This document shows, piece by piece, positions 1 through 64,000 of a DNA stretch of 64,000 bases (positions are counted from its first letter, which is position 1; the number at the start of each line of letters is the position of its first letter). The notes under the pieces were generated by a model. The model ran no database searches. It saw only the letters and a list, made by a program, of their open reading frames with translations, and was not told the DNA's origin. The translations under genes and the position numbers were made by a program. Origin of the DNA: a virus. Where the stretch lies: positions 91,888 to 155,887 of the IMG/VR virus record IMGVR_UViG_3300027848_000009. One strand, given 5' to 3'.

Positions 1-180
1 TTCGTCATCGCAAATTCAAGTCAAAACCCTGTTGAACTCTGCGGCGGTGGCCATAGCGCCGCACCCGGTGACATTTGGCTGATTTTTAAAGACGACTACG
101 TATCTGGGGTTTCGAGTTCGAACTCGAAGGTGAAGGTTTTAGCAAAATTTGGCGCAAAATCCCAATTGCTCAAGTCCTAG
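1..180 (+). CDS. 3' end of a hypothetical protein (truncated by window)
   Basis: Frame 1 is open from base 1 to TAG at 178-180 (FVIANSSQNPVELCGGGH...), loosely similar to the next ORF (ICNLTSQKVEIDDEGH). Confidence 0.5.
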   Translation, partial: FVIANSSQNPVELCGGGHSAAPGDIWLIFKDDYVSGVSSSNSKVKVLAKFGAKSQLLKS

Positions 181-197
181 TACGGTACAATAAATAG

Positions 198-545
198 ATG
201 GCGAAAAATATTTTCAAACAGGTCTCTAAAGCTGAGTGCCTTGCAGCAGCAGCAGAGGGAAATATTGGTATCTGCAATTTGACGTCACAAAAAGTCGAAA
301 TCGACGATGAAGGCCATTTCGTCGAGGCGCGAGGTCACGCAATCGTTGGCAAAACGAACCCGATGATTGAAGTTCTTTCCGCTAGGGGAACCATCGCAGT
401 CAACGAAAAGAAGGCCGAGGATTCGAAAAAAGTCTTCAAGTCTTCCAAGCGGACTGATACAAAGGAATTGGAAGTAGAAAGTGCGGTTGAAGACGATCCC
501 GCAATTTCCGAGGAAGAAGTATCGTCAAAGATCGATAACGTCTGA
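198..545 (+). CDS. hypothetical protein with acidic C-terminus
   Basis: 115-aa ORF; TACAAT at 186-191 lies 6 nt before the ATG (leaderless start). Confidence 0.7.
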   Translation: MAKNIFKQVSKAECLAAAAEGNIGICNLTSQKVEIDDEGHFVEARGHAIVGKTNPMIEVLSARGTIAVNEKKAEDSKKVFKSSKRTDTKELEVESAVEDDPAISEEEVSSKIDNV

Positions 546-630
546 TAATCTATAAGTGACAGTTCAGTTTCAGAGCATAAAGTTCTGAAACTTAAATCAG
601 TCGCCAGCAAACGGAAGAAAAGGAAGCCCT

Positions 631-2106
631 ATGCCGGGAGTCGTAATCAGCACAGCAGTCCGCACGGGTCCCGCCGGGAACACCGTTCGGGAAACATCGC
701 AGGCCTTCTTCGTCGGCTTGTCCGATCGTGGATCCTCGACGCGGGCGGTGAAAGTAACCAGCACCGAGGAATTTCAGAACGTCTATGGCGGATATGTCAG
801 TTATGCATATCTCCATGACACTGTTCAGACTTTCTTCGAAGAGGGCGGAACACAGTGCTACATCGGTCGCGCTGTCGGCCCTGGTGCCACTACCGGCTTC
901 CTGACGCTCGAAGACGACGCGCAGACAGATTCCCTCACCATCACCGCAAATGGTGCTGGTGCATGGAGCGCCAATGTCAGGGTGGCCGTCATCGCTGGCC
1001 TCGCCGCTGGATCCCGTCAGCTTCAGTTGACCTACGCCAACGTCATCATCTTCAACACTGGCGATATTCTCACCGTTGCGGAAATGGCCGGAAAGATCAA
1101 CCGAGACACGACCGCGTCCCACTACATCACAGCAGAAGTCGTCGGTGCAAACCTTCCCGCAATTCTCACGGCCACGGCGATTTCGACCGGCGATGATGAT
1201 CGCGCGAATGTGACACACGCCGAGTACAACAGCGCGCTCACGCTTTTCCTTGACTCATACGGCGCTGGCGTTGTAGCCAACCCTGAGAGCACGGTCGATC
1301 AGGTCAAGGCCGGATTGATTACGCACGCGAATTCATACAACCGAATCTGCTACATCCACCTCCCGGCCGGAACGCCGGTCGCGGACGACGGGGCAGACAA
1401 TGTCGCAGATGTGGCGCGTTCGCTGACGGCTTCGACGGAAAACGCCGAGCATGCTCAGCTGATTTTCCCTTGGGTATACAAGCCGACAGACATCGCTGGC
1501 GTCAACCGTATGATCCCGCCGGTCGGCTATGCCGCCGGTTGTCGGTCACGGGCACACAACCAGATTGGTGCCCAGCAGGCCGGTGCAGGAATCATTTCAA
1601 GCGCCCGCTACATCAACGGACTTGAGTATGACCTCGACAAGGCGAATGGCGATCGACTCGATAGCGCAAACGTTGTCGCTATCCGCCGAATCAACAATGC
1701 GATTCGCATCTACGGGGCTCGCACACTGTCTTCCGACACGTCGAACTTCCGGTACATCACCGGACAAGACTTGGTCAACCATGTGGTCGTTGAGGCCAAC
1801 CGTTCGCTTGAGGATCTCCTGTTCAGTGTGATCGACGGGCGGAACAACATTTTTGCCAGCGTCGAAGCCAAGATGATCGCAATTCTTGAGCCTCTTCGTC
1901 TCGCTGGAGCACTGTATGAGGCGTTCGACCTCTACGGGAAGCGGATCGACTACGGATACACCGTCAAGTGTGACAAATCCCTGAACCCAGTCACCCAGTT
2001 GGCTGATGGTCTCGTTAAAGCTAAGGTCGGAATCCGCGTGTCAAGCGTCGGAGACAAGATCGAGGTCGACATCGTCAAGAGCAACTTGACGGCGTCGGTC
2101 GTCTAA
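631..2106 (+). CDS. contractile tail sheath protein
   Basis: MPGVVIS start, FFEEGG..CYIGR, PWV..., IRIYGARTLS and RYI motifs typical of sheath proteins; 491 aa. Confidence 0.93.
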   Translation: MPGVVISTAVRTGPAGNTVRETSQAFFVGLSDRGSSTRAVKVTSTEEFQNVYGGYVSYAYLHDTVQTFFEEGGTQCYIGRAVGPGATTGFLTLEDDAQTDSLTITANGAGAWSANVRVAVIAGLAAGSRQLQLTYANVIIFNTGDILTVAEMAGKINRDTTASHYITAEVVGANLPAILTATAISTGDDDRANVTHAEYNSALTLFLDSYGAGVVANPESTVDQVKAGLITHANSYNRICYIHLPAGTPVADDGADNVADVARSLTASTENAEHAQLIFPWVYKPTDIAGVNRMIPPVGYAAGCRSRAHNQIGAQQAGAGIISSARYINGLEYDLDKANGDRLDSANVVAIRRINNAIRIYGARTLSSDTSNFRYITGQDLVNHVVVEANRSLEDLLFSVIDGRNNIFASVEAKMIAILEPLRLAGALYEAFDLYGKRIDYGYTVKCDKSLNPVTQLADGLVKAKVGIRVSSVGDKIEVDIVKSNLTASVV

Positions 2107-2121
2107 TCGGAGGAATAACAA

Positions 2122-2586
2122 ATGTCTAAGACTTCACAGCGACAGATTCTCGCCGACATCGCGCCGGTGGACAGCAATCATCCCAAGTGGGAGGGCTTCC
2201 GCTTCGCTCAAGTTTCGGGTGGAGAGATCACCGCTTCAGTTGAGAAGATCTATGAGGGGGGTGCGAAGTTCCCATCCGTGCTTTGCGCGCCTTTCGAGAT
2301 TGGTGACATCACGCTGACGGCTCACTTCGACGACGATTACACTGAGAGCGACGGAGCCAGCGGAATTGCCAGAAAGTTGGCTTCGCTCCGCCCTCTCGTT
2401 GGTCAGGCGTACTACAACGTCAACATCAAGACGTACGACTGCGACATCGAGGTGCTTGGCACCGACCGGGTGTACACCAGCGCCCTGCTTGTTGGGCTCA
2501 CCGAGCCAGAAGGTGACTCGTCCTCTGGGGCGCCAGCGACATTCGCGCTGACGTTTGCAATCCAGAGCGTCAACTCCACCACCTGA
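2122..2586 (+). CDS. tail tube protein
   Basis: 154 aa directly after the sheath gene; GGAGG RBS; FAQVSGG...ITLT...DSSSG..ATFALTF pattern. Confidence 0.85.
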   Translation: MSKTSQRQILADIAPVDSNHPKWEGFRFAQVSGGEITASVEKIYEGGAKFPSVLCAPFEIGDITLTAHFDDDYTESDGASGIARKLASLRPLVGQAYYNVNIKTYDCDIEVLGTDRVYTSALLVGLTEPEGDSSSGAPATFALTFAIQSVNSTT

Positions 2587-2618
2587 TTTATCCGCGTCTG
2601 GCTTCGGCCTAGCACTTT

Positions 2619-2659
2619 AGAGACCCTTTTCCTTCGCTGGAGAGGGGTCTCTTTATTTT
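2619..2659 (+). terminator. intrinsic terminator after tail tube gene
   Basis: AGAGACCCTTTTCC-loop-GGAGAGGGGTCTCT hairpin followed by TTATTTT. Confidence 0.75.
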
Positions 2660-2705
2660 ATGAGGAGTTCCGTTCGGGGTAACTCCGATGTGCTAATTTT
2701 TCAGC

Positions 2706-3224
2706 ATGACCGAAAGCCTTTACATCGAAGAAAATGAGCCCTCCGCTGAGCCCGCAAAGGCCTCAAAAGCGAAGGCTTCCATCGTTTCCCCTCTCTCCCG
2801 TTTGAAGGAAACCATTTCAAAGAAGGTGGAGCGATCAGTGATCCACCTTGAGGTGCCGGACCGCAAGGGGGTTTACCTCATTATCAGCCCCAACGTAGCG
2901 CAGAATCAGATGAAGAGCTGGCGGCGCAACGCTGGCGAAGATTCCAAAAAGGGCATGGATCCAACGAAGTTTGCCGCTTACGTCGTTGGCCATACGACCA
3001 CCGGAATCATTATGGATGGCGAGGAAGTGTTTGATGCGGACGGCAATTCTCTGAACTTTGCATCCAAAGACGTTTTGGAGTCGACGGACACAACGAGGCC
3101 TGTACCTGACGCCGTTTTGGCATTTTTCAATCTTGACCCACACGTCGAGCAGGGTGCTCTAGCGATTCTGGAGGCAGCTGGCTACGGTGACACCGTTGAA
3201 GCGGTGGACCCTACGAAGGACTGA
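2706..3224 (+). CDS. tail assembly chaperone (G-like)
   Basis: Between tube and tape measure genes; ends VDPTKD; leaderless TAATTT-N5-ATG. Confidence 0.75.
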   Translation: MTESLYIEENEPSAEPAKASKAKASIVSPLSRLKETISKKVERSVIHLEVPDRKGVYLIISPNVAQNQMKSWRRNAGEDSKKGMDPTKFAAYVVGHTTTGIIMDGEEVFDADGNSLNFASKDVLESTDTTRPVPDAVLAFFNLDPHVEQGALAILEAAGYGDTVEAVDPTKD

Positions 3225-3409
3225 TTGACGATTTAGCCGATGATGGCTACGTAATCAGTGCTGCGCGACTAGCGGAATTGTGGGGAACTAGCCCTATCGA
3301 CTTGTTATCTGTAGATGATGACGAATGGTTGGTACTTATGGCATGTGCTAAAGTGGTAGAGCGCGATCGTGAAGAATCGGAGCGTAAGCGCAAGCATAAT
3401 AATCGCTAA
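3200..3409 (+). CDS. tail assembly chaperone extension (T-like), probably reached by -1 frameshift
   Basis: The -1 frame is open 3200-3409 (LIDDLADDGYVISAARLAELWGTSPIDLL...), has no early ATG, and fills the gap before the tape measure gene. Confidence 0.65.
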   Translation, partial: SGGPYEGLIDDLADDGYVISAARLAELWGTSPIDLLSVDDDEWLVLMACAKVVERDREESERKRKHNNR

Positions 3410-3426
3410 CCTGAGGGTTGAGACCT

Positions 3427-6400
3427 ATGGCTGATGCAAGTCTAGTAATCAAGATTAGTGCGACTGGTGAACGCAACCTCAAGTCGATCCGTAGAGACCT
3501 TGACAGGATTAGCGCCTCCGCTGTAACTACTTCTGCAGCCCTGCAGGCTTTCGCCCGGAGTTACAACGACGCTTGGGACAAACACCTCAAGAACGTCGAA
3601 AAGAACTTCACACGGCACTTCGACGACCTCGATCGGATGGTCTCAATGGCCGGTGGCACGCTGCTGAAAGGGCTCGGCTTGGCGCTCAAGGCAACCGCTG
3701 CCGAGTTTGTCCTAATGGGCGCATCAATGCTTGGTGTTCACGCACTGTTTGCTACCGGCAACTGGTTGATGAAGGGTTACCGGGGGGCAATGGCCCTGTT
3801 GGCTGGAGCGGCAGCGTCGACTGCCGTGGCTCTTGCTTCTGTGGCGGCCGCAATCCGCGAACAGAGCGCCGCAATGTACGCTTACAAGGCGACCGGATAC
3901 AAGCAGTTTGGAGACAACCTGAATCGCGTCCGTGTAGTTATGCGCGGTCTAGAAACAGATACCCGTTTCGCTTCCGTTGGGGTGGAGAACTTAAACGCAG
4001 CGTACGCAGCAGTCTCCCAGAGGTCGACGTTCACGGCAGGTTCTCAGGGCCTACTGAGTGGTCTTATGGACTTTGCTTCAGCAGGTCAGCCATTAGAGCA
4101 AGGGGTCAAGGCCGCTGGCCAATTGATCGGCATTCTCCAAGATCCAAAAGCATCGTTTAGCGAGATAACCAAATCCGCTGAAGCGCTTGGTCCAGCCATG
4201 CAGAAGGCGATGAAGGAAGCTGAGAAGCAAGGCATCAACACCGCAACTGAACTGAAGAAAGCAATCAACGACGGCACGCTCGTTTCGATGGGTGGCGTTG
4301 AAGGCCAGTTCGATGCAGTAAACGGAACTCTCGTGAGCATCATGAAGGGCGGCTTCAACCAAATTCGCTCAATGTTTGCTGATATGGGTCAACCTTTCCT
4401 CAAGCCGTTGAAGGAGGCTGCTGACGAGATCCTTGTCATCTTCAAGCGCACGTTCATGCGGCTACGGGGTGACCTTGGCAAGTTCGGCACGGGATCGTTT
4501 ATCACCTCGCTTGTGAGTATGTCCGAGAAACTCGAAAATGTGTTCGTGAAGTTGATCCGTGATTACTTGCCTCAGGTTATCGGAATGTTCGGCAGGTGGT
4601 CCGATAAGTGGGATTCTTTCACAAATGGATGGAACAGGCTTCTCGACGGGATGCGGCCACTTATAGATGGGGCGAAAGTTCTTGAAGGTGTTCTAAAGAA
4701 CATCTTCGGTCCTGTCTGGACCCAAATTAAAGAAAAGTTTGGCTCTTTCAACGACCAGCTTAAGGAGAACGAACCTCAACTTTTATCATTCGGTACTGCT
4801 CTGGGTGACATGCTTGTCTCCTTTAGCAAAGTGACCGACAAGATGCGCGAGCTTTTCTTCACGGCGCTTCCATTCATCACCAAAATGCTTGAAGGCGTCA
4901 AGCAGATCACGGATCTCCTCGGCACGATGCTCGGTTCTATGGGGAAAATTTTTGGTGGTAAGGGTGACGGTTTTGGTGCTTTTGGAATGTTGATGGGCCT
5001 CGGCCTTATCGGCCGTTCAATGAAAAACACTAAAGGCGGATTTGTTCAGAAATCGATGGTTTCGAGCATGAACGTTCAAGCAAATCAAGTTACCGTCACG
5101 GGCGCAACTGCAGGTGGGCAAATGTATCCGGGTGCAGCAACATCTCAGCAAGCGTTTAATACACCCTATGGTCCGGGTCGCACTGTTGGCGGGCTGGGTG
5201 GTGGTGCTGGATCTGGATTTTTGTCCGCAAGAAATGGTCCGACATCTAATTATTACCCACCCGGATCTTTAGGTGGACCTATTAGTCACCGCGCTGGAGT
5301 GGCTCAGGGTATGTCCTCGGGGCAAGTTGCTGCCTATAACAAAGGTACCCGTGCGGCAGCGGCGGCACAGGCTCCGATGACCTCTTCCGGCATGACGGGT
5401 TTGCCAAGCCGATTGCAACAGTTCAGTGGCTCTAGAGGCCCCCGGGCCATGCGCAACAACTCTAAAATGTACGGCAATTTTAGTAAATACAATAACTCTG
5501 CAAGTGGAAAAATGGGAACGATGGTTGGTCTCGGCCTGCTCAGTTCCGTAATGCCGGAAGAGACACAAGGCGCAATGTCCTTAGGGGCCAGTCTTGCAGT
5601 GATCAATCCTGCCCTCGGTCTTGGCGTTGCAGGCATCGGTACCGCCATGACTTCAAAGAATGCAGCTGTCGGCGTCGGCGGCGGTGTTGTTGGTGGAGCA
5701 GCATTGGGGATGATGGTCGCTGGCCCTGTGGGTGCTGCTGTTGGTGGAATTCTTGGTGGAGTACTCGGCGGGATTAAGGCCAACAGCAACAAGCACAATG
5801 CTATGAGGGAAGAGGCTCGCGAACAGGGTCGTAGCGCAAGTAAGCAAATTCTTGAAGGGCTGATGACGGGTATAAGCGATGCGTCTAAAAACGACGACAT
5901 CAAAGCGTTCACATCGGAAAATTTGGGCGAGACGCTCGGTTTGAATCTGCTGGATGATGCGGTGAAGGATTCGTTCGACTTCCAGAAGCAGAATGGTTTG
6001 AGATCGCATGAGCAGCGTCAGGCTCTTGTTGAAAAACTTTACGCGCAACGCGACGTTCTCGGATTCGAGATGTCTGAAGAAGAAAAGAAAAAAGCACTTG
6101 AGAAGCCAAACGAATTTTTGGAAACGATCAATAAAGAGTTGGCTCCGACGTTTGAAGCGGCAACTGAAATCACCAACAAATTCGAGTCACGAATGGACTT
6201 GTTCACGTCTTCTCTTCGCATGACAGAAGAGGAAGTGATGAGGCTTGCTCAGACCACTGGCGTGAACCTTTACGATGCCGCACAAAATACCGGAGACATG
6301 ATAAAGCAACTTGCTGACGGGCTGATTACTTCAAAAGAAAAGATGGATCAAGCGATGGCAGATATCGGCGCCAGAGGGATGTCGAAGCTATCTGTAGAGA

Positions 6401-7542
6401 AGAGGCGCCTTGAAGCCCCACATGTCATGGACGAAGCAGCCCAAAACATCTTGGATATGTCACGATCTGGAAACTTCGATACCGCTAATGCGGTTGGGCT
6501 GACGGAGGACATCTATGGAGGCCTAATTGACTTTTACGAAGGTGACACTACGAAGGCGATGCTCACTTTTCTGGATCAGTTTGCGGATGGTAAAGCGTTC
6601 GAAGAGGGGAACACGCTGTCAGCCATGAAACCTGCAGACATAGCAACTTTTCTGGCGGCTATTCAACCTGCATTGGACGAGATGCAAAGCGGTAGGGATA
6701 AAATAGGTTTCGATCTGTTCTCTGGCATTTTTGCTGACTCTGGACTTTCTGTCGTACTCAAAGACCCTGAATACTTTTCTAAACTGACTGACAAGCAACT
6801 TATCGCATTTGGCGATAAATTTACAGCTGAAAACATTAAGGACAAGTCAGGCATCGAACTGAAAGATATGTTGGCAGAATTGTTCCCAGATATGCAAGCG
6901 AAGTTTGAAGTGGTGGAGGACATCATTGCGGGGGCGGCGCTAGATCTAGAAACAAAGTCCGCTGAGTTCGTGGCAGCATTGACCGGCATGATTACCGCAC
7001 TGAGCAATGGTTTGAGCAATCTCAATATCCCGGATCCGCCAGCACCGGTTCCCGACACCGGCGTCGATCCCGATACGTCGACTCCTCGTGGGGACACGCT
7101 TTCATCGAGATACTCGCGAACAATGTCAGCGCACAGTCAACTAGATTCGATGGCGTCGGGTAAACGATTTGTTACTTCCGGCTGGCGTAACTTCGATCTT
7201 GGCAGCCCAAGTTCAGACCACGTCAATGGCCGCGCATATGATTTGACCGGACAGAATCTTGGTGCGTACAAGTCCCTCGTTGACGCCAGCGGAGGGTTTG
7301 GGGAGTTCCATGGTTCCGCTGGAAGCCGCCATCTTCACGTTGTTCCTAATACGTCTGGTGGGGCGCCGATGGGCGATTCATCGTCACCTGCGACACTCGG
7401 TGGTGGCGGCGGCGGCGGGATGACCAACAATAATAACTACACGATAAATATTAACGGATCTGATCAGTCGCCGGAACAAATTGCTGAGGCTGTAATGCAA
7501 CGGATAAAGAGCGACGAGATGTCAATGAGTGAGCGTCGCTGA
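3427..7542 (+). CDS. tape measure protein with C-terminal Zn-peptidase (M15-like) domain
   Basis: About 1370 aa, Ala/Gly-rich helical; C-terminal SGWR...SDHVNGRAYD...HLHV motif. Confidence 0.9.
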   Translation: MADASLVIKISATGERNLKSIRRDLDRISASAVTTSAALQAFARSYNDAWDKHLKNVEKNFTRHFDDLDRMVSMAGGTLLKGLGLALKATAAEFVLMGASMLGVHALFATGNWLMKGYRGAMALLAGAAASTAVALASVAAAIREQSAAMYAYKATGYKQFGDNLNRVRVVMRGLETDTRFASVGVENLNAAYAAVSQRSTFTAGSQGLLSGLMDFASAGQPLEQGVKAAGQLIGILQDPKASFSEITKSAEALGPAMQKAMKEAEKQGINTATELKKAINDGTLVSMGGVEGQFDAVNGTLVSIMKGGFNQIRSMFADMGQPFLKPLKEAADEILVIFKRTFMRLRGDLGKFGTGSFITSLVSMSEKLENVFVKLIRDYLPQVIGMFGRWSDKWDSFTNGWNRLLDGMRPLIDGAKVLEGVLKNIFGPVWTQIKEKFGSFNDQLKENEPQLLSFGTALGDMLVSFSKVTDKMRELFFTALPFITKMLEGVKQITDLLGTMLGSMGKIFGGKGDGFGAFGMLMGLGLIGRSMKNTKGGFVQKSMVSSMNVQANQVTVTGATAGGQMYPGAATSQQAFNTPYGPGRTVGGLGGGAGSGFLSARNGPTSNYYPPGSLGGPISHRAGVAQGMSSGQVAAYNKGTRAAAAAQAPMTSSGMTGLPSRLQQFSGSRGPRAMRNNSKMYGNFSKYNNSASGKMGTMVGLGLLSSVMPEETQGAMSLGASLAVINPALGLGVAGIGTAMTSKNAAVGVGGGVVGGAALGMMVAGPVGAAVGGILGGVLGGIKANSNKHNAMREEAREQGRSASKQILEGLMTGISDASKNDDIKAFTSENLGETLGLNLLDDAVKDSFDFQKQNGLRSHEQRQALVEKLYAQRDVLGFEMSEEEKKKALEKPNEFLETINKELAPTFEAATEITNKFESRMDLFTSSLRMTEEEVMRLAQTTGVNLYDAAQNTGDMIKQLADGLITSKEKMDQAMADIGARGMSKLSVEKRRLEAPHVMDEAAQNILDMSRSGNFDTANAVGLTEDIYGGLIDFYEGDTTKAMLTFLDQFADGKAFEEGNTLSAMKPADIATFLAAIQPALDEMQSGRDKIGFDLFSGIFADSGLSVVLKDPEYFSKLTDKQLIAFGDKFTAENIKDKSGIELKDMLAELFPDMQAKFEVVEDIIAGAALDLETKSAEFVAALTGMITALSNGLSNLNIPDPPAPVPDTGVDPDTSTPRGDTLSSRYSRTMSAHSQLDSMASGKRFVTSGWRNFDLGSPSSDHVNGRAYDLTGQNLGAYKSLVDASGGFGEFHGSAGSRHLHVVPNTSGGAPMGDSSSPATLGGGGGGGMTNNNNYTININGSDQSPEQIAEAVMQRIKSDEMSMSERR

Positions 7543-8990
7543 TGGCTGTTGGCGACTGGCCAAGTTTCAGCGGGGGCGCAGATATTTCTTTTGTCGACCG
7601 CACGCCGCCCGGAACAATCGTCACAGCAGCGGGCGGCCCTGGGAGACGCTCTGGTGTCAAGTATATGGCGACCACCCGATTTGGACTCATCAAGATAAAC
7701 GCCTTCAAGTATCAGATTGTTACAGCTTACGTCAGAGAGTCGCAGTCATTTAACGGAGCAAAAGAAAAACTTTATGACTGGCTCCCCCTTCGGGGAGGTT
7801 GTTACTTGACTGTTGCCCGACCTATCACTGGGATACATTATTATGGAACAAACTTTGGTACTGCTTCTCGTGATCGGAATTCTTATCATTTTTTAGATGG
7901 GTCAAAAAGTAGTGGCGGAGTAAGTTGCGTGAAAGAATCAGACGGGTCGTACTTATACGCCGTTAAAGCTCCGCAAGCAAAATGGATTTCGGGCACTTAT
8001 TACTACCGTCAGAATGTAGGTGTGTACATGCCCCTTTTTTCTTTTGCTACCAAAGAAGGCTCGGAGGCAAGCGGTTGGGCGTTTACGAACAGGCCGCAGG
8101 GGGGCACCCCCAACGCAGTTGCTCCGTTGGGTCCCAATGTCGGCCCCTTGCTGCCGTTTATGCCAGCCCCACAAACAAAACTACCGTCAAGTGGCGGAGG
8201 CGGAGGCGGAGGCGGTGGAGGAGGCGGTGGAGGAGGCGGTGGCGGACAGCCATCTGCAAACGTCGCCCCAACCCCAGCAGAAACCAAAGTTGTTGTTCGC
8301 GTCCCATACGGATACACCAAACCACCAACCAAAGGAATCGAGAACCGTCCTCGAATCGTCCAAAACTACGTCGAATACATCAAAGACTCTTCCACCAAAC
8401 TCGGATACAAACAGATCACCGGTCAAGAAACGTTCCACTTCCCGTACGTCCCCAACAACATCTCATATTCCGGTCTAGGTTCAGAGTGGACCAATATTGA
8501 TAGGCAAGGAAATTATCCCCTTGTCGAATGGTCGAAGTGGCAATTGATGAGGGTCGAGATGGAATTCTTGTTGGCCGAAGACCGTGCTGTCGGTGGGGGA
8601 ATTTTAGTTCCTGACGGCATTTTTGTTAGCGTTAAGAACCGGATCAATACCCTGCGGAAGATGGCTCAAAGGCAGGCACCAGTTTCTGTTTTCAATCTCG
8701 ATGATCTTTTCCGGATTCAGGTGCGACGTGCGGCAGCAACCAGAAAGCCGATGCAGTTTGTGATTGCGGACATTAACGTCTCTTCAAGTAGAAGGTCGAT
8801 GGACTCGAACGAGAAGGAGATTACAGCAGCGACAGTCAAACTGACGTTGCAGGAAATCTTGATCGAGAATGTCACTATCGTAAAAATGTCACCTCCGCAG
8901 TTTTCGGAACCAATTTTGGCGAATCGGAGAGGGTCGGATACGACTTCTAGCGATGGTTTCAATGATCCCCTGTTCCATTGGGGCTTCTGA
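7542..8990 (+). CDS. tail tube initiator / baseplate protein with extra N-terminal domain and poly-Gly linker
   Basis: TGATG coupling to the tape measure gene; C-terminal FPYVPNNISYS...W..IDR.G..P...ATVKLTLQE resembles gpU/tube-initiator proteins. Confidence 0.6.
   Translation: MAVGDWPSFSGGADISFVDRTPPGTIVTAAGGPGRRSGVKYMATTRFGLIKINAFKYQIVTAYVRESQSFNGAKEKLYDWLPLRGGCYLTVARPITGIHYYGTNFGTASRDRNSYHFLDGSKSSGGVSCVKESDGSYLYAVKAPQAKWISGTYYYRQNVGVYMPLFSFATKEGSEASGWAFTNRPQGGTPNAVAPLGPNVGPLLPFMPAPQTKLPSSGGGGGGGGGGGGGGGGGGQPSANVAPTPAETKVVVRVPYGYTKPPTKGIENRPRIVQNYVEYIKDSSTKLGYKQITGQETFHFPYVPNNISYSGLGSEWTNIDRQGNYPLVEWSKWQLMRVEMEFLLAEDRAVGGGILVPDGIFVSVKNRINTLRKMAQRQAPVSVFNLDDLFRIQVRRAAATRKPMQFVIADINVSSSRRSMDSNEKEITAATVKLTLQEILIENVTIVKMSPPQFSEPILANRRGSDTTSSDGFNDPLFHWGF
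8193..8246 (+). repeat. GGN tandem repeat encoding Gly18 linker
   Basis: ggcggaggcgga... 18 consecutive Gly codons. Confidence 0.95.
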
Positions 8991-10042
8991 TGGCTGCCGA
9001 AACAAATTCGGCTCCGCTCAACGAGCGCAGGAAATACATTGTTTTTGATGATCCATCACTACTCGGTGCCGAAACAGACATAACAAATAGTTTAATATCT
9101 GCAAAATTTAGTTCAGGAATTGATCTTGCCACACAGCTAACTTTAGAAATAGTTGACCCAAATTTTAGTTTTGCAAGATCAAATTACTTCTCCATAACGA
9201 GAGATGTTTACTTTAAAAGCAACTCTCTCGGATCAATCAACGAGTCATTGAAAGTATCAGGACAAATTGCGTTAGAACGACTCAAATATCACCATCTTGA
9301 GGTGTCTGCAGTTACCTGCAGTGGAGGACCGGGAACTTCTCCAATTTGGACAATAGAATGCAGAACTAAAGCGATCCAACAGATGAGACGGGATCGCAAC
9401 CCCGGAGCAATTGAGGGCGCCTCTCAGAACTATGTGATCACGGCTGGCCGAAAGTACGGAATGAACACAGTTGCCGAAACGACGTCGAAATCGAAGAATA
9501 TCAACAAGGCATCAAACGACAGGCGCTCCGACTCCGCATGGGATGTCGTCAAGAGCCTCGCTAGTGAGGCCAAATTTATAACGTTCGAATCGGATGGGAT
9601 TCTATTTTTTGCTTCACAAAAATGGATGCTTGGCCTATGGGGTTCAACTCGGACCAATTTTGATGCGGATTTGATTACACGTTACGGCGGACTTCTCCGA
9701 AATGGGTACAACGTCATTCCTGTTCGCTACCCCTCAAAAGAATCCGACATTATTAGGGTTCATCAAATGCCTCAGATGAGAAGATCCGATAACAATCCGC
9801 TGCTTGTTGAGGGTTCAATGGTGGTTGACTCTATTGCCGGGTCGATTCTCAGGCCGGGAATGACCATTCAACTCACCAACTACCCAACATTTGAGGGCCT
9901 GTACCTAATAAGTCAGGTTGACTACAATGTTCTTACCAACGATCCAGCGACAATCACTTTCCGCTCACCAGAACGCGAAGATAAAGACATCATAGACTAC
10001 GTAGTCGGCGCAACGAGTCCTTCGACGGCCTACTCAAACTGA
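8990..10042 (+). CDS. baseplate hub (gpD/gp27-like)
   Basis: Position and size; DSAWDVVKSLA..FITFESDG.LFF and LRPGMTIQL....FEGLYLISQV patterns. Confidence 0.7.
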   Translation: MAAETNSAPLNERRKYIVFDDPSLLGAETDITNSLISAKFSSGIDLATQLTLEIVDPNFSFARSNYFSITRDVYFKSNSLGSINESLKVSGQIALERLKYHHLEVSAVTCSGGPGTSPIWTIECRTKAIQQMRRDRNPGAIEGASQNYVITAGRKYGMNTVAETTSKSKNINKASNDRRSDSAWDVVKSLASEAKFITFESDGILFFASQKWMLGLWGSTRTNFDADLITRYGGLLRNGYNVIPVRYPSKESDIIRVHQMPQMRRSDNNPLLVEGSMVVDSIAGSILRPGMTIQLTNYPTFEGLYLISQVDYNVLTNDPATITFRSPEREDKDIIDYVVGATSPSTAYSN

Positions 10043-10056
10043 GAGGATGAGTACTG

Positions 10057-10437
10057 ATGGCTGGACAATCATATTCTACTGTCGTTGGCGGTTCGTCGAA
10101 TCCTGAACCGGGCGGACTACTCTATTTCGCCACAGTTCATTCGATTTCCAACGGAAAACTTCGAGTAAATGTGCCAATGCTTGGTTTCATTAGCAGTCCG
10201 TGCGATCACCTAAATTCCTATGGGAACGACAGGTATGCAGTCGGCGATCGGGTCGTTGTCGGTTTTCTTGAAGGCGGAAAACAGTATCTGGTGCTGTTCG
10301 GTCGCGTGAACCACACTCGGACCGCTTTCCCCACATACGGACAGTACTTGGCACTTGCCGGTCGAGTTTCTGCACTCGAATCTACCGTAGCAACACTACA
10401 AGCTGCCGTCACGGCACTCCAAGGACACACCCATTAA
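10057..10437 (+). CDS. baseplate central spike (gpV-like)
   Basis: OB-fold-like N-terminus (VGDRVVVGFLEG) and C-terminal HTH (HxH) metal-binding tip motif. Confidence 0.75.
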   Translation: MAGQSYSTVVGGSSNPEPGGLLYFATVHSISNGKLRVNVPMLGFISSPCDHLNSYGNDRYAVGDRVVVGFLEGGKQYLVLFGRVNHTRTAFPTYGQYLALAGRVSALESTVATLQAAVTALQGHTH

Positions 10438-10487
10438 TAAGAGCACATGCTAACGTCGTGTAAACTGGAGTTTGTAAGGAGATCAAC

Positions 10488-10784
10488 ATGGACGCAATCA
10501 AATTTCCGCTAAAATTCAGCAAGGCCGGTATCGACCGCTTAACAGACGGAACAACCGACTACTACAAGCAACTACTCGCTCTTTCCATAATCACCGAACC
10601 CCACTCACTCCCAATCACACCAGATTTTGGGATTTGGGACCCAACATTCAACACCGTGGAAAAAGGTCAATTTGTCCTGCACGCGGCAAGATTTGTGCCG
10701 GAGGTCGAGATCGGTGAGATCGACTCCAGCGTTGACGACAGCGGACAGAACATCGTATCTTTCTCATTCACGGTTAGGGGCTAA
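10488..10784 (+). CDS. baseplate wedge gp25/gpW-like
   Basis: 98 aa; IKFPLKF...TEP...P.TPDFG. Confidence 0.75.
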   Translation: MDAIKFPLKFSKAGIDRLTDGTTDYYKQLLALSIITEPHSLPITPDFGIWDPTFNTVEKGQFVLHAARFVPEVEIGEIDSSVDDSGQNIVSFSFTVRG

Positions 10785-10789
10785 TCGCC

Positions 10790-12019
10790 ATGCCTGCAGA
10801 TTTTTCTCAGTACGTCGATCTGATACCATACGATCTATCCCCGACCGACGTTTATCTGGGGGCGATCGAGTTGGGTCGTGTCGTCCTGCCTGAATTCGAG
10901 ATCCGCCAAGGAACACCAGACGACGCGATGTTGCAAGCGTTCTCCTATATTACGGCACTCAACGTTGGAGCAATCAACCGGATACCACCAAGACTCATGG
11001 AGGGAATCGCCGCCCTGATGGGGGTGCCGCGGAACTATGGCCAAAAGGCTACGGTTTCGGCGACGATAACACTAAACGACTATGAGTCTTTCGTGTTGCC
11101 TATAGGGACTATTTTTATTCACTCGACTTCGACAGTCGTTGGGGTGATGACGACTCAATACGAAACGACAGAGGCGGTGAGCGTTGACCAGTCTGACGCG
11201 GAAGATGGCTCGGGAAACCCAAATCCTGTCCCAACCGTAGATGTTCAGTTGGCGGCTTCCTACGTTGGAATCAGCCCACACATTAATGCCGGAGACAATC
11301 TTCAGGTGGAAACGATCCTCCCTCAAATTGCGTCCACCATTTATTTAGGAGACTTTTTGAATGGAAGCAATCCGGAGGACGGTTCTTATTACCTGTCACG
11401 GGCAAGAACCTATCTTGAAAGCCTGTCGTCCAATACGGCAACCGCACGACAGGTGGAAGCGCACGTTCTGACAACTTTCAATTACGCTACGCGTTGCAAG
11501 GTGTACGATCTGACCGATAGTGATAGTTCGGTTTTGTTCACCGCAACCGACGCTCCGGGTAATGCAGCGATATTTGTTTGGGGTGTTGAGGCCGCCGTCA
11601 CCTCAAGTCGTCTTTACGATATTCTCGTTTCCGTCACAACCAAATCAACCGCAGGCCTGTACTTTACGGCTTCCAACTTTACAACGGTGAATGTGGGAGT
11701 TCAGGCCAGTGTCGCCTACAACTCTTCTTACGTTGCTGCAGATGTTGAAGATGCCATTACTGTTGCGTTGCTAGGGTTCCTGTCCCCCAATGGGTTCACT
11801 AGCAAGGCCGAGAAGATCAAAGTGACTGAACTTCAATCAATCGTTTCCAGTGTTGATGGTGTCGATTTTGTCGACAGTTTGACAATTTCCGATGCCAGCA
11901 ACCTTCCTAGCGGCATTATTCAGCTGAATGCAAATGGGGACATTGAATTCTTGAGGAAAGGCCTTCTCGCCACGAGTAATGAGTTAAACATTTCAATTTC
12001 ATTGTTCAGTCAATCATGA
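10790..12019 (+). CDS. baseplate J-like protein
   Basis: 409 aa after gp25-like gene; LMGVPR...ATV...IGT.F, GSNPED...Y..R, VSSVDGVDFV. Confidence 0.85.
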   Translation: MPADFSQYVDLIPYDLSPTDVYLGAIELGRVVLPEFEIRQGTPDDAMLQAFSYITALNVGAINRIPPRLMEGIAALMGVPRNYGQKATVSATITLNDYESFVLPIGTIFIHSTSTVVGVMTTQYETTEAVSVDQSDAEDGSGNPNPVPTVDVQLAASYVGISPHINAGDNLQVETILPQIASTIYLGDFLNGSNPEDGSYYLSRARTYLESLSSNTATARQVEAHVLTTFNYATRCKVYDLTDSDSSVLFTATDAPGNAAIFVWGVEAAVTSSRLYDILVSVTTKSTAGLYFTASNFTTVNVGVQASVAYNSSYVAADVEDAITVALLGFLSPNGFTSKAEKIKVTELQSIVSSVDGVDFVDSLTISDASNLPSGIIQLNANGDIEFLRKGLLATSNELNISISLFSQS

Positions 12020-15000
12020 CAGTCGAAGACGCAAACCTCTTAAACGGGTATGATGCCCTTGAGGCGTTCCGACGTACCGACTTGAGTGTTCGACCGGTTT
12101 CTGAAGTGACTTCGAATCACACTTGGACCAGTAACAATGCGTCGATGGTTGTTTCAGAGGAGGAGTCGCAGCGGTACGTTGCTAACTATTTTTCACTTGC
12201 GGTTACCCCTAATAACACAAACACTGTAACCGTGTCGCTGCCGAGTATTGCACTTCCGGCTGATAGACCCAAAAATTTTGTTTCAGAGTTGCATATTTCG
12301 GTGTACAGCAATTCCAGCATGTCAGTTTCTGCTCGCATCGCCCCAAGCGGCGAAAGCCTCCCAAGTTGGGGAGCCACAACAACGCGTCCGACGGCATGGG
12401 AGGTTGTTCGGTCAAATACATTCAGCGTGCCGACAGATGCTGGTTACACGCACGCGAAGACTTCCATTACGTTCTCCGGACATGACGGGCAACCTTTTTA
12501 CATAACAATGCCGGTTTTTAGCAATGACCTCTTTTTCCGCGAAAGCGGTTTTGTGAATGTGGCTCGCCGGTTCATGCCTTCATACTACTGGGACATCGAC
12601 TCTCAGCAGGAAAATCCCAGCAACCCGATGTACCGTTTGTTCGATATTTTCACTCGCCACGCGAACGAAACATCTGTGACGTACGAAAAGTACTTCAGCT
12701 TTGAGCCAGACGAGCGTTTAGCCACCGACGTCGACGGCGAACTTACACTCAGCACTTTGGTGAACCCAAGTGTGATCGATCCGGCAAACCGGTCTTGGCT
12801 GTCCCAGTTCACGGGGGCGGCGTTGCGCTCCAACGCTGATGCAATCAACTTCGAATACGATGTGTTCACGAAAGAAACCAACGTTTCCGGCAATTCTGTA
12901 AACGCAGGTGCCCTCTGGTCTGTTGTTGACTTGCATGCCGATATGGGCGAACTTGCTACAAACGGAATTTCATCAGATGACACTCTAAGGGACATCGTTG
13001 ACCAGTTCGTCACAAGTGGATCTGCTGTTACTTGGGACATGGTAAAGGGTTCTGCCGGATCTAACAAAACTGAACTAACAACTATTACGTATACGGCGGC
13101 TACGACGTCTCCTGCATTGGCATACACTTACGAGGGTCCGTTCAGTCTGCCCGTCACTGATCCGGTCTCGTTGCGTCAATCCGATCTTCATGGCATTATC
13201 ACTGCGGCTGACGACCTTTCCAGTTCTTCGCTAACCCTGAAAAGTAGATTCTCTGACCCTGTGCTCAAAAGCAGGGTGGAAGGAAACTTTGTTTTTTCTG
13301 TAGCAAATCAATTAACCGGTGAAGACACTACGAGAATTTATGAATCATTATACGATTCTCCATCTTCGGAATTTGTCTACAGCGTGGATGCAAATTTCAG
13401 TGGCTACACAGTAGCTGGATCGACGGATGATAACTATTCAACCGACTGTGATGCTTTAGGTAAAGTGGTTGCCACCGGTCGTATTTCATATACGTCGGGA
13501 GGTTCGGACACCGGTATTTTAGAAATATTTGAAAAGCCTGACGCAGATTCTGTTTACGGTTCCCCCACAACTTTTTCGCATTCTGAAGATGCGGGCAACT
13601 CTTCTCTCGGGTTCAATCATCGCGTCAGAGTGTCCTACGACGGAACCGCCGTCGGGTCGATGCGTGGCGTCACCAATGATCTCATCCGAGTTTACGGCAA
13701 AGATCCTTCCACTGGGAACTGGGCTATTCGTGGGAGCAGCATTACTGTTGACGTATCCGATTTTTGGCTCAACTCGGATGGAACAAAATTGTTGGTCATC
13801 GGAACCAATAACACTGTCCGATTTTTTGAATTCGATATCACCGACGGATGGGCTGAAACACGCGCACAGATAACGCCAACGTGGACAGTCACTGGACCTA
13901 ATTCTTCTTCCGCCAGATGCTCCATGAATAGTGACGGATCAATAATCGCTATTTCTCACCCGTATGCAACGTTCAATGGGTTTGACGACGACGGAAACGC
14001 ACTGTCGTATGCATCCGCTGGCATTGTTGAAACTTATATGTGGTTGAATTCGGCGTGGATAGCAATAGAAACACCACAGATTGGCGTCGCATCAGATCTT
14101 TCTGGAATCGAAATTAGACTTGATAGTTACGGGAGAACGCTTGCCGTTGGAGTTCCAAACTACGACAGTGGAGTTGGATGCGTTTTCGTTCTCGAACTAT
14201 TGAAATTTGAGCCAGTTGATTCGTTTACCACACATGTGTGGAACATTAAATCGTCCATATATGATGCAAATCTTTCCAACTTTGGTCACTCGTTCGACAT
14301 GAGTGACAACGGTGAAGTTCTTTTTATTCGACATCACTTGGCGAGTACAACGAGGGCGACTGCTTATCGATACGACTCGTCCACATCGCTGTATAGCAGT
14401 TCGTTTCATATCGAAATCAGTGATGCATCCGCTAACGACTCTACCCTTCAGGTTGCATGCGCCAAGGCTGCATGTCTTTGGGACCATGAAGAAATGTCTG
14501 AAAGAGTTTTGGGATCTTCTGTTTTTGTATCGTCCGAGCAACCGGCTGACCCTTATGTCGTTGGTCAAAAAGCGGTAAGAGTTATTTTTCAAGATGCAAA
14601 TGGTGCGGTCACATCTTCATCCACCAATGCGGGTTTCGACGCTGCACTCAATTCTCTTGTAGCAGGCGACAAGATATTTATTGGAAATTCTTTAACTGAT
14701 GGGTTTGGATATTTTCTTGAATATGCCGGAACGTGGTCGTTTGGCGACCCTTGGGGTGGCGTCAACTACGGGTACGTAATTGACTACAAAGATAGGCCGA
14801 CTATCGCGTATGGCCAATCTTCCTCTTACCCGCAGACGGATACTTTTTATGACGCCACCACCAGTGTTCTTTCTGGTGAACTCGATAGCGTTGTAGGAAC
14901 ATTTTTTGCTGCACAGTCAGCTTCTTCTTTGTCTCCCGTTTTTACGTCTTTGTCTGAGCAGGATGATTACATGAGTTGGCAGTTCTCTAACAGCTATTAC

Positions 15001-15303
15001 GGTTTGAAGGCCGGTTCCAGAGAATCGATGACAGAGGCAGCAAAATTGGTTTTGTCCGCCTCTAAGGTTGTTGCCGTTTCACCAAATTACAGTGGTTTCA
15101 GAAATCGCATCCATATCAGGACGCTGACGAGTGAAACACCCAATATCGACTCAGTGACATACGCGTCGTCTGACGTATTGTCGGTTATTGCACCAACACG
15201 TCCTGTTGGGTATTACTTTACTCATGAAACAGTTGATAAACTGTTCTTTACACTCAACAATATCGGAATTGGGCGGCTAGGCATCTCCGTCCTCGGGAAC
15301 TAA
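12016..15303 (+). CDS. baseplate wedge (P2 gpI-like) with large internal beta-rich/propeller insertion
   Basis: ATGA coupling; WLSQFTG and WQ....YG..AGS...RPVG segments flank about 700 aa containing FG-GAP/propeller-like repeats. Confidence 0.6.
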   Translation: MTVEDANLLNGYDALEAFRRTDLSVRPVSEVTSNHTWTSNNASMVVSEEESQRYVANYFSLAVTPNNTNTVTVSLPSIALPADRPKNFVSELHISVYSNSSMSVSARIAPSGESLPSWGATTTRPTAWEVVRSNTFSVPTDAGYTHAKTSITFSGHDGQPFYITMPVFSNDLFFRESGFVNVARRFMPSYYWDIDSQQENPSNPMYRLFDIFTRHANETSVTYEKYFSFEPDERLATDVDGELTLSTLVNPSVIDPANRSWLSQFTGAALRSNADAINFEYDVFTKETNVSGNSVNAGALWSVVDLHADMGELATNGISSDDTLRDIVDQFVTSGSAVTWDMVKGSAGSNKTELTTITYTAATTSPALAYTYEGPFSLPVTDPVSLRQSDLHGIITAADDLSSSSLTLKSRFSDPVLKSRVEGNFVFSVANQLTGEDTTRIYESLYDSPSSEFVYSVDANFSGYTVAGSTDDNYSTDCDALGKVVATGRISYTSGGSDTGILEIFEKPDADSVYGSPTTFSHSEDAGNSSLGFNHRVRVSYDGTAVGSMRGVTNDLIRVYGKDPSTGNWAIRGSSITVDVSDFWLNSDGTKLLVIGTNNTVRFFEFDITDGWAETRAQITPTWTVTGPNSSSARCSMNSDGSIIAISHPYATFNGFDDDGNALSYASAGIVETYMWLNSAWIAIETPQIGVASDLSGIEIRLDSYGRTLAVGVPNYDSGVGCVFVLELLKFEPVDSFTTHVWNIKSSIYDANLSNFGHSFDMSDNGEVLFIRHHLASTTRATAYRYDSSTSLYSSSFHIEISDASANDSTLQVACAKAACLWDHEEMSERVLGSSVFVSSEQPADPYVVGQKAVRVIFQDANGAVTSSSTNAGFDAALNSLVAGDKIFIGNSLTDGFGYFLEYAGTWSFGDPWGGVNYGYVIDYKDRPTIAYGQSSSYPQTDTFYDATTSVLSGELDSVVGTFFAAQSASSLSPVFTSLSEQDDYMSWQFSNSYYGLKAGSRESMTEAAKLVLSASKVVAVSPNYSGFRNRIHIRTLTSETPNIDSVTYASSDVLSVIAPTRPVGYYFTHETVDKLFFTLNNIGIGRLGISVLGN

Positions 15304-15315
15304 GAGGTATTTCTA

Positions 15316-15615
15316 ATGGCTGGACTCGGATATTACGAATTTCAGGGGGAAGCCGTTCTTACGGCGTCTCAGGTAAACGGATACCTAATGCAGCAGTCAG
15401 TGATGGTTCAAACCACTGAGGCAGCTCTCAACAATGACTTGGGGGTAGTTAAGTCTGCAGGCATGATGGGCTACTTCATCGGCGGTAGCGACCTCGTTAG
15501 TAGACCTCACTTTTATGACGGGTCAGTCTGGAACAGAATCGCAACACAAGCAGAAGTTGAAGCTCAGGAAAACCGTACCGGTCAGGTGCTTTTGTACATG
15601 GAAGTTATCAATTAG
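15316..15615 (+). CDS. virion / tail-fibre-associated protein
   Basis: MAGLGY..F..GEAVLTASQVNGYLMQQ is a typical fibre N-terminal segment. Confidence 0.6.
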   Translation: MAGLGYYEFQGEAVLTASQVNGYLMQQSVMVQTTEAALNNDLGVVKSAGMMGYFIGGSDLVSRPHFYDGSVWNRIATQAEVEAQENRTGQVLLYMEVIN

Positions 15616-15666
15616 CATCTTATTTGATATAATGGTCAATACTCACTCGTATTCCTTGGAGGGAAA

Positions 15667-15882
15667 ATGCACACAACATTTCTGAAAGATGCAATCGAAC
15701 GTGCAGGCAAGACGTTCGTTCAGGCTTACCTTGCCGTCTGGATGGCCACTGGAGCCAACTTTGACAGCCTGACGAGCGGTTCGAACCTGAAGGCTGGCGT
15801 CGTCGCTGTTGCCCTCTCCGTGGCCATGAGCATGGGGCTCAAGAACGTCGGGCCGAACAAGGGTTCCGCCTCAATCGTCTGA
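15667..15882 (+). CDS. holin (r1t-like)
   Basis: FLKDAIERAGKTFVQA motif, two hydrophobic segments, GGAGG RBS. Confidence 0.8.
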   Translation: MHTTFLKDAIERAGKTFVQAYLAVWMATGANFDSLTSGSNLKAGVVAVALSVAMSMGLKNVGPNKGSASIV

Positions 15883-15955
15883 GTCTCATCATTACCCCGA
15901 GAAATTGGGGATTTTGATCTACAATAAGTAGTAGGTCTGAAGAGAGGAGGCGTCC

Positions 15956-16333
15956 ATGATCGCAGGTACATACAACATCGTTTGCGAACAGGGAGCCACT
16001 CTCCTTCGGGTTATCCAAGTAAGGGTACCTGATCCCACTGACACTACTGGCACCACGTACATTGATTATGACCTAGCAGGGCACACTGCCCGCATGCAGG
16101 TTCGCCGAACTCGTGATTCTGCAACGTTTCAAGTTGAGTTGACCACGGAGAATGGCGGCATCGTCCTTGAACCCGCCAGCCAGCAGGGCATGGTTCACTT
16201 GATAATGAGTGACACCACCACTTCTGCGCTTACCACTGATGGCGTTTATGACTTAGAAATTATCTCTTCGATCGGAGTGGTAAATCGCTTAATTCAGGGA
16301 ACATTTACCCTCAATCTTGAGGTCACACGATGA
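15956..16333 (+). CDS. Ig-like virion structural protein
   Basis: GTYNIVCEQGAT...DLAGHTARMQVR...YDLEI...RLIQGTF...EVTR. Confidence 0.65.
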   Translation: MIAGTYNIVCEQGATLLRVIQVRVPDPTDTTGTTYIDYDLAGHTARMQVRRTRDSATFQVELTTENGGIVLEPASQQGMVHLIMSDTTTSALTTDGVYDLEIISSIGVVNRLIQGTFTLNLEVTR

Positions 16334-16638
16334 GTGCCGCCAACAACGTCTACGTTTATCAGGATTCCCCCAATCAGGTGGTCGTGGACGAGAGTGCCCC
16401 CACGGTCATCAATGTCATGCTGACCGGCTCGGCTGGCGTTAACACCCGCAGGACCGTTCACTCTCAGGCATCCCCGTCAATCACGTGGACAGCCACCCAC
16501 GCTCTGGGCGGAAAACCGTCTGTAATGGTTGTTGATACTGCAGACACCGTAGTCGTAGGTGATGTAACATATATAAGTAGCACGGAAATAAGGATCCAGT
16601 TCACTGCTCCTTTTTCCGGATACGCATATCTCACGTAA
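16330..16638 (+). CDS. virion structural protein
   Basis: WTATHALGGKPSV...FTAPFSGYAYL, fibre-associated type; ATGA coupling. Confidence 0.6.
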   Translation: MSAANNVYVYQDSPNQVVVDESAPTVINVMLTGSAGVNTRRTVHSQASPSITWTATHALGGKPSVMVVDTADTVVVGDVTYISSTEIRIQFTAPFSGYAYLT

Positions 16639-16650
16639 CAGGGGTCTTCG

Positions 16651-17997
16651 ATGGCGCTAAAGTTTATAACAAATCTAGATCTAAATCAGAATCAACTTCT
16701 GAATAGCAGGTTTGAGAGCGTTGCCACCGACCCCACGGCCAACAATTTTGAAGGCCGACTTATCTACAACAGTACCGAAAAGGTACTGAAACTGTACACT
16801 GGGAACGCATGGCGGAAAGCCATTCATTCACTTGCGTCCACCACCACAGCCCTCGTAATCTCGGAGTCCAACGGTTCGGTCTCCTTCTTGATTGCCGACG
16901 CCGTACAATCTGGGGCATCCGGACTCCTAAATGGGACCGACAAGCAGGCGCTCGACAACAAGACATCGCAAAACACCGGCTCGACAATTGCCATCCGCGA
17001 TGCTGGCGGCCGAATTCAGGTCTCCGCCCCAGTCAACGATCTGGATGCAGCCAACAAATCATACGTCGATGCCGCCCGTACGGGCCTTGACGTCAAAGCC
17101 TCCGTTCGCGCCGCCACCACCGGAGCACTGAGTATCACCACCGATCTTGAAAACGGTGACACTGTCGACGGAATCGTCCTCGCTACAGGAGATCGTGTCC
17201 TTGTCAAAGATCAGACAAGCGGTGCAGAAAACGGTATTTACGTCGTTCAGGCGTCCGGCGCAGCCGTTCGTGCAACAGATGCCGACAGTGATGCTGAAGT
17301 CACCCCCGGGATGTTCACCTTCATCGAAGAGGGCACCGCCAACGCCGACGAAGGCTGGGTACTCACCAACAACGGTTCGGTAACAGTCGGTACGACAGCA
17401 CTCGACTTTGCCATCTTCTCCGTCGCTGGGGGAATCCTCGCTGGAGCAGGCCTCTCCAAGACCGGCGACACTTTTGATGCCAACGTAGCCAGCGATGGTG
17501 GCATCGAGATTGCCTCCGACAACCTGAAAATCAAGGTTGACGCAAACGTTGACGGACTGACCACCACCACCGACGGTCTCGCCCTCGCTTCGAACATCGC
17601 CGGTGCCGGTATCACGTTTACCAGTGGCGTCCTCTCCGCTGACACCATCGACCTGACCAGCAACGTCAGCGGCCTACTTCCGATTGCCAATGGCGGCACC
17701 AACGCCAGCACCGAAGCAGACGCCCGCAACACAATCGCCGCGACCTCGGCTACCGGGCTCACTACCAGCACCCCCACTCTGGCCCGCGTCTCGGCTCAGA
17801 CTGTCGGCAACGCAACTGACACCTCGTTCTCTTTAGTCCACAACTTTGGGACTCGCGACGTCACGGTCCAAGTATATGACGCGACCACCCATGACACCGT
17901 GTTCGCCGACGTCGTGCGAACAAACACCAATCAGGTTGACGTTTCATTCTCGGCTGCTCCCGCCTCGGGCGCATACCGGGTTGTCGTCAGCGGTTAA
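16651..17997 (+). CDS. tail fibre / appendage protein
   Basis: DAANKSYVD, LDVKASVRAATT, GDRVLVKDQT..ENGIYVV, HNFGTRDV motifs. Confidence 0.8.
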   Translation: MALKFITNLDLNQNQLLNSRFESVATDPTANNFEGRLIYNSTEKVLKLYTGNAWRKAIHSLASTTTALVISESNGSVSFLIADAVQSGASGLLNGTDKQALDNKTSQNTGSTIAIRDAGGRIQVSAPVNDLDAANKSYVDAARTGLDVKASVRAATTGALSITTDLENGDTVDGIVLATGDRVLVKDQTSGAENGIYVVQASGAAVRATDADSDAEVTPGMFTFIEEGTANADEGWVLTNNGSVTVGTTALDFAIFSVAGGILAGAGLSKTGDTFDANVASDGGIEIASDNLKIKVDANVDGLTTTTDGLALASNIAGAGITFTSGVLSADTIDLTSNVSGLLPIANGGTNASTEADARNTIAATSATGLTTSTPTLARVSAQTVGNATDTSFSLVHNFGTRDVTVQVYDATTHDTVFADVVRTNTNQVDVSFSAAPASGAYRVVVSG

Positions 17998-18047
17998 CAC
18001 ATAGCCCTGAGGGGTAGCGCAAGCGAAACAGTTGAGGCTGATTCACC

Positions 18048-20588
18048 ATGACACGATTTGTAGGGACACCTGTAAAAGGTGTTGAGTTTGCGAATGCCGG
18101 AGATGAAGCGATCTCGGCACGTGTCAGTGGTGATTCAAACGCCAGAATTCGCATTGATGCGGGTGGGCGACTGACGTGGGGTGATGGGGCTACGGCCGGA
18201 GATGCCAATCTCTACCGCTCCGATGCTAATACCCTGAAAACCGACGACACGCTTTATGCCGTCAACGGAGTAATAACCCTGACGACTGTCGGAGCCCCCA
18301 CGGCGAACCTGCCCGATGGGGCGATCGCGATCGACACGTCCGCCGACAGCCTCTACCTGCGAAGCCAGAGCGCGTGGGTCAAGGCCGGAGGCGTCGAACT
18401 TTCCACTACTGCCCCAACAGCGAATGTTTCTGATGGGGACATGTGGTTCGACACCGATGACGGCTTTCTCTATGTGAGGAACAGCGGGTCGTGGGTATCG
18501 GTTACAGCGACTTTAGCGCTGAACGGTATTTCTGATGTCACGATCACGTCTGCCACAACCGGCGACTTCCTCACGTGGAACGGTACTGCGTGGGTAAACG
18601 GTGCCGGTGACGTCGCATTCAATTCCGTGACGCTTGGCTCTGCCCCAACTCAAGCCAGTCATGCAGCAACGAAGTCATATGTAGACAATCTCGCTGCCGG
18701 AATCGATTGGCACGAGGCCGCTCGACTGGGAACGACCTCGGCACTGCCCAATGCGCCGACATATGGCAATGGGAGCAGTGGCGAAGGCGCAACACTGACA
18801 GCCGGAACCCAGAACCGACTTGTTGTCGATGGCGCAAACGCCAATACTGGCGACAGAATCCTTGTCAAGACTCAAGCCGTAGGTTACGAAGATGGCGTAT
18901 ATTCGGTAACCAATCAAGGTGCATCTGGTTCTGCTGCATGGGTCCTCACCCGTGCCGACGATTTTGATGGAACCCAGCCCGGAGGAATCCAGCCCGGTGA
19001 AGCGGTGTTTGTTCTTAATGGATCGGTAAACGCAAACCAAGGCTTCGTCGTTACCTCAACAAATGATCCTCATACGGTCGGAACTGATTCGATCACGTTC
19101 ACTCAGTTTACTGGGGCGCAGGCATTCTCCGCTGGTGCTGGCTTGACAAAGACCGGCAACACCATTGACGTAGTCACAGCAGACTCTGGTCGGATTGTGG
19201 TTAGTGCCGACAGCGTCGATCTTGGGTCGGTATCGGTTGGCGCAACCTCTGGTTCGGCGACTCAGTCTTTTGTTTCCTCGGTAGCCACTGACGCGTATGG
19301 TCGAGTCACGGGTGTGGAAACGTCAAGCCTGATTCAGGGCCTCGGAACCGCCGACTCGCCGTCGTTCACCGCAGTCACCAGTGATGTAACTGGAACGGTT
19401 TCCGATATCTCGAATCACAACCTGAACGGCATTTCTGACGTCACGATCGCGTCGGCCGCAACTGGTGAATTCCTCAAGTGGAACGGAACTGCTTGGGTAA
19501 ATGCCGCGATCACTGGGGTCACTGGGATCGCTGCGCTCAACGATATTGGTGACGTGACGATCGCTTCCGCAACTTCAGGCGAAATTCTGTTTTGGAACGG
19601 CACTGCGTGGGTGAACGACACGATCGCTTCGGTAAATCAGATTGACGACGTAACCATTACAAGCGCCATCTCTGGGAACATTCTCACGCACAATGGAACC
19701 AATTGGATCAATTCACCATTCACTATCCAAAATGCCGGAGGAGTATCGGTTTCTGGAGAAACCTCTGGCGACGTCCTTCTGTTCAACGGATCGAATTATG
19801 TGAATACCGCCCACACGTTGGCGAACATCACAAATGTCACTTTGACGACCGAGGCTAATGGAGAGTTCCTCAAGTACAACGGTAGCGCTTGGATCAATGC
19901 TTCCATTCCAGAAATCAACACTTTGAACGACGTGGGGAACGTCGCAATTACCTCCGCAACTTCAGGTGATGTTCTGAAATGGAGCGGCACCCAATGGATC
20001 AATTCCGATATTTTGGCTAGTCCGGGTCTAACCGGAGTTCCGACTGCCGCGACTGCATCTACGACTACAAGCACGACCCAAATTGCGACAACCGCTTTCG
20101 TCCAGCAGGAACTTGCCGCACTGGTTGAGTCGGCGCCCGCCACACTCGACACGTTAAACGAGTTGGCTGCCGCTCTCGGTGATGACGCCAACTTCTCCAC
20201 CACTGTCACCAACTCTTTGGCGCTGAAGGCTCCGCTGGAAAGCCCGACTTTCACGGGAACGGTCACGCTTCCGGCAGGCACGAGCTTTCTTCACGACTAT
20301 GACGCGTATGGTGCAAGCCATACTCTGGTTGTGGGCAACGGAGGACAGACGCTCGAATTTTCGGCTACCGGAACTCTTACCGTACCCCCCGATGCGACCG
20401 TGAACTTCACAATCGGAACACAGGTCATGGCTATTCAGACAGGAAACGGCAATGTCACTGTCGCTGGCGGTGCCGGAGTGACCATTAACTACGCTGTGGG
20501 TCTCAAAACTCGTAAGCAGTGGTCTGCTATTGTTCTTCACAAACGTGCAGCTAATACTTGGCTCATGACTGGCGACGCAAAGGTTTGA
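18048..20588 (+). CDS. long tail fibre with seven ~27-aa repeats
   Basis: Repeats of LNDIxDVTIxSAxxGxxLxWNGTxWxN; IATTAFV and APATLDTLNELAAALGDDANF fibre motifs. Confidence 0.85.
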   Translation: MTRFVGTPVKGVEFANAGDEAISARVSGDSNARIRIDAGGRLTWGDGATAGDANLYRSDANTLKTDDTLYAVNGVITLTTVGAPTANLPDGAIAIDTSADSLYLRSQSAWVKAGGVELSTTAPTANVSDGDMWFDTDDGFLYVRNSGSWVSVTATLALNGISDVTITSATTGDFLTWNGTAWVNGAGDVAFNSVTLGSAPTQASHAATKSYVDNLAAGIDWHEAARLGTTSALPNAPTYGNGSSGEGATLTAGTQNRLVVDGANANTGDRILVKTQAVGYEDGVYSVTNQGASGSAAWVLTRADDFDGTQPGGIQPGEAVFVLNGSVNANQGFVVTSTNDPHTVGTDSITFTQFTGAQAFSAGAGLTKTGNTIDVVTADSGRIVVSADSVDLGSVSVGATSGSATQSFVSSVATDAYGRVTGVETSSLIQGLGTADSPSFTAVTSDVTGTVSDISNHNLNGISDVTIASAATGEFLKWNGTAWVNAAITGVTGIAALNDIGDVTIASATSGEILFWNGTAWVNDTIASVNQIDDVTITSAISGNILTHNGTNWINSPFTIQNAGGVSVSGETSGDVLLFNGSNYVNTAHTLANITNVTLTTEANGEFLKYNGSAWINASIPEINTLNDVGNVAITSATSGDVLKWSGTQWINSDILASPGLTGVPTAATASTTTSTTQIATTAFVQQELAALVESAPATLDTLNELAAALGDDANFSTTVTNSLALKAPLESPTFTGTVTLPAGTSFLHDYDAYGASHTLVVGNGGQTLEFSATGTLTVPPDATVNFTIGTQVMAIQTGNGNVTVAGGAGVTINYAVGLKTRKQWSAIVLHKRAANTWLMTGDAKV

Positions 20589-20594
20589 TGAATA

Positions 20595-21074
20595 ATGGCT
20601 CTAGATAGGTCTGGTGTTGAACTTCCGAGGAAGGGTTTCACATATCCCGATTTGGCTAACGCTTCAATCCTCGCCTCGTCGCTTGTGGGGCTTGGATTCG
20701 AGAATGCTACTGTCGCTTCAAACACTCTCAACACGACGGTGTGGTACGATGTCGGCAAGGCTCATGAAATTGTCGTAGACGGGGTCACCTCCACGGCAAC
20801 CAGTTCTTACACGGATATACCTATGGGTATTGTCATTACTGTCCGGGCAATCGGACCGTTTTTCCCGCCACATTTCCCGCCCCACTTCCCGCCGTTCTTC
20901 CCGCCCCACTTCCCGCCACATTTCCCGCCGTTCTTCCCGCCCCACTTCCCGCCACATTTCCCGCCGTTCTTCCCGCCCCACTTCCCGCCACATTTCCCGC
21001 CGTTCTTCCCGCCGTTCTTCCCGCCACATTTCCCGCCACATTTCCCGCCGTTCTTCCCGCCATCGTTTAAGTGA
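20595..21074 (+). CDS. protein with C-terminal (FPPH/FPPF)17 repeat; N-terminus possibly a degenerate PASTA-like domain
   Basis: Co-oriented with flanking genes; synonymous variation in the repeat preserves the F-P-P-X frame. Confidence 0.8.
   Translation: MALDRSGVELPRKGFTYPDLANASILASSLVGLGFENATVASNTLNTTVWYDVGKAHEIVVDGVTSTATSSYTDIPMGIVITVRAIGPFFPPHFPPHFPPFFPPHFPPHFPPFFPPHFPPHFPPFFPPHFPPHFPPFFPPFFPPHFPPHFPPFFPPSFK
20862..21065 (+). repeat. 17 x 12-bp tandem repeat with 36-bp higher-order period
   Basis: ttcccgccacat / ttcccgccccac / ttcccgccgttc units: 10 FPPH, 6 FPPF, 1 FPPS. Confidence 0.97.
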
Positions 21075-21080
21075 TTTCCG

Positions 21081-21356
21081 ATGATCAAGCGGTTCATAAG
21101 GTGGTATCTCAGGCCGATTGACCTAACTCGCGACGAACGAATCACCGGCGCTATTGGCTGGATGCTTCTGATAGTGGGCATTCTCGCCTACGACATTTTT
21201 GCTATTAGGACGCGGAAAATCGAAACGCTTTCTAGGTACTTTTGGCGATCCGCAGAGCGGACTGTATTTGGAAACACCCTGAGGTGCATCTGGGTCTGGC
21301 TAACATTTCATCTACTTTTTGAAACAAAAGTAAGAAAAACCCTGCACCGAAGATAA
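21081..21356 (+). CDS. small membrane protein
   Basis: Hydrophobic segments; AYDIFA...ETLS...WLTFHL. Confidence 0.7.
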   Translation: MIKRFIRWYLRPIDLTRDERITGAIGWMLLIVGILAYDIFAIRTRKIETLSRYFWRSAERTVFGNTLRCIWVWLTFHLLFETKVRKTLHRR

Positions 21357-21378
21357 CCGATCACGCTAATATACGGGC

Positions 21379-22011
21379 ATGGAAGAAACAGACGACGTCT
21401 CGTTGATCCACCCCGGACACTTTGGGGCATCAACAGACAACATCGTCCTCATCGAAGACTTTGTAGATGCAGATGATCTAATCACTCTCCAGAATTTTTT
21501 CCCCACTATCGACGAATGGGAGAATCCCCTTGAGGATGAGTTCAACGAAGACGGAACTTGCATTTACGACGCTTCATACTGGTGGGACAGGATGTGCAGC
21601 GGAGCAATCCTTCAAAGGACCGCACCAGAAATCCACGACCTGATCGACTTCTACATCAAGAAAATGAAGAACGTCCTCGATCAAAAGTTCAACGTCTCTC
21701 TGTACCAGCGACCGCCAGTGCTAATTAGATGGATGCCCGGAAACGAGCAGCAGCCACACGCCGACAAGCAACTCAATGATGGCACCCCGAACCCTTTCCC
21801 GTTGTACGACATCAACTCGATCATCTACTGGAACGACGATTTCAACGGCGGCGATTTCTACTATCCGGAATACGACATACATCTTCCAATCAAAGCCGGT
21901 ATGGCCGTCGCCCATCCGGGAGATATTCACTACCGGCATGGTGTGAAGCCAATCATTTCCGGCGAACGCTGGACAACACCTTCTTTTTACACGATCACGG
22001 AACTGAGATAA
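21379..22011 (+). CDS. 2OG-Fe(II) oxygenase, prolyl-hydroxylase-like
   Basis: HAD...YWNDDFNGG...HGVKPIISGERWT; leaderless TAATAT-N6-ATG. Confidence 0.92.
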   Translation: MEETDDVSLIHPGHFGASTDNIVLIEDFVDADDLITLQNFFPTIDEWENPLEDEFNEDGTCIYDASYWWDRMCSGAILQRTAPEIHDLIDFYIKKMKNVLDQKFNVSLYQRPPVLIRWMPGNEQQPHADKQLNDGTPNPFPLYDINSIIYWNDDFNGGDFYYPEYDIHLPIKAGMAVAHPGDIHYRHGVKPIISGERWTTPSFYTITELR

Positions 22012-22014
22012 ATA

Positions 22015-22725
22015 ATGCGCATCGGCGGCTACCTAGGAAACCCCACTGATGGAATTCTTCTCTACAAGGACGTTTGGCCAAAGGAATCAAACTTTGTTGA
22101 ACGCTTAGAGCGTGGCCTTGAGCAAAGTTCGAGCGAATATTTTTCGTGGCAGCAGGCAACAGTCGGCGACTACGAAATAATGAAGGACTATCGAGACTGT
22201 TTTGATTTCAAACTTCGCCAAGCCGACATTCCTGTGTCCGACGAATTTGCCGACCTTGGTCGAGTCTATGAAGAGGTTATTGAGGGAGTGCGTGAATGCG
22301 TTCTCCACTACTCGTCTCTTTACAACCTGCAACTCGACTACGAGGAAGCAACAAACTTTGTGAAGTACGGAGTTGGGCAGCACTTCTCAATCCATCCAGA
22401 TTCTGGCTTTTCCTACTCGTGCGCCGTATCGTGCGTCGGATACATCAACGACGACTACGAAGGCGGTGAATATGTGATGCCGTTCAAGAACCTCAAGTTC
22501 ATCCCCGAGGCCGGAGATGTAATTGTCCACCCCAGCGACTTCATCTACGCACACGCATCTCAACCAGTCTCATCTGGAATCAAGTACTCAGCAGTGACGA
22601 TGTACGACTACAACGACCGCAATCACCAAGCCCATTCTTCCGCCAAGTCGCCGGAGCCCGCCGTGACAATAAACAGCATTCCCGTCGCAAGTAATCAAAC
22701 GTCAGCGTACAACCCCGGTCCGTAA
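22015..22725 (+). CDS. 2OG-Fe(II) oxygenase, prolyl-hydroxylase-like
   Basis: HPD...YINDDYEGG...HASQPVSSGIKYS. Confidence 0.92.
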   Translation: MRIGGYLGNPTDGILLYKDVWPKESNFVERLERGLEQSSSEYFSWQQATVGDYEIMKDYRDCFDFKLRQADIPVSDEFADLGRVYEEVIEGVRECVLHYSSLYNLQLDYEEATNFVKYGVGQHFSIHPDSGFSYSCAVSCVGYINDDYEGGEYVMPFKNLKFIPEAGDVIVHPSDFIYAHASQPVSSGIKYSAVTMYDYNDRNHQAHSSAKSPEPAVTINSIPVASNQTSAYNPGP

Positions 22726-22728
22726 CCT

Positions 22729-23451
22729 GTGAAAGTTTCGTTAACTAGAACACATCAGAATCCGCCCGAGATCCGTCAGGCTGCAGTACGACGCGACTGG
22801 ATGGACGACACTTACAAGAAGCACGCATACAAGTGTCTGCCACTCACCGAAGCAAACGTAAACGGTTGGGACATGATCCTCCAGCAGGACGTTGTCATCC
22901 AGTGGGATGGCGGATTGACCGTGCCGAGAGTGCTCAGCGGCGAGAAAATGACGTTTGAGACAAATGGACAAACCTACGAACGCAACATCGTCATGCCGAG
23001 CATCGTTGGGATTATGTCATTCACGGTTGGATGGTCTTTTTCCACTCCGCCCGGTACCGCCACGTGGATCAGTGGATCACCAAACTATTTCGTTGACGGA
23101 GCAGTTCCTCTCACTGCCCACATCCCATCCGACTGGTGGCCGGACGAGTTCAACATGAATTGGAAAATCACCAAGATTGGAGAGCCGGTCACATTCCCGG
23201 CTGGATCTCCTTTCATGTTTTTTCAGTTCTACGACACATCCTTGATGCCAAGCGTCGAGTTCGAAGTCGAGAACTACTGGGACAAGCCAGAACTTTCTGC
23301 CGCTCGCCAGTCGTATGGCGATGCGAAAATGAAGAAACTCGAAGAGCAGCCTTGGACATGGATGGGTGGCATCAGGACTGGCCTTGACGAAAACGGAAAT
23401 CAGGTCGGTCCACGATTCGACGGGCACGTTCATTTAAAGGAACCACAGTGA
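22729..23451 (+). CDS. DUF6065-like protein
   Basis: RRDWMD....HAYKCLPLTEANVNGW...GSPNY..DG..PL...DWWP..F.MNWKIT; GTG start. Confidence 0.8.
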   Translation: MKVSLTRTHQNPPEIRQAAVRRDWMDDTYKKHAYKCLPLTEANVNGWDMILQQDVVIQWDGGLTVPRVLSGEKMTFETNGQTYERNIVMPSIVGIMSFTVGWSFSTPPGTATWISGSPNYFVDGAVPLTAHIPSDWWPDEFNMNWKITKIGEPVTFPAGSPFMFFQFYDTSLMPSVEFEVENYWDKPELSAARQSYGDAKMKKLEEQPWTWMGGIRTGLDENGNQVGPRFDGHVHLKEPQ

Positions 23452-25022
23452 GAAAATTTGGCGGGATTGCCTTAGGGCTTAAACTTGGAAACCTTGGCTT
23501 CAAGATCAAGGGAGTTACCCCTCAACAAGTGTTTGACGACCCCTCCTACTTCAGGGAGATTTTCAAACGCAACAAGGTGATCGGCTTTATAGGCATGCAT
23601 CCCACCGACATCGAACACATGCAGTTGGTGGACTGTATCTACAAAGGTGTCAGCGATCCAGACTTTCGCACAGGACTTCTTGCCGACCAGCGACATGAAA
23701 CAATTTCGGATGTCGAGGACAAATCCGATCCTGAAGGATTCCTGAAACGAAACTGGCATGTCGATAATCCATTCATGCCAGAGCCCCCATGCCTCCTCTC
23801 TATCCATATGACCACCTACAAAGTGGATCCAGACTATGGGCACACTTTTTTTGTCAGCCTCGCCAACCTGTATGACGAATGCCCCTCCCACCTGAAAGAG
23901 CATTTGAGTGACGCTCACTTCGTGTGCCAGACGGGAGCAATCGATCAGGATATCTCGACACACCCGGCCTTGCGCACCCACCCCGACACAGGGGAAACGA
24001 TGCTGTACTGGACAGGGCCCGGAACGGCTCTTGCCGGGGGCAACACTCCATGGTTTGAAGAACTGTACGGTTGGGTGACGAAATACTGCGCAAACGAAGC
24101 GAATCGCTTCAAATGGGTTTGGTCAGAAGGAGACGTGATCATCTGGGACAATCGGGCGGTCATGCACGGCTTCTACAATGGATGGGATCGGTCGGAACGC
24201 ATCTTCCAACGCGTCGAAGTTGGACATGAGCAACCTTTCTTTGACCCCGACCATGTCGGCAACTGCGATCCGGACTTCGGTGACACCAATGAATACAAGG
24301 GTGTCGATAAAGATAAATCGAAGGGACCCAATCCGGACCACATACCCCTCGTTTTCACGAAGGGCATCTACGCCCTCGAAGGCTTGGATCATCTTTTCCA
24401 GACAGTGACGCTCTTCGTGTTCTCGAAAGACGGTTCGATACCTGACAACGTTCGCGAGTTCAAAGAATTAATTGATGAGACTGACGACCTTTCCGACGAC
24501 TTCAACGTTGTCGGAGTTCCCATCGATGAGTCCAATCGATTGTTTGCAAACTTGATGAGGTACAGCAAACACCACAATCTAGAGGACCCGGTAGAAGGAC
24601 AGATGTTCCTTTTCTCTCGCAATGGAGACACACACGGTGGCTCAATGCCCGCCAGAGAAGATCTGATGAGGACAGCCCCATACGAGGGTGGGAAGTTGAC
24701 GCCGATCGAAACAGTTCGCGCATATCTCCGCTGGCACCCAGAAATGAGGCATGCTGGCCACGCTTGGCACTATCCGGATTGGTTCCCTCATCAGCCTCTC
24801 CAGTTCAGGCCTTGGGATTTCCAGAACCTTTTCTTCATGACGTACGAGGGTTTTAGTGGAAAAAATCCGCCAGAAGATTTTCTGGTACAGTTCGCCATTG
24901 ACACGATCTTCGGTTGCTTCAACCACCTAAGAGACAATGGCGAGCGCAGGCAGATCATCGAGCGAATCAACGATTACGTCTCATACATGCTGGAGTTGGA
25001 TGAACATGAGTTCGAGCGATAA
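23448..25022 (+). CDS. TauD/TfdA-family 2OG dioxygenase with ~250-aa unknown C-terminal domain
   Basis: WHVD, HPALRTHPDTG, W..GDVIIWDNRAVMH...R motifs. Confidence 0.88.
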   Translation: MRKFGGIALGLKLGNLGFKIKGVTPQQVFDDPSYFREIFKRNKVIGFIGMHPTDIEHMQLVDCIYKGVSDPDFRTGLLADQRHETISDVEDKSDPEGFLKRNWHVDNPFMPEPPCLLSIHMTTYKVDPDYGHTFFVSLANLYDECPSHLKEHLSDAHFVCQTGAIDQDISTHPALRTHPDTGETMLYWTGPGTALAGGNTPWFEELYGWVTKYCANEANRFKWVWSEGDVIIWDNRAVMHGFYNGWDRSERIFQRVEVGHEQPFFDPDHVGNCDPDFGDTNEYKGVDKDKSKGPNPDHIPLVFTKGIYALEGLDHLFQTVTLFVFSKDGSIPDNVREFKELIDETDDLSDDFNVVGVPIDESNRLFANLMRYSKHHNLEDPVEGQMFLFSRNGDTHGGSMPAREDLMRTAPYEGGKLTPIETVRAYLRWHPEMRHAGHAWHYPDWFPHQPLQFRPWDFQNLFFMTYEGFSGKNPPEDFLVQFAIDTIFGCFNHLRDNGERRQIIERINDYVSYMLELDEHEFER

Positions 25023-25842
25023 ACAACTTCCCGTCGGCAAACACCTTGGTGGTGGAGTAGTCCTATTCGAACAAGTGTTCGATCTTGACTGGGATTGGAT
25101 GAGAACGTACTGCAAAGATGTTTTGCAGCGCGAGCGCGCCACCATGTACGAGCCGGGCATCGACCCGATTACTGGCGACGATGGATACATCAACAGAAGT
25201 GGATACTTCTTCAAGAAAGATTCTCTCGACGAGATGCCATGGCGCGGCAGTTTTGTTCATCAAGACAGCAGGTCCGACGTTATCGAAACCCTTGATTACA
25301 TCGAAGAACGAAGAGATGCATGCCTGTTGACGTATCTCGGAATGTTCCCAATTGCGGGAAAATGTATTTGGTGGAAAATCAAGAGCCACATCGTCGCCTA
25401 CCCGATTGGTGGATTCCTCGGGATGCACGCCGACATCAGTACCGATTATGAATACGGCAAACCTCACCCCCGTGACCAACTCGCGACAAGGAACACCGTC
25501 TCAGTTGTCGCGTACCTCAACGATTCAGTTAAATCTGCGGACGAGTTGGATGGAACCAACTTTACCGGAGGGGCGCACAACTTCACCTACCTCGACATCA
25601 ATCATGAGGATATAAAGAAGGGCGACATGCTCTTCTTCCCCTCGAACTACGTAGCGGCACATGAGGTACAGCCAGTAACTGGCGGTTGGCGCTACTCCTA
25701 CTTGGGGTGGTATTGTCAGGGAACACCGAATCCGGCGGTGTGTGAAAATGTAATGGACCCGAGCGACAACCCGGAACTCGCCAAAATCTCGACGAATGTG
25801 TACATGAAACATGGCTACTCACTCCTGCCCCCAGTCGGCTAG
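25006..25842 (+). CDS. 2OG-Fe(II) oxygenase
   Basis: HAD...YLND...FTGG...HEVQPVTGGWRYS. Confidence 0.9.
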   Translation: MSSSDKQLPVGKHLGGGVVLFEQVFDLDWDWMRTYCKDVLQRERATMYEPGIDPITGDDGYINRSGYFFKKDSLDEMPWRGSFVHQDSRSDVIETLDYIEERRDACLLTYLGMFPIAGKCIWWKIKSHIVAYPIGGFLGMHADISTDYEYGKPHPRDQLATRNTVSVVAYLNDSVKSADELDGTNFTGGAHNFTYLDINHEDIKKGDMLFFPSNYVAAHEVQPVTGGWRYSYLGWYCQGTPNPAVCENVMDPSDNPELAKISTNVYMKHGYSLLPPVG

Positions 25843-26392
25843 AACAATCGGAATTGTCCACCCCGGCAGGATGGGTGGCACTTTGGCGTACGATCTCAAG
25901 AAAAGTGGCCACATCGTCTACTGGGCATCGTCAGGTCGCTCCGAAGCAACCGAAGAGCGAGCCAACGAGTTTGATCTTGTCGACCTCGTCGACGTCGACA
26001 CCGTCCTTGCCAAAAGCGAAATCGTGTTCTGCATTGCCTTTGGTGGAGCACCACTTGAAATCGCCAAGCACGTCGCCACAGTTGGCTACGACGGTATCTA
26101 CGTCGACGCCAATGGCCTGTGGGGCGAAGAGTCGGAGAAAGAGATTGCGTCCATCATCAACGATGCTGGGATCACCTACGTCGAAGCCGGTCTGTACGGT
26201 TGGCCACACCCGGGTCGCGAAGGATACACGGACGAGCACACCCTGTACCTGTCAGGAGAGAAGGCTGATGAAATTGCCAATCTTTTCTCATCGGGGTATT
26301 GGACTACCGAAGTACACCCGACGTCAGCAAAAGAAGTAAAACGCCTGAGGAACGATCGGGAACGAGGAACAGAGTTCCCCGAACAAGAGTAA
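25811..26392 (+). CDS. NAD(P)-binding oxidoreductase (6PGD/beta-hydroxyacid dehydrogenase N-terminal domain only)
   Basis: IGIVHPGRMGG Rossmann motif, GRSEAT..RA, YVDAN, LYLSG. Confidence 0.8.
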   Translation: MATHSCPQSARTIGIVHPGRMGGTLAYDLKKSGHIVYWASSGRSEATEERANEFDLVDLVDVDTVLAKSEIVFCIAFGGAPLEIAKHVATVGYDGIYVDANGLWGEESEKEIASIINDAGITYVEAGLYGWPHPGREGYTDEHTLYLSGEKADEIANLFSSGYWTTEVHPTSAKEVKRLRNDRERGTEFPEQE

Positions 26393-27063
26393 TGAAAGCA
26401 ACTCACTACGGATTTGGAATCGTCGAGTACGAGAACGTAGCCGACATCGATTCCGATTATCTGGAAGGCTGGCTAGAGAGGCGACGTCTTCAAGAACCTA
26501 ACGACTACACGCTTCAGAGCGACGGCACCTACATGAACAGGGGTGGGTACGTCTTCACGGAAGATCAAGTGAACGCTTCGCCCGGTCGTCTACTCCGGTT
26601 GAAGGTCAACTGCAGTGATGAAGATCTCGCCTTCGCAGAAAAACTCGAAAATGTCACCGCACTCTGCATTTCCGAATATTTTAATATCTTCCCAGAGGCG
26701 CAACGAAGTGTCTGGTGGAGGGCGGATCCCCATGTGGCAACCTACAAGCCCGGAGGATACATGGGGTACCACCACGACAATCTTGTTGGGGCTGGATCGG
26801 AAAGCGAAAAAGCGATCTACAGCGTCCTCACTGCATCTATAATCCTGAAAGATCAATGTAGCGGCGGAGATTTAGGGTTCAAATACATTGACAAGCATTT
26901 TGCGCCCAAGGCTGGAACTGCTTTTGTTTACCCTGCGGGTTTTCTAGGAACACACGAAGTGTGTCCGGTAACTTCCGGTGAACGTATTTCTTATTTGGAG
27001 TTCTTTGGGCACGGAACGCTGATGGGAGCCAACCCTTTCACTCCTCCTCGTACGGAATCCTAG
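26392..27063 (+). CDS. 2OG-Fe(II) oxygenase
   Basis: TAATG coupling; HHD...GGDLGF...HEVCPVTSGERIS. Confidence 0.9.
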   Translation: MKATHYGFGIVEYENVADIDSDYLEGWLERRRLQEPNDYTLQSDGTYMNRGGYVFTEDQVNASPGRLLRLKVNCSDEDLAFAEKLENVTALCISEYFNIFPEAQRSVWWRADPHVATYKPGGYMGYHHDNLVGAGSESEKAIYSVLTASIILKDQCSGGDLGFKYIDKHFAPKAGTAFVYPAGFLGTHEVCPVTSGERISYLEFFGHGTLMGANPFTPPRTES

Positions 27064-28036
27064 TTCCGCTGGGGCCACCCTCTTTGGAGCGTTGCTGCGT
27101 CTCGATTGTAGAGGCGTGGAACCCGAGAGCGGAGTCTTTTGATGTATCGAGATGCGAGTGCCCCGACTTCGAGAACTTCACATGATCTTGGTAAAGGTAA
27201 GGGACGTAAACCGGAGCAAGCCACATGTCGCTTTCTTGCGGTTCTGAAACTTCGGCCATGTGCTCGCCGCCATGGCCAAACTGGGTGAGGTAGCTGTAGC
27301 GCGGCGTTTCGCCTGTAACCTGCGTCACCCCATGAGTGCCAACGTAGTTTGCTGGGAAGAGAATCATGTCCCCAGTCTTGGGTTTGATGGTGACATCCAA
27401 ATAGGGGAAGTGCATTTCCCCACCCTCGTAATCGTCGTTAAAGTAGGCTAACCCGTTGACGACTTGGTACATGGCAATCTCACGACCGCTGTAGTAACGC
27501 TGGCCATCAACAACGAACGTGTTCGTGTCATTATCGTTGTGTAGACCGAGGTTAGCCCCCGGCATGAATTTCAGGCAGTGCCCCCTCATTCGCCACCAAA
27601 CCGAGTTGACCATGAGCGGGTAGAGATCGCAATACCGGATCAAGGCGTGGTAGAACGATTCTTCGACGTGCTCGAAAAACGCCCTCACGTCGTGCCTCGT
27701 TTCCGGGCTGACCGGTTCAGGCATTCCGTGACCACCAACTCGCATTGGCAGGGCTAGAAGGTCTTTGATGTCAACGACTCTCCCGTCAAAAGTTTCGCCA
27801 CGGATCATGTTGCCTTCTTCGTCCCTGATGATCTCAAGGCCACATGATGGGACGTAAGCCAACTCGTCGATGTGGGGGAGCACGACGCTTTGGTCTATGT
27901 CGAACACGTTATGAAAGTGAATGACGCCACCGGTGTGATGGGTGTATTCGATCTCGTTTACGCGTTTGCAGTCATTTTCGTCAAGACTGTAATATGCGTA
28001 TTTGTTGCGATCCGGAGGGCCAAGTCGTGCGGGCAT
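27038..28036 (-). CDS. 2OG-Fe(II) oxygenase
   Basis: HND...YFNDDYEGGEMHF...HGVTQVTGETPRYS; leaderless TAATAT-N7-ATG. Confidence 0.9.
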   Translation of the reverse strand: MPARLGPPDRNKYAYYSLDENDCKRVNEIEYTHHTGGVIHFHNVFDIDQSVVLPHIDELAYVPSCGLEIIRDEEGNMIRGETFDGRVVDIKDLLALPMRVGGHGMPEPVSPETRHDVRAFFEHVEESFYHALIRYCDLYPLMVNSVWWRMRGHCLKFMPGANLGLHNDNDTNTFVVDGQRYYSGREIAMYQVVNGLAYFNDDYEGGEMHFPYLDVTIKPKTGDMILFPANYVGTHGVTQVTGETPRYSYLTQFGHGGEHMAEVSEPQESDMWLAPVYVPYLYQDHVKFSKSGHSHLDTSKDSALGFHASTIETQQRSKEGGPSGTRIPYEEE

Positions 28037-28046
28037 ATCTACTATA

Positions 28047-28820
28047 TTATCTTACTTTGTAAGCAATAGCAGTGCCGATTTCGTCGTGCGCTAAGTGAAA
28101 CACGTTGAAGTCGTCGCGCTGCAAAATTCTCCTGTTGATCCGGTGCATGTGATGTTCGTGCGCCTTTAGTCCGTCCTCGTAGAGCGACCCAAACTCGGCG
28201 AGGTCATAGATCATCATGATTCCGCCAACTTTGATGGAGTCAAGTAGACGATCTACGATGTTCAAGTTTGGGGTAAGGAAGTCATGGGTGTGCAGTCGAG
28301 CGGAGTCGAAATAGTTGACAACGTTTCCGTCTTCGAAATCCTGAAGGTCGATTACGTTGTATTTGCATTCTGAATGATTTGGAACGGTTCCATTTTCGTC
28401 AAGCGTTTCTTCCATAATTCTGGTTTCAAAAGTATTGATCCAGTAATAGTCCTTGGTACCTTCAGACATGGCGGGGAAGTGAGTGTTGACTGGAAAGGAT
28501 CCGGAAATTAGAATTTTTTCCGGCGTGGTCGGATCGACGGGTTTAAGGATGCCAAAAAGCGACTTGACGGCAATGTAGTTTCGCCACGCGTATTCGAGCC
28601 AAGTATTATCCTGCTCGCCAAGCCACGTAGAGTACTTCCAGAAGTACCAGTCGCGACCCATGGCCGCTTGTCGCTTGTCAGCGTTTGCTTCCGCGATTCC
28701 GGCATCAGCAAGTCTTGAGTAGTCGCGAACAAGGCTCAGTTCGTCATCCCATGTTGCGCCAGTCTGATTAGTGGAGAGGCTTCTAGCGACAATGCCTTTA
28801 TGGAAAATGCTGCTAGACAT
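28047..28820 (-). CDS. methyltransferase-fold protein (divergent)
   Basis: LLDSIKVGGIMMI...RDDFNVFHL....GTAIAYK resembles an O-methyltransferase C-terminus; paralog of 35169-35876. Confidence 0.5.
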   Translation of the reverse strand: MSSSIFHKGIVARSLSTNQTGATWDDELSLVRDYSRLADAGIAEANADKRQAAMGRDWYFWKYSTWLGEQDNTWLEYAWRNYIAVKSLFGILKPVDPTTPEKILISGSFPVNTHFPAMSEGTKDYYWINTFETRIMEETLDENGTVPNHSECKYNVIDLQDFEDGNVVNYFDSARLHTHDFLTPNLNIVDRLLDSIKVGGIMMIYDLAEFGSLYEDGLKAHEHHMHRINRRILQRDDFNVFHLAHDEIGTAIAYKVR

Positions 28821-29148
28821 TGTTCTCTACCTCGAACGACGAAATGTGACGACGACGCCAAAACCTGCGCGATAGCAGCATCATCCAACTTTTTTGTTTA
28901 CGTCCAAACGAGAATCCGGGATCGCAGGAACGTTGCTTGTCCCCGACCGGCAGGTAGGGCTCCATTGGATGTGGTTCGAACATCCACCCACATCGATCAA
29001 TCAGATCGTCGATTGTGTACGTGTTCATGTCTTCTTCGTTCAAACCAAGAATGTAGAAGCAGGACAACAGGTGCTTGGATGACCACCCCAATTCCGAGTG
29101 CGGGCTGTAAATCTTTCCAGATGTTGGGCTTACTTGCCTAATTGTCAT
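28813..29148 (-). CDS. hypothetical protein
   Basis: Coupled ORF; similar to 34892-35176. Confidence 0.65.
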   Translation of the reverse strand: MTIRQVSPTSGKIYSPHSELGWSSKHLLSCFYILGLNEEDMNTYTIDDLIDRCGWMFEPHPMEPYLPVGDKQRSCDPGFSFGRKQKSWMMLLSRRFWRRRHISSFEVENNV

Positions 29149-29378
29149 TACTGATCTTCTTTGAGTTTTTCACAGAGCACAAGCATCCCTTCTTCTGGGA
29201 ACTCAAGCGCTCCGATCGCCGGATTGAAGACAAGCGTTTTTTCCATTCGGTTTCCAAATGGATCGACCTCCGTTGTGACGTCCTCTAACATCGACATACC
29301 GGCCGCTGCGGCAATCTCTCGTGGATGACGATCGTCTCCACCGATTACCGAGAGAAGATGAGGTGAAGAGAATTTCAT
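29148..29378 (-). CDS. hypothetical protein
   Basis: Overlapping start/stop with neighbours. Confidence 0.6.
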   Translation of the reverse strand: MKFSSPHLLSVIGGDDRHPREIAAAAGMSMLEDVTTEVDPFGNRMEKTLVFNPAIGALEFPEEGMLVLCEKLKEDQ

Positions 29379-29605
29379 AACAAGAGACTTTCAAGGGCCG
29401 ACAACTGCCGCTTTAGTGAAAGATAGTTGGAGTAATTGAGATCCTCCTCAGTGACAGGGATCACCATATCCGAGGATGCCGTTTCAACGTCAACTTCTAG
29501 GAAAGAGCATAAAATGTAAATGGAGTATTCCAAAAAATCTTGTGCTTCCAGTTTCGCCTGAGCAACAACTTCTGAAGTTAGTGACATTTCTCGTCCTTGA
29601 GTCAA
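29375..29605 (-). CDS. small helical protein (paralog family)
   Basis: Coupled; K..A...LE..IY.L...L..DV pattern. Confidence 0.65.
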   Translation of the reverse strand: MTQGREMSLTSEVVAQAKLEAQDFLEYSIYILCSFLEVDVETASSDMVIPVTEEDLNYSNYLSLKRQLSALESLLL

Positions 29606-29823
29606 GATGCCTGAATTGTCGCAAGATATGACTTCGCGAGATTCAAGGTCTGCATTGATCGCAGAAGCTCTGCGTCGCTGGGGTCATCTGATGTGAAATC
29701 GTCCGCAACAGATGATACATCAAAACCCCTGCCGAGGCAGGCGATGAGAACGTCTTCCTCAATCGCCGTGAGTGCAGTCTCTGCGGCTTCAATTTTCTGA
29801 TCTTTGGTGATTGTGAAAATCAT
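29602..29823 (-). CDS. small helical protein (paralog family)
   Basis: Coupled; same pattern as neighbours. Confidence 0.65.
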   Translation of the reverse strand: MIFTITKDQKIEAAETALTAIEEDVLIACLGRGFDVSSVADDFTSDDPSDAELLRSMQTLNLAKSYLATIQAS

Positions 29824-29825
29824 CT

Positions 29826-30059
29826 TCAGAGCCTTTCGAGAGCGATTTTTAGCCGGTTGTAAGATGCCACTCGCTCAGCCAGACCGATTTCAAGAACGCC
29901 TTCGCACTCTTCTGGCGTTGGATGACTTCCCGGGTCGATGCTGTCGGGGAGAATTCCGGCATGAAGCGCGGCGGCGATCACCAATTTCTCCTGCTCTTGC
30001 AGGACATTCCCTAGATGCCGTCGCTTTGCGTCGTTGCTAACCCTGTTAAGCGCTACCAT
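29826..30059 (-). CDS. small helical protein (paralog family)
   Basis: First gene of the minus-strand operon; GGAG RBS. Confidence 0.65.
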   Translation of the reverse strand: MVALNRVSNDAKRRHLGNVLQEQEKLVIAAALHAGILPDSIDPGSHPTPEECEGVLEIGLAERVASYNRLKIALERL

Positions 30060-30147
30060 AATTTATCTCCAGAGACTGAGGTGACAACCACTATTTATTG
30101 TAGCATGCGAAGATGTTGCAAAGGTTGTGTGATGATACTATGTAGGC

Positions 30148-30795
30148 ATGATTGATCTTGTTAAACCTTCACAAACGCTGATTGAAACATTGGTCGCCGA
30201 ACATCACCTCGGACCAACACCTGACGGAGAAAGCGTGTACGACATCCCCGTTGGATCGATCGATGGTTCCGTCTCCCGAATGCTCGAAAAGCGTAAAGAT
30301 AACGTCACAATGATGGTGAACGTCACCGGGGGGTGCGGCAACTCGATGCAGTACCCGATGCTGCAAGTTCTTGAGTACGACTACGCCGACTATGGATTCA
30401 AAATAATTTGCATCCCAACAAACGACTACTGCGAATACGGGTATGGCGACTTCAAGGACAACTCAACCAGCACAGCCCAAGAAGCACACGACTACGCCTA
30501 CTACAATTACAGGGTCAGGATGGACTTTACCGAACTCCTTATCTCCCGCCACAACCGGGAAGACGAAGATAGCAAAACCCCACACCGCCTCTACGCCAGA
30601 CTCGGAATTGACGAAGGTCCAATTAGAGGAAATTTTGAGAAGTGGATAGTCTCTAGAGACGGCAAGCGTCGCGCCCGGTTCACCAACGGCTCCCTCCTCC
30701 CTGCGAATTTTGAGAGCGGCAACGACAACTACGCACCGCAGGAAGCACTGCGACGCATCCGTGGAGCAATCGAATATTTCCTAACAGAGGACTAA
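30148..30795 (+). CDS. glutathione peroxidase family protein (atypical)
   Basis: VNVTGGCG...QY, PTNDY, NFEKWIVSRDG match the three GPx motif blocks. Confidence 0.82.
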   Translation: MIDLVKPSQTLIETLVAEHHLGPTPDGESVYDIPVGSIDGSVSRMLEKRKDNVTMMVNVTGGCGNSMQYPMLQVLEYDYADYGFKIICIPTNDYCEYGYGDFKDNSTSTAQEAHDYAYYNYRVRMDFTELLISRHNREDEDSKTPHRLYARLGIDEGPIRGNFEKWIVSRDGKRRARFTNGSLLPANFESGNDNYAPQEALRRIRGAIEYFLTED

Positions 30796-30833
30796 CATCC
30801 GACGGCACGCCAATTTGAGAGTAGTATCAAGCA

Positions 30834-30974
30834 ATGGATCCGCAACCATTCAACGCAAACGATGTCATCGCTGATCTTGCAGAACAAGTGAAGCAACTGT
30901 CACTAAACAACACAATTCTGCGGGCGATGCTCAAGAAGACACAAGAGGAACCTGAAGCAAACCAAACAAACTAA
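30834..30974 (+). CDS. 46-aa coiled-coil protein (not in ORF track)
   Basis: MDPQPFNANDVIADLAEQVKQLSLNNTILRAML...; TAGTAT-N6-ATG; TAATG coupling to next gene. Confidence 0.65.
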   Translation: MDPQPFNANDVIADLAEQVKQLSLNNTILRAMLKKTQEEPEANQTN

Positions 30975-31396
30975 TGGAACGCGTAATCTACTCTCCAAGC
31001 GAAGACGAACTGGAAGAAGCACAGTCGATTGCCGAATCCAATGGACTGCTCATCCAAGTCGGCGACTCCGAAGCGACGAAAAACATGGACTTCGATCGCT
31101 CGAAAGTCCAAATAATTAGCATCCCGAGCGTTCAGGAATTGCGCCTTTCCAACACCTTTTTCAAGTTGGGTCAGCTTTTGCGCGTCGAGTACATCGACGA
31201 GTTCGACAGCGTCAACGGACTGGAAATGCGCCTGAGACACGAAACGGGCCTAGTTGAGGATTCCAACGGGAAAGTTTCACCATGCGGTTCGATCATCGTT
31301 TTTCCCATCAGGCCAGCGAACAGTGGCAAATACGCTGGCGAAATTTTCGACAACGATGGCGTCATCGCTACATTCACATGCGAGGTGAGAGCGTGA
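30974..31396 (+). CDS. hypothetical protein
   Basis: 140-aa ORF coupled on both sides. Confidence 0.7.
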   Translation: MERVIYSPSEDELEEAQSIAESNGLLIQVGDSEATKNMDFDRSKVQIISIPSVQELRLSNTFFKLGQLLRVEYIDEFDSVNGLEMRLRHETGLVEDSNGKVSPCGSIIVFPIRPANSGKYAGEIFDNDGVIATFTCEVRA

Positions 31397-31956
31397 AGTC
31401 CGACCACATCAACGTAAGTCACATTGACGTCGACTTTTCCAATTTCATAGAGGCTTTAGAAAACTGGTCAAAAATGCCAGACATCCCGATTGACTGGAAG
31501 AAGGCCAAGGTTGGCAATGGGGACGTGAGTGACGGGAGATCCAATAGCGTCATCGATCTTATGCCAGTCCTTGAAAATGAAACCTTTTCAGGACATCCCG
31601 TATCTGTCGAGTTCAAACGTTTACATGTACTGATAGACGAAATTGTTACCGAATACAAGGAACGATTCGGCATCCCTCTCCGCTTCGACAACGGATGGGC
31701 AGTAAATCGATACGAAATTAGTCAGGAATACGTCCCCCACTATGACTGGGCACCACTCGAAGACAGGGTGGTCAGCGTCGTCGTGATGGCTAATACCCCC
31801 ACTTCCGGCGGAGAACTAATTTTCCCCGACCACGATCTCACGGTACCTGCAGCAGCAGGCACGGTCGTCGTTTTCCCGTCGTCCTTTCCTTACAGGCATG
31901 CATCAATGCCTGTGAAAGAAGGAACGAAATACTCGATTGTTTCTTGGTTGGGTTAA
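31393..31956 (+). CDS. 2OG-Fe(II) oxygenase
   Basis: GTGA coupling; HYD...GGELIF...HASMPVKEGTKYS. Confidence 0.9.
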   Translation: MKSDHINVSHIDVDFSNFIEALENWSKMPDIPIDWKKAKVGNGDVSDGRSNSVIDLMPVLENETFSGHPVSVEFKRLHVLIDEIVTEYKERFGIPLRFDNGWAVNRYEISQEYVPHYDWAPLEDRVVSVVVMANTPTSGGELIFPDHDLTVPAAAGTVVVFPSSFPYRHASMPVKEGTKYSIVSWLG

Positions 31957-31958
31957 TC

Positions 31959-32522
31959 ATGTTTCCAAAAATCTACGAAGACTACATTTACGTCTACGAA
32001 AAATCCGTTGTCATTGAAGAAGGCATGGAGGACGTGATCAGGAGGGGGACTGCCTCGGATTGGTCTTTCGTGAGTTTTACGACAGTCGTGCCGGAATCAG
32101 CCGATGTCGCGCTCTCGGAGATCGCCTCTCTCAATCCACTATCGACCCAAGTCGACGACGTTTTCCTAAATTACTTGAGAGAGAAAATTACTTCAATAGA
32201 TTTTATTTCATTAGAAAATTTCCAAGATTACTGTCTATCCCATGACATTTCTGCTAAACAATTTTCTTCTTACGACATGATTAGAATTTCTTCTACAAGC
32301 AACAATGGGTTCTCTGCAATTGTAGGAGGACTGCTGCAAGACGGAATTATATCCGAGGTTGTATCTATCTCTCCGAATGATACAAAACTTGACTTTCCCC
32401 ACCTCGGAATAGAAGTACCCATTTCGCAGGGTGACACAGTTTTTATTCCGGGCGGATTCCCATACTCTTTCCGATGTTTAGCAAACCCATCCAATATCTT
32501 CCTAAAACGTTCTTGTCGGTAA
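31959..32522 (+). CDS. degenerate 2OG-Fe(II)-oxygenase-like protein
   Basis: LDFPHLGIEV...GDTVFIPGGFPY matches the jelly-roll of its neighbours, but HxD and distal His are absent. Confidence 0.55.
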   Translation: MFPKIYEDYIYVYEKSVVIEEGMEDVIRRGTASDWSFVSFTTVVPESADVALSEIASLNPLSTQVDDVFLNYLREKITSIDFISLENFQDYCLSHDISAKQFSSYDMIRISSTSNNGFSAIVGGLLQDGIISEVVSISPNDTKLDFPHLGIEVPISQGDTVFIPGGFPYSFRCLANPSNIFLKRSCR

Positions 32523-32525
32523 AAA

Positions 32526-34010
32526 TTGGGAGTTTCAAAAATCGTCATAGTCGGATCTGGCACTGCCGGACTTGTTAACGCCCTCGTTCTTAAAAAAGTG
32601 TTGAGCAAGTTAGATGTCACCGTCGTTTCATCTGAATCAATCGGCATTATTGGTGTAGGTGAAGGAAGCACCGAGCACTGGACAACATTCGAAAAATTGA
32701 CAAATATTGATCGATCTGAGATGGTACGAGAAACCGGAGCCACCTTCAAATTTGGAATTAGATTTCTCGACTGGACAACACACACACCCGACTACTTCCA
32801 TAGCATCAGTGGCGGACAGGCCACACAGGCGACCTTCAACGGAACCTACAACTGGGCGGTCGCTCAAGAAAAGCAGTTGACTCCAACATTCGGAACACCG
32901 TCGATCATCCACAATCTGGTCAGAGAAACCGAAGAAAACATATTAGACCAAACAAACCAGTTTCATTTCGATACGTTTCTCCTGAACAAATATCTGAAAA
33001 GCAAGTGTTCAGATGCTGGTGTCAACTTCATTGAGGGAACAGTCGTAGGGATTCGCCGCGATCCAATCACTGGAGACGTTTCAGGGATACATCTTGAGGA
33101 CCGCGAAGATGTGATCGAAGCAGACTTCGTCGTTGACGCTTCAGGTTTCCGTCGTGAGGTCATTTCCAGACTAGGGGATGCAAGGTGGGAGTCATTCGAG
33201 GATTACCTCCCTACCGACAGCGCTGTCGTTTTCCAAACACCAGAAGACACCGTCAACGGCATAAAGCCTTACACGTTGGCAACCGCGATGAGTTCTGGCT
33301 GGATGTGGGAAATTCCAACTATCAGTCGCCGCGGCAATGGTTACGTTTTCTCTTCATCACATATCTCTGACGAGGATGCAGTAGATGAGGCGTCGAGAGT
33401 GAGTGGCTTCGATGTTCCAGATACCGCTCGTATCATTAGGTACAATTCTGGATACCTGAAAGAAACATGGAAGCACAACTGCGTCGCTGTCGGTCTTTCT
33501 TCCAACTTTATTGAGCCGCTTGAAGCAACATCAATTTCCGCCTCCATAAATCAGGCGATACTTTTGACGAGTTACATTCCTGCGTACTCCCCCGATGCAA
33601 GCATTATCAGGTCTGAATATTGCCGCATTTTTGATTCCATGATGGAAAACTTATTGACAATGATTTCGCTTCACTATGTTTCCAATAGGGACGATACAAG
33701 CATGTGGGCGGATCAGAAACATCGGCCACTACCGCCCACCCTTTCCACGATTATCGAGATTATGAAGTATCGCGGTCTGGAAGAACACGACATACCAGAC
33801 TGCGGATTTGATCTATTTAGATCCTTCCATTTTTGGCACGTTGCTCAGGGGCAGGGTTTGATTTCGAAAGATGTCTGCGCCAGCAATATCTCGATGCGTG
33901 GCACCAATGACCTACTCGAACGCAGCGTTTCAGATAGCATTTCCGGAAGCCGACACGGCAAATTGATCGGACACAAAGAAGCACTCATGAAAGGTTGCAG
34001 TCGTGGCTAA
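32526..34010 (+). CDS. flavin-dependent halogenase, tryptophan halogenase (PrnA-like) family
   Basis: GSGTAG, GVGEGS, TFKFGIRF (catalytic Lys), WMWEIP, FIEPLEATSI. Confidence 0.92.
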   Translation: MGVSKIVIVGSGTAGLVNALVLKKVLSKLDVTVVSSESIGIIGVGEGSTEHWTTFEKLTNIDRSEMVRETGATFKFGIRFLDWTTHTPDYFHSISGGQATQATFNGTYNWAVAQEKQLTPTFGTPSIIHNLVRETEENILDQTNQFHFDTFLLNKYLKSKCSDAGVNFIEGTVVGIRRDPITGDVSGIHLEDREDVIEADFVVDASGFRREVISRLGDARWESFEDYLPTDSAVVFQTPEDTVNGIKPYTLATAMSSGWMWEIPTISRRGNGYVFSSSHISDEDAVDEASRVSGFDVPDTARIIRYNSGYLKETWKHNCVAVGLSSNFIEPLEATSISASINQAILLTSYIPAYSPDASIIRSEYCRIFDSMMENLLTMISLHYVSNRDDTSMWADQKHRPLPPTLSTIIEIMKYRGLEEHDIPDCGFDLFRSFHFWHVAQGQGLISKDVCASNISMRGTNDLLERSVSDSISGSRHGKLIGHKEALMKGCSRG

Positions 34011-34713
34011 GAATCCAAGTTTTCACTTTCCGACCGGAAAGATTGGTCAAATCATGTATGGGGATAACTTGATCCCAAAACGAATATGTGAAGGATTGAT
34101 AGATGAAAGCAGTCGCTACTTCGACAGGCTTTTCAAGCCCGGGATAACTATTAGTGGATCGAACCCCCTTGTCAAGTCGTCAAGTGACTTCAACTTTTCT
34201 AAAAAGATGATTGATGAGGTCGGTGTCGACTCAAGCAATTTTGCATTTTACGAGAACGAAGTTTCAGTTGGTTTGTACTCGGCTATCGCCCACTACATTC
34301 AAGAATATGAAGAATTGTGGAATTGGCCGGGCGTTCAGGATACGGGCTACCGGATGCAAAGATACTTCCGCAATCACGGTTACTACAGGGCCCACGTCGA
34401 CGGCAATCCATGGGAGTCCATATCGGGTGGCGAGAAACCACGAGTACTAGGCGTGATCATCTACCTCAATGATGTCGAAGTTGGTGGAAGTACATATTTC
34501 CCCAGCCATGACGTTCATGTCCCAGCAAAAGCAGGTCGAATCAGTGTTTTCCCAACGAATTGGACCCACCCCCACATGGGGCAGGTACCGATTACTTCAG
34601 ATAAGTGGATAATCAGTACTTTTATGACCGCCGACATTTACGATCGGACACCAGCACAAGAGCCCGAAACGTACGCCAAGGATAACGAATCCTCCGAAAC
34701 AGATGGCTCGTGA
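34003..34713 (+). CDS. 2OG-Fe(II) oxygenase
   Basis: HVD...YLNDVEVGG...HMGQVPITSDKWII. Confidence 0.9.
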   Translation: MAKNPSFHFPTGKIGQIMYGDNLIPKRICEGLIDESSRYFDRLFKPGITISGSNPLVKSSSDFNFSKKMIDEVGVDSSNFAFYENEVSVGLYSAIAHYIQEYEELWNWPGVQDTGYRMQRYFRNHGYYRAHVDGNPWESISGGEKPRVLGVIIYLNDVEVGGSTYFPSHDVHVPAKAGRISVFPTNWTHPHMGQVPITSDKWIISTFMTADIYDRTPAQEPETYAKDNESSETDGS

Positions 34714-34745
34714 TGGTAAAATAAGGTTTAAGGTTGGAGGTAACC

Positions 34746-34892
34746 ATGGCTGAACCAGAGGAAGACTACGTCCCAGAAGGGTGGGACCCCGAACTTCAGA
34801 GATTTGTTCGTGACGACGGAGCAGCCGATCCCGTTGTCACCTGTTTCGTTTTTGAAAACAACCCGATTTACGAGAATGAGGAATCAGAATAA
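34746..34892 (+). CDS. 48-aa acidic protein (not in ORF track)
   Basis: GGAGG RBS, MAEPEEDYVPEGWDPE...; TAATG coupling. Confidence 0.65.
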   Translation: MAEPEEDYVPEGWDPELQRFVRDDGAADPVVTCFVFENNPIYENEESE

Positions 34893-35176
34893 TGGGAAAG
34901 TACGACATCGATGACGATTATGGCTTTCGCATCACACAGATCGCTCGACTCATCTCACTTTGCGGTGAAGACGAGACGCGGGCCACAGAAATTACCGTCG
35001 ACGAACTGACGGGCCTGCTGGCCGGGCACTACTACCCAAACGCGAGCCCGACGTCGCCTATGAACACAAACGCCGAGAAGGTGTTGTATCGAGTTTTCTA
35101 CAGAACAAAAGAGCAAGCAAGAACGAACTGCTATTACCGCGACATTCTGAAAGCAAGGATGTTTGGAGATGTCTAA
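34892..35176 (+). CDS. hypothetical protein
   Basis: Similar to 28813-29148. Confidence 0.65.
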   Translation: MGKYDIDDDYGFRITQIARLISLCGEDETRATEITVDELTGLLAGHYYPNASPTSPMNTNAEKVLYRVFYRTKEQARTNCYYRDILKARMFGDV

Positions 35177-35876
35177 CATGACCCCAATCCAACTCTATTC
35201 GGTGACCGAGGCGCTTTCGAATCCCAGCCACCACACCACAGACACAATCGAAAACCGCAAGGCTTTTGGACAAGCGGTCAAAAAAGAAGAAATCCAGCTT
35301 GGCGCCCAGCAAGACAGGAACTCCACTGGATGGTCCACCGAGATCGCGCATTACGAGATGCTCTCACTGGGGTCGTTCAACTTCAACGTCATCCTCTCTG
35401 GGTATCTCACCGCCCTAGAGGGAATTATCAGGTCAGCGAACCCCAGTAAACTCTTTTGTAGCGGTGGCGCATCTCTGCGTGTCGTCAGTCAGGGCGATTT
35501 TGGAGCGGAACTTTTCGTTGAAAACTCCATCCACCTCGACTACATCGAGCGGCACATCGGCATTCCTGATGACGTCACTTATAATATAATTACGCATACA
35601 GATGTCGAGTCCGGAACATTCCCGGCTCAACTCGACTGCGCCATCCTAGATACTGTGACGGCATCAAGAAATATTCATATTCTTGACTCGTTGATTAACA
35701 ACATTCCTTCAGGGAAGACGATAATCCTGACAGTCTCTCTGGATCAAGGCTTTCTGGCCCAATACGGGGATAATCATGACTTCTGGCCAATGTTCAGAGA
35801 CCTCGCTAGTCGTGATGACATCCGAGTCCACCACATCCCCCTATCGCTTGGTCTAACTATCATCACAAAACGTTGA
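35169..35876 (+). CDS. methyltransferase-fold protein (divergent)
   Basis: LDCAILD...RDDIRVHHIPLSLGLTIITKR resembles an O-methyltransferase C-terminus. Confidence 0.55.
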   Translation: MSNMTPIQLYSVTEALSNPSHHTTDTIENRKAFGQAVKKEEIQLGAQQDRNSTGWSTEIAHYEMLSLGSFNFNVILSGYLTALEGIIRSANPSKLFCSGGASLRVVSQGDFGAELFVENSIHLDYIERHIGIPDDVTYNIITHTDVESGTFPAQLDCAILDTVTASRNIHILDSLINNIPSGKTIILTVSLDQGFLAQYGDNHDFWPMFRDLASRDDIRVHHIPLSLGLTIITKR

Positions 35877-35895
35877 AATAGTGTAGGCTGCAGCA

Positions 35896-36741
35896 ATGGC
35901 CGACCTGAACAGCGATAAAATTATTACCGCTCGATTTCTGGGCGATATTCCAGAGGTGAAGCCGGGCCAAATTCTGGTTGCACCGTCTAGTAATAGGATG
36001 TACGACGAGAGAATTCATCCAGTCGATAACTTTCTTAACTTCCCTCAGTGGTTCAAAGATCTGGATTCCGAGCAGCAAACGCTCAAGAGGTGTCAAGGTA
36101 CTCAAGACTATTTGACGACCGGAATGACGTTGCGCCTACCCAGTGATGTGAAAATTCGACTAGACGCTGTCGGCCAAGGCTGGGAATCCAGATATGAAGT
36201 CGCCGAAAACATTCCTCATCTGGGTGTCGAGAGCTTCTCTTACGATCAGACAGGTCCGATTCCAGCCACTGAAGGCAGGAAGATCAAGCGCGCCAACTGG
36301 ATCAAACTCCTAAACCCTTGGGAAGTAAAGACCGCACCCGGTTGGTCGTCAATGATTCTTCCCGTTCTGTGGGAGCAAAGCCGAGACTGGTCGCTAGTTC
36401 CCGGAGTGGTTCATACCGATTTCTACCATCACATGAATTGGGTCCTCAACATCTATACGGATGCGGAAGAATTAGTTATCCCAATGGGAACTCCGGTCGC
36501 ACATGTCATCACGTTTCCTCGAACAGTCAAGAGCGAGGTCGTTTATGGAGACGAAGGTGTCCATAATCTCATTTACTCCAGAGGTATGGGAAGCGTGTTC
36601 GGTGGCCACGTTGATAGCAGGGATAGAAAATACAGGATCCACCAGAGGAAGGTTGATTCCGGGTGTCCAATATTTCACGGAACCCCAGAAAAGAAGAGAG
36701 GCCGGTGGAGTAGGATTTTCCGCTCCATTTGGCGCCACTAA
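35896..36741 (+). CDS. DUF6065-related / dUTPase-like beta-clip protein
   Basis: KRCQG..DYLTTG, KTAPGWS, PGVVHTD, IPMGTPVAHVI; leaderless TAGGCT-N6-ATG. Confidence 0.6.
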   Translation: MADLNSDKIITARFLGDIPEVKPGQILVAPSSNRMYDERIHPVDNFLNFPQWFKDLDSEQQTLKRCQGTQDYLTTGMTLRLPSDVKIRLDAVGQGWESRYEVAENIPHLGVESFSYDQTGPIPATEGRKIKRANWIKLLNPWEVKTAPGWSSMILPVLWEQSRDWSLVPGVVHTDFYHHMNWVLNIYTDAEELVIPMGTPVAHVITFPRTVKSEVVYGDEGVHNLIYSRGMGSVFGGHVDSRDRKYRIHQRKVDSGCPIFHGTPEKKRGRWSRIFRSIWRH

Positions 36742-36788
36742 TGATGGTAATATGTAAAACAGGACGCGTCGCCGAGAGGAATTAGTAA

Positions 36789-37160
36789 ATGGCCTTCTAC
36801 CAGAAACGAATCGTTGGCCCCACTACTCTGGGTACAACCGCAAGTAGCATTACCGTACCAGTATCATCATCATACGAAGTCCCCGTTGGTTCCACGGTAA
36901 TCATTAAACAAATTATCGTCACAAATATTACCGCCTCATCCAAGACGGTAACAATTTGGGTCGTTCCAGCCAACACCTCAGCGGCGGACTCACACATCAT
37001 TTTCCACGATCTCCTCATCAACGCCAACGAGACAACTCTCATCAACATGTCGCTAGTCATGTCTGAAGGGAACCCTGACGGAGACAAGCTCTACGCTAGG
37101 GCAAGTGCCGTTTCAGCGGTGAATATGACCATTAGCGCGGTGGACGAGGACGCAACCTGA
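36789..37160 (+). CDS. probable virion structural protein
   Basis: Beta-rich; IIKQIIVTN...GDKLYARAS. Confidence 0.6.
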   Translation: MAFYQKRIVGPTTLGTTASSITVPVSSSYEVPVGSTVIIKQIIVTNITASSKTVTIWVVPANTSAADSHIIFHDLLINANETTLINMSLVMSEGNPDGDKLYARASAVSAVNMTISAVDEDAT

Positions 37161-37843
37161 TGGGCGGGATCGTAAGGGTTAACGCCCCAGATCCCCTCGC
37201 CGAGTATATAAATTCCGCTGACGAGATCTACGGAACAGGCGTAGATGGGAGCGTTCAGATAACGGCGGATGCACACCTGATCTCCGACATGTTTTACTAC
37301 AACCTCACTATTGACCCATCAATAACTTTATTTACTGATGGTTACAGGGTATTCGTCAAAAATCTTCTCACACTTGGCGACAATTCGGTTATTGGTAATC
37401 CCGGTGGTTTTTCTGGAACCGGAACTCTCCTCAGTGGTGGAAGCACGGTCGGCGAAAACGTCACCAACAGCCTTGGCGGCGACGCCGCTGCTACCTACAC
37501 TGCCACGCCTCCAACCGCAGCCAATGGTGGCAGCGTTTACTATCGGTACCCGTCGCAGGCAATATTGGGATACCAGATCACCGCTTCCTCTAGCGGGCCC
37601 GTCTATCTTCGTGGCGGCGCTTCTGCCACCGGAACTTCCGGTGGTGGCGTTGTCATCGTCGCCGCGCGTTACATCTCCTGCAACGGAACGGCTCAAGTAT
37701 CAGCCACTGGCGGAGTCAGCGCTGGCGGTGGAGTCGTCATTCTTGTCAGCACGCCAAGTGTCGCCCCCGCTGGGCTAGTTCTCAACGTTGCAGGGCAAAC
37801 TGGTGGAGCCAGTGGGACGGCCATTTATCTAGAGGTTGACTGA
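37160..37843 (+). CDS. Gly-rich structural protein
   Basis: IYGTGVDG...YYNLTI...GYRVFV, GGGVVIV repeats; shares N-terminal domain with the next gene. Confidence 0.7.
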   Translation: MGGIVRVNAPDPLAEYINSADEIYGTGVDGSVQITADAHLISDMFYYNLTIDPSITLFTDGYRVFVKNLLTLGDNSVIGNPGGFSGTGTLLSGGSTVGENVTNSLGGDAAATYTATPPTAANGGSVYYRYPSQAILGYQITASSSGPVYLRGGASATGTSGGGVVIVAARYISCNGTAQVSATGGVSAGGGVVILVSTPSVAPAGLVLNVAGQTGGASGTAIYLEVD

Positions 37844-39399
37844 TGGGCATTGTTCGAATTAAGGCAAAGCCTGACCAAAGGCTAGGAAATGATTCGATTT
37901 ACGGATCCGGGTACGATGGTTCCACGGTAATTTCGTCTACATTCATAATGAATAGAGACTATTATTGGGACAACTTGACGATCAACTCTACCGGTAACCT
38001 GTTCACCAACGGTTACCGAGTGTTTGTGCAGAACACTCTCACCATGGCACAGAATGCCACGATGGGGATGTCCGCGTCATCCAACATAACCGACGTAAAC
38101 ACCTTTGGGACGTTGATCGGCCGAGCGGACGATGCCGAGACCGGCATCACAAAGCAATACGTCCTAGGTGACAGTTCGTCCGGAACTCAGGTGCCACCAT
38201 CGATCATCCATGATCTCAATTTCTCCATCCGTGGATGGCACTACGACCCGGTGGTCGGCTTCCGTCGAGTAGAAGGTGGAGACGACGGTGGCCAAGGCGT
38301 GAATGTCGCCGGAACTGCCGGTGGCGGCAGTAACGCAGGCGCAGGCGGTGCAGGTAGCTCTGGAGGCTCTGGAGGCTCTGGAGGCTACGCTCCAGCACCG
38401 GCTAACCCCGGCAATCCGGGAAATCCGGGGACCACCGGAGCAAGCGGCAACCCGGGAAATCCGGGAAATCCCGGAAATGCTGGCGCGCAAGGTATCGGTG
38501 GTCAAGGTGGAGATGGCGGTGGCCTTGTAGTCGTTGTTGCAAAAAACATCGTTTACAGCGGCGAAAGTGGCACGGCCGTCATCGAGTCTTGGGGAAGGCC
38601 GGGATATTATGGTTCAAAAGGAAATGACGGAACTGTTGGGACTACCGGTACAGCAGGAACTGGTGGCGCAGCAGGAACGGTTGGGGCCGCAGGGAACGCA
38701 GGCAGCGGCTACCCGGCTCAATCTTACCCATCGACACAAAACCCGATCGTTCACACTGTATCAGGCCACAATCCTTCGACTCGGAACCATCATACCGCAA
38801 GCAGTCATACCGCTGCAACCGCAATTCACGCCAACGCTCATGGCGGTCGAACCATAATTAATCACGACTGCAAAGCGGATACAAACCCGGCCGCTCATCA
38901 CCACAGGAGAAGCAACCAGCACAGCAATTTCCATAACGACGGCTACAAAGGCTCGATGCATCAATTTTTACTAAGAAGCAACGCCCACCACGGCGTCCAC
39001 AACCCTGCCACCAACACGGGAAACCATCATTGCAACACCAATTACAACCCCAACCATAACCATACGTATGTTTCTGGGCACAACCCTGCCACAACAAACC
39101 ACCATCACGTTGCGGGCAGCCACAACCCTCAGACCCAAAATCATGCGGCAAGTGGAGGCACCCACAACGCTGCCGTTCACTATCCTGCGATTCCCGGTGG
39201 CGCCGAGGGAATAGGTGGAACGGCGGGGGCCGGTGGCGCAGCAGGTGCGGCGGGTGTCGGTGGCGCCAAGGGAATAGGTGGAACGGGCGGAACCGGAACG
39301 GTTGGACTTCGCGGCGGATTGCTTGTCGTGTGCGACACAATTTCGGCGTCGATTAACACAGTTAATGGCGGGCATGGAACTGTTTTACTCAACGCTTAA
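37843..39399 (+). CDS. collagen-like Gly-rich fibre protein with His/Asn-rich insert
   Basis: GNP/GTA/GAA triplets flanking about 160 aa rich in H, N, T, P. Confidence 0.75.
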   Translation: MGIVRIKAKPDQRLGNDSIYGSGYDGSTVISSTFIMNRDYYWDNLTINSTGNLFTNGYRVFVQNTLTMAQNATMGMSASSNITDVNTFGTLIGRADDAETGITKQYVLGDSSSGTQVPPSIIHDLNFSIRGWHYDPVVGFRRVEGGDDGGQGVNVAGTAGGGSNAGAGGAGSSGGSGGSGGYAPAPANPGNPGNPGTTGASGNPGNPGNPGNAGAQGIGGQGGDGGGLVVVVAKNIVYSGESGTAVIESWGRPGYYGSKGNDGTVGTTGTAGTGGAAGTVGAAGNAGSGYPAQSYPSTQNPIVHTVSGHNPSTRNHHTASSHTAATAIHANAHGGRTIINHDCKADTNPAAHHHRRSNQHSNFHNDGYKGSMHQFLLRSNAHHGVHNPATNTGNHHCNTNYNPNHNHTYVSGHNPATTNHHHVAGSHNPQTQNHAASGGTHNAAVHYPAIPGGAEGIGGTAGAGGAAGAAGVGGAKGIGGTGGTGTVGLRGGLLVVCDTISASINTVNGGHGTVLLNA

Positions 39400-39424
39400 T
39401 GTACAATTGGATAGGTGATTTCGT

Positions 39425-39709
39425 ATGGCTACCCTAAAAATGACTCCAGAACAAAGACGCAAAGCGCTACTCGATGCTAGGCGTGACTTAGAAGCAACCA
39501 TTTACACAATGGCTGCCGCACTCGGTCTCGACGTTGACCTGCTGGATGACATCACCCAAATTGGTAGCCTTTGGCACGATCCGGAACTAGACATCCCTAC
39601 GATCGCTGCCGACGACAGGGAGTGGCCGATCTACCTCAAATTGGGGCATTTGACCGACAGGCTTGCTCTCGTTATTGATAAACTTGAGGGACCTAACCGG
39701 ATCGTCTAA
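39425..39709 (+). CDS. small helical protein (paralog family of 29375-30059)
   Basis: EQRRKALLDARRDLEATIYTMAAALGLDVD. Confidence 0.7.
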   Translation: MATLKMTPEQRRKALLDARRDLEATIYTMAAALGLDVDLLDDITQIGSLWHDPELDIPTIAADDREWPIYLKLGHLTDRLALVIDKLEGPNRIV

Positions 39710-41497
39710 ATGGCGGCGAGGCCGAGACCACGCAGGGGATCGTGGATATTCTTCGTAACCGCAATATTTGCGTTTCTACTACCAGCAATTCCGGCGTCGG
39801 CAACGTCTTACACGGTCACCGAGGAATCGGAGTGGACCTTCACTGTTCAGGAATCGTCCACTATATACATATATGGGAACTCGAATGAGTCCTGCCCGGT
39901 TACGACTGTCGATCCATATTTGTGGCTTTATGACTCTAGTGGAGTGTTGGTCGCTCAGGATGATGATGGAAATCATAACTCGTCCGACCAATGCGTATCA
40001 TCCAAAATTGTTGTAAATTTACAGCCTGATACTTACACTATATACGCAGGGTATTGCTGTAGTAAAAATTCATTGGGATCTCCCCCTGTTGAAAACAATG
40101 CCTTTTACGAACTAATAATTATTGATTACGAATTGTCTTCGCCGACACCCACGACATCGACAACCATATCGACATCGACAACGTTGCCGTCAACAACGAC
40201 TACAAGCACCACTACAGAGCCTGCGAGCATTGGGCCTCCAATGAATCTGACTGCATCTTTAACGGAAACGGGTGTGTTTCTTGATTGGGATTCTCCCAAT
40301 AGTGGCAATATTGACCCGGAAAGGTATGCAATATCTTGGCGCTTGCCTTCTAATCCGGGTTGGGGTGTTTCAACCGGTAATGTGGGCTCTGAAAATGCTT
40401 TAAATACTGAGTACGCTCTGTCTTATAGTCTCTTTGAGAGTACTGGTGGGATTGGTGAAACATATGTCTTCGGCATTAGATCGGACAATGACACCTTAGG
40501 TATGTACTCTGGATGGTCTAATCAAGTTGAACTTCTAGTGAATCAGCCTGTAGCCACTACTACGACTACGTTGCCGCCTACCACGACTACGACCACTTTG
40601 CCGCCAACGACCACGACGACCAGCACTACTACGACTACGACTACGACTACGTTGCCCCCTACCACGACAACCACGACCACTACGCCGCCTACCACCACTA
40701 CGACGACCACTACGACGCCGCCGCCAACAACCACGACAACATTGCCACCCACGACGACGACAACAACGACAACCACCACTACTGCGCCGCCAACAACCAC
40801 AACCACGACGCTGCCACCAACAACCACTACGACGACGCTCCCGCCAACGACAACTACGACGCCGCCGACAACCACGACTACCTTGCCGCCCACAACGACG
40901 ACAAGCACAACAACCCCACCGACGACTACAGAACCGACCACCACAACAACAGAGGTAATAGTTGGAACCACAACCGTCCCCAGACCAACCACAACGACAA
41001 CCACTAACCCGGTACGTCAACCAGAAACGATCTCCAAAGATCCGCAAAAAATCGCGAAAGCCGCAGCGGTCACAGAATCAATCGAAGACGACCAACTTGC
41101 GGGTGAAGTGTTTACGGTCATCGCCGAAGACGAGGTGACGGTAGAGGAAATCGAAAAACTCGTAAAAAACGAGAACTTTGAAACTTTGAACGACGCTCAA
41201 ATATCTTCGATAGCAGCAGCACTTTCCGACGAATCCGATGCTGTCAAAGAGGTTTTCGAGGACGAGGTAAACATTTTCGATGGTGTCACTGACGAATATG
41301 TTCCAAGTGGCTCCACTGTCACCGTGAGTGAAAGGCGTATAATTATTGCAGCTACCGCAATAGTAATGACGGTTCCGATTCCGTCGTCAAAACATGCTTC
41401 TACTCCATCTAGTGGTAGAGCGGGTGGTTCGGCGCCATCGGGTGGGGGTGGGAGTTCTTCTTCAGAGGGAGAATCTTCCAAGAAACGCAAAAAATAG
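39710..41497 (+). CDS. exported, membrane-anchored protein: signal peptide, PPC-like and FN3-like domains, Thr/Pro mucin-like stalk, acidic domain, C-terminal TM
   Basis: Basic-hydrophobic-ASA signal; DPYLWLYD..G.LVAQDDD; PPMNL...WDSP...Y...W; LPPTTTTT repeats; IIIAATAIVM then basic tail. Confidence 0.8.
   Translation: MAARPRPRRGSWIFFVTAIFAFLLPAIPASATSYTVTEESEWTFTVQESSTIYIYGNSNESCPVTTVDPYLWLYDSSGVLVAQDDDGNHNSSDQCVSSKIVVNLQPDTYTIYAGYCCSKNSLGSPPVENNAFYELIIIDYELSSPTPTTSTTISTSTTLPSTTTTSTTTEPASIGPPMNLTASLTETGVFLDWDSPNSGNIDPERYAISWRLPSNPGWGVSTGNVGSENALNTEYALSYSLFESTGGIGETYVFGIRSDNDTLGMYSGWSNQVELLVNQPVATTTTTLPPTTTTTTLPPTTTTTSTTTTTTTTTLPPTTTTTTTTPPTTTTTTTTTPPPTTTTTLPPTTTTTTTTTTTAPPTTTTTTLPPTTTTTTLPPTTTTTPPTTTTTLPPTTTTSTTTPPTTTEPTTTTTEVIVGTTTVPRPTTTTTTNPVRQPETISKDPQKIAKAAAVTESIEDDQLAGEVFTVIAEDEVTVEEIEKLVKNENFETLNDAQISSIAAALSDESDAVKEVFEDEVNIFDGVTDEYVPSGSTVTVSERRIIIAATAIVMTVPIPSSKHASTPSSGRAGGSAPSGGGGSSSSEGESSKKRKK
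40555..41010 (+). repeat. low-complexity (L)PPTTTTT codon repeat
   Basis: ACN-rich tandem sequence. Confidence 0.9.
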
Positions 41498-41505
41498 GGG
41501 GTCGT

Positions 41506-41688
41506 ATGAACTTTTTTAGGAATTTAAGAAACGAAGTTTTTGCTTTGTCTTGGACGCTTGGCGGCACTGGTCTCGTGCTAATCACCCTGTCCGGCGAAAC
41601 GTTGAAACTTGGTGTGTGGATTAGTTCCGCAGCCTTTCTGCTGCACCTGATTGGAGCAATTTTCTTCACCAAAAGTAATGACTTGTAG
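41506..41688 (+). CDS. small two-TM membrane protein
   Basis: WTLGGTGLVLITLSG...FLLHLIG. Confidence 0.65.
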   Translation: MNFFRNLRNEVFALSWTLGGTGLVLITLSGETLKLGVWISSAAFLLHLIGAIFFTKSNDL

Positions 41689-41728
41689 GATATAATAGGG
41701 TAGTTCGTTTAGTTGAGGGAGATGCTCC

Positions 41729-42721
41729 ATGGGTCGTCCATATGTAGGCTGGGATGGAAACGCTCCCCGAAAAAGGGCTGGGACCGAGAGGTTCATCAAG
41801 CTGTTGTGTGAGCGCTTCGGTAACGGCATTTGGAATAATGGTTCATGGGGCGTTCGGAAAATGAACAACTCTCGTGTTACCGCTTGGTCGGTACATGGAA
41901 CTGGTCGAGCCTTTGACGTTTCGTGGCGCAAAATGAAAAATGGTAAAGGTTACGGCAACTACGACGAGGCTGTCAAGGTTGTCGAATTTCTCGTCGAGAA
42001 CGCCGAGCTGTTCCAAATTATGGAACTCCACGACTACTACCCTCGGCCCTACGGACGCGGATGGCGATGCGACCGTGAAGCATGGCTCACCTATAGCCGC
42101 CCCACCATTGGCTCCGCGCCCGATGGGGACTGGTTCCACGTCGAGGTCAGTCCTGCTGTAGCGGACAACGAACAATTCTTCATCGACGCCTTCGCCAGCC
42201 TCGGGGGCAGCAAGCCCGCTCCGAGTACTCCGGCCGCACCACCAGCACCTAAAGTTTCCCAGCCGTCAGTCACTGACATTTCAGCCCTCGCAGGTCTCCC
42301 TTATCCGGGAGAAACCGTGAATATCGGCGACAAGGGCATGCTCGTAAAACTGGTCCAAGGCCCGATCGGCGCAAAGCAAGATGGCGACTTCGGCCCACAA
42401 ACCAAGCAGGCTGTTATCCGATGGCAGAAATCGCACCCTGTGTGCGGACCCGCCGATGGTGTCGTTGGCTCCAAGACGTGGGCGGTCATGTTCCCAGCGG
42501 TCGACGTGAAGAAGCCCACCTATCCGGGTTCCCCGGTAAGGAAGGGCTCGAAGGGTGACGCAGCTAAAGCAGTCCAGTCAAAGATTGGCGCCTACGTTGA
42601 CGGCGACTTCGGAATGAAGAGCGAATCATCGCTCAAAGCATGGCAGAAGGCTAATTCCGTTTGTTGCGGACCGTCAGACGGTGTCGTCGGCCCCAAAACG
42701 TGGAAATGCATGTTCGGGTGA
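41729..42721 (+). CDS. endolysin: Zn-peptidase (M15-like) domain plus two peptidoglycan-binding domains
   Basis: SVHGTGRAFD...WFHVE; two copies of YPG..V..G.KG..VK.VQ..IGA..DGDFG......WQ....DGVVG.KTW. Confidence 0.88.
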   Translation: MGRPYVGWDGNAPRKRAGTERFIKLLCERFGNGIWNNGSWGVRKMNNSRVTAWSVHGTGRAFDVSWRKMKNGKGYGNYDEAVKVVEFLVENAELFQIMELHDYYPRPYGRGWRCDREAWLTYSRPTIGSAPDGDWFHVEVSPAVADNEQFFIDAFASLGGSKPAPSTPAAPPAPKVSQPSVTDISALAGLPYPGETVNIGDKGMLVKLVQGPIGAKQDGDFGPQTKQAVIRWQKSHPVCGPADGVVGSKTWAVMFPAVDVKKPTYPGSPVRKGSKGDAAKAVQSKIGAYVDGDFGMKSESSLKAWQKANSVCCGPSDGVVGPKTWKCMFG

Positions 42722-42725
42722 CGCC

Positions 42726-42962
42726 ATGATTGAGGTTGTTGTAGCCGTGATAGCCGGTGTGAGTGCTGTAATCGTGACCCTCGTCGAGAAGGCGAGACGT
42801 GAGAGCAAACGTGATCACGGTTTAGTTGCCGTAAAACTCGATATTTTGGGGAAAACTCTCGGCAAATCAATCGACAGGGTCGAGAAAAACACCGTCCGGA
42901 CAGAGGGCAAACTTGACGAACACATCGCAGATCACGCTCGGGGTTCGTACAGCAGAGAATAA
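42726..42962 (+). CDS. one-TM lysis accessory / holin-like protein
   Basis: N-terminal TM, coiled coil, LDEHIADH; follows endolysin. Confidence 0.65.
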   Translation: MIEVVVAVIAGVSAVIVTLVEKARRESKRDHGLVAVKLDILGKTLGKSIDRVEKNTVRTEGKLDEHIADHARGSYSRE

Positions 42963-42993
42963 AATTGGGGAAATCAAAGTGGGGGCACGTCAA

Positions 42994-43227
42994 ATGAAAA
43001 ATATTATCGCTCGAATTGTTGCTGTATTTGTTGCTTCGGCATTGGGTGTTATCGGAGCCGGAGCGATCGCCGGTGTGTCGATCGTCAAGTCGATGGCAAT
43101 TGCTGGTCTCGCTGGGGTAGCTACCGTCGTTGAAGGTCTCGCTCGTGCGTTCCTCGACGACGGACATCTTGACACTGAAGATGTCAATTCCGTCTTCAAT
43201 TCGTCGCCCACCAAGAAGCCGAAGTGA
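42994..43227 (+). CDS. two-TM holin-like membrane protein
   Basis: RIVAVFVASALGVIGAG...VVEGLARAFLDDG. Confidence 0.6.
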   Translation: MKNIIARIVAVFVASALGVIGAGAIAGVSIVKSMAIAGLAGVATVVEGLARAFLDDGHLDTEDVNSVFNSSPTKKPK

Positions 43228-43410
43228 TTAAAAAATCTGGCCCTCCGGGATCTACTGATCGCGTCTAAAAATCACTAAATCACGAAGTCCGGAAACGAAG
43301 CAGTATCGCGCATTGCGGCTAATAGGTGGTGTAGAATATATATAAGGCCCACACCAGCCGTCTGTTCAGAAAGACCTTTCGGACCTAAATCTATCTGTTA
43401 GGATCACAAC

Positions 43411-43740
43411 ATGAGCGCTCAGGCAGCGGAAATGATCTGGAACAATGACGGGCACACCCTGTGGTTGAAGATCGAAAAAACCGAACTTCAAATCATAGAA
43501 GTAAAGTGCCCTGAGGCCGAAGACTCAACCTGTGCATCAAGCAGTGGCTGCGTCGTCAAATGGTTCGTGAACCTGTATGGCTTCGACTGCAACATTGGCG
43601 CCTGCCCGCCGGAAGAGCATCTAGAAGTGTGCTGGGCGCTTGTGGGGGACCAAAACAACCTTGACATGGCGCAACTCTGGTTCGTCCCAGTCAAGGACGA
43701 AATTTTCTATGCTTGGATGCAATCCAGAGTTCAGTTATAG
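43411..43740 (+). CDS. hypothetical Cys-containing protein
   Basis: Leaderless TAGGAT-N6-ATG. Confidence 0.7.
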   Translation: MSAQAAEMIWNNDGHTLWLKIEKTELQIIEVKCPEAEDSTCASSSGCVVKWFVNLYGFDCNIGACPPEEHLEVCWALVGDQNNLDMAQLWFVPVKDEIFYAWMQSRVQL

Positions 43741-43760
43741 CGCCTGAGGGTGGTGTCGCC

Positions 43761-44057
43761 TCAGCGCCAGTTCGACGCCGGTCGCCTCACCGTCAGCTCG
43801 TTGAGGACTCTGAGGCCTTCGCTCGTGATCTTCCAATCGTCTCTCTTGACATCTGCGATGAGTCCGAATTTCAGCAGATCTTTAACAGTCCGGTTGACCA
43901 TGTAGGGTTGTTTAAATTTTCCCAAGACATGGATCGCATCCACCAGAGTGGCGTATCCCTTTACTCTCGTCTGGCTTGCTGTCAACAGCAGCAAGTCGTG
44001 ACTTGAAGAGCCACGCTTGATTGGAAGGCGACCGGTATCTGGCCGTTTAGACGTCAT
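43761..44057 (-). CDS. winged-helix-like protein
   Basis: VKDLLKFGLI......WKITSEG wing motif; leaderless TAGCTT-N6-ATG. Confidence 0.6.
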   Translation of the reverse strand: MTSKRPDTGRLPIKRGSSSHDLLLLTASQTRVKGYATLVDAIHVLGKFKQPYMVNRTVKDLLKFGLIADVKRDDWKITSEGLRVLNELTVRRPASNWR

Positions 44058-44070
44058 AGAGTAAAGCTAC

Positions 44071-44571
44071 CTAGAACGGCTCTTGATCGACAACCTCATG
44101 ACGCACAATTTGTGGCGAAGATTGCGAAGAGGCAGGTTTCTGCTGCACCTTTCCCACATTTTTGGCTTCCAACAGCTTTTCCAACAGAGAGATAGCATCA
44201 CGGAAATGACGTATATCACTGTGAGAATCGATCAAATTTGAGTTCAGCCGGTACACATTTTGTCGATTCAATTTTGTCTTTGTAATTAACCCTTTGTCTG
44301 CAAGGAGTTTTACCGACTTGTCGACCAGTGTTTCCGAGCAACCCAAGTACACAGAGATGGCCCGCTGAGTCAAAGTGGGATCCTGCATAATCGCAACCAA
44401 AACACGACCATGCGTCGACAGCAAATTGATCTCGTTGTCCTTGTGATATCGGAACAGCTTCTTCTTGTCGAGGGCGCGCATCAAATCCTCAACGACCTTG
44501 GAATTAGCGTCAACGCCAGCAGCTTCAGCTAAAGCATCTCGAAGGGACGACACTGTAAAATCTTCACTCAT
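44071..44571 (-). CDS. MarR-like winged-helix regulator
   Basis: LSTHGRVL......P.LTQRAIS..LG.SE..V...V..L...GLI.K.K..RQNVY. Confidence 0.8.
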   Translation of the reverse strand: MSEDFTVSSLRDALAEAAGVDANSKVVEDLMRALDKKKLFRYHKDNEINLLSTHGRVLVAIMQDPTLTQRAISVYLGCSETLVDKSVKLLADKGLITKTKLNRQNVYRLNSNLIDSHSDIRHFRDAISLLEKLLEAKNVGKVQQKPASSQSSPQIVRHEVVDQEPF

Positions 44572-44676
44572 TGGACTATCCCTGCATGGGGTGATGCGGA
44601 TGGTGTACTGTGCCGATTGACATTTGCAACACTGGCCTTCGTGCTGGTGTAATTCATTATATGGAGGTTAGCACCA

Positions 44677-44937
44677 ATGCTGAAAGACTCGCTCACGATC
44701 CTAAACGATCAGGCCGAGGCAAGATCATCCTGTCGTCTGTTCGCGGTCGCCAAAGAGATGGACAAGGAAACCCGAGAAGTTTTCATTCGAACCATTACCA
44801 ACAGAAATGTTTCCGGCCGACGAATCCACACCGCCCTCAGGATTGAAGGTGTTCGCATCAGCAGAGAAAACCTGTACCTCCAGCGCGAATGCATGATCTC
44901 AGAGGCATGCGTTTGCAGATGGGACGAAATTTCATGA
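44677..44937 (+). CDS. hypothetical protein (possible HTH/Zn)
   Basis: GGAGG RBS; ATGA coupling to next gene. Confidence 0.65.
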   Translation: MLKDSLTILNDQAEARSSCRLFAVAKEMDKETREVFIRTITNRNVSGRRIHTALRIEGVRISRENLYLQRECMISEACVCRWDEIS

Positions 44938-46169
44938 ACGACAACCTACGCAAACGCTTAGCCGCGATAGAAGGCCAAGCCGATCACCAAGATGCAGTCA
45001 AAACCCGAAATATGCCAAACGGGTGGGAACCCGGAGTTGTATGGGACGGCACACAAGGCGAAATCACAACCGATCCGTCATTCGATTCGACAGCCGACTG
45101 GGCCGACCTGTTAGCGGCACGGGGTCTCGACCCCGAAGTATACGAAATCGTCGGCAACAGCGTCCGATGGACATCGTTCGACGGATGGAAACGTGACGCA
45201 CCCGGCGACGAAGCGTATAGCACCATCTGTTATTCGTTCAAAGCGGAGCTGAGAAGGAAGATCCCCGAACAAGAATCAAGTTCGATTCCAGCCGATGTAT
45301 ATCAAGCCGTTCTGAAGGCCAAAAAGCCCAAGAAGCAAGCCCCATCAGGCGACACCCATTTTGTGGTTGCATTATCAGACTGGCAGACCGGCAACAGAGA
45401 CGGAGGCGGACTCGAAATCCAAGCAGAACAAATCGCCCAACTCGTACATTCGATTCCTGACCGGATCAAACACCTTCGCAACGGCGGCCACGACATCGGC
45501 CACGTCGTCATTGCCGGTCTAGGAGACCTCGTCGAAGGGACATGCGGCCACTATCCGGCACAACAGTTCCGCATCGAAGCCGACCGCCGCGAACAAGTCA
45601 AACTCGTACGACGAGGCATACGAGACATCATCATGGCCATCAGCCCCATCGTAGACAAGGTCAGCGTACTCGCCATCGGTGGCAACCACGGAGAAAATCG
45701 AGGACTATCAGGTAAAGCGTTCACGTCCACAGGAGACAACGACGACGTCGCCATCTTCGAACAACTCGCAGAAACCTTCTCGATGAACCCCGAAGTCTAC
45801 GGACACGTCGGATTCAAACTTCCCCTAGAGAAACTCACACTATCAATAAATCTATCCGGCAAAGTAGTTGCGTTCACACACGGACACCTCGCCAAATCAG
45901 CAGGAAACGCCGGACAATCAGTCTGGAACTGGTGGAGAGACCAAGCAATGGGACGAGCCCACGAAGGCATCGCCGACGCAGACATCCTCATAACAGGCCA
46001 CTACCACCACCTCAACGTCAAAGAACAAGAAGGCCGAGCCCTCCTCATCTGCCCCTCACTCACATCAGTAGGAGAATACTTCCAAGACACCTACGGAGTC
46101 AAAACACGGGCAGGAACACTCAACTTCACCGTCAACCAAAACGGCTGGAACAACCTCAACATCCTATGA
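44934..46169 (+). CDS. calcineurin-like metallophosphoesterase / exonuclease
   Basis: SDWQ, GDLVEG, GNHG, HGH, GHYH motifs. Confidence 0.88.
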   Translation: MNDNLRKRLAAIEGQADHQDAVKTRNMPNGWEPGVVWDGTQGEITTDPSFDSTADWADLLAARGLDPEVYEIVGNSVRWTSFDGWKRDAPGDEAYSTICYSFKAELRRKIPEQESSSIPADVYQAVLKAKKPKKQAPSGDTHFVVALSDWQTGNRDGGGLEIQAEQIAQLVHSIPDRIKHLRNGGHDIGHVVIAGLGDLVEGTCGHYPAQQFRIEADRREQVKLVRRGIRDIIMAISPIVDKVSVLAIGGNHGENRGLSGKAFTSTGDNDDVAIFEQLAETFSMNPEVYGHVGFKLPLEKLTLSINLSGKVVAFTHGHLAKSAGNAGQSVWNWWRDQAMGRAHEGIADADILITGHYHHLNVKEQEGRALLICPSLTSVGEYFQDTYGVKTRAGTLNFTVNQNGWNNLNIL

Positions 46170-46780
46170 CCACAATCATCGCAATAGAAGTCGCACAAGG
46201 AGCAGCCATAGCAGCAGACGGCCGCATCTCCACCTACGACTCAACAGGACACAGCACCCAAATCGGCGAACTCCACGACACCACCAAAATCCACCACACC
46301 CCCCACTACACCATAGCAACAGCCGGAGACCTCCGCGCCATCAACATCATCAACCACGCCCTACAACCACCCCCACCCCCCAAAAACGCGACACCCGACA
46401 AACTCTACAAATACCTCATCACCAAATTCATCCCACACCTACAACAAACCTTCAACAACCACAACTACAGCATCATCCCCACCAACAGCGAACAAACCCA
46501 AAGCGCAGAACACTACTCAACGATACTCATCGCCATACAAGGCAAAGTCTTCTACATAGAGGGAGACTACTCAGTAATGAGAGACAAAGACGGCATCTAC
46601 GCCATAGGAACCGGAGCACCATACGCCCTCGGCCACCTCTACACCCAAATAAACAAACAAACAACCCTCACCCAAGCAACAACCCACGCACTCACAGCAC
46701 TCCACATAGCAGCCCACTACGACCCCCACACAGGACGCCCATACACCACACAAACAAACCCCACAACAACACCCCAATAA
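46166..46780 (+). CDS. proteasome beta-subunit / HslV-like N-terminal-threonine protease
   Basis: MTTIIAI...AADGR...TKI...AG...AIGTGAPYALG...A.HYD. Confidence 0.85.
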   Translation: MTTIIAIEVAQGAAIAADGRISTYDSTGHSTQIGELHDTTKIHHTPHYTIATAGDLRAINIINHALQPPPPPKNATPDKLYKYLITKFIPHLQQTFNNHNYSIIPTNSEQTQSAEHYSTILIAIQGKVFYIEGDYSVMRDKDGIYAIGTGAPYALGHLYTQINKQTTLTQATTHALTALHIAAHYDPHTGRPYTTQTNPTTTPQ

Positions 46781-46781
46781 C

Positions 46782-47099
46782 ATGACCCAACAAAACCCCC
46801 CCAACAACCAAAACCCGACCATACACGAAACCACATGGTTCGACCACGCAAACTGCAAAAACCAAACCCACCAAATGTTCCCCAAAGAACACAAAGACAT
46901 CACCTACATCACAGGCGCACGAAACATATGCGAACACTGCACCGTCCAAACAGAATGCCTCGAATACGCCCTCACATTCCCAGCAGCCGACATGCACGGA
47001 GTATGGGCAGGCCACACCAGCCGACAACTAGCAAACGAACAAAAACGGCGCCAAACCAAACCCACACGACCAACACTCTCCCAACTATGGGGAAACTAG
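46782..47099 (+). CDS. whiB: WhiB-family Fe-S transcription factor
   Basis: W...A.C...C..C.V...CLEYAL...GVWAG. Confidence 0.93.
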   Translation: MTQQNPPNNQNPTIHETTWFDHANCKNQTHQMFPKEHKDITYITGARNICEHCTVQTECLEYALTFPAADMHGVWAGHTSRQLANEQKRRQTKPTRPTLSQLWGN

Positions 47100-47434
47100 C
47101 CACACCTCACACCACACACCCCACAAAACGTGAAACCCCCAACACACAACCCCCAAAAATCGCACACCTCAACACCACACGGCTGCAACACCGACTCCCC
47201 AGCCAAATAGCCACGCAACACCTCATCCACACCCGGACGACGAACACCATCACACAGACGTGGCACACCCTCACGGCCACGCACAAAATCTTCGACAGCC
47301 AACAACACCAACTCTGACAAAGAACACCCCAAACGCTCCCCCTCATCCAACAACACGTTTTTTACTGAACCCCGAACCCTGACAGTCACATTGTATAGAC
47401 CGTCCGGATCGGAAGCCCGTGACGCCTTACGCAC
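47096..47434 (-). CDS. ribbon-helix-helix-like protein with C-terminal Cys cluster
   Basis: VTVRV...VK...G.SLSEL; PCG...C...FCGVCG. Confidence 0.55.
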   Translation of the reverse strand: MRKASRASDPDGLYNVTVRVRGSVKNVLLDEGERLGCSLSELVLLAVEDFVRGREGVPRLCDGVRRPGVDEVLRGYLAGESVLQPCGVEVCDFWGLCVGGFTFCGVCGVRCG

Positions 47435-47594
47435 AGTCGCGGGCGACTAGTAACCGAAAATATTCGGTGATCGTCATCCCGTAGCCGTCGGCTTGTTCGA
47501 TGACGGTGCGTTTGAAGTTGGCATCAATTTTCATGGTGATTGAGCTTTTGTCGGTGTCGGGTTGTTTGGGTGGTCTTCCGGGGTTGCGTTTCAT
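47427..47594 (-). CDS. ribbon-helix-helix DNA-binding protein
   Basis: MKRNPGRPPK...ITMKID..FK...A..YGMTITEY; ATGA coupling. Confidence 0.7.
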   Translation of the reverse strand: MKRNPGRPPKQPDTDKSSITMKIDANFKRTVIEQADGYGMTITEYFRLLVARDCA

Positions 47595-48064
47595 TGGTTG
47601 GTTACTGTCGTTTGTTGTTCGATGTAGTTGGTTGTGTGGCGGGTGTAGGCTTCGAGGGCGAATTGTCGGTCGCCGTTTGTGGTGAGTGTGTGGAGTGCTG
47701 GTCCGAGTTCTTTGAGTGTTTGGGTGACGCAGGGGTGTTCTGCCGTTTTTTTCGGGCTTTCTGTTCTGGTTCCTGTGTTGGTGTTTTTTATGATGGTTTG
47801 TATGTGGGCCCACATTTGTTGGGGTGTTGGTGGCGGGTTTTTTATGCGGGTGTTTAGGTGGGTGGTTCTGATGGTGCCTGCGGATGGCAAATATTTTTCT
47901 CGTGTTACTAGGTTCTGTATTGTTTTTCTGACTTCTTTTTCGGGTAGGTCTTGGAGGAGTGCCCACCAGCCTCGTAGGACGTGGGGGCGGTCGCTTTCGA
48001 AGAGGTCTTTGTTGTACATGCCGTATGTTTCGCGTACGATTGCTTCTAGTTCCTGCTTGTTCAT
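47591..48064 (-). CDS. replicative helicase loader/inhibitor (G39P-like)
   Basis: MNKQEL..IV.....Y...WWALLQDL....V...I.......YLPS.G.I; GGAAAGG RBS. Confidence 0.65.
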   Translation of the reverse strand: MNKQELEAIVRETYGMYNKDLFESDRPHVLRGWWALLQDLPEKEVRKTIQNLVTREKYLPSAGTIRTTHLNTRIKNPPPTPQQMWAHIQTIIKNTNTGTRTESPKKTAEHPCVTQTLKELGPALHTLTTNGDRQFALEAYTRHTTNYIEQQTTVTNQ

Positions 48065-48128
48065 GATTCCTTTCCACCACCGTTGCATGTTGGACTGTCC
48101 TGAGGGGGGCCTGTGTGGCCGTCTGTGG

Positions 48129-48554
48129 TCACCAATCCACTTCTCCGTCGTCGCTGCCCGTCGTGAACCCTAGGAAGCGTTCTACATGATCTTGGTCCCG
48201 CAATATGAGTTCAAGATCGTCGTACCGCTTTTTTTGCCGATTCCGTCCCATGTGGAAGTCGCTGACAGCACACCCGTCGATTGCTTTCAAACAGTCTTCG
48301 ACCCCGTAGTCGGCGATTGCTGACGCGACTTTGAGTCGGCGTTTCTCGTCGAGGGATGGGACCCGCTTTTTTCCCGGCCTCATAACAGAAACCCAATATT
48401 CGTAGACAGTCACGATTTCTGCATCAGACACCCCCACAGCCTTCCGACGCTGCTGCTGCTTCAACCGCGACTCCCCACGCGACCGCTTAATCACAGCTCC
48501 TCCATCAGGAGAGATCGGAACAGTTTCCTCGTCATCGAGTTTCAGTATATTCAC
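48129..48554 (-). CDS. replication initiator / replisome-organizer-like protein
   Basis: VYEYW...L..KRR.K....I..YGVE....AIDG...SDFHMG.N....YDDLELILR...VERF. Confidence 0.65.
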   Translation of the reverse strand: MNILKLDDEETVPISPDGGAVIKRSRGESRLKQQQRRKAVGVSDAEIVTVYEYWVSVMRPGKKRVPSLDEKRRLKVASAIADYGVEDCLKAIDGCAVSDFHMGRNRQKKRYDDLELILRDQDHVERFLGFTTGSDDGEVDW

Positions 48555-48949
48555 GTTGAGAAGGTTTCAAACATAGTTTTCCTCAAATAATAGAGTCTTG
48601 TTGTTCTCAATGGTTTTCTATGGATAGAAAAACGAAGACTAGTAGAACCCTTTTGGAGGGGGTCCGGGGGAACCTTTCGATTTGCTCAAAGGTTTTTTGG
48701 GCAAGGCTTCGCCGGCACTTTGCTGTTTGGCAAGTGTTCGTAAGGTTTTTGGTTGAACCGGTTCAGGTTGTGGCGGTTACTGTAGCGGTTGGGTGGTGGT
48801 TTGCAACCTACGTTGGTGAACTTTTTTTTATTTGTGTGGCGGGCTGGGCTGGTGTGGTAGTCTTGCGGGGCTGACGTGGTCGCTGTGGAGCGGGTACGTT
48901 CGGCCTGTAGGGTTGAGTTTGAGGGAAGTGTTTGCAGGTGTCACTTCTC

Positions 48950-49165
48950 TCAAACTCCCTTGCTTTCCACCACCGTTAGAGGGTTGAGTGGGGGTTGGGT
49001 GCCTTCCGGGCTTTCTCCGTGTCCTTGGTACCAGCCGATGCTGTATGCGATTTGTTCCCAGATGTCTCCGCTGAATTTGCGGGGCTCCCGTTGGCGTCCT
49101 GCTTCGTGGGCTGCAGGATATTCTGTGATGATCCATTGACGGTTGGAGAAGTCGATTGTGTCCAT
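48950..49165 (-). CDS. hypothetical protein
   Basis: 71-aa ORF starting right after the upstream gene's stop. Confidence 0.55.
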   Translation of the reverse strand: MDTIDFSNRQWIITEYPAAHEAGRQREPRKFSGDIWEQIAYSIGWYQGHGESPEGTQPPLNPLTVVESKGV

Positions 49166-49166
49166 T

Positions 49167-49640
49167 TCAGTTGAGGAGTGTTTCCCAGTTGTCTGGTTCT
49201 GGTGGTGTCATGGCGTAGAGCGTCTCGGCGAGTGATTTAAGGTAGTTTTGCCATTCGGTGACGAGGAGGTCGGGGTCTTTGTATTGTTCGACCTGGTTGT
49301 ACGACAGGTCGGTCGGGCTACAGAGCCCGAGCAGCATGTCGACAATTTTGTCTGATATGAGTTCGTCGGAGACGACCCCGAGTACGACTTCTGGGTTGGC
49401 GGACAGGAGGAGCATCGGTCCGAAGTCTCCGAGGACGTCGTACGGAAAATGTAGACATTTGACGATACGGGTTCCGACGTTGCCGGCGAACAGGAGTTCT
49501 TGGGCTTCGCGTCCTCGGCCTGCTTCGAAAAGCTCGGTTTTTATTAGTTTCGCGAAAGTTGGTGTTCGTTCTTCGGCGGTGAGCGACAGTATCCAAGAGG
49601 CCAGCTCTTCGGGTAGGCCCATATCAAAATTTTCGGTCAT
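49167..49640 (-). CDS. hypothetical protein
   Basis: GGAAAGG RBS; acidic. Confidence 0.7.
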   Translation of the reverse strand: MTENFDMGLPEELASWILSLTAEERTPTFAKLIKTELFEAGRGREAQELLFAGNVGTRIVKCLHFPYDVLGDFGPMLLLSANPEVVLGVVSDELISDKIVDMLLGLCSPTDLSYNQVEQYKDPDLLVTEWQNYLKSLAETLYAMTPPEPDNWETLLN

Positions 49641-49730
49641 TGCATTTTCCTTTCCACCACCGTTAATGGTTGAGGGTAACTTTTTGTTTTAGTTTGATTG
49701 GTTTTGTTATTTCGTACTACTGTAGACCCC

Positions 49731-50153
49731 ATGGATAATAGAAACAGATTTGTCATGTACATTAGGGCTCTCGTCCAGTACAGAAGTCGAGAGGGCCACC
49801 CGGACGTCCCGGCTCTTCACATCGAGATTCTTGATGGTCAAGAGGTCCGTCTTGGTGCGTGGGTTGGCTATGTCCGGCAGCGTCGCCGTGCTGGGAAGCT
49901 GAGCGAGGAGCGTGTCGAGTCGCTGTCGTATGTGATTGGCTGGAAGTGGGGGCCATTGAAGCCGGGGCCTCGGAGTGATGGGGAGAGGAACTCTGAGATT
50001 GTCTCTGATCGTTCCGCTGGTTCGAGCTTGCAGCAGATCGCCGATAAGCATGGTTTGTCGAGGCAGAGGATCCACCAGATCGTCACGTCGAGGGAGTCCC
50101 CGTTGTGGGGATACAGTAAAGAGCTTGTCGAGATTGGTGACAGTCATGTCTGA
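49731..50153 (+). CDS. helicase-associated (HA) domain plus HTH protein
   Basis: AL..Y..REGH.DVP...LGAWV...R.....G.L..ER...L....W.W, then SLQQIA..HGLSRQRIHQI. Confidence 0.8.
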   Translation: MDNRNRFVMYIRALVQYRSREGHPDVPALHIEILDGQEVRLGAWVGYVRQRRRAGKLSEERVESLSYVIGWKWGPLKPGPRSDGERNSEIVSDRSAGSSLQQIADKHGLSRQRIHQIVTSRESPLWGYSKELVEIGDSHV

Positions 50154-50355
50154 GCCTGTTCGCGTTTCTGCTGTTGTTGCCGGGTTCATGTTCACGGTTC
50201 TCTTGCACACTGCCATTTTCTTTTCCATCTCGAAGGCTCTCTCTAGGGCTGGGGTAGTCCCGGATCTTTCTTGGGGCCAGTCTGGTGTGATTGCTGTCGG
50301 GTACGTTGTGTCTAGGGTTTGGATGTCGTTTGTGACGACGAGAAGCGACGACTGA
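50146..50355 (+). CDS. small membrane protein
   Basis: Two hydrophobic segments; overlaps upstream stop. Confidence 0.55.
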   Translation: MSEPVRVSAVVAGFMFTVLLHTAIFFSISKALSRAGVVPDLSWGQSGVIAVGYVVSRVWMSFVTTRSDD

Positions 50356-50358
50356 TCA

Positions 50359-50381
50359 TGCGGGAGGTTGGTCCTCCCGCA
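50359..50381. terminator. hairpin between convergent genes
   Basis: TGCGGGAGG-ttggt-CCTCCCGCA perfect 9-bp stem. Confidence 0.65.
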
Positions 50382-50390
50382 CGATGAGTG

Positions 50391-51830
50391 TCACTGGCCG
50401 GATGCGTAGGAGCGGAGTCTGGGTGGGAGGGTGGTTACCGGTTTCTGTCCGGTCGCCATCTTCTTGAATAGTTCAACGGCGTCGGTCATGTGTTCGGCGC
50501 AGAGGATGCGGTTCTTGAGAACGTATTTCGCGCATTGGCGATCTAGGGTCTCGTGGAAGCCGTCGCCGATGCCGGAGACTCCACCGTCGGAGACCCATAC
50601 GATGGGTTCGTTTCGGCGGCGATTTTTGATGGCCCATTGGAGTGCTGGGAGATCCACTCCGTTACCGGCGGCGATGTTGTCTAGCTCTCTATACATTTTG
50701 CCGTTTTGTGCGAGGATCCAAGCGTTGTCGCCGCCTTGACGGTTCCACGAGTATGCGAGGACGGTTGCTCCGGGCGCATGTTTGACGATTGTGTGGATCT
50801 GGTCACGGGTGAACGACATGGAGACTGAGCAGTCGAGTACAACAATTCCGCCTCGTGCTCGAACTCGACGATCGAAGATCCGATATTCGGGGTCTGTCAG
50901 GTAGCGGTTGACTCGACGTGGGTTTCGACCCATGTTTGTTGCGACACGCTTCTTTCCCATTGTCCCTGTCGAGATTACGTCTAGTTGGACTTTCCCGAAC
51001 TTCAGTTCGCCCCATGCTGGGATGGAGTCAGATGAGGATACTGTGTCAATCGTTTTTGCTTTGAGCAGTTCACCGAATTCTTCGGGGGTGATTGCTTTTG
51101 TCGTTTCTCCGGGTTTCGTTTCTCCGGAGCCTGCGGAGTCTTCGGAGTCTTCGGAGTCCGGTTTCGGTGGCGCCTGTCCGGCGATCCGATCGATCCACTC
51201 GGCGAGTGCTTCGGTGTAGCGGAAACCTAATGGGGCGAGCCCTGTGGTTTCGTCGACGTTGGTCGAGGCTAGTACGCTTCTCGTTTCCCAGCCACGTTGC
51301 TGTTGTTCGATTTTTTTGAAGTGTTGGATGGCACGCTTCTGGATTGATGCGAGGTGGGTTCCCCAGTCGCGACGACAACGGCGGACGCCTGTCAAATATT
51401 TCTTTGACGATGCTGTGCCAGCTGTGGCGATGGCGAACATGACGGCGGAGTGCCAGTCGCCGAGCATTGCGATGCGTTCGCCGTCGGCGGTCTCACCGTC
51501 GTCAGACAGATCGTTCATCACGTCGAAACCGGCTCGGCCGACAAGGAAGTTCACTCGAAGTTCTTCGCATGCGATTAGCGCTTCTTCCGATGCGATTTCT
51601 CTAGCGACCCATTTTTTGAACTCGGCGCCGGGAGAGATTTTGGCGTGCATCATTTCGTGTGCTCGAATGACACGAGACATCGCTGATTCGTCGCCGGGGG
51701 CCACGATCTTGCGATTGATGATGTCGGTGTGGGGTAGGCCACGTTTGGGGGCGCAGACGTCGGTCTGCCAGCGGCCATGCTCGACGTCTTTGCGAGTCAG
51801 GACTTCCGGTTCTGTTCCGATGACAGTCAT
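50391..51830 (-). CDS. HEXXH metallopeptidase-like plus VWA domain protein (AAA partner)
   Basis: RAHEMMHA...EELRVN; VLDCSVSMS MIDAS-like; WVSDG. Confidence 0.75.
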   Translation of the reverse strand: MTVIGTEPEVLTRKDVEHGRWQTDVCAPKRGLPHTDIINRKIVAPGDESAMSRVIRAHEMMHAKISPGAEFKKWVAREIASEEALIACEELRVNFLVGRAGFDVMNDLSDDGETADGERIAMLGDWHSAVMFAIATAGTASSKKYLTGVRRCRRDWGTHLASIQKRAIQHFKKIEQQQRGWETRSVLASTNVDETTGLAPLGFRYTEALAEWIDRIAGQAPPKPDSEDSEDSAGSGETKPGETTKAITPEEFGELLKAKTIDTVSSSDSIPAWGELKFGKVQLDVISTGTMGKKRVATNMGRNPRRVNRYLTDPEYRIFDRRVRARGGIVVLDCSVSMSFTRDQIHTIVKHAPGATVLAYSWNRQGGDNAWILAQNGKMYRELDNIAAGNGVDLPALQWAIKNRRRNEPIVWVSDGGVSGIGDGFHETLDRQCAKYVLKNRILCAEHMTDAVELFKKMATGQKPVTTLPPRLRSYASGQ

Positions 51831-51831
51831 G

Positions 51832-52548
51832 TCAGATCGCCTCAATTCTCATGGCATCGAGGATGCCTACCGCACGATCCTTGAAAGTGATCTTTGCTGC
51901 GTCTTCGGCACCGAGCGACTTGCGTAGCTGGTCGAATGTTTTGAATGCTCGAAGCGAGACTCGACGTGGGCCAGCGTCTGCCATGTTGCGGGCAACCGTG
52001 CGCAGGTCTGCTGAGAGAGCGAGCAGTGCGTCAGGGTGCGGTTCGTTGATCCGTATCTGTACGGGGAACCTATCGACGAGTGCGACGGGAAGGTCTTCCA
52101 TGTCTTCAATGTTCGTTGTCATGACGGACGAGAAGCCCGGGCGAGGTCTATGGGTTCGGCTAGTTTCGGGGTGCGTCCATTCTGCGGACTCTGGTGAGTC
52201 GAGGATGGAGAGCAGGGTTGCGAATACGTCGCCTCCGGCTTTGTCGATTTCGTCGACGACGAGTCGTCCTCCGTTGAGTCCGTCGCCTTCCCATGCTTTG
52301 ACTCCGGATCCGAACATCCATTGGAAGCCGTTGGGTCCGGGGAGGAAGCCGCCTGTGACGTCGAAGTTGGTCATGTCTTCGGTGCAGACGAGACGGAATG
52401 CTCCGGCGGAGACGTTTCCGTGGTGGAGTCCTGCGTAGGTTTTGCCGGTTCCGGGAGGGCCGTAGAGCAGGATGCGGTCGATGCCGGAGTCGAGGCATTG
52501 CTGGAAGTGCTTCCAGCAGGTGGGGAGGTTTTCGGTGGCAGTAGTCAT
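51832..52548 (-). CDS. MoxR/CbbQ-type AAA+ ATPase
   Basis: GPPGTGKT, LVVDEID, MTTN, ALVDRF, VSLR. Confidence 0.88.
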   Translation of the reverse strand: MTTATENLPTCWKHFQQCLDSGIDRILLYGPPGTGKTYAGLHHGNVSAGAFRLVCTEDMTNFDVTGGFLPGPNGFQWMFGSGVKAWEGDGLNGGRLVVDEIDKAGGDVFATLLSILDSPESAEWTHPETSRTHRPRPGFSSVMTTNIEDMEDLPVALVDRFPVQIRINEPHPDALLALSADLRTVARNMADAGPRRVSLRAFKTFDQLRKSLGAEDAAKITFKDRAVGILDAMRIEAI

Positions 52549-52725
52549 GAGGGTTCTTTCAGTAGTAGTAACTAGGTGACATGTAGTAGTGAACACCTTA
52601 TTAGCAGGATTTCCAACCTGGTGACAGATTTTTTTTACGATTCCGTAAACCGGATCCTCCACAACCACAGTCAAGACCTTATTCGAGCAAACCACAACCC
52701 GTCTGTACAGATCTATCCAAAATAC

Positions 52726-52746
52726 TTATCCCCAGCCTGTGGACAA
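52726..52746. promoter_or_regulatory. inverted DnaA-box pair upstream of the AAA/VWA operon
   Basis: TTATCCCCA-gcc-TGTGGACAA. Confidence 0.6.
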
Positions 52747-52756
52747 CCCGGGACCC

Positions 52757-53251
52757 CTACACAACCCTATTCTGATCCTCAAACGCCTCATACAACCCAT
52801 TCTTCACCTTCTTGTACCGAGGAGCACCCTTCACATACTTCATCACCGAAGCATACGACAGCCCCGAGATCTCCACAAGATCATCAGGGGTGGCCTGCTC
52901 CAAAGGGTGATCGAACGCCCACTGATCCAGTTCCTTGTACTTGTCAGCAATCTTTGTTTTAGGTTCAAGCGGGACTCCGGTCTCCTCAGACGAGTCGCAG
53001 TACTTCCCAATCACATACTCACGAACTTCTGTCGGTATCCCATATTGCGAGAGAACACGATCAGCCGACCCGCTGCCATCCCACTTTTCGAGAACGTACA
53101 TTGCGTGCAGCGCCTTGTCGGCAAAATTTCTTCCTTCGTTCGGCATGGGGCCACCAAAGTTGACGTTTCCCCACTTTTCACGAAGAGCATCCCAGAGCGC
53201 CTGATGCTCTTCCTTGACTACCTCGATTGTAATGTTTTGCTTCATCCCCAT
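52757..53251 (-). CDS. hypothetical protein with C-terminal HTH-like segment
   Basis: AGGAG RBS; TPDDLVEISGLSYASVMKY. Confidence 0.65.
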   Translation of the reverse strand: MGMKQNITIEVVKEEHQALWDALREKWGNVNFGGPMPNEGRNFADKALHAMYVLEKWDGSGSADRVLSQYGIPTEVREYVIGKYCDSSEETGVPLEPKTKIADKYKELDQWAFDHPLEQATPDDLVEISGLSYASVMKYVKGAPRYKKVKNGLYEAFEDQNRVV

Positions 53252-53309
53252 CCAATTTTCTCCTTTTTTATGACATCCCTGAACGGGAGTCAAGTTTTGG
53301 TGCTTCACA

Positions 53310-53340
53310 AGTGTGGACTTTATTAAGCTGTTTGACAACC
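53310..53340 (-). promoter_or_regulatory. sigma70/SigA-type promoter of the cassette family
   Basis: GGTTGTCA-N17(contains TAATAA)-CACACT. Confidence 0.65.
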
Positions 53341-53417
53341 AGCTGTCGGTTTTTATCCCAGAAACCATAAAACCGGACTGAGCGTGATAAACTGTAACCA
53401 GCACGGAGGTGCAACAC

Positions 53418-53582
53418 ATGCGTAAAATCGACGGTCAACCAAACGAGTTCGGAACCTTTGTTCCAGCAGAGAAGCCGACAGCCCCGCCCGTGCCGGCAGT
53501 TCTCGAAGAGCCTCAAGCCGAAGAAGCCGAAGGCGACGAAGATTCAGGCTGGACCAAAAAGGGCAAGCGCAAGTCCAAGTGA
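53418..53582 (+). CDS. 54-aa protein, acidic middle and basic tail (not in ORF track)
   Basis: TAAACT -10, GGAGGT RBS, MRKIDGQPNEFG...KKGKRKSK. Confidence 0.6.
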   Translation: MRKIDGQPNEFGTFVPAEKPTAPPVPAVLEEPQAEEAEGDEDSGWTKKGKRKSK

Positions 53583-53748
53583 TTCCAGAAAAGGTTTCCT
53601 CCACCGTGATGCGTTGAAGACGTATCCGTGGAGCCCCCTTGCTACCGGGGGAGGCGAACCGGGCACCGTTTATCGGGGCTCTGCAAAACCCCCGGAACCC
53701 CATAGTAGGGGTCGGGGGTCTTCGCCTTTTCCGGGCCATGCAGCCGCC

Positions 53749-53937
53749 CTAGTACGCTAGTGCTTCCCAAATAGCGTCACCGATAACGCTCCAGCCTGCC
53801 TCAAGCATTTCTTGGGCCACATACTCTCCCCAAGCGTTTTGGAGATCCCGATTGGCACCATCACGTCTCGCCCACGTTGCACATCTGCGCTTATTCGGGT
53901 CAACAGCAACGTGGGGCAAAGATTTCCTCCACCCCAC
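53749..53937 (-). CDS. hypothetical protein
   Basis: 62-aa ORF in a minus-strand run. Confidence 0.45.
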   Translation of the reverse strand: MGWRKSLPHVAVDPNKRRCATWARRDGANRDLQNAWGEYVAQEMLEAGWSVIGDAIWEALAY

Positions 53938-53949
53938 GCTGTCAGGTTC

Positions 53950-54384
53950 TCACTTGACTTCTACACGGTCGATGATGGACCGAACCTCTTCCGAAATTGA
54001 GCGGTACATGCGTTCAGTCTCCGACGCGTCTTCAGCCCAGAAGGATTCGCTAGGGGCGATGGCCGGTGTTGCCGGATCGTTGGCGATCACGAGGTTTTTG
54101 CGTTCAACCCAGCGTGCTCCGTCGCCGCTGACTGGTGTGACAAGGAGGTCGAGGTGCCCGAATCTGGTTCGAGCACGTTGAATGGTTGTGCGGATGGTGA
54201 GGTCGCCGACCATAAAGTCAGCGCCAGCCCCGACGTATGCGTCGAGGTCAACCTTTCCGTCCGGCTTCCGAGCCACGAGGGTTCCTTTGGGTGATGGTGT
54301 GTCTACGATGTCCATGGTGTTTTGGTTATTGCTTCCTCCGGTTGGTACCGGGTAGTAGGTAGTGGGTAATGTATCTGTTGTCAT
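53950..54384 (-). CDS. hypothetical protein
   Basis: MTTDTLP... start; RFGHLDLLVTPVSGDG..WVE. Confidence 0.6.
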   Translation of the reverse strand: MTTDTLPTTYYPVPTGGSNNQNTMDIVDTPSPKGTLVARKPDGKVDLDAYVGAGADFMVGDLTIRTTIQRARTRFGHLDLLVTPVSGDGARWVERKNLVIANDPATPAIAPSESFWAEDASETERMYRSISEEVRSIIDRVEVK

Positions 54385-54476
54385 TTGACATCGCAACCTG
54401 CGAGCCAATATTTTTTCGACGACCCTTTCCTCCACCGTAATGGGTTGGAGGGGGTTGAGCGATTCTCGGGGCTCCC

Positions 54477-54665
54477 TTACGGGGTCAGCCACTCGGTCTT
54501 GTCGACGGTTCCGGTGAGGTGGTCTTCGAGTGCCTCGGACGTTCCGCAATCTGAGCAGATCTCGGTCTTGTTGTCGGTACGAGAAAACGCCCCGGGGTAA
54601 GCCCCGGGTGTCACGTTGTTGGGAATCCAGTCGCCGCAGCGTGGGCATACCGCCGGGATTTTCAT
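54477..54665 (-). CDS. zinc-ribbon protein
   Basis: CPRC...GA.SRTDNKTEICSDCG..EA. Confidence 0.7.
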   Translation of the reverse strand: MKIPAVCPRCGDWIPNNVTPGAYPGAFSRTDNKTEICSDCGTSEALEDHLTGTVDKTEWLTP

Positions 54666-55033
54666 GCTGTCTCTTTGGCGAGTGTCTTGCGGGCGGGGAG
54701 GTTCTTCCATGCGCCGTCCTTGTACTTGTCCACGTAGTCGGCGTTGTTGCGGGCGTAGGTGGCGAAACGGCCTGCTGATTCTTGGCCCATGAGTTCGAGG
54801 TAGAGGTCGGCAATTCCGGCGATTTCTTCGATGGTATAGAGGTATGAGGCCGAGGGGTCGGACTTGTACGTCAGGTCTACGACAATGCGGCGTCGGTCGG
54901 TGTGTCCTTCACGGATGGTGCGGTGGTCCTGCACGGAGAGTGCGTGGAGTGCGGTTGAGTCCGACACGTCGAAGACCATCTCAACGATGGGGTGCGCGTC
55001 GTCTATGGTTGTGTAGATGGCTGCTGGTTTCAT
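54662..55033 (-). CDS. KTSC-like domain protein
   Basis: LTY......YLY.........Y..LM..ESAGRF; leaderless promoter. Confidence 0.55.
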   Translation of the reverse strand: MKPAAIYTTIDDAHPIVEMVFDVSDSTALHALSVQDHRTIREGHTDRRRIVVDLTYKSDPSASYLYTIEEIAGIADLYLELMGQESAGRFATYARNNADYVDKYKDGAWKNLPARKTLAKETA

Positions 55034-55180
55034 GTAGGGAACGATATCGCTTATGACCTATAGTGACAACCTTGCTGTAAATAAATGTTGAGATTTATGT
55101 AAAAGTCGTGGTCAGTGGCCATGTTTGAGATTTTTTTGGTCTGAGGTTGTGAAAGGTTCCCATAAGCTATTGACTATTAG
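55034..55180. promoter_or_regulatory. divergent promoter region
   Basis: Minus strand: AGGTTGTCA-N17-TATCGT-N7-ATG(55033). Plus strand: AGGTTGTGA at 55144-55152. Both spacers contain CATAAGC; AT-rich centre. Confidence 0.65.
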
Positions 55181-55220
55181 GTGAGGGGAAGTACCCCAAC
55201 TACTGACGAAGGAGAATCTA

Positions 55221-55328
55221 ATGGGAGCCGAAGATTTCACTCACGCTACTATGGGGGCCACGATGGACGCCTTCATGGCCCAGTGGCGAGCAGAGCAACG
55301 CCTAGCCGATCGTGAGGCGGCAGCATGA
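55221..55328 (+). CDS. 35-aa protein
   Basis: AAGGAG RBS; ATGA coupling to next gene. Confidence 0.55.
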   Translation: MGAEDFTHATMGATMDAFMAQWRAEQRLADREAAA

Positions 55329-55639
55329 AAAAGCGTCACCGTGACGCACTGATCGCCGCACTCCAAGTCCCACCGGACGAAGGCGGCTACGTCAAAACGG
55401 TCGGTAAGCTCGTTCGAGAGGCTGACCGAGACAACGACACCGACACATTCTGCTGTCTCGGTGTCGCTTGTGACATCTTCGGGCTTTGGGAGAAGGACGG
55501 ATACGAACAGGGCGTAGGACTCACGTTTCCGCAAAGGCAGGCGCTAGGAATGTCACCCTCCGAGCACGCACGGCTCGCCAACATCAACGACAGCAGCGAC
55601 ACGTTCGGCCCGGTCATTAAAGCATTGCGGGGCATGTGA
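55325..55639 (+). CDS. hypothetical phage protein
   Basis: AL......Y....GKL......FCCLGVACD...LA.IND....F.. Confidence 0.7.
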   Translation: MKKRHRDALIAALQVPPDEGGYVKTVGKLVREADRDNDTDTFCCLGVACDIFGLWEKDGYEQGVGLTFPQRQALGMSPSEHARLANINDSSDTFGPVIKALRGM

Positions 55640-55834
55640 TGAGCGGCACGGACGCACGCCGCCAATGCTCCTGTGGTCGCTGCTAGACAACAACCGGCCG
55701 TCGAGCCGCCGCTGCCGTCGAGGCGTACAACGACAAGTGGGGTCCGGCTATCGGCGTCGAGGTAGCGCCGGGTCACTTCGTGTTCATAGGAATCGCGAGT
55801 AGCTGAGCTACTCAATCACACAAAGGAGAATGTA

Positions 55835-56356
55835 ATGGGAATGGACGTATACGGCAAGAACGCCCAGTCGAAGGCGGGCGAATACTTTCGCAATAACGTG
55901 TGGTCGTGGCACCCCTTGTGGGACTACTGCACAGAACGTCACGACGACGTGATCGAAGACCACGAGGGACTAGGGTCATCAAACGACGGTTTCTCGCTAG
56001 ACGAGGATCAGGCTCTGACGCTCGCTAACCGCCTGTTCGACGATATCGAGAACGGCGACACCGAAAAGTATCGGATCCGATACTACGAAGATCTGAGCGA
56101 TCTCCCCCGCACCGATTGCGAGCATTGCAACGTTACCGGTATTCGTGACGACCAAGTGGGAGTGGCGCACGGTATGCCGAATCGGGAATTGGACGAGGCC
56201 ACAGCAATCCTCGTCGGTCGAACGCACGGCTGGTGCAACGCCTGTCAGGGCGTCGGCACGAGAGAGCCGTGGCAGGCCAGCTACGATTTCTCGGTCGAGA
56301 ACGTGAACGACTTCGCCGGGTTCTGTATGAACTCCGGAGGATTCGAGATTTGGTAA
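55835..56356 (+). CDS. hypothetical protein with CxxCxxxG zinc finger
   Basis: AAGGAG RBS; MGMDVYG...YFRNNVWSWHPLW; CEHC/CNAC; SGGFEIW. Confidence 0.8.
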   Translation: MGMDVYGKNAQSKAGEYFRNNVWSWHPLWDYCTERHDDVIEDHEGLGSSNDGFSLDEDQALTLANRLFDDIENGDTEKYRIRYYEDLSDLPRTDCEHCNVTGIRDDQVGVAHGMPNRELDEATAILVGRTHGWCNACQGVGTREPWQASYDFSVENVNDFAGFCMNSGGFEIW

Positions 56357-56550
56357 TGGGCCTCTTCGGAGGAATCATCGTCTACGGCTTCGGGAAACGT
56401 CGCGGTCGCAAACAGGAAGTCCGATGTTCCCTGAAGCAAAACGTCGGGGCTGGCGACAGAGATTTCGGGCGACACGAATGTAACAACTATTATAGATTCT
56501 GTCGCGGCTACGGCTCTTGTGATGGAATGACCTGCGAGTACGGAGAATGA
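56356..56550 (+). CDS. small Cys-rich protein
   Basis: TAATG and ATGA coupling. Confidence 0.55.
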   Translation: MGLFGGIIVYGFGKRRGRKQEVRCSLKQNVGAGDRDFGRHECNNYYRFCRGYGSCDGMTCEYGE

Positions 56551-57032
56551 ACGAGGAAACGGGGCTCCCCTCTGATAACATTTGTCAAGTGGATACCAAT
56601 ACTGGACCCCCCGACACAACCAAGTTCTTCTCCACCCACGTGTGCGGCGACCGCATCTATTGCGAAGACGAGGAAGGCGACTGGTTTGACGAATGTCGCG
56701 GCGAATGCTTGTCCGCTCAACTGTTAGATTTCGAGGAAACGCTGCAAGGCTGGTTTGACCAAAGCAAGACGACGTGGTACGGAGTGTCGAACGTTGCCAT
56801 CGTCAACGATGACCAGACGTACGGCCGTGACTCGGGCTATCTCTCAATTCCGCGTGTGAAAGATCTGCTTGATTTTTTGGTTCACCTTGTGGGCGACTTC
56901 TCGATCCGATACGAGGTCCCGGAGTTGGGCGACAAGGAGTTCCATTTCTGGCAGGATAGTCGGAGCGATGAGGGGTGGACGGAGGATTTCAACTGGGTGC
57001 GTTGCAAGGTGTTCCACTCTGTTGCCCGGTGA
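56547..57032 (+). CDS. acidic hypothetical protein
   Basis: 161-aa ORF, coupled. Confidence 0.65.
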   Translation: MNEETGLPSDNICQVDTNTGPPDTTKFFSTHVCGDRIYCEDEEGDWFDECRGECLSAQLLDFEETLQGWFDQSKTTWYGVSNVAIVNDDQTYGRDSGYLSIPRVKDLLDFLVHLVGDFSIRYEVPELGDKEFHFWQDSRSDEGWTEDFNWVRCKVFHSVAR

Positions 57033-57036
57033 GAGT

Positions 57037-57122
57037 GAGGGACAACTTTCCTCACAATTATTTGCCTCGCACGTTGTGGTTGAGGCTAATAACCGGCAGA
57101 CTGTATCCATGACACAAGCAAC
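57037..57122 (+). promoter_or_regulatory. promoter cassette 1 (degenerate DnaA box)
   Basis: GAGGGACAA, TTGTGG(57074)-N17-CAGACT(57097)-N6-ATGACACAAGCAAC(57109). Confidence 0.75.
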
Positions 57123-57642
57123 GGCTACAATCACACCGACCGATACGTCAACACTTGTTGACGACGGCGACATTCTTGACATCACCGATTCTCGTAGGCT
57201 CGTCCTACACGTCAAGCATGACGAAGAGTCCTCGATCAACGACTATGAGGGGGATGGGCGAACACACCCGTGCGGCCGTTTGGGTCGCGCCAACCGCCCT
57301 GACGACTTCTCTGGTCGGGCACGCAAACTTCAGGTCTCTCGTTCGGAGTGGGTCTGGTGGGAGCCCTACGACGGACCAATTGGCTGGACTGACGCCAACG
57401 ATGTCTGGCAGGCCACCAAGTGGGACAACCTTCCCGAAGCTCAGCGCCAGATTCAGGTAGGGCGAGTGACTGACCTTATAGCCTTCGGCTTCCAACTGGT
57501 CGGCGTCGAACTACAGGAACGTGTTACAGACTCTCGTGGCGGCAGCCATTGGATCAGCGTAGACACAGAATGGGTCGGTGCAGTCGATGAGATCTACCCT
57601 GAGTTGGTCAGCGATCTGGCCGAGGAGGTCATGTCTTTGTGA
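57109..57642 (+). CDS. hypothetical protein (MTQAT start)
   Basis: Leaderless start from cassette 1. Confidence 0.75.
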   Translation: MTQATATITPTDTSTLVDDGDILDITDSRRLVLHVKHDEESSINDYEGDGRTHPCGRLGRANRPDDFSGRARKLQVSRSEWVWWEPYDGPIGWTDANDVWQATKWDNLPEAQRQIQVGRVTDLIAFGFQLVGVELQERVTDSRGGSHWISVDTEWVGAVDEIYPELVSDLAEEVMSL

Positions 57643-57821
57643 ACTACGCACGCCTGCACACTCAGCTACAACGTACCGCTGCCGTTCTGCTCCGCAGTCC
57701 CCCGTGCGATACGCATAGATACAACGAAGTGTCTGGTGCGGCCCGCATGTGTCTCGCAGCTAGCGAGGGTGATGCGATCGCAGGGTTCAACGCCACGAGA
57801 ATGATTCGTTCTCGATCGTGA
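57639..57821 (+). CDS. hypothetical protein
   Basis: GTGA coupling, GAGG upstream. Confidence 0.4.
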   Translation: MNYARLHTQLQRTAAVLLRSPPCDTHRYNEVSGAARMCLAASEGDAIAGFNATRMIRSRS

Positions 57822-57870
57822 GTGCCGCAATCCGGTTGTAGCCCCGCCCTGCGGGTGGCATCAGCGGCCC

Positions 57871-58097
57871 CTTTCCGCCACCGTGTTCCTTTGCGTCTAT
57901 TGCGTTTATTGCGTTTATTGCGTTTATTGCGTTTGCTGTGGTCTTGTTGGGTGGGTTTTGGGTGAACGTTGTTCGGGGCTGTTGGGCTGTGGATAACTTT
58001 GACTTTATCCCCACCCTGTGGATAACTTTCCCGATATTTCTTTGCCATCAGGTTGTGATTGTGTCTAATAACGGGCAGACTGTACCTATGACACAAG
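57871..58097 (+). promoter_or_regulatory. promoter cassette 2 with 3 DnaA boxes
   Basis: CTTTCCGCCACCGT; boxes at 57988, 58005, 58017; TTGTGA(58053)-N17-CAGACT-N6-ATG(58088). Confidence 0.88.
57891..57935 (+). repeat. 5 x 9-bp tandem repeat TTGCGTYTA
   Basis: ttgcgtcta ttgcgttta ttgcgttta ttgcgttta ttgcgtttg. Confidence 0.9.
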
Positions 58098-58405
58098 ACA
58101 CCGAAACAATCACGAACCCCGACGAGTACAACGGATGGGTCAATCGGGAGACGTGGGCGGCTGCGCTCCATCTCTCCAACGACGAGGGACTGTACCAGCA
58201 ATGCTTGGAGCTGGTCGCTGGCAAGCTGCGCTGGTCTGCCGGTGATGCCATCGAAGCGTTCGTGATGGAGCAGGTCGAGATGATCCTCTTCCCATACGAG
58301 CACGATGTGCCACCGACCGACCTGTGGCGCATGTTCATCTCAGATGTCGGCAGCATGTGGCGTGTCGATTGGCAAGCCGTAGCTGCCTCGTTCATGGAGG
58401 CGTGA
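58088..58405 (+). CDS. hypothetical phage protein
   Basis: YNGWVNRETW...L.L.NDEGLY...RVDW..VA. Confidence 0.8.
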   Translation: MTQDTETITNPDEYNGWVNRETWAAALHLSNDEGLYQQCLELVAGKLRWSAGDAIEAFVMEQVEMILFPYEHDVPPTDLWRMFISDVGSMWRVDWQAVAASFMEA

Positions 58406-58407
58406 CA

Positions 58408-58743
58408 ATGGAAGCTGACTGGACTAGCGAACGAATCGCAACGACCCTCACAATGGCAGCCGATATACTCGATAGGGACGGGTGGCGACGAGGGAGCTTC
58501 AACACTCACCTTCGTGCGCCACACTGTCTCATCGGTGCGATCCGCACCACAAACGAGGATGAATGGGTGAGGAACTCGGCCATTGAAGCTATCCGAGCCG
58601 AACTCGGAAACAACACCGAACACACTGCCGAGCAGGCGTTGGTCCTGTGGAATGACAGCGCCAGTGACGGGTGCCGAGATGGTAGACATGCTAAGCAGGT
58701 ATTGCGTCGCACGGCGCGTAAACTGAACGCCGAAGCTGGCTGA
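58408..58743 (+). CDS. DUF6197-like protein
   Basis: AADIL...GW..G......CLIGAI...WND; GGAGG RBS. Confidence 0.65.
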   Translation: MEADWTSERIATTLTMAADILDRDGWRRGSFNTHLRAPHCLIGAIRTTNEDEWVRNSAIEAIRAELGNNTEHTAEQALVLWNDSASDGCRDGRHAKQVLRRTARKLNAEAG

Positions 58744-58788
58744 CCGGGACTGACTACGGGGGCCGTCGGTTCCGCAACCGAACGGCCC

Positions 58789-59024
58789 CTTTCCCCCACC
58801 GTGTTCCTTTGCGTCTATTTCCTTCCCGCCTAGCCCCGCCGGACAGATTGCTGCAAGTTTTTTTGGGGGCTGGCGCCGCGGGTAGCCCTGTGGATAAGTC
58901 TAAAGTTGTCCACAGGTTGTGGATAACTATCTGTGGATAACTTTCCCGACAATTCTTTGCACGTAGGTTGTGATTGGCCCTAGTAACCGGCACACTGTAC
59001 CTATGACACAAGCAACCACCTACA
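58789..59024 (+). promoter_or_regulatory. promoter cassette 3 with 4 DnaA boxes
   Basis: Boxes at 58889, 58906, 58918, 58932; TTGTGA(58968)-N17-CACACT-N6-ATG(59003). Confidence 0.9.
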
Positions 59025-59236
59025 ACATTGCGGTCTGCACAGACTGCATTATGATGATCGCCAACGGCGAGGGGGGCAGCCATCTCGTTATGTCAATGAT
59101 GGCTGAGTGGCCCGACCACCTGCTCGGCTACGGCGGCGACCCTGACGATGAGGCCGATTTCTCTGGCACTCCCTGCGAGGGGTGCGGATCGCAACTGGGA
59201 GGGGCACGCCATGCGGCGCACGCTTTCGCACGGTGA
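59003..59236 (+). CDS. small zinc-binding protein (MTQAT start)
   Basis: CTDC...FS..PCEGCG..LGG.RH. Confidence 0.75.
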   Translation: MTQATTYNIAVCTDCIMMIANGEGGSHLVMSMMAEWPDHLLGYGGDPDDEADFSGTPCEGCGSQLGGARHAAHAFAR

Positions 59237-59240
59237 AGCT

Positions 59241-59435
59241 GTGACGGGCGGCGGCCTGTTCGTCGTGACCGGCACGATCACCGAGGTGAAGTCGGCGGCC
59301 GGGGCTCGCTTGGGGTTCGTGGTTGAACGACTGAACGGTGACTGGACTGTGATATCGCACGGCGCGTCTTGCGGGGGGACGTACACGACTCGTGATCGGG
59401 CTGTCGGTCAGCTTGCGACGTCTTGCGGTTATTGA
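59241..59435 (+). CDS. hypothetical protein
   Basis: GTG just after previous stop. Confidence 0.45.
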   Translation: MTGGGLFVVTGTITEVKSAAGARLGFVVERLNGDWTVISHGASCGGTYTTRDRAVGQLATSCGY

Positions 59436-59489
59436 GGCGGGGGGCCTAGCCCCGGGGTGGGGGTGTTGGTTTGTGTTTGGTTTGGTTGT

Positions 59490-59590
59490 GTGTCGGGGCT
59501 GTCGTTGGGCTACGGCCTGTGGATAAGTATTCCGATATTTCTTTGCCATCAGGTTGTGATTGTGTCTAATAACGGGCACACTGTACTTAC
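59490..59590 (+). promoter_or_regulatory. promoter cassette 4 with 1 DnaA box
   Basis: TGTGGATAA at 59518; TTGTGA(59554)-N17-CACACT; 59532-59578 is identical to 58031-58077. Confidence 0.88.
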
Positions 59591-59614
59591 AACTACCAAC
59601 CCAGGAGAAACCCA

Positions 59615-59809
59615 ATGAGCAATTTCGTTGTCGTCGCCCACCTACCGCTCGCCACGGCCGACACAGAGGCCAAGGACTTCCCTATCCTCCCCGCAGAGTG
59701 GTGCATCATGACGAGCAAGAAGTCCGCAGAGGCTAAGGCTCTCCGCTGGGCAACAGAGTATAGCCACGTAGCGGTCCACGAAATCGGTGAGCCGGTCGCT
59801 TTCGGATGA
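59615..59809 (+). CDS. hypothetical protein
   Basis: AGGAG RBS downstream of cassette 4. Confidence 0.7.
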   Translation: MSNFVVVAHLPLATADTEAKDFPILPAEWCIMTSKKSAEAKALRWATEYSHVAVHEIGEPVAFG

Positions 59810-59871
59810 TCCTGAGAACGGCCGGGCACGCTCGCTCGGCCGTTCGATTGGACCATTGAAAGGAAACCAAC

Positions 59872-60093
59872 ATGGAAAAAATGATGACCAAGGCTCACTA
59901 CGAAGACATCGACATGGACGTGCCCGCCGACACACACTGTGTCTGGTATCACTCCGCCGGTTGTCTTCCAGACTCGGAGTACCCAGAGTTCTCCGGCGAC
60001 GAGGATGAATGCGAGGCGTGGATCCAAACGAACCACGACGATTACGACACTTCGGTGCTGTACGTTCTGTCCGTTTCTCCGGTAGATTACTGA
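59872..60093 (+). CDS. very acidic small protein
   Basis: GAAAGGA RBS; GCLPDSE.P.F. Confidence 0.7.
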   Translation: MEKMMTKAHYEDIDMDVPADTHCVWYHSAGCLPDSEYPEFSGDEDECEAWIQTNHDDYDTSVLYVLSVSPVDY

Positions 60094-60234
60094 CATGACG
60101 TCAGAACGTTGGACTCAGACCATTGAGGCGCACGGGACAGCCCCGCCGGGCCAGCAGGAGTTCTCAGGCGCACCCTGCCCAGACGGCGGTCTCGTGAGCC
60201 TTTACTGCGGAGGGTCGTATGGGAAGACTGTCTC

Positions 60235-60432
60235 GTGAGTCTTTACTACTGCGAGTCGTGCGGACACACTATTCACAATACTAGAGCGGCGGGGACGGTG
60301 AGGCTGGCAGAGGTGTGGATCGCCGGGGCTGCCCTGACGTACTTTGCCATTGAGAACGAGAAGTACCGGTACCTCCACAAGACTTGTTATGAGATTGGGC
60401 GGCGTAAGGAGCATGAGGAGTCGCTTTTTTAG
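60235..60432 (+). CDS. small zinc-binding protein
   Basis: YCESCG...YLHKTC. Confidence 0.55.
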   Translation: MSLYYCESCGHTIHNTRAAGTVRLAEVWIAGAALTYFAIENEKYRYLHKTCYEIGRRKEHEESLF

Positions 60433-60473
60433 CCCCGCTGGTTGTCAACCGGTTGGCTGGCATTAGCCGGTTC

Positions 60474-60691
60474 CTTTCCTCCACCGTGTTGGATTGCGTC
60501 TATTTCTTTTCTGTTAGCTGTGCTGGGCGGGTTTTTGCAAGTTTTGTGTCGGGGCTCCGCGCCGGGGTCGGGGGCCGTAGCCTGTGGATAAGTCAGAGTT
60601 GTCCACAGGTTTGTCCCCACCCTGTGGACAAGTATTCTGACAATTCTTTGCACGCAGGTTGTGATTGTGCCTAGTAACGGGCACACTGTAC
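60474..60691 (+). promoter_or_regulatory. promoter cassette 5 with 4 DnaA boxes
   Basis: Boxes at 60583, 60599, 60611, 60623; TTGTGA(60659)-N17-CACACT(60682). Confidence 0.9.
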
Positions 60692-60718
60692 CCATACCCG
60701 CCAACAGAAAGAGGAATG

Positions 60719-60907
60719 ATGAAACTGTCACCTGACGGCGCAGGCTTCCTGCGTGGAAAGTGCGACGACTGCCGCTGCGTCCTGTCGATTTGGGCCCGCA
60801 GCGGACACGACATCGAGTGCCCCTGCGGCGCCCTGTACAATGGCTTCGGCCAACGTCTCGTGACCGCGTGGTCACGCTACGAGGAGGCGCTCGGTCTGGA
60901 CAACTGA
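60719..60907 (+). CDS. small zinc-ribbon protein
   Basis: CDDC...ECPCGALYNGFGQRL; AGAGG RBS. Confidence 0.7.
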   Translation: MKLSPDGAGFLRGKCDDCRCVLSIWARSGHDIECPCGALYNGFGQRLVTAWSRYEEALGLDN

Positions 60908-61046
60908 CGCACGGCGGAGTGGCCGCCCGGCGAGGGTGCGGCCCCTCTCCGGTGGCGCATGTGGGGCCCCGGGATTCGATGTCGAGTGCCGAGCGCGGCG
61001 CTGAGCCCCGCCGGGCGGCTAACGTTGGTTGGTGTTCTCCCCGTGC

Positions 61047-61209
61047 TGCAAGTTTTGTGTCGGGGCTGGCGACGGGGTGTCTGTGGATAAACCTGTGGAT
61101 AAGTCAGAGGTTATCCACAGGCAAATCTGTGGACAACTTTCCCGACAATTCGGAGGAAACGGCCCTAGTAACGGGCATACTGTACACATGACACAAGCAA
61201 CCACCTACA
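61047..61209 (+). promoter_or_regulatory. promoter cassette 6 with 4 DnaA boxes, -35 element missing
   Basis: Boxes at 61082, 61094, 61111, 61128; CATACT(61176)-N6-ATG(61188). Confidence 0.88.
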
Positions 61210-61382
61210 CCGCCACCTGCGTATGGTGCGACACCCTGATCGAACAGCCCAACCGTGATATCGGTTTGATGTACTGGGCGCACCCTGATCTGTATGACGT
61301 GGACTGTGACGGCACCATGTGCCCTGAAGACGAAGACCACCCTGACTACGAGGATCACGTAGCAGAACCGGACCTGCAATGA
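61188..61382 (+). CDS. small acidic Cys/His protein (MTQAT start)
   Basis: CVWC...WAH...C. Confidence 0.7.
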   Translation: MTQATTYTATCVWCDTLIEQPNRDIGLMYWAHPDLYDVDCDGTMCPEDEDHPDYEDHVAEPDLQ

Positions 61383-61675
61383 GCGGCCCGCACGGCGACG
61401 ACGGCAGCCGCGAGCAGCACCTGCACGACCTAGCAGCGGCCCACATGGAGCATGAGGCTCCAGAGTTCGCGACCGCCAACGGCGACTACACGCTGGACAT
61501 CCCGCCGATCGTAGGAACCGTGCCAGCCCATCCGGCGAGCTGCGAGTGCAGCCCGTGCGCCGACCGTGCCGACTGGAAGCGTAAAGAAAATGCGGGGCCC
61601 GTCCGCGACTACGGTTCGGTTGCCGACTGGCAGCGAGAGACAGCCCGCGACGACATCGCAAACGGGTTCGGCTGA
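61379..61675 (+). CDS. hypothetical protein
   Basis: ATGA coupling; HP.SCECSPC. Confidence 0.6.
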   Translation: MSGPHGDDGSREQHLHDLAAAHMEHEAPEFATANGDYTLDIPPIVGTVPAHPASCECSPCADRADWKRKENAGPVRDYGSVADWQRETARDDIANGFG

Positions 61676-61824
61676 TGAACGATGCGACCGATGATCTGGA
61701 CATGCAGATCACGCAAGAAAAGCGTGCCGTCTTCGAGACGTTCAAGCTCGCGCAAGCACGAGTGGCACGTTGGGAGCCTGCGCCATGCCCACCCCGCCCT
61801 TACGCACGGAGAAGAGTCCTATGA
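61675..61824 (+). CDS. 49-aa protein (not in ORF track)
   Basis: TGATG coupling; MNDATDDLDMQ... Confidence 0.45.
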   Translation: MNDATDDLDMQITQEKRAVFETFKLAQARVARWEPAPCPPRPYARRRVL

Positions 61825-61966
61825 TCGGTCGAACCCAACGAACATCAAGTTAACTTGACGCTGAAGACCGTGCGCGTCTTTAGCCCCGCATTTATAAGTT
61901 GTTTCGCCGCACACCGGGCACGGCCCCAGCATTGCTGTAAACTGTTAGTAACGGCAAGGAGCAGAG

Positions 61967-62110
61967 ATGGCCAAGCTAAACACGTTTACGGGACTCAGCG
62001 CCACGTTCGACAAACCGGCAATCAAACGCAAGGGTGTCCACTCGAAACGAGGGAAATCCAAGTCTCCCTCGTCGAAGAACTACAAGAAGGCGTACCGTGG
62101 CCAAGGGTGA
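61967..62110 (+). CDS. 47-aa basic protein ending YRGQG (not in ORF track)
   Basis: TAAACT -10, AAGGAG RBS; MAKLNTF...KRKGVHSK...KNYKKAYRGQG. Confidence 0.75.
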   Translation: MAKLNTFTGLSATFDKPAIKRKGVHSKRGKSKSPSSKNYKKAYRGQG

Positions 62111-62240
62111 AGCTGAGAGCATCTCTGAGGACACCCCTCCAGCCCCGCCTGCCGGCATCAAGCAGCCTGTGCCGGTGTTTGTCAACCGGGATCTGGGTCA
62201 TCGCCCAAGATGTGCTGGTTGCCGCAACTGAATGGCAGCC

Positions 62241-62327
62241 TGTGGACAACTTTCTTCACAATTATTTGCCCCGAAGGTTGTGATTGACCGTAGCAACCGG
62301 CAGACTGTACTCATGGCACAAGCAACC
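62241..62327 (+). promoter_or_regulatory. promoter cassette 7 with 1 DnaA box
   Basis: TGTGGACAA at 62241; TTGTGA(62278)-N17-CAGACT-N6-ATGGCACAAGCAAC(62313). Confidence 0.88.
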
Positions 62328-62498
62328 GACAACGAGCTTCGCCCGCATGAATGCGACGACAACTATGACCTTTACGAGTGGGGGCACATTGACTTCCCTA
62401 ACGAGTACGTCAAAGCACCGTGCGGCATGACGATCCACGTTGATGATGCTGCTACCCACAACGGCGCTGAGCCGTGCGGCTACAACCGGTGGGTATGA
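62313..62498 (+). CDS. small acidic protein (MAQAT start)
   Basis: Leaderless start from cassette 7. Confidence 0.7.
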   Translation: MAQATDNELRPHECDDNYDLYEWGHIDFPNEYVKAPCGMTIHVDDAATHNGAEPCGYNRWV

Positions 62499-62689
62499 TG
62501 AGGGCTGATCGCATCCCAATGAAGTCCGGTGACGAAGTGGACGAGTTCCGCAAACTGCCGTGGTGGTTCATCACCAGCGGGCACAGCCGGGACTCGCAGC
62601 ACCGCAAGGCCCGCAAGGCAACGAAAACTGCACACAATCAGCGGGCACGCCGACTGGCGAAGCTCACGAACCGAAAGGACACACGATGA
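62495..62689 (+). CDS. small basic protein
   Basis: ATGA coupling; IPMKSGDE...K..HN.R.RR..K. Confidence 0.65.
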   Translation: MMRADRIPMKSGDEVDEFRKLPWWFITSGHSRDSQHRKARKATKTAHNQRARRLAKLTNRKDTR

Positions 62690-63000
62690 CCACGACCACA
62701 CTCCGCAAGTGTTTCACCGGAAGCCCCGACTTGAAAGGTGACTGGATCGTCTCCATCTCTGACCACTCGGAATGGGGCGAATACAACATGGACGACTGGA
62801 CAGATATGGGACTCCTCCCATATTTCGGGCCGATCAGCAAATGTCCCGACATCCTCCTCGACCACGAATACAGCACAGGCTTCGGGTCGCCAGCACGTCC
62901 CTGCTACGCGGTCTGGACGACCAACTATGTCATCTCCTGCACCGAATACGACGGGTCCACCTCGTCCCACTGGGTGTCCCGCAATCCGCCGCATAGCTAA
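62686..63000 (+). CDS. hypothetical phage protein
   Basis: LD.EY..GFG......WT..YV....EYDG......RNP. Confidence 0.75.
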   Translation: MTTTTLRKCFTGSPDLKGDWIVSISDHSEWGEYNMDDWTDMGLLPYFGPISKCPDILLDHEYSTGFGSPARPCYAVWTTNYVISCTEYDGSTSSHWVSRNPPHS

Positions 63001-63013
63001 CATCGGCTGGTCC

Positions 63014-63190
63014 CTTTCCGCCACCGTAATACCTTTCGTCTATTTCTTTTCTTTTAGACCTACTAAACAGGTTTTTGCAAGTTTTTTTCGGGGCTCTGTT
63101 TCAAAAAGTTATCCACAGGTTGTGGATAAAGTCAGAGTTATCCACAGGGTTGGGGATAACTTTCCTCATAATTATTTTCCTCAGAGGTTG
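63014..63190 (+). promoter_or_regulatory. cassette 8 with 4 DnaA boxes, promoter core and cargo gene absent
   Basis: Boxes at 63109, 63121, 63138, 63151; similarity ends after AGGTTG at 63190. Confidence 0.82.
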
Positions 63191-63448
63191 CCTTCCCCGA
63201 CTGTTTGGCGGGCGACGGATAGCGGGGCTTCGATCCGGTCGGCTAGTGCGAACCGCTGTGAGTGCGTCATGTCTGTTGGGTCGCTCATGCTGCAACCTTT
63301 CGGCGGTAGGTGCTGAGGTAGCAGGTGCGCGAGCACGACCGCTGCGTGTTCGCTTCGCTCTTGACGGTGAACAGCTCGCCGCAGTGGCAGCGCCGCTCGA
63401 TCATCCGTTGGTGGCGTGCTCGCGCGCCGCAGGTGTAACAGTCGTCGT

Positions 63449-64000
63449 TCATGCGAGCATCGATTCGAGTGCTTTGAGCGTGACGGCTTCGTCTACTGCG
63501 GGGGCGACATGGTTGGTGAGCTGCTCGAACATGTCGATGGCCCGTTGCGCCAGGTTGAGTCGTTGGTCTGGTGTGCTGGCGTTGGAGGCGTAGTTGGCGG
63601 CGTGGGCGGCGGCGTAGGTTGGATTATCAGCCCATGCCTCAGCAGCCAAGATCGCTGCATCAACCATCAGGTCAGCGTTTAAATGCTGCACCTGCCGCGC
63701 TTGGTCGGCAGCAATCTTCACCCAAATCACCCGACGCTCAAGATCGGTAAGGTCAAGTTTCCCGGTACCGACAGTGCGATGACCTAGAGCCAAGACAATC
63801 AGCGAGCAGGGAGCACACAACAGATCGTCGTCACGATGGTTGCAAATTGTGTCGTTGACACGTTGCACAATGCGGGTCAGCAGCGGATCAGAGCAGTCAG
63901 GGAAGTCGGTGATCTTCGTGTCACCGTTTTCCCAGCTGATTACGTTCATCGCGCATCCTTTGCCGCTACCGGATTCGTGAGATCCGACAGCGAGGCGGAG
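63449..64000 (-). CDS. hypothetical actinophage-type protein (5' end beyond window)
   Basis: Frame stays open to the window edge: LRLAVGSHESGSGKGCAMNVISWENGD..ITDFPDCS. Confidence 0.7.
   Translation of the reverse strand, partial: LRLAVGSHESGSGKGCAMNVISWENGDTKITDFPDCSDPLLTRIVQRVNDTICNHRDDDLLCAPCSLIVLALGHRTVGTGKLDLTDLERRVIWVKIAADQARQVQHLNADLMVDAAILAAEAWADNPTYAAAHAANYASNASTPDQRLNLAQRAIDMFEQLTNHVAPAVDEAVTLKALESMLA

Follow-up and report, generated by a model that had tools for sequence, protein, structure and literature searches.

A fibre-adjacent oxygenase/DUF6065 cassette in a lake myovirus is linked to a phage-specific Phe-Pro-Pro-x repeat, a candidate substrate

Collagen, plant extensins and mussel foot proteins contain hydroxylated tandem proline-rich repeats that provide stiffness or adhesion, and in mussel foot proteins aromatic residues neighbour such repeats. 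Among viruses, the prolyl 4-hydroxylase (P4H) of PBCV-1 (PDB 5c5t) hydroxylates viral Pro-Ala-Pro-Lys repeats in vitro (PMC3634087). In the cyanophage Syn9, dioxygenase and halogenase genes stand in tandem (gp41-gp60); Iyer, Abhiman, de Souza and Aravind described this cluster in 2010, together with bacterial operons that pair beta-hydroxylase or phytanoyl-CoA-type dioxygenases with collagen-like or phage tail-collar proteins (PMC2938197).

We analysed a 64,000-nucleotide window of the genome of an uncultured, non-T4-like myovirus from lake (freshwater) DNA (IMG/VR record IMGVR_UViG_3300027848_000009). An island at positions 20595-39709 of this window has tail-fibre genes as its upstream neighbour and the lysis module as its downstream neighbour. 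Pfam, alignment and BLAST bore out the gene content and coordinates given in the initial annotation: the island encodes seven P4H-like 2OG/Fe oxygenases with intact HxD...H...R/K motifs and a degenerate eighth, a TauD fusion, a Trp-type halogenase, a DUF6065 protein and a remote relative of it, two O-methyltransferase-fold paralogues, a Rossmann protein and a glutathione-peroxidase (GPx)-like protein. This enzyme set is of a known type, the Syn9-type cyanophage dioxygenase/halogenase cluster, here in an unrelated phage whose sheath protein is 37% identical to actinophage sheaths. Like the island, Syn9 has an array of distantly related classical 2OG/Fe dioxygenases, a Trp-type halogenase (the island enzyme is 27% identical to gp41/gp42) and a dUTPase-fold protein with a conserved Cys (gp43, compared with the 35896 family of the island). 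The Syn9 cluster also lies just 3' of tail-fibre genes. The two differ in that we found no JmjC/MINA-type member in the island, that DUF6065 proper is absent from Syn9, and that the TauD fusion, the two O-methyltransferase-fold proteins and the GPx-like protein are additions of the island. PBCV-1 resembles the island in encoding a P4H-type enzyme and proline-rich repeat proteins in one genome, but it infects eukaryotic algae and has only one such enzyme and a different repeat. We know of neither gene adjacency nor a DUF6065 partner in the PBCV-1 system. In the bacterial operons of Iyer et al. (2010), as may be the case here, a co-encoded repetitive structural protein was proposed as the substrate of the neighbouring dioxygenases, but this is a proposal only, and those operons are cellular and contain other dioxygenase families and sulfotransferases.

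The upstream boundary (features lie on the plus strand unless noted) is formed by a tail-fibre-like structural protein (16651-17997), which matches PHROG fibre and virion-protein families and is 75-82% identical in close relatives, and by a tail fibre protein (18048-20588; PHROG tail-fibre families, best E 6.9e-35). In close relatives, the latter gene is always immediately 5' of a gene for a Phe-Pro-Pro-x (FPP-x) repeat protein. In the window, the FPP-x gene (20595-21074) begins 7 bases past the end of the fibre gene, and the first oxygenase gene follows less than 300 bases on, on the same strand, beyond a small predicted membrane protein (21081-21356; weak DUF7427 match, Pfam E 1.5e-5, below cut-off) that is limited to close relatives. 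The FPP-x protein comprises a head of about 85 aa, 17 Phe-Pro-Pro-x units in which x is His or Phe (Ser in the last unit) and a C-terminal Phe-Lys; it had no match in Pfam or PHROG, and PASTA membership of its head was not demonstrable. Homologues have 8-34 units, with His, Phe, Tyr or Trp at x. The repeat occurs in at least four protein architectures, always in genomes bearing oxygenases, and its contexts include a small head with a stalk, a PASTA head with a stalk, and an internal linker of FN3/Ig-like fibre-type proteins of 300-1080 aa. A search of 596 Gb of prokaryote genomes returned only 36 matches to the FPP-x pattern; every true repeat protein among them came from a phage-like contig that has fibre genes, and oxygenase genes were likewise seen at most of these loci. 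A text search of about 8.4 million papers found no counterpart of the four-residue unit. These sequence comparisons identify FPP-x as a stalk or linker module that is conserved, specific to phages and new here.

Oxygenases were called by Pfam 2OG-FeII_Oxy_3 (PF13640), and an alignment shows HxD, the distal His and, about 10 positions further, a basic residue in each of the seven. Collagen prolyl 3- and 4-hydroxylases (P3H and P4H) are the closest relatives of the oxygenases encoded nearest to the repeat gene. Oxygenase 1 (21379-22011), a P4H/P3H-like core member with intact motifs, matches PF13640 weakly (E 1.6e-3), has collagen P3H1 as the best PDB match of its profile (E 1.6e-6) and is kept in nearly all related loci. 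Oxygenase 2 (22015-22725; Pfam E 6.8e-8; motifs intact), the P4H-like second core member, adjoins DUF6065 in nearly all loci. The DUF6065 protein, product of the island's signature gene (22729-23451; Pfam E 1.3e-42), has a predicted dUTPase-like fold and an invariant Cys36 (AF2 pLDDT 95.9; the top Foldseek and VIA matches are all dUTPases). Elsewhere, DUF6065 is fused to PF13640, JmjC/Cupin_8, glycosyltransferase and, in one representative, SapC domains. Two DUF6065-like proteins had been annotated in the island; the assignment holds for 22729-23451, whereas the second (35896-36741), which has a conserved Cys and no Pfam match, is only a remote relative (11% of its Atlas cluster carries PF19541; hhalign E 0.005, probability 6.7%). 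It is a Syn9 gp43-like protein (phrog_7084; PHROG E 4.5e-24), and the HMM of its family matches gp43 at E 1.2e-19.

The other oxygenases are also P4H-like. Oxygenase 4 (26299-27063; Pfam E 1.7e-9) is a paralogue of oxygenases 3 (24937-25842; E 1.9e-10; motifs intact) and 5 (27038-28036, minus strand; E 5.8e-8; motifs intact); the true start of oxygenase 3 is probably internal, and this protein had no sequence match in the PDB. Oxygenase 6 (31282-31956; E 5.1e-13) has P4Hs of B. anthracis (E 3.7e-5), Chlamydomonas and PBCV-1 as its best PDB matches, the match to 5c5t being weak (E 0.11), and oxygenase 7 (34003-34713; E 2.6e-8) matches Syn9 gp50. The degenerate eighth paralogue (31944-32522; BLAST E 0.003 to oxygenase 6) aligns without both His and the basic residue and has thus lost its metal and 2OG ligands. 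The TauD-family protein (23448-25022; Pfam E 4.7e-24) matches TauD only in its N-terminal half (residues 35-254), with weak NCBIfam taurine dioxygenase/ScoE matches, and is fused to a C-terminal half of unknown kind. A Rossmann-like NAD(P)-binding protein (25811-26392; Pfam E 1.7e-5; weak F420_oxidored and NAD_binding_2 matches) follows. The O-methyltransferase-fold proteins (28047-28820, minus strand, and 35163-35876; paralogous at E 2e-6) are predicted to be Methyltransf_3-like from a PDB profile match (3cbg, E 6e-4) and an Atlas structure (TM about 0.6). Five small ORFs (111, 76, 76, 73 and 77 aa; 28813-30059, minus strand) had no Pfam match and keep their order in close relatives. The GPx-like thioredoxin-fold protein (30148-30795; Pfam GSHPx E 5.9e-9) is encoded next to DUF6065 in distant relatives. 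The flavin-dependent Trp-type halogenase (32526-34010; Pfam Trp_halogenase E 2e-101), found in only some relatives, appears intact, as its alignment keeps the catalytic Lys, the nucleotide loop, the Trp-x-Trp-x-Ile-Pro motif and the Glu motif. Its PDB matches include Trp 5/6/7-halogenases and VirX1 (PDB 6qgm), a cyanophage flavin-dependent halogenase that is likewise a phage PF04820 protein with conserved catalytic motifs (E 3.2e-38), but the island enzyme resembles the bacterial Trp 5/6-halogenases more closely (E about 1e-57).

The TauD, Trp-halogenase and Methyltransf_3 families act mostly on small molecules, and the dioxygenases, halogenase, TauD protein, O-methyltransferases and reductase might act in turn to hydroxylate, halogenate and methylate a metabolite derived from an amino acid. 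Iyer et al. read the homologous Syn9 cluster in this way and proposed the same for bacterial neighbourhoods of JmjC, halogenase, SapC and TonB-receptor genes (PMC2938197); the complete catalytic motifs of the halogenase and the single DUF6065-SapC fusion also fit. We nevertheless consider such a pathway improbable. Pfam found no scaffold-forming enzyme (NRPS, PKS, ATP-grasp or prenyltransferase) and no transporter or exporter in the island, as the initial annotation had noted for NRPS, PKS and transporters. Moreover, the halogenase, TauD fusion and methyltransferases are variable, the core consisting only of P4H-like oxygenases and DUF6065 beside fibres, and the linkage to the repeat is left unexplained. 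The RiPP-like pathway suggested earlier fails because leader/core logic, a protease and an exporter are all lacking.

At the right end, two backbone proteins of 123 aa and 227 aa, the latter Gly-rich (36789-37843), are kept in relatives G001 and G003, have more than 379 unnamed homologues, which lie on contigs of phage size, and are probably structural. Next to them, a collagen-like, His/Asn-rich protein (37843-39399; Pfam Collagen match below cut-off) has an N terminus paralogous to 37160-37843. Its Gly-Asn-Pro triplets and His/Asn-rich tract are both kept in two relatives; the protein is present in G001 and G003 and missing from G002, G004 and G005. The description of the island as bracketed by repeat proteins is therefore not general, since this protein has its paralogue in a backbone gene and relatives without it retain the enzymes.

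Linkage between the FPP-x gene and the genes for oxygenases and DUF6065 runs both ways in well over a hundred uncultured phage fragments, which bears out the co-occurrence that the earlier proposal predicted. DUF6065-anchored loci with at least 8.4 kb of upstream DNA contained the FPP-x gene in 37/37 cases, and all those without it had less than 6 kb upstream. Conversely, among repeat-anchored loci that extend 5 kb or more downstream, 25/33 had two or more oxygenase ORFs and 24/33 had DUF6065. Nine exception records comprised five with 5-11 PF13640 genes elsewhere, one with a single copy and three with none, the last being fragments 13-31% complete. These counts are not phylogenetically independent: the linked loci mostly belong to one broad fibre-sharing lake-phage group, so co-occurrence could reflect an inherited backbone rather than function. 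Conceivably, the region behind the fibres is a permissive hot spot that gathered unrelated accessory genes, with FPP-x a fibre accessory or adhesin needing no modification and with common descent as the sole cause of the co-occurrence. Close relatives differ in whether they have the right half of the island (G002 versus G001 and G003), and gene order and copy number differ between related loci. The repeat is itself labile in copy number and homogenised at the DNA level (4 distinct 12-base units only), and the number of oxygenases showed no relation to that of repeat units (rho 0.33, p 0.21, n=16). We regard this explanation as doubtful, because the core trio remains 61-91% identical across lineages whose fibres have diverged past tblastn detection, the repeat accompanies oxygenases in all its architectures, and domain fusions connect DUF6065 with hydroxylases.

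A fibre-linked protein-tailoring cassette is the best explanation of the island, and we put it forward tentatively. The analysis shows gene content, intact catalytic motifs, folds, synteny and co-occurrence; timing, substrate, chemistry and benefit we infer as follows. The genes behind the fibre genes would probably be made together with the late structural proteins, because they are tightly packed on one strand. The cassette core, two P3H/P4H-like 2OG/Fe(II) oxygenases and the dUTPase-fold DUF6065 protein, would most likely hydroxylate prolines in proline-rich appendage proteins that the phage itself encodes. The first candidate target is the Phe-Pro-Pro-x stalk of the 20595-21074 protein, for which the earlier suggestion of a substrate in cis gains partial, tentative backing from linkage; a second target may be the Gly-Asn-Pro triplets of 37843-39399, a weaker case because only some relatives have that protein. 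The extra oxygenases, TauD fusion, halogenase and O-methyltransferase-fold pair are lineage-variable and dispensable for the core link, and would add lineage-specific decorations, possibly on the aromatic x residues. The outcome may be an adhesin stalk that is stiffer, more stable or stickier, properties that hydroxyproline gives to collagen, extensins and chlorovirus repeat proteins. The eukaryotic hydroxyproline-rich proteins are secretory-pathway products without homology to FPP-x.

Protein tailoring is partly supported by the adjacency, two-way linkage, several repeat contexts, phage-specificity and P3H/P4H enzyme type seen in the sequences, and by the fusion of DUF6065 elsewhere to protein-hydroxylase-type domains (PF13640, JmjC/Cupin_8) and a glycosyltransferase. 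By analogy, the PBCV-1 P4H precedent and the position of the Syn9 cluster behind tail-fibre genes point the same way. Against it, seven predicted-active paralogues exceed what one substrate explains, enzymes of the TauD, Trp-type halogenase and Methyltransf_3 kinds are usually small-molecule-acting, there is no dose relation between oxygenases and repeats, and the collagen-like protein is missing where enzymes are kept. Syn9 shows no FPP-x pattern despite 10 dioxygenases, two halogenases and a gp43 homologue, so the enzymes do not need the FPP-x repeat.

Hydroxylases of EF-Tu and of ribosomal proteins belong to the P4H-like family, and the island enzymes might instead serve host take-over by hydroxylating host proteins (translation factors, ribosomal proteins) or by burning 2-oxoglutarate to reset nitrogen/carbon signalling, the fibre adjacency being incidental. 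The cyanophage literature regards such oxygenase genes as auxiliary metabolic genes linked to 2OG levels (PMC3037559; PMC9602691), and one extra PF13640 gene in this genome lies far from the fibre genes. However, the position of the cassette beside fibre and repeat genes is constant over wide divergence, we saw no sign of early-gene placement, and the retention of active sites in many divergent paralogues points to distinct substrates and away from bulk 2OG consumption; host take-over therefore seems improbable. The tailoring reading accounts for repeat and enzymes travelling together, and this association provides a testable candidate substrate for phage oxygenases that have had no known job since 2010.

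The tailoring-enzyme island directly 3' of the tail-fibre genes (window positions 20595-39709) matched the inventory in the initial annotation almost item by item when we called ORFs and scanned them with Pfam, NCBIfam and PHROG profiles. When seven prolyl-4-hydroxylase (P4H)-like PF13640 oxygenases were aligned with a degenerate eighth, those at 21379-22011, 22015-22725, 24937-25842, 26299-27063, 27038-28036 (minus strand), 31282-31956 and 34003-34713 (oxygenases 1-7) retained the HxD motif, distal histidine and basic residue, which constitute the DSBH-core features of the P4H family (the HxD...H iron triad and the basic 2OG-binding residue), whereas the paralogue at 31944-32522 has lost all three. 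Pairwise identity among the oxygenases is 21-36% or undetectable, and they are old paralogues. The island also encodes a TauD-family enzyme fused to a C-terminal half of no known family (23448-25022), a Trp-type flavin halogenase (32526-34010; Pfam E 2e-101), two Methyltransf_3-type O-methyltransferase-fold paralogues whose use of SAM is putative (28047-28820, minus strand, and 35163-35876), a GPx-family protein (30148-30795) and a weakly matching Rossmann protein (25811-26392), which is only a candidate for the flavin-reductase partner of the halogenase. The FAD loop, catalytic lysine, Trp-x-Trp-x-Ile-Pro and Glu motifs of the halogenase all align with solved enzymes (HMMER alignment to 5hy5), its lysine lines up with the lysine of a Trp 6-halogenase of solved structure, and cyanophage VirX1 is among its matches. 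If translation is taken to begin at the earliest available start codon, several ORFs of the island run 30-115 bases into the gene before them (24937-25022, 25811-25842, 26299-26392 and 31282-31396). Oxygenases 3, 4 and 6 align with their relatives only from about residue 33, and the true starts of these overlapping ORFs are therefore probably internal.

The window is the final 64 kb of a 155,887-base IMG/VR record from freshwater metagenomes, with a CheckV completeness of 98%. A PHROG scan identified a tail sheath (631-2106), a baseplate wedge (10790-12019) and fibre proteins (16651-17997 and 18048-20588), and the phage is a myovirus. The sheath shares only about 37% identity with the sheaths of Gordonia and Arthrobacter phages. 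Neither the island, searched by megablast, nor the DUF6065 protein, searched by tblastn, matched anything in GenBank phages, from which we conclude that no relative is in culture; the lineage is uncultured and probably actinobacterial. A scan for promoters and terminators found no excess above shuffled sequences. In the structural module, a minus-strand frame (8012-8365) inside a plus-strand gene (7542-8990) contains a run of about 19 proline codons, which implies a long run of glycine codons in the plus-strand protein.

The island resembles the dioxygenase/halogenase array of Synechococcus phage Syn9 (gp41-gp60; Iyer et al. 2010, PMC2938197). Both have a tandem array of distantly related classical 2OG/Fe dioxygenases (seven intact and one degenerate in the island), a Trp-type halogenase with a conserved lysine (island halogenase against Syn9 gp41/gp42, BLAST E 1e-40 to 1e-42) and a dUTPase-fold protein with a conserved cysteine, represented in the island by the model of the DUF6065 protein and by the family of the protein at 35896-36741, which is related to Syn9 gp43. 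The Syn9 cluster follows closely on gp32-gp39, which encode the tail fibres and their assembly, and Syn9-cluster homologues were found for the window's halogenase, oxygenase 7 and 35896 protein. A JOR/JmjC (MINA-like) member belongs to the description of the Syn9-type array but not to the island, where no ORF matched JmjC/Cupin_8 at E < 0.01; this member is not strictly defining, as some of the neighbourhoods of Iyer et al. 2010 do not have it (PMC2938197). Given the shared array, its position after the fibres and the homologues, the island is a new member of a known but functionally unexplained class, in a phage lineage to which Syn9 is not related. A literature search on the timing of Syn9 expression gave nothing usable. 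One explanation for such genes is that they serve host take-over or 2OG consumption, and cyanophage papers still list these oxygenase genes as untested auxiliary genes (PMC3037559, PMC9602691). We consider this explanation improbable for the island. Beside the enzymes, the island encodes a phage-specific repeat protein.

In this protein (20595-21074, the FPP-x gene), a head of 85 residues precedes 17 Phe-Pro-Pro-x units, and the chain ends in Phe-Lys. Within this genome the repeat DNA is homogenised, with just four distinct 12-base units, and across genomes the repeat peptide is kept while its surroundings change. Close relatives have the same head at 46-66% identity and 12-34 units in which x is His, Phe or Trp, more distant relatives have 8-27 units in which x is Tyr or Phe, and the phages that diverge further still carry the tract inside proteins of 300-1080 residues, as a linker among FN3- or Ig-like domains. 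Some relatives have PASTA heads, two of them above the Pfam cut-off (L001 and L046) and two below it (L029 and L036). For the head of the window's protein, a PASTA identity could not be demonstrated: it had no Pfam match, and its hhalign comparison with PASTA-type heads was not significant (probability 1.3%). A marginal PDB profile match of the head to the BclA C-terminal domain (E 0.04) was taken as chance. The repeat pattern occurred just 36 times in 596 Gb of prokaryote genomes; every genuine repeat protein among these was encoded on a phage-like contig that also had fibre genes, and oxygenase genes were present as well at most of these loci. A literature search for the repeat strings returned no match. 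The FPP-x tract is thus a module specific to phages, serving proteins of the fibre region as a stalk or linker. In one phage fragment (L156, from 3181 onward), the Pro-Phe tract is followed in one 577-aa ORF by an apparent, putative Hint/intein-type domain with a Cys start and an end near His-Asn.

Co-occurrence of FPP-x genes with oxygenase and DUF6065 genes in other phages, which the initial annotation had proposed as a check, revealed that they are linked. With DUF6065 as the anchor, each of the 37 loci whose upstream DNA extends 8.4 kb or more, some of which share a contig, has an FPP-x gene in the same orientation at a distance of 1.3-8.5 kb upstream; the loci that did not show one each had 5.9 kb of upstream DNA or less. 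With the repeat as the anchor, and among the matches listed in IMG/VR, 33 loci extend 5 kb or more downstream; 25 of them have at least two oxygenase ORFs and 24 have DUF6065. When nine apparent exceptions among these matches were searched as whole records, five had 5-11 PF13640 genes elsewhere, one had a single copy and three had none; these three are fragments, 13-31% complete. The reverse linkage fails in Syn9, which has the enzymes but neither DUF6065 nor an FPP-x repeat.

Among close relatives, the island is complete and has the same gene order in G001 and G003, whereas G002 keeps only the left half. The conserved core is therefore the fibre, the FPP-x gene, two oxygenases and DUF6065, and the variable part comprises the halogenase, the TauD fusion, the methyltransferase-fold proteins and the collagen-like protein. 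In G002 (137 kb; L098 66000-85950), the fibre, FPP-x gene and left half are followed by 20 kb in which nothing resembles the halogenase block, the Gly-rich proteins or the lysin of the window, and this downstream region appears to have been replaced wholesale. It is possible, but in our view unlikely, that the island is an insertion hot spot whose genes have no common substrate.

The reading that we consider most likely, although we hold it tentatively, is that the core oxygenases, together with DUF6065, would hydroxylate the prolines of the stalk. The nearest solved relatives of these oxygenases are collagen P3H1 and the P4Hs of B. anthracis, Chlamydomonas and PBCV-1. Comparison with characterised peptidyl-proline hydroxylases covered oxygenases 1, 3 and 6: collagen P3H1 was the closest for oxygenase 1 (E 1.6e-6), B. 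anthracis P4H was among the closest for oxygenase 6 (E 3.7e-5), and oxygenase 3 had no sequence match in the PDB. There is a viral precedent, as the PBCV-1 P4H hydroxylates viral Pro-Ala-Pro-Lys repeats (PMC3634087). Against proline hydroxylation of the stalk stand the confinement of most of the linkage to one phage group, the large number of paralogues and the lack of a dose relation, with no significant correlation between oxygenase number and repeat number.

DUF6065 (22729-23451) is the best-conserved gene of the island, with 61-91% identity over about 90 loci, and its family has 1355 representatives at E < 1e-3 in a search of 1.84 billion proteins. An AF2 model built from a 98-sequence alignment reached a pLDDT of 95.9; 19 close homologues gave only 39. 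dUTPases fill every top place in structural searches with this model (Foldseek probability 1.0; VIA-align Z 9.9) at 9-16% identity, and the model thus has a dUTPase-like fold; in the family, Cys36 is invariant. The near-invariant residues are mostly Trp, Gly and Pro, together with Cys36, Asn119 and Arg22. A role in nucleotide modification was considered on account of the fold, had no other support and was set aside. In other organisms DUF6065 is fused to PF13640, to JmjC/Cupin_8 (4 of 10 long representatives), to SapC or to a glycosyltransferase; the fusion-bearing representatives are P0026, P0056, P0065, P0066, P0067, P0079 and P0109. Through these fusions, an uncharacterised Pfam family is connected with enzymes of the protein-hydroxylase type, and also with the bacterial gene neighbourhoods described by Iyer et al. 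2010 (PMC2938197), in which JmjC, halogenase, SapC and TonB-receptor genes lie together. One distant representative, P0016, had no relative in IMG/VR, and a literature search for DUF6065 returned nothing. The initial annotation counted two DUF6065-like proteins. The one at 22729-23451 is such a protein, but the 35896 protein (phrog_7084) is at best a remote relative: BLAST between the two gave no match and hhalign a weak one. The profile of the 35896 family, which has an invariant cysteine, matches Syn9 gp43 (E 1.2e-19), an unannotated protein encoded directly after two halogenases (L255 16055-16843). Syn9 gp43 is probably the dUTPase-fold, conserved-cysteine protein meant by Iyer et al. 2010.

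The idea that the island modifies repeat proteins in cis draws partial support from the linkage and the P3H/P4H-like enzymes, but two of its elements did not hold. A RiPP-like pathway was rejected, since we found no leader/core logic and no protease or exporter domain in the island, and the repeat doubles as a linker in large proteins. Nor is the collagen-like protein (37843-39399), said to bracket the island, a defining boundary, as it is absent from G002, G004 and G005. It scores 18.2 bits against Pfam Collagen, under the 27.2 cut-off, and only some twelve triplets in a row can be seen in its translation. G001 and G003 share its Gly-Asn-Pro triplets and its His/Asn-rich tract, and the protein is a possible extra substrate. 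Its first 75 residues are shared with the product of 37160-37843, which looks like a backbone gene because it has more than 379 homologues, none with a name, on phage-size contigs. Residues of about 300-450 carry a recurring His-Asn-Pro-x-Thr...Asn-His-His motif that is conserved in two relatives and matches no family; the His/Asn-rich tract could bind metal. The adjacent gene (39710-41497), just upstream of a PG_binding_1 lysin (41729-42721), encodes a protein of 595 aa that has a membrane anchor at its N-terminus. Some 150 of its residues form a tract that is almost all Thr and Pro, built of degenerate 24-36-base repeats, and the protein is probably cell-envelope or lysis-associated. Several of the island's enzyme families are typical of small-molecule chemistry, which counts against hydroxylation of the stalk and would suit a small-molecule pathway; domain scans of the island ORFs found no NRPS, PKS or transporter, and we think such a pathway quite unlikely.

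Aquatic phages can have as many as 24 2OG/Fe oxygenase genes in one genome, and such arrays, noted in 2007-2010, rank with their commonest 'auxiliary' genes (PMC3037559, PMC9602691, PMC2938197). The Syn9-type oxygenase/halogenase island is known; what is new is its tie to a phage-specific Pro-aromatic stalk module, a concrete candidate substrate. With a conserved, phage-specific repeat protein as the neighbour of the enzymes, the function of the oxygenases can be tested directly. It is possible, though doubtful, that lake tailed phages build a hydroxylated Pro-aromatic stalk on their host-recognition apparatus, perhaps decorated on its aromatics, in a chemistry that would be to phages what that of extensins or mussel glue is to their makers, and that the 2OG arrays of aquatic phages, cyanophages included, serve virion maturation and not metabolism. 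If true, this would mean that virion proteins of bacteriophages undergo maturation of the hydroxyproline type. DUF6065 and the Syn9 gp43 family would gain a role, and a large gene class now filed under 'host metabolism' would belong to 'virion construction'.

Follow-up and report, generated by a model that had tools for sequence, protein, structure and literature searches.

Which protein reads the DnaA boxes that stand in front of a series of small genes in an uncultured actinobacterial phage? In nearly all bacteria, the state of replication and growth is reported by a single regulator, DnaA, which also controls transcription of E. coli dnaA and nrdAB and of B. subtilis sda from promoter-proximal boxes. 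We followed up a sequence-only reading of a 64,000-nucleotide window of the phage genome (155,887 bp, ~156 kb), which had described promoter cassettes with consensus DnaA boxes before small, mostly unrelated genes. That description stands at the level of sequence, whereas host DnaA as the ligand is not established by it. We consider the array to be a set of paralogous early-gene cassettes, and we give a probability of about 0.5 to host DnaA being the ligand of the boxes as an upstream transcription factor. The host itself is an actinobacterium, since the phage encodes WhiB, and the presence of actinophage genes in its relatives supports this assignment.

Consensus DnaA boxes concentrated in an array of paralogous units

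The window contains 19 copies of TTRTCCACA, as opposed to 1.12 ± 1.01 in 100 shuffled sequences (largest 4), a strong excess over the roughly one copy expected per window by chance. Eighteen of them lie in 57988-63146 and one more at 52738. The earlier count by eye, 18 perfect boxes and three TTRTCCCCA in 57988-63159, was reproduced exactly by our scan; the TTRTCCCCA variant occurs five times in the window, with its three array copies at 58005, 60611 and 63151. Besides these 21 boxes, two further ones were found at 52726-52746. The remark that the first 52 kb of the window held none was also right, as the sole perfect box before the array is the one at 52738. In the whole genome, 19 of the 20 perfect boxes fall within the last 11.3 kb, with a single copy elsewhere, and just two lie outside the array. 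A similar density elsewhere in the genome, named beforehand as a ground for rejecting the idea, was thus not seen. All 21 array boxes are non-coding, in a region with a non-coding share of 31.5%. They would qualify as high-affinity DnaA boxes, as the 9-mer matches the consensus TTATCCACA of E. coli and B. subtilis or TTGTCCACA of M. tuberculosis and S. coelicolor (PMC4285127 Table 1). Semi-conserved flanks outside the 9-mer, CC..TGTGGATAA..(C/G)T, count against host DnaA, and paralogy may be their source.

The eight recurring non-coding modules reported before were recovered as repeat families, and all eight align, with start-to-start spacings of 979, 915, 586, 1105, 505, 1113 and 910 bp. The sub-elements CTTTCCNCCACCGT, GCGTCTATT, TGCAAGTTTT..CGGGGCT and GGTTGTGA-N17-CAsACT were each found as described, and the upstream parts are indeed missing in units A, D, F and G. 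The eight are not the full set, because a ninth box-plus-promoter unit sits on the minus strand at 52662-52746. The units, their neighbours and their cargo are as follows.

57037..57108, + strand: unit A; degenerate proximal box GAGGGACAA at 57037-57045; predicted promoter with -35 TTGTGG at 57074-57079 and -10 CAGACT at 57097-57102; predicted +1 is the A of ATG, 57109
57865..58087, + strand: unit B; TTTCCGCCACCGT at 57872-57884; about four tandem 9-nt copies of TTGCGTTTA at ~57893-57935; boxes at 57988, 58005 (TTATCCCCA) and 58017; predicted -35 at 58053-58058, -10 at 58076-58081, +1 at ATG 58088
58758..59002, + strand: unit C; terminator hairpin at 58758-58790 (-25.3 kcal/mol, z = -2.8); TTTCCCCCACCGT at 58790-58802; four boxes at 58889, 58906, 58918 and 58932; predicted -35 at 58968-58973, -10 at 58991-58996, +1 at ATG 59003
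59436..59614, + strand: unit D; one box at 59518-59526; predicted -35 at 59554-59559, -10 at 59577-59582, +1 at 59589; leader with AGGAG, then ATG 59615
60433..60715, + strand: unit E; TTTCCTCCACCGT at 60475-60487; boxes at 60583, 60599, 60611 (TTGTCCCCA) and 60623; predicted -35 at 60659-60664, -10 at 60682-60687, +1 at 60694; leadered ATG 60716
61040..61187, + strand: unit F; boxes at 61082, 61094, 61111 and 61128; a stretch 11 nt shorter in place of the -35 hexamer, which puts the proximal box at -56; predicted -10 CATACT at 61176-61181, +1 at ATG 61188
62236..62312, + strand: unit G; one box at 62241-62249, centre -68; predicted -35 at 62278-62283, -10 at 62301-62306, +1 at ATG 62313
63008..63190, + strand: unit H; TTTCCGCCACCGT at 63015-63027; boxes at 63109, 63121, 63138 and 63151 (TTATCCCCA); promoter decayed through an internal deletion; no cargo gene; adjoins convergent minus-strand genes
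52662..52746, - strand: ninth, non-paralogous unit; TTGTCCACA-ggc-TGGGGATAA, box centres -80 and -68; predicted -35 TTGTGG, 17 bp, -10 TTGACT, +1 at 52662
55145..55180, + strand: predicted sibling promoter without boxes, AGGTTGTGA-N17-TTGACT, before the operon 55221-57032
57109..63000, + strand: cargo, about 18 small genes of 47-177 aa
57109-57642, + strand: cargo gene 1
58088-58405, + strand: cargo gene 2, DUF7249
58408-58743, + strand: cargo gene 3, DUF6197
59003-59236, + strand: cargo gene 4, Cys-rich
62686-63000, + strand: cargo gene 17, last of the cargo series

The ninth unit lies upstream of an operon for an AAA_5 (MoxR-like) ATPase and a 484-aa protein. The sequence-only reading had a promoter and then a gene in all eight units, which applies to most of them but neither to unit H, without an intact promoter or cargo, nor to unit F, without the -35 hexamer. 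Across the eight aligned units, the proximal box keeps an unchanged GGA.AA core, and a strong terminator hairpin is evident before unit C only. The cargo genes have the GC3 signature of coding type and mostly show no kinship among themselves. Five cargo proteins start with M(T/A)QAT or MTQDT because the repeat extends into the ORF.

Box geometry at the predicted promoters

The intact units contain a predicted sigma-70-type promoter (TTGTGA, 17 bp, CAsACT), and in five units the predicted +1 coincides with the A of ATG, which would leave the mRNA without a leader. The nearest box points with TGTGGAYAA towards the promoter without exception. Its centre is located at -67 in units B, C, D and E and at -68 in unit G and at the minus-strand promoter 52662; in unit F, it lies one helical turn closer. 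In a contig with unrelated cargo (L116), box centres were found at -57, -69 and -81, and further boxes mostly follow at steps of 12 or 17 bp. The boxes thus stand at set positions and in helical phase with promoters that are themselves predictions, and together with the fixed orientation this is easier to reconcile with a site for a transcription factor than with a passive sink. The number of boxes per unit varies from one to four, with distal boxes in mixed orientation and solitary boxes in units D and G, which makes a poor fit to a fixed dyad operator. Moreover, the sibling promoter has no boxes, which shows that the boxes are an add-on outside the core promoter.

Each intact cassette would offer a host sigma-A-type promoter. 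If host DnaA is the ligand, it would bind the boxes upstream of the -35 TTGTGA and -10 CAsACT, with the extra boxes at 12 or 17 bp allowing a short oligomer. Bound DnaA could help or gate RNA polymerase, perhaps via the A/T-rich stretch from -60 to -40, and we lean towards activation. Output of these accessory early genes would then track how much DnaA is present, or its ATP state, and so the growth and replication status of the host. The 23 boxes on each replicating genome would take up DnaA as a by-product.

Conversely, this uptake could be the main role, with the array stalling host initiation as a DnaA sink like datA or the B. subtilis DnaA-box clusters and with promoter proximity being incidental. 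The 23 high-affinity-type boxes per genome would be multiplied by phage copy number, and unit H retains four boxes despite its decayed promoter. Two relatives also bear dense clusters of 14-20 boxes without an adjacent promoter, at 1195-1470 of contig L248 and at joined coordinates 15540-15900 of a 129-kb contig (L010+L313). However, a sink needs no fixed orientation or phasing, yet both are kept at the non-paralogous promoter and in L116. The array clusters are promoter-linked, small and dispersed rather than pooled, with a single box in two units, and we consider a primary sink improbable.

It is highly unlikely that one or more clusters, most plausibly unit H, form a DnaA-dependent replication origin of the phage. 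Unit H combines four boxes and no promoter with a position between convergent genes and the most A+T-rich flanks in the array (72% and 65% over 40 nt), and in the contig L058 some 20 clustered boxes are accompanied by A+T-rich iterons, giving it an origin-like look. On the other hand, we detected neither runs of at least four DnaA-trios nor a strongly A+T-rich unwinding element in 57000-63200, where the richest 40-nt window reaches 72% A+T and only in unit H. GC skew shows no origin signal in the region, and seven of the eight clusters stand before promoters in fixed geometry.

Related phages and the search for a phage-encoded reader

We looked for the same modules in related phages, as the sequence-only reading had suggested, and found that many related lake phages carry box arrays, clade-wide; of 80 clade loci, about 17 contain at least three boxes. 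Diverged relatives with different core promoters contain 36 (G008, a 39-kb contig fragment), 32 (G006) and 14 (G009) boxes, against 0-3 for the reversed-motif control. Furthermore, the motif recurs in phage contigs without detectable homology to this genome, such as L058 with 30 boxes, and at least 119 IMG/VR contigs contain the head-to-head arrangement TTRTCCACA-N3-TGTGGAYAA versus one for the reversed control. Across independent lineages, no other word comes close in frequency to the exact DnaA consensus.

The complete 156-kb genome G011 is syntenic with this one (protein identity 45-82%). Our scan detected no array of true DnaA boxes in it, and its homologous cassette slot is filled with 98 copies of AGTAGATAA/TTATCTACT, confined to the early block; the slot reads AGTAGATAACTTTC in G011 and TGTGGATAACTTTCC in this genome. 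The homologous block is far from the contig ends of G011. Three other relatives (L396, L400, L402) repeat GTATCCACT 11 times. Since the words of G011 and of these relatives are two positions off the DnaA box, a non-DnaA reader very probably exists in the sister lineages and could exist here. DSL-LC01, a metagenome-assembled phage and the clade's one GenBank relative, has similar promoter cassettes and zero boxes, which counts against host DnaA.

These relatives bear on the possibility that the boxes are operators of a phage-encoded regulator in the manner of stoperators, the word being equal to, or having evolved to equal, the DnaA box, with host DnaA irrelevant or a competitor. We regard this reading as the main rival, possible but less likely than host DnaA. 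For the repeated operator words of actinophages, phage proteins are the usual readers, which also counts against host DnaA. The objection that a phage protein might be the true ligand, raised with the original proposal, has gained weight from the 98 non-DnaA words of G011, a private word at the same cassette position, and the repeats of GTATCCACT speak for such a reader as well. The strict orientation of the proximal box relative to transcription would suit such a regulator too, and the phage encodes DNA-binding candidates, namely a double-HTH protein (genome 1559-2122) and a 164-aa protein (52757-53248), the C-terminus of which is HTH-like by eye, with no Pfam hit. However, comparison of these two and of a third protein with an HA domain and an HTH across relatives revealed that none tracks the box word. 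G006 and G007 bear boxes but lack the double-HTH protein, true-box, private-word and box-less phages share one and the same putative recognition helix in the 164-aa protein, and the HA-HTH protein has an invariant helix and also occurs in box-less phages. Moreover, the dominance of the exact DnaA consensus in independent lineages, and its recurrence in phage contigs without detectable homology to this genome, are unexpected under free specificity drift.

DnaA domain III or IV was not detected in six frames of this genome at E ≤ 10, nor in the relatives G011, G012, G013 and G008 at E ≤ 1. The proposed coupling of early genes to host DnaA therefore draws support from promoter-linked consensus boxes and from the lack of a DnaA-like domain in the phage, which do not by themselves establish DnaA as the ligand. 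A bolder and less probable reading is that a large clade of lake actinophages runs its accessory early genes from swappable promoter cassettes read by DnaA, and that sister lineages, G011 among them, handed the slot to a phage protein with an altered word.

Comparison with known systems

Cluster A mycobacteriophage stoperators are private words distributed genome-wide and read by a phage repressor (L5 gp71), and Cluster K mycobacteriophages have start-associated sequences. The boxes share with these a short asymmetric word in many oriented copies beside gene starts of an actinophage. Unlike in Clusters A and K, the word equals a universal host site, is confined to ~11 kb, and our search found no cognate phage protein; instead of being dispersed genome-wide within and between genes, nearly all perfect boxes are confined to the genome end and the array boxes are non-coding.

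We know of no PeSLs with host DnaA boxes. In other respects, the array resembles the mobile regulatory PeSL (promoter-early + stem-loop) cassettes of T4-type phages (PMC2839356, PMC4122927), where a hyperplastic region holds repeated composite terminator-promoter joints around early genes that are small, unrelated and open to exchange. Eight paralogous, putatively mobile joints with unrelated cargo are present here, with a clear terminator hairpin in unit C only. The extension of the repeats into the ORF start favours modular shuffling. The phage group and the promoter type are different.

DnaA acts as a transcription factor at promoter-proximal boxes of P. aeruginosa gidAB-parAB (PMC13438810) and lambda pR (PMC3985674). 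As in DnaA-regulated promoters, the consensus 9-mers stand in small phased groups upstream of the -35, less than ~110 bp from a predicted sigma-70-type promoter. The differences are that at least nine promoters of one phage are involved, that they serve accessory early genes and are mostly predicted to be leaderless, and that we infer the binding of DnaA. CtrA sites in alphaproteobacterial phage promoters (PMC9437464) share the idea of a cell-cycle master regulator governing phage genes, with a different regulator.

The sequence-only reading knew of nothing similar. Our literature search indeed turned up no paper that describes promoter cassettes with DnaA boxes in actinophages, but T5-like phages have 7-8 consensus or near-consensus DnaA boxes with pairs 3 bp apart in the first-step-transfer (iss) region (bioRxiv 10.1101/866236). 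The array shares this spacing in six neighbouring pairs and, like the T5 set, has TTATCCCCA among its boxes. In T5, a single long untranslated stretch of a terminal repeat contains the boxes, and arrest of DNA injection was proposed as their role (bioRxiv 10.1101/866236), whereas the boxes here are split among promoters between genes, and we found no terminal repeat and no end repeats in this record.

If host DnaA is indeed the reader, a battery of early promoters wired to it would let phages sense host physiology by simple and general means, and DnaA would gain an infection role past the few cases studied (lambda pR, P1 oriR and the T5 iss proposal). Phages with true boxes would also compete with oriC for DnaA, and, if a phage protein did take over the slot in sister lineages, the clade would be a natural series of a host cell-cycle signal captured by phages and then privatised. 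As the same cassette scaffold occurs with true, re-spelled or no boxes across the clade, the question is directly testable. The cassettes would also represent a compact, probably leaderless family of actinobacterial promoters with an optional upstream control module.

A second cassette motif, TTTCCNCCACCGT, occurs nine times genome-wide, always on the + strand. Five copies lie outside the array, at 48071, 48964, 49651, 53595 and 54426 (span 48071..54438). The HA-HTH protein of 151 aa (49698..50153, + strand) is a candidate reader of this motif, not of the boxes.

A DnaA-box array in an actinobacterial phage

The DnaA box TTRTCCACA occurs 19 times in the window, compared with 1.12 ± 1.01 times in shuffles, and 20 times across the whole genome. 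Eighteen of these 20 lie within 57988-63146, and three TTRTCCCCA variants are found inside the same box clusters. The genome-wide scan thus bore out the sequence-only reading, which had counted 18 perfect and three TTRTCCCCA boxes in the array. Its description of the architecture also held, as we recovered the eight paralogous non-coding units, A to H, in which the boxes sit. All 21 array boxes are located in non-coding DNA, which makes up 31.5% of the region. The box array is a non-random and clade-wide feature. The clade numbers at least 547 relatives. About 17 of the 80 clade loci contain at least three boxes, and the relatives G008, G006 and G009 have 36 (in 39 kb), 32 and 14, respectively, versus 0-3 for the reversed control.

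No GenBank phage matched the array in nucleotide BLAST, in either the near or the distant mode, and an exact IMG/VR scan for the core promoter and an Rfam search of 52000-64000 were likewise without hits. The cassette promoters were not among the matches of a generic promoter/terminator scanner because their hexamers lie below its thresholds.

The record is linear, 155,887 bp long, 98% complete by CheckV and 54.9% G+C, with the window as its final 64 kb. The phage encodes a WhiB-family protein. The cargo gene g1 (57109-57642) had no relatives in IMG/VR by pattern search; one homologue, 45% identical, is found in an actinophage-like contig with WhiB, L5-gp82 and GP88 genes, where a cluster of 5-6 boxes lies upstream of the WhiB-like gene. 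The sole GenBank relative, DSL-LC01, was metagenome-assembled from Dishui Lake, and its predicted host belongs to the Actinomycetia (PMC10611076). The host is thus an actinobacterium, and probably lives in fresh water.

Genome positions 1-42000 have 60-64% G+C versus 48-55% in the structural region, and tblastx of this left 42 kb against the syntenic relative G011 gave almost no match. If the contig break is arbitrary, the box array, at 55-60% G+C, may run on into this left arm. Directly upstream of the WhiB gene, about 230 nt of the plus strand (window 46600-46830) consist almost entirely of C and A; the 2-kb bin around them (genome 138001-140000) has a GC skew of -0.23.

Promoter layout, cargo and box geometry

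All intact units end with GGTTGTGA, 17 nt and CA(G/C/T)ACT; in the promoter predicted from this, TTGTGA is the -35 hexamer and CAsACT the -10. Counting seven bases on from the predicted -10 leads to the A of the start ATG in five units (A, B, C, F and G). An ATG at the predicted +1 is the layout of leaderless actinobacterial genes. The repeat extends 14 nt into the ORFs of these five units, so their products share M(T/A)QAT or MTQDT starts. In units D and E, a 21-26-nt leader containing a Shine-Dalgarno sequence follows this same promoter. In unit F, a stretch shortened by 11 nt no longer contains the -35 hexamer, and unit H, which has lost its spacer by an internal deletion, has no cargo gene and adjoins convergent minus-strand genes. 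The cargo comprises about 18 small genes with a GC3 signature of the coding type, essentially without relationship to one another and matching only DUF7249, DUF6197 and families of unknown function in Pfam and PHROGs.

Besides the promoters, shorter words recur in the array. Unit B holds some four tandem copies of the 9-mer TTGCGTTTA (window 57893-57935), apparently expanded from the cassette element GCGTCTATT. The intergenic joints contain seven plus-strand copies of AGCCCCGC (window 57840-62141), seven of TCGGGGCT/TGGGGGCT, and recurrent CGGGGCT, a near-complement of the AGCCCCGC core; relatives repeat these joint words as GCATTAGCCCCG and GCGGGGCT. The AGCCCCGC and CGGGGCT-type words could pair with each other or form a further protein site. 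The cargo gene g14 (window 61967-62110) encodes a very basic 47-aa protein (MAKLNTF...KKAYRGQG), and its upstream region is of its own, distinct type, containing TAGTAACGGCA, a fragment of the cassette spacer.

In every case the box nearest the promoter faces it in the orientation TGTGGAYAA. Its centre lies at -67 in four units (B, C, D and E), at -68 in G and at -56 in F. Distal boxes are of mixed orientation; the start-to-start distance between neighbours is 12 bp in six cases and 17 bp in five. Outside the array, the sibling promoter at 55145 is box-less, and there is a ninth unit that has only the hexamers in common with the array:

52662-52746, minus strand, ninth unit upstream of an AAA_5 ATPase operon, boxes centred at -68 and -80

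The box pair at 52726/52738 was expected at the same position in the viral contig L248, where it proved not to be conserved. Contig L116, with other cargo, has six promoters of the array type, five of them with the ATG at the predicted +1; two of the six have boxes, centred at -57, -69 and -81. The fixed orientation and centres of the proximal box, the 12- and 17-bp steps and the box-less sibling at 55145 indicate that the boxes form an optional upstream module on one helix face relative to RNA polymerase, the signature expected of a transcription-factor site.

Candidate readers of the boxes and of a second motif

The box word is the high-affinity DnaA box of low-G+C-type origins (TTATCCACA) and of actinobacterial origins (TTGTCCACA) (PMC4285127), and DnaA boxes have also been found in T5-like phages (10.1101/866236). 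Many diverged relatives with other core promoters contain exactly this word, as do phage contigs for which no homology to this genome could be detected, among them L058 with its 30 boxes. A head-to-head box pair with a 3-bp spacer is present in at least 119 IMG/VR contigs versus one for the reversed control; a 16-mer scan of IMG/VR with CTGTGGAYAACTTTCC, which led to L058, L116 and L010, gave mostly single matches, taken as chance. We detected no DnaA domain in the phage. Relatives by terminase, one at 95% identity, had no arrays in the available fragments. We keep host DnaA as the best reading of the box ligand in this phage, with a probability of roughly one half, since no other word is nearly as common across lineages as the exact DnaA consensus.

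A reader encoded by the phage itself ranks second, as a less likely alternative. Evidence against host DnaA comes from the relatives. G011 (156,276 bp) shares synteny with this genome along most of its length, with protein identities of 45-82%, and has only four, scattered true boxes. Its early block holds all 98 copies of the private word AGTAGATAA/TTATCTACT, which occupies the same cassette slot (AGTAGATAACTTTC there versus TGTGGATAACTTTCC in this phage), and GTATCCACT is repeated in three other relatives. Both words very probably depend on a reader that is not DnaA; no DnaA domain IV was detectable in G011. Our search for candidate readers found none that tracks the box word. The double-HTH protein (genome 1559-2122) is missing from the relatives G006 and G007. 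The 164-aa protein (52757-53248), whose C-terminus is HTH-like by sequence reading and has no Pfam match, does not change its putative recognition helix between true-box, private-word and box-less phages. A protein combining an HA domain with an HTH was rejected likewise, since its recognition helix is invariant and it also occurs in box-less phages.

This HA-HTH protein looks instead like the partner of a second cassette motif, the 13-mer TTTCCNCCACCGT, which stands at the left-hand margin of units B, C, E and H. All nine genomic copies lie on the plus strand regardless of the direction of the neighbouring gene:

48071, 48964, 49651, 53595, 54426, 57872, 58790, 60475 and 63015 (window), plus strand, copies of TTTCCNCCACCGT
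49698-50153 (window), HA-domain and HTH protein (PF03457)

The motif is also found in L229, L217 and L256 (one contig), L116, L316 and L248, in a single orientation per contig. Among 80 relatives' loci, all 14 that encode the HA-HTH protein carry TTTCCNCCACCGT in the gene's orientation, and the protein is found in none of the 52 loci without the motif (Fisher's exact test, 2.7e-8, uncorrected for shared ancestry). The helix LSRQR(I/V)HQI is nearly invariant over these loci, and TTTCCNCCACCGT is likewise conserved in all carrier contigs. Because of this co-occurrence and joint conservation, we propose the HA-HTH protein as the putative reader of TTTCCNCCACCGT.

Cassette evolution and other possible functions of the array

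In DSL-LC01 and other clade members, a private promoter cassette without boxes precedes almost every small early gene. The DSL-LC01 locus (L334, OQ999401.1 16715-57227) has at least nine exact copies of a GATGTTATAAT core before small early genes, with flanking 9-mers recurring 14-17 times. Its cassette, (A)GATTCTAAAGATGTTATAATAGAATC, places an extended -10 within a GATTCT/AGAATC inverted repeat, followed by the leader ACGACGAAAGGACAA; there are no DnaA-box-like 9-mers in 40 kb. Repeated joints with swappable cargo form a scaffold similar to that of the PeSL cassettes in T4-type phages (PMC2839356, PMC4122927), and the DnaA box is an extra control element on this scaffold, specific to particular lineages. 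The array is a variation on two known themes, DnaA-regulated promoters and repeated phage regulatory cassettes. We found no description of actinophage DnaA-box promoter cassettes in the searchable literature.

The array might instead serve purely as a DnaA sink. Dense box clusters without promoters indeed exist in relatives, but a pure sink leaves the orientation and phasing of the boxes unexplained. DnaA titration is plausible as a by-product, with 23 boxes per replicating genome. An origin function is unlikely because the region has neither DnaA-trios nor a marked unwinding element and GC skew gave no origin signal; unit H would be the only candidate. A T5-like "first DNA in" or injection-stop reading is not supported, as its defining context is missing: no end repeats were found in the record, and the homologous block of G011 lies about 25-40 kb from the contig ends. 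The 123-bp "terminal repeat" of G011 could be an assembly overlap.

In the unrelated contig L058 (IMGVR_UViG_3300032242_002373, 47% G+C), about 20 boxes at 6260-6800 are followed by A+T-rich GTTCAT-type iterons, a cluster that looks like an origin. In the same contig, several small genes are preceded, at a distance of about 50 nt, by the palindrome CAGTTATCCACAcccTGTGGATAACTG.
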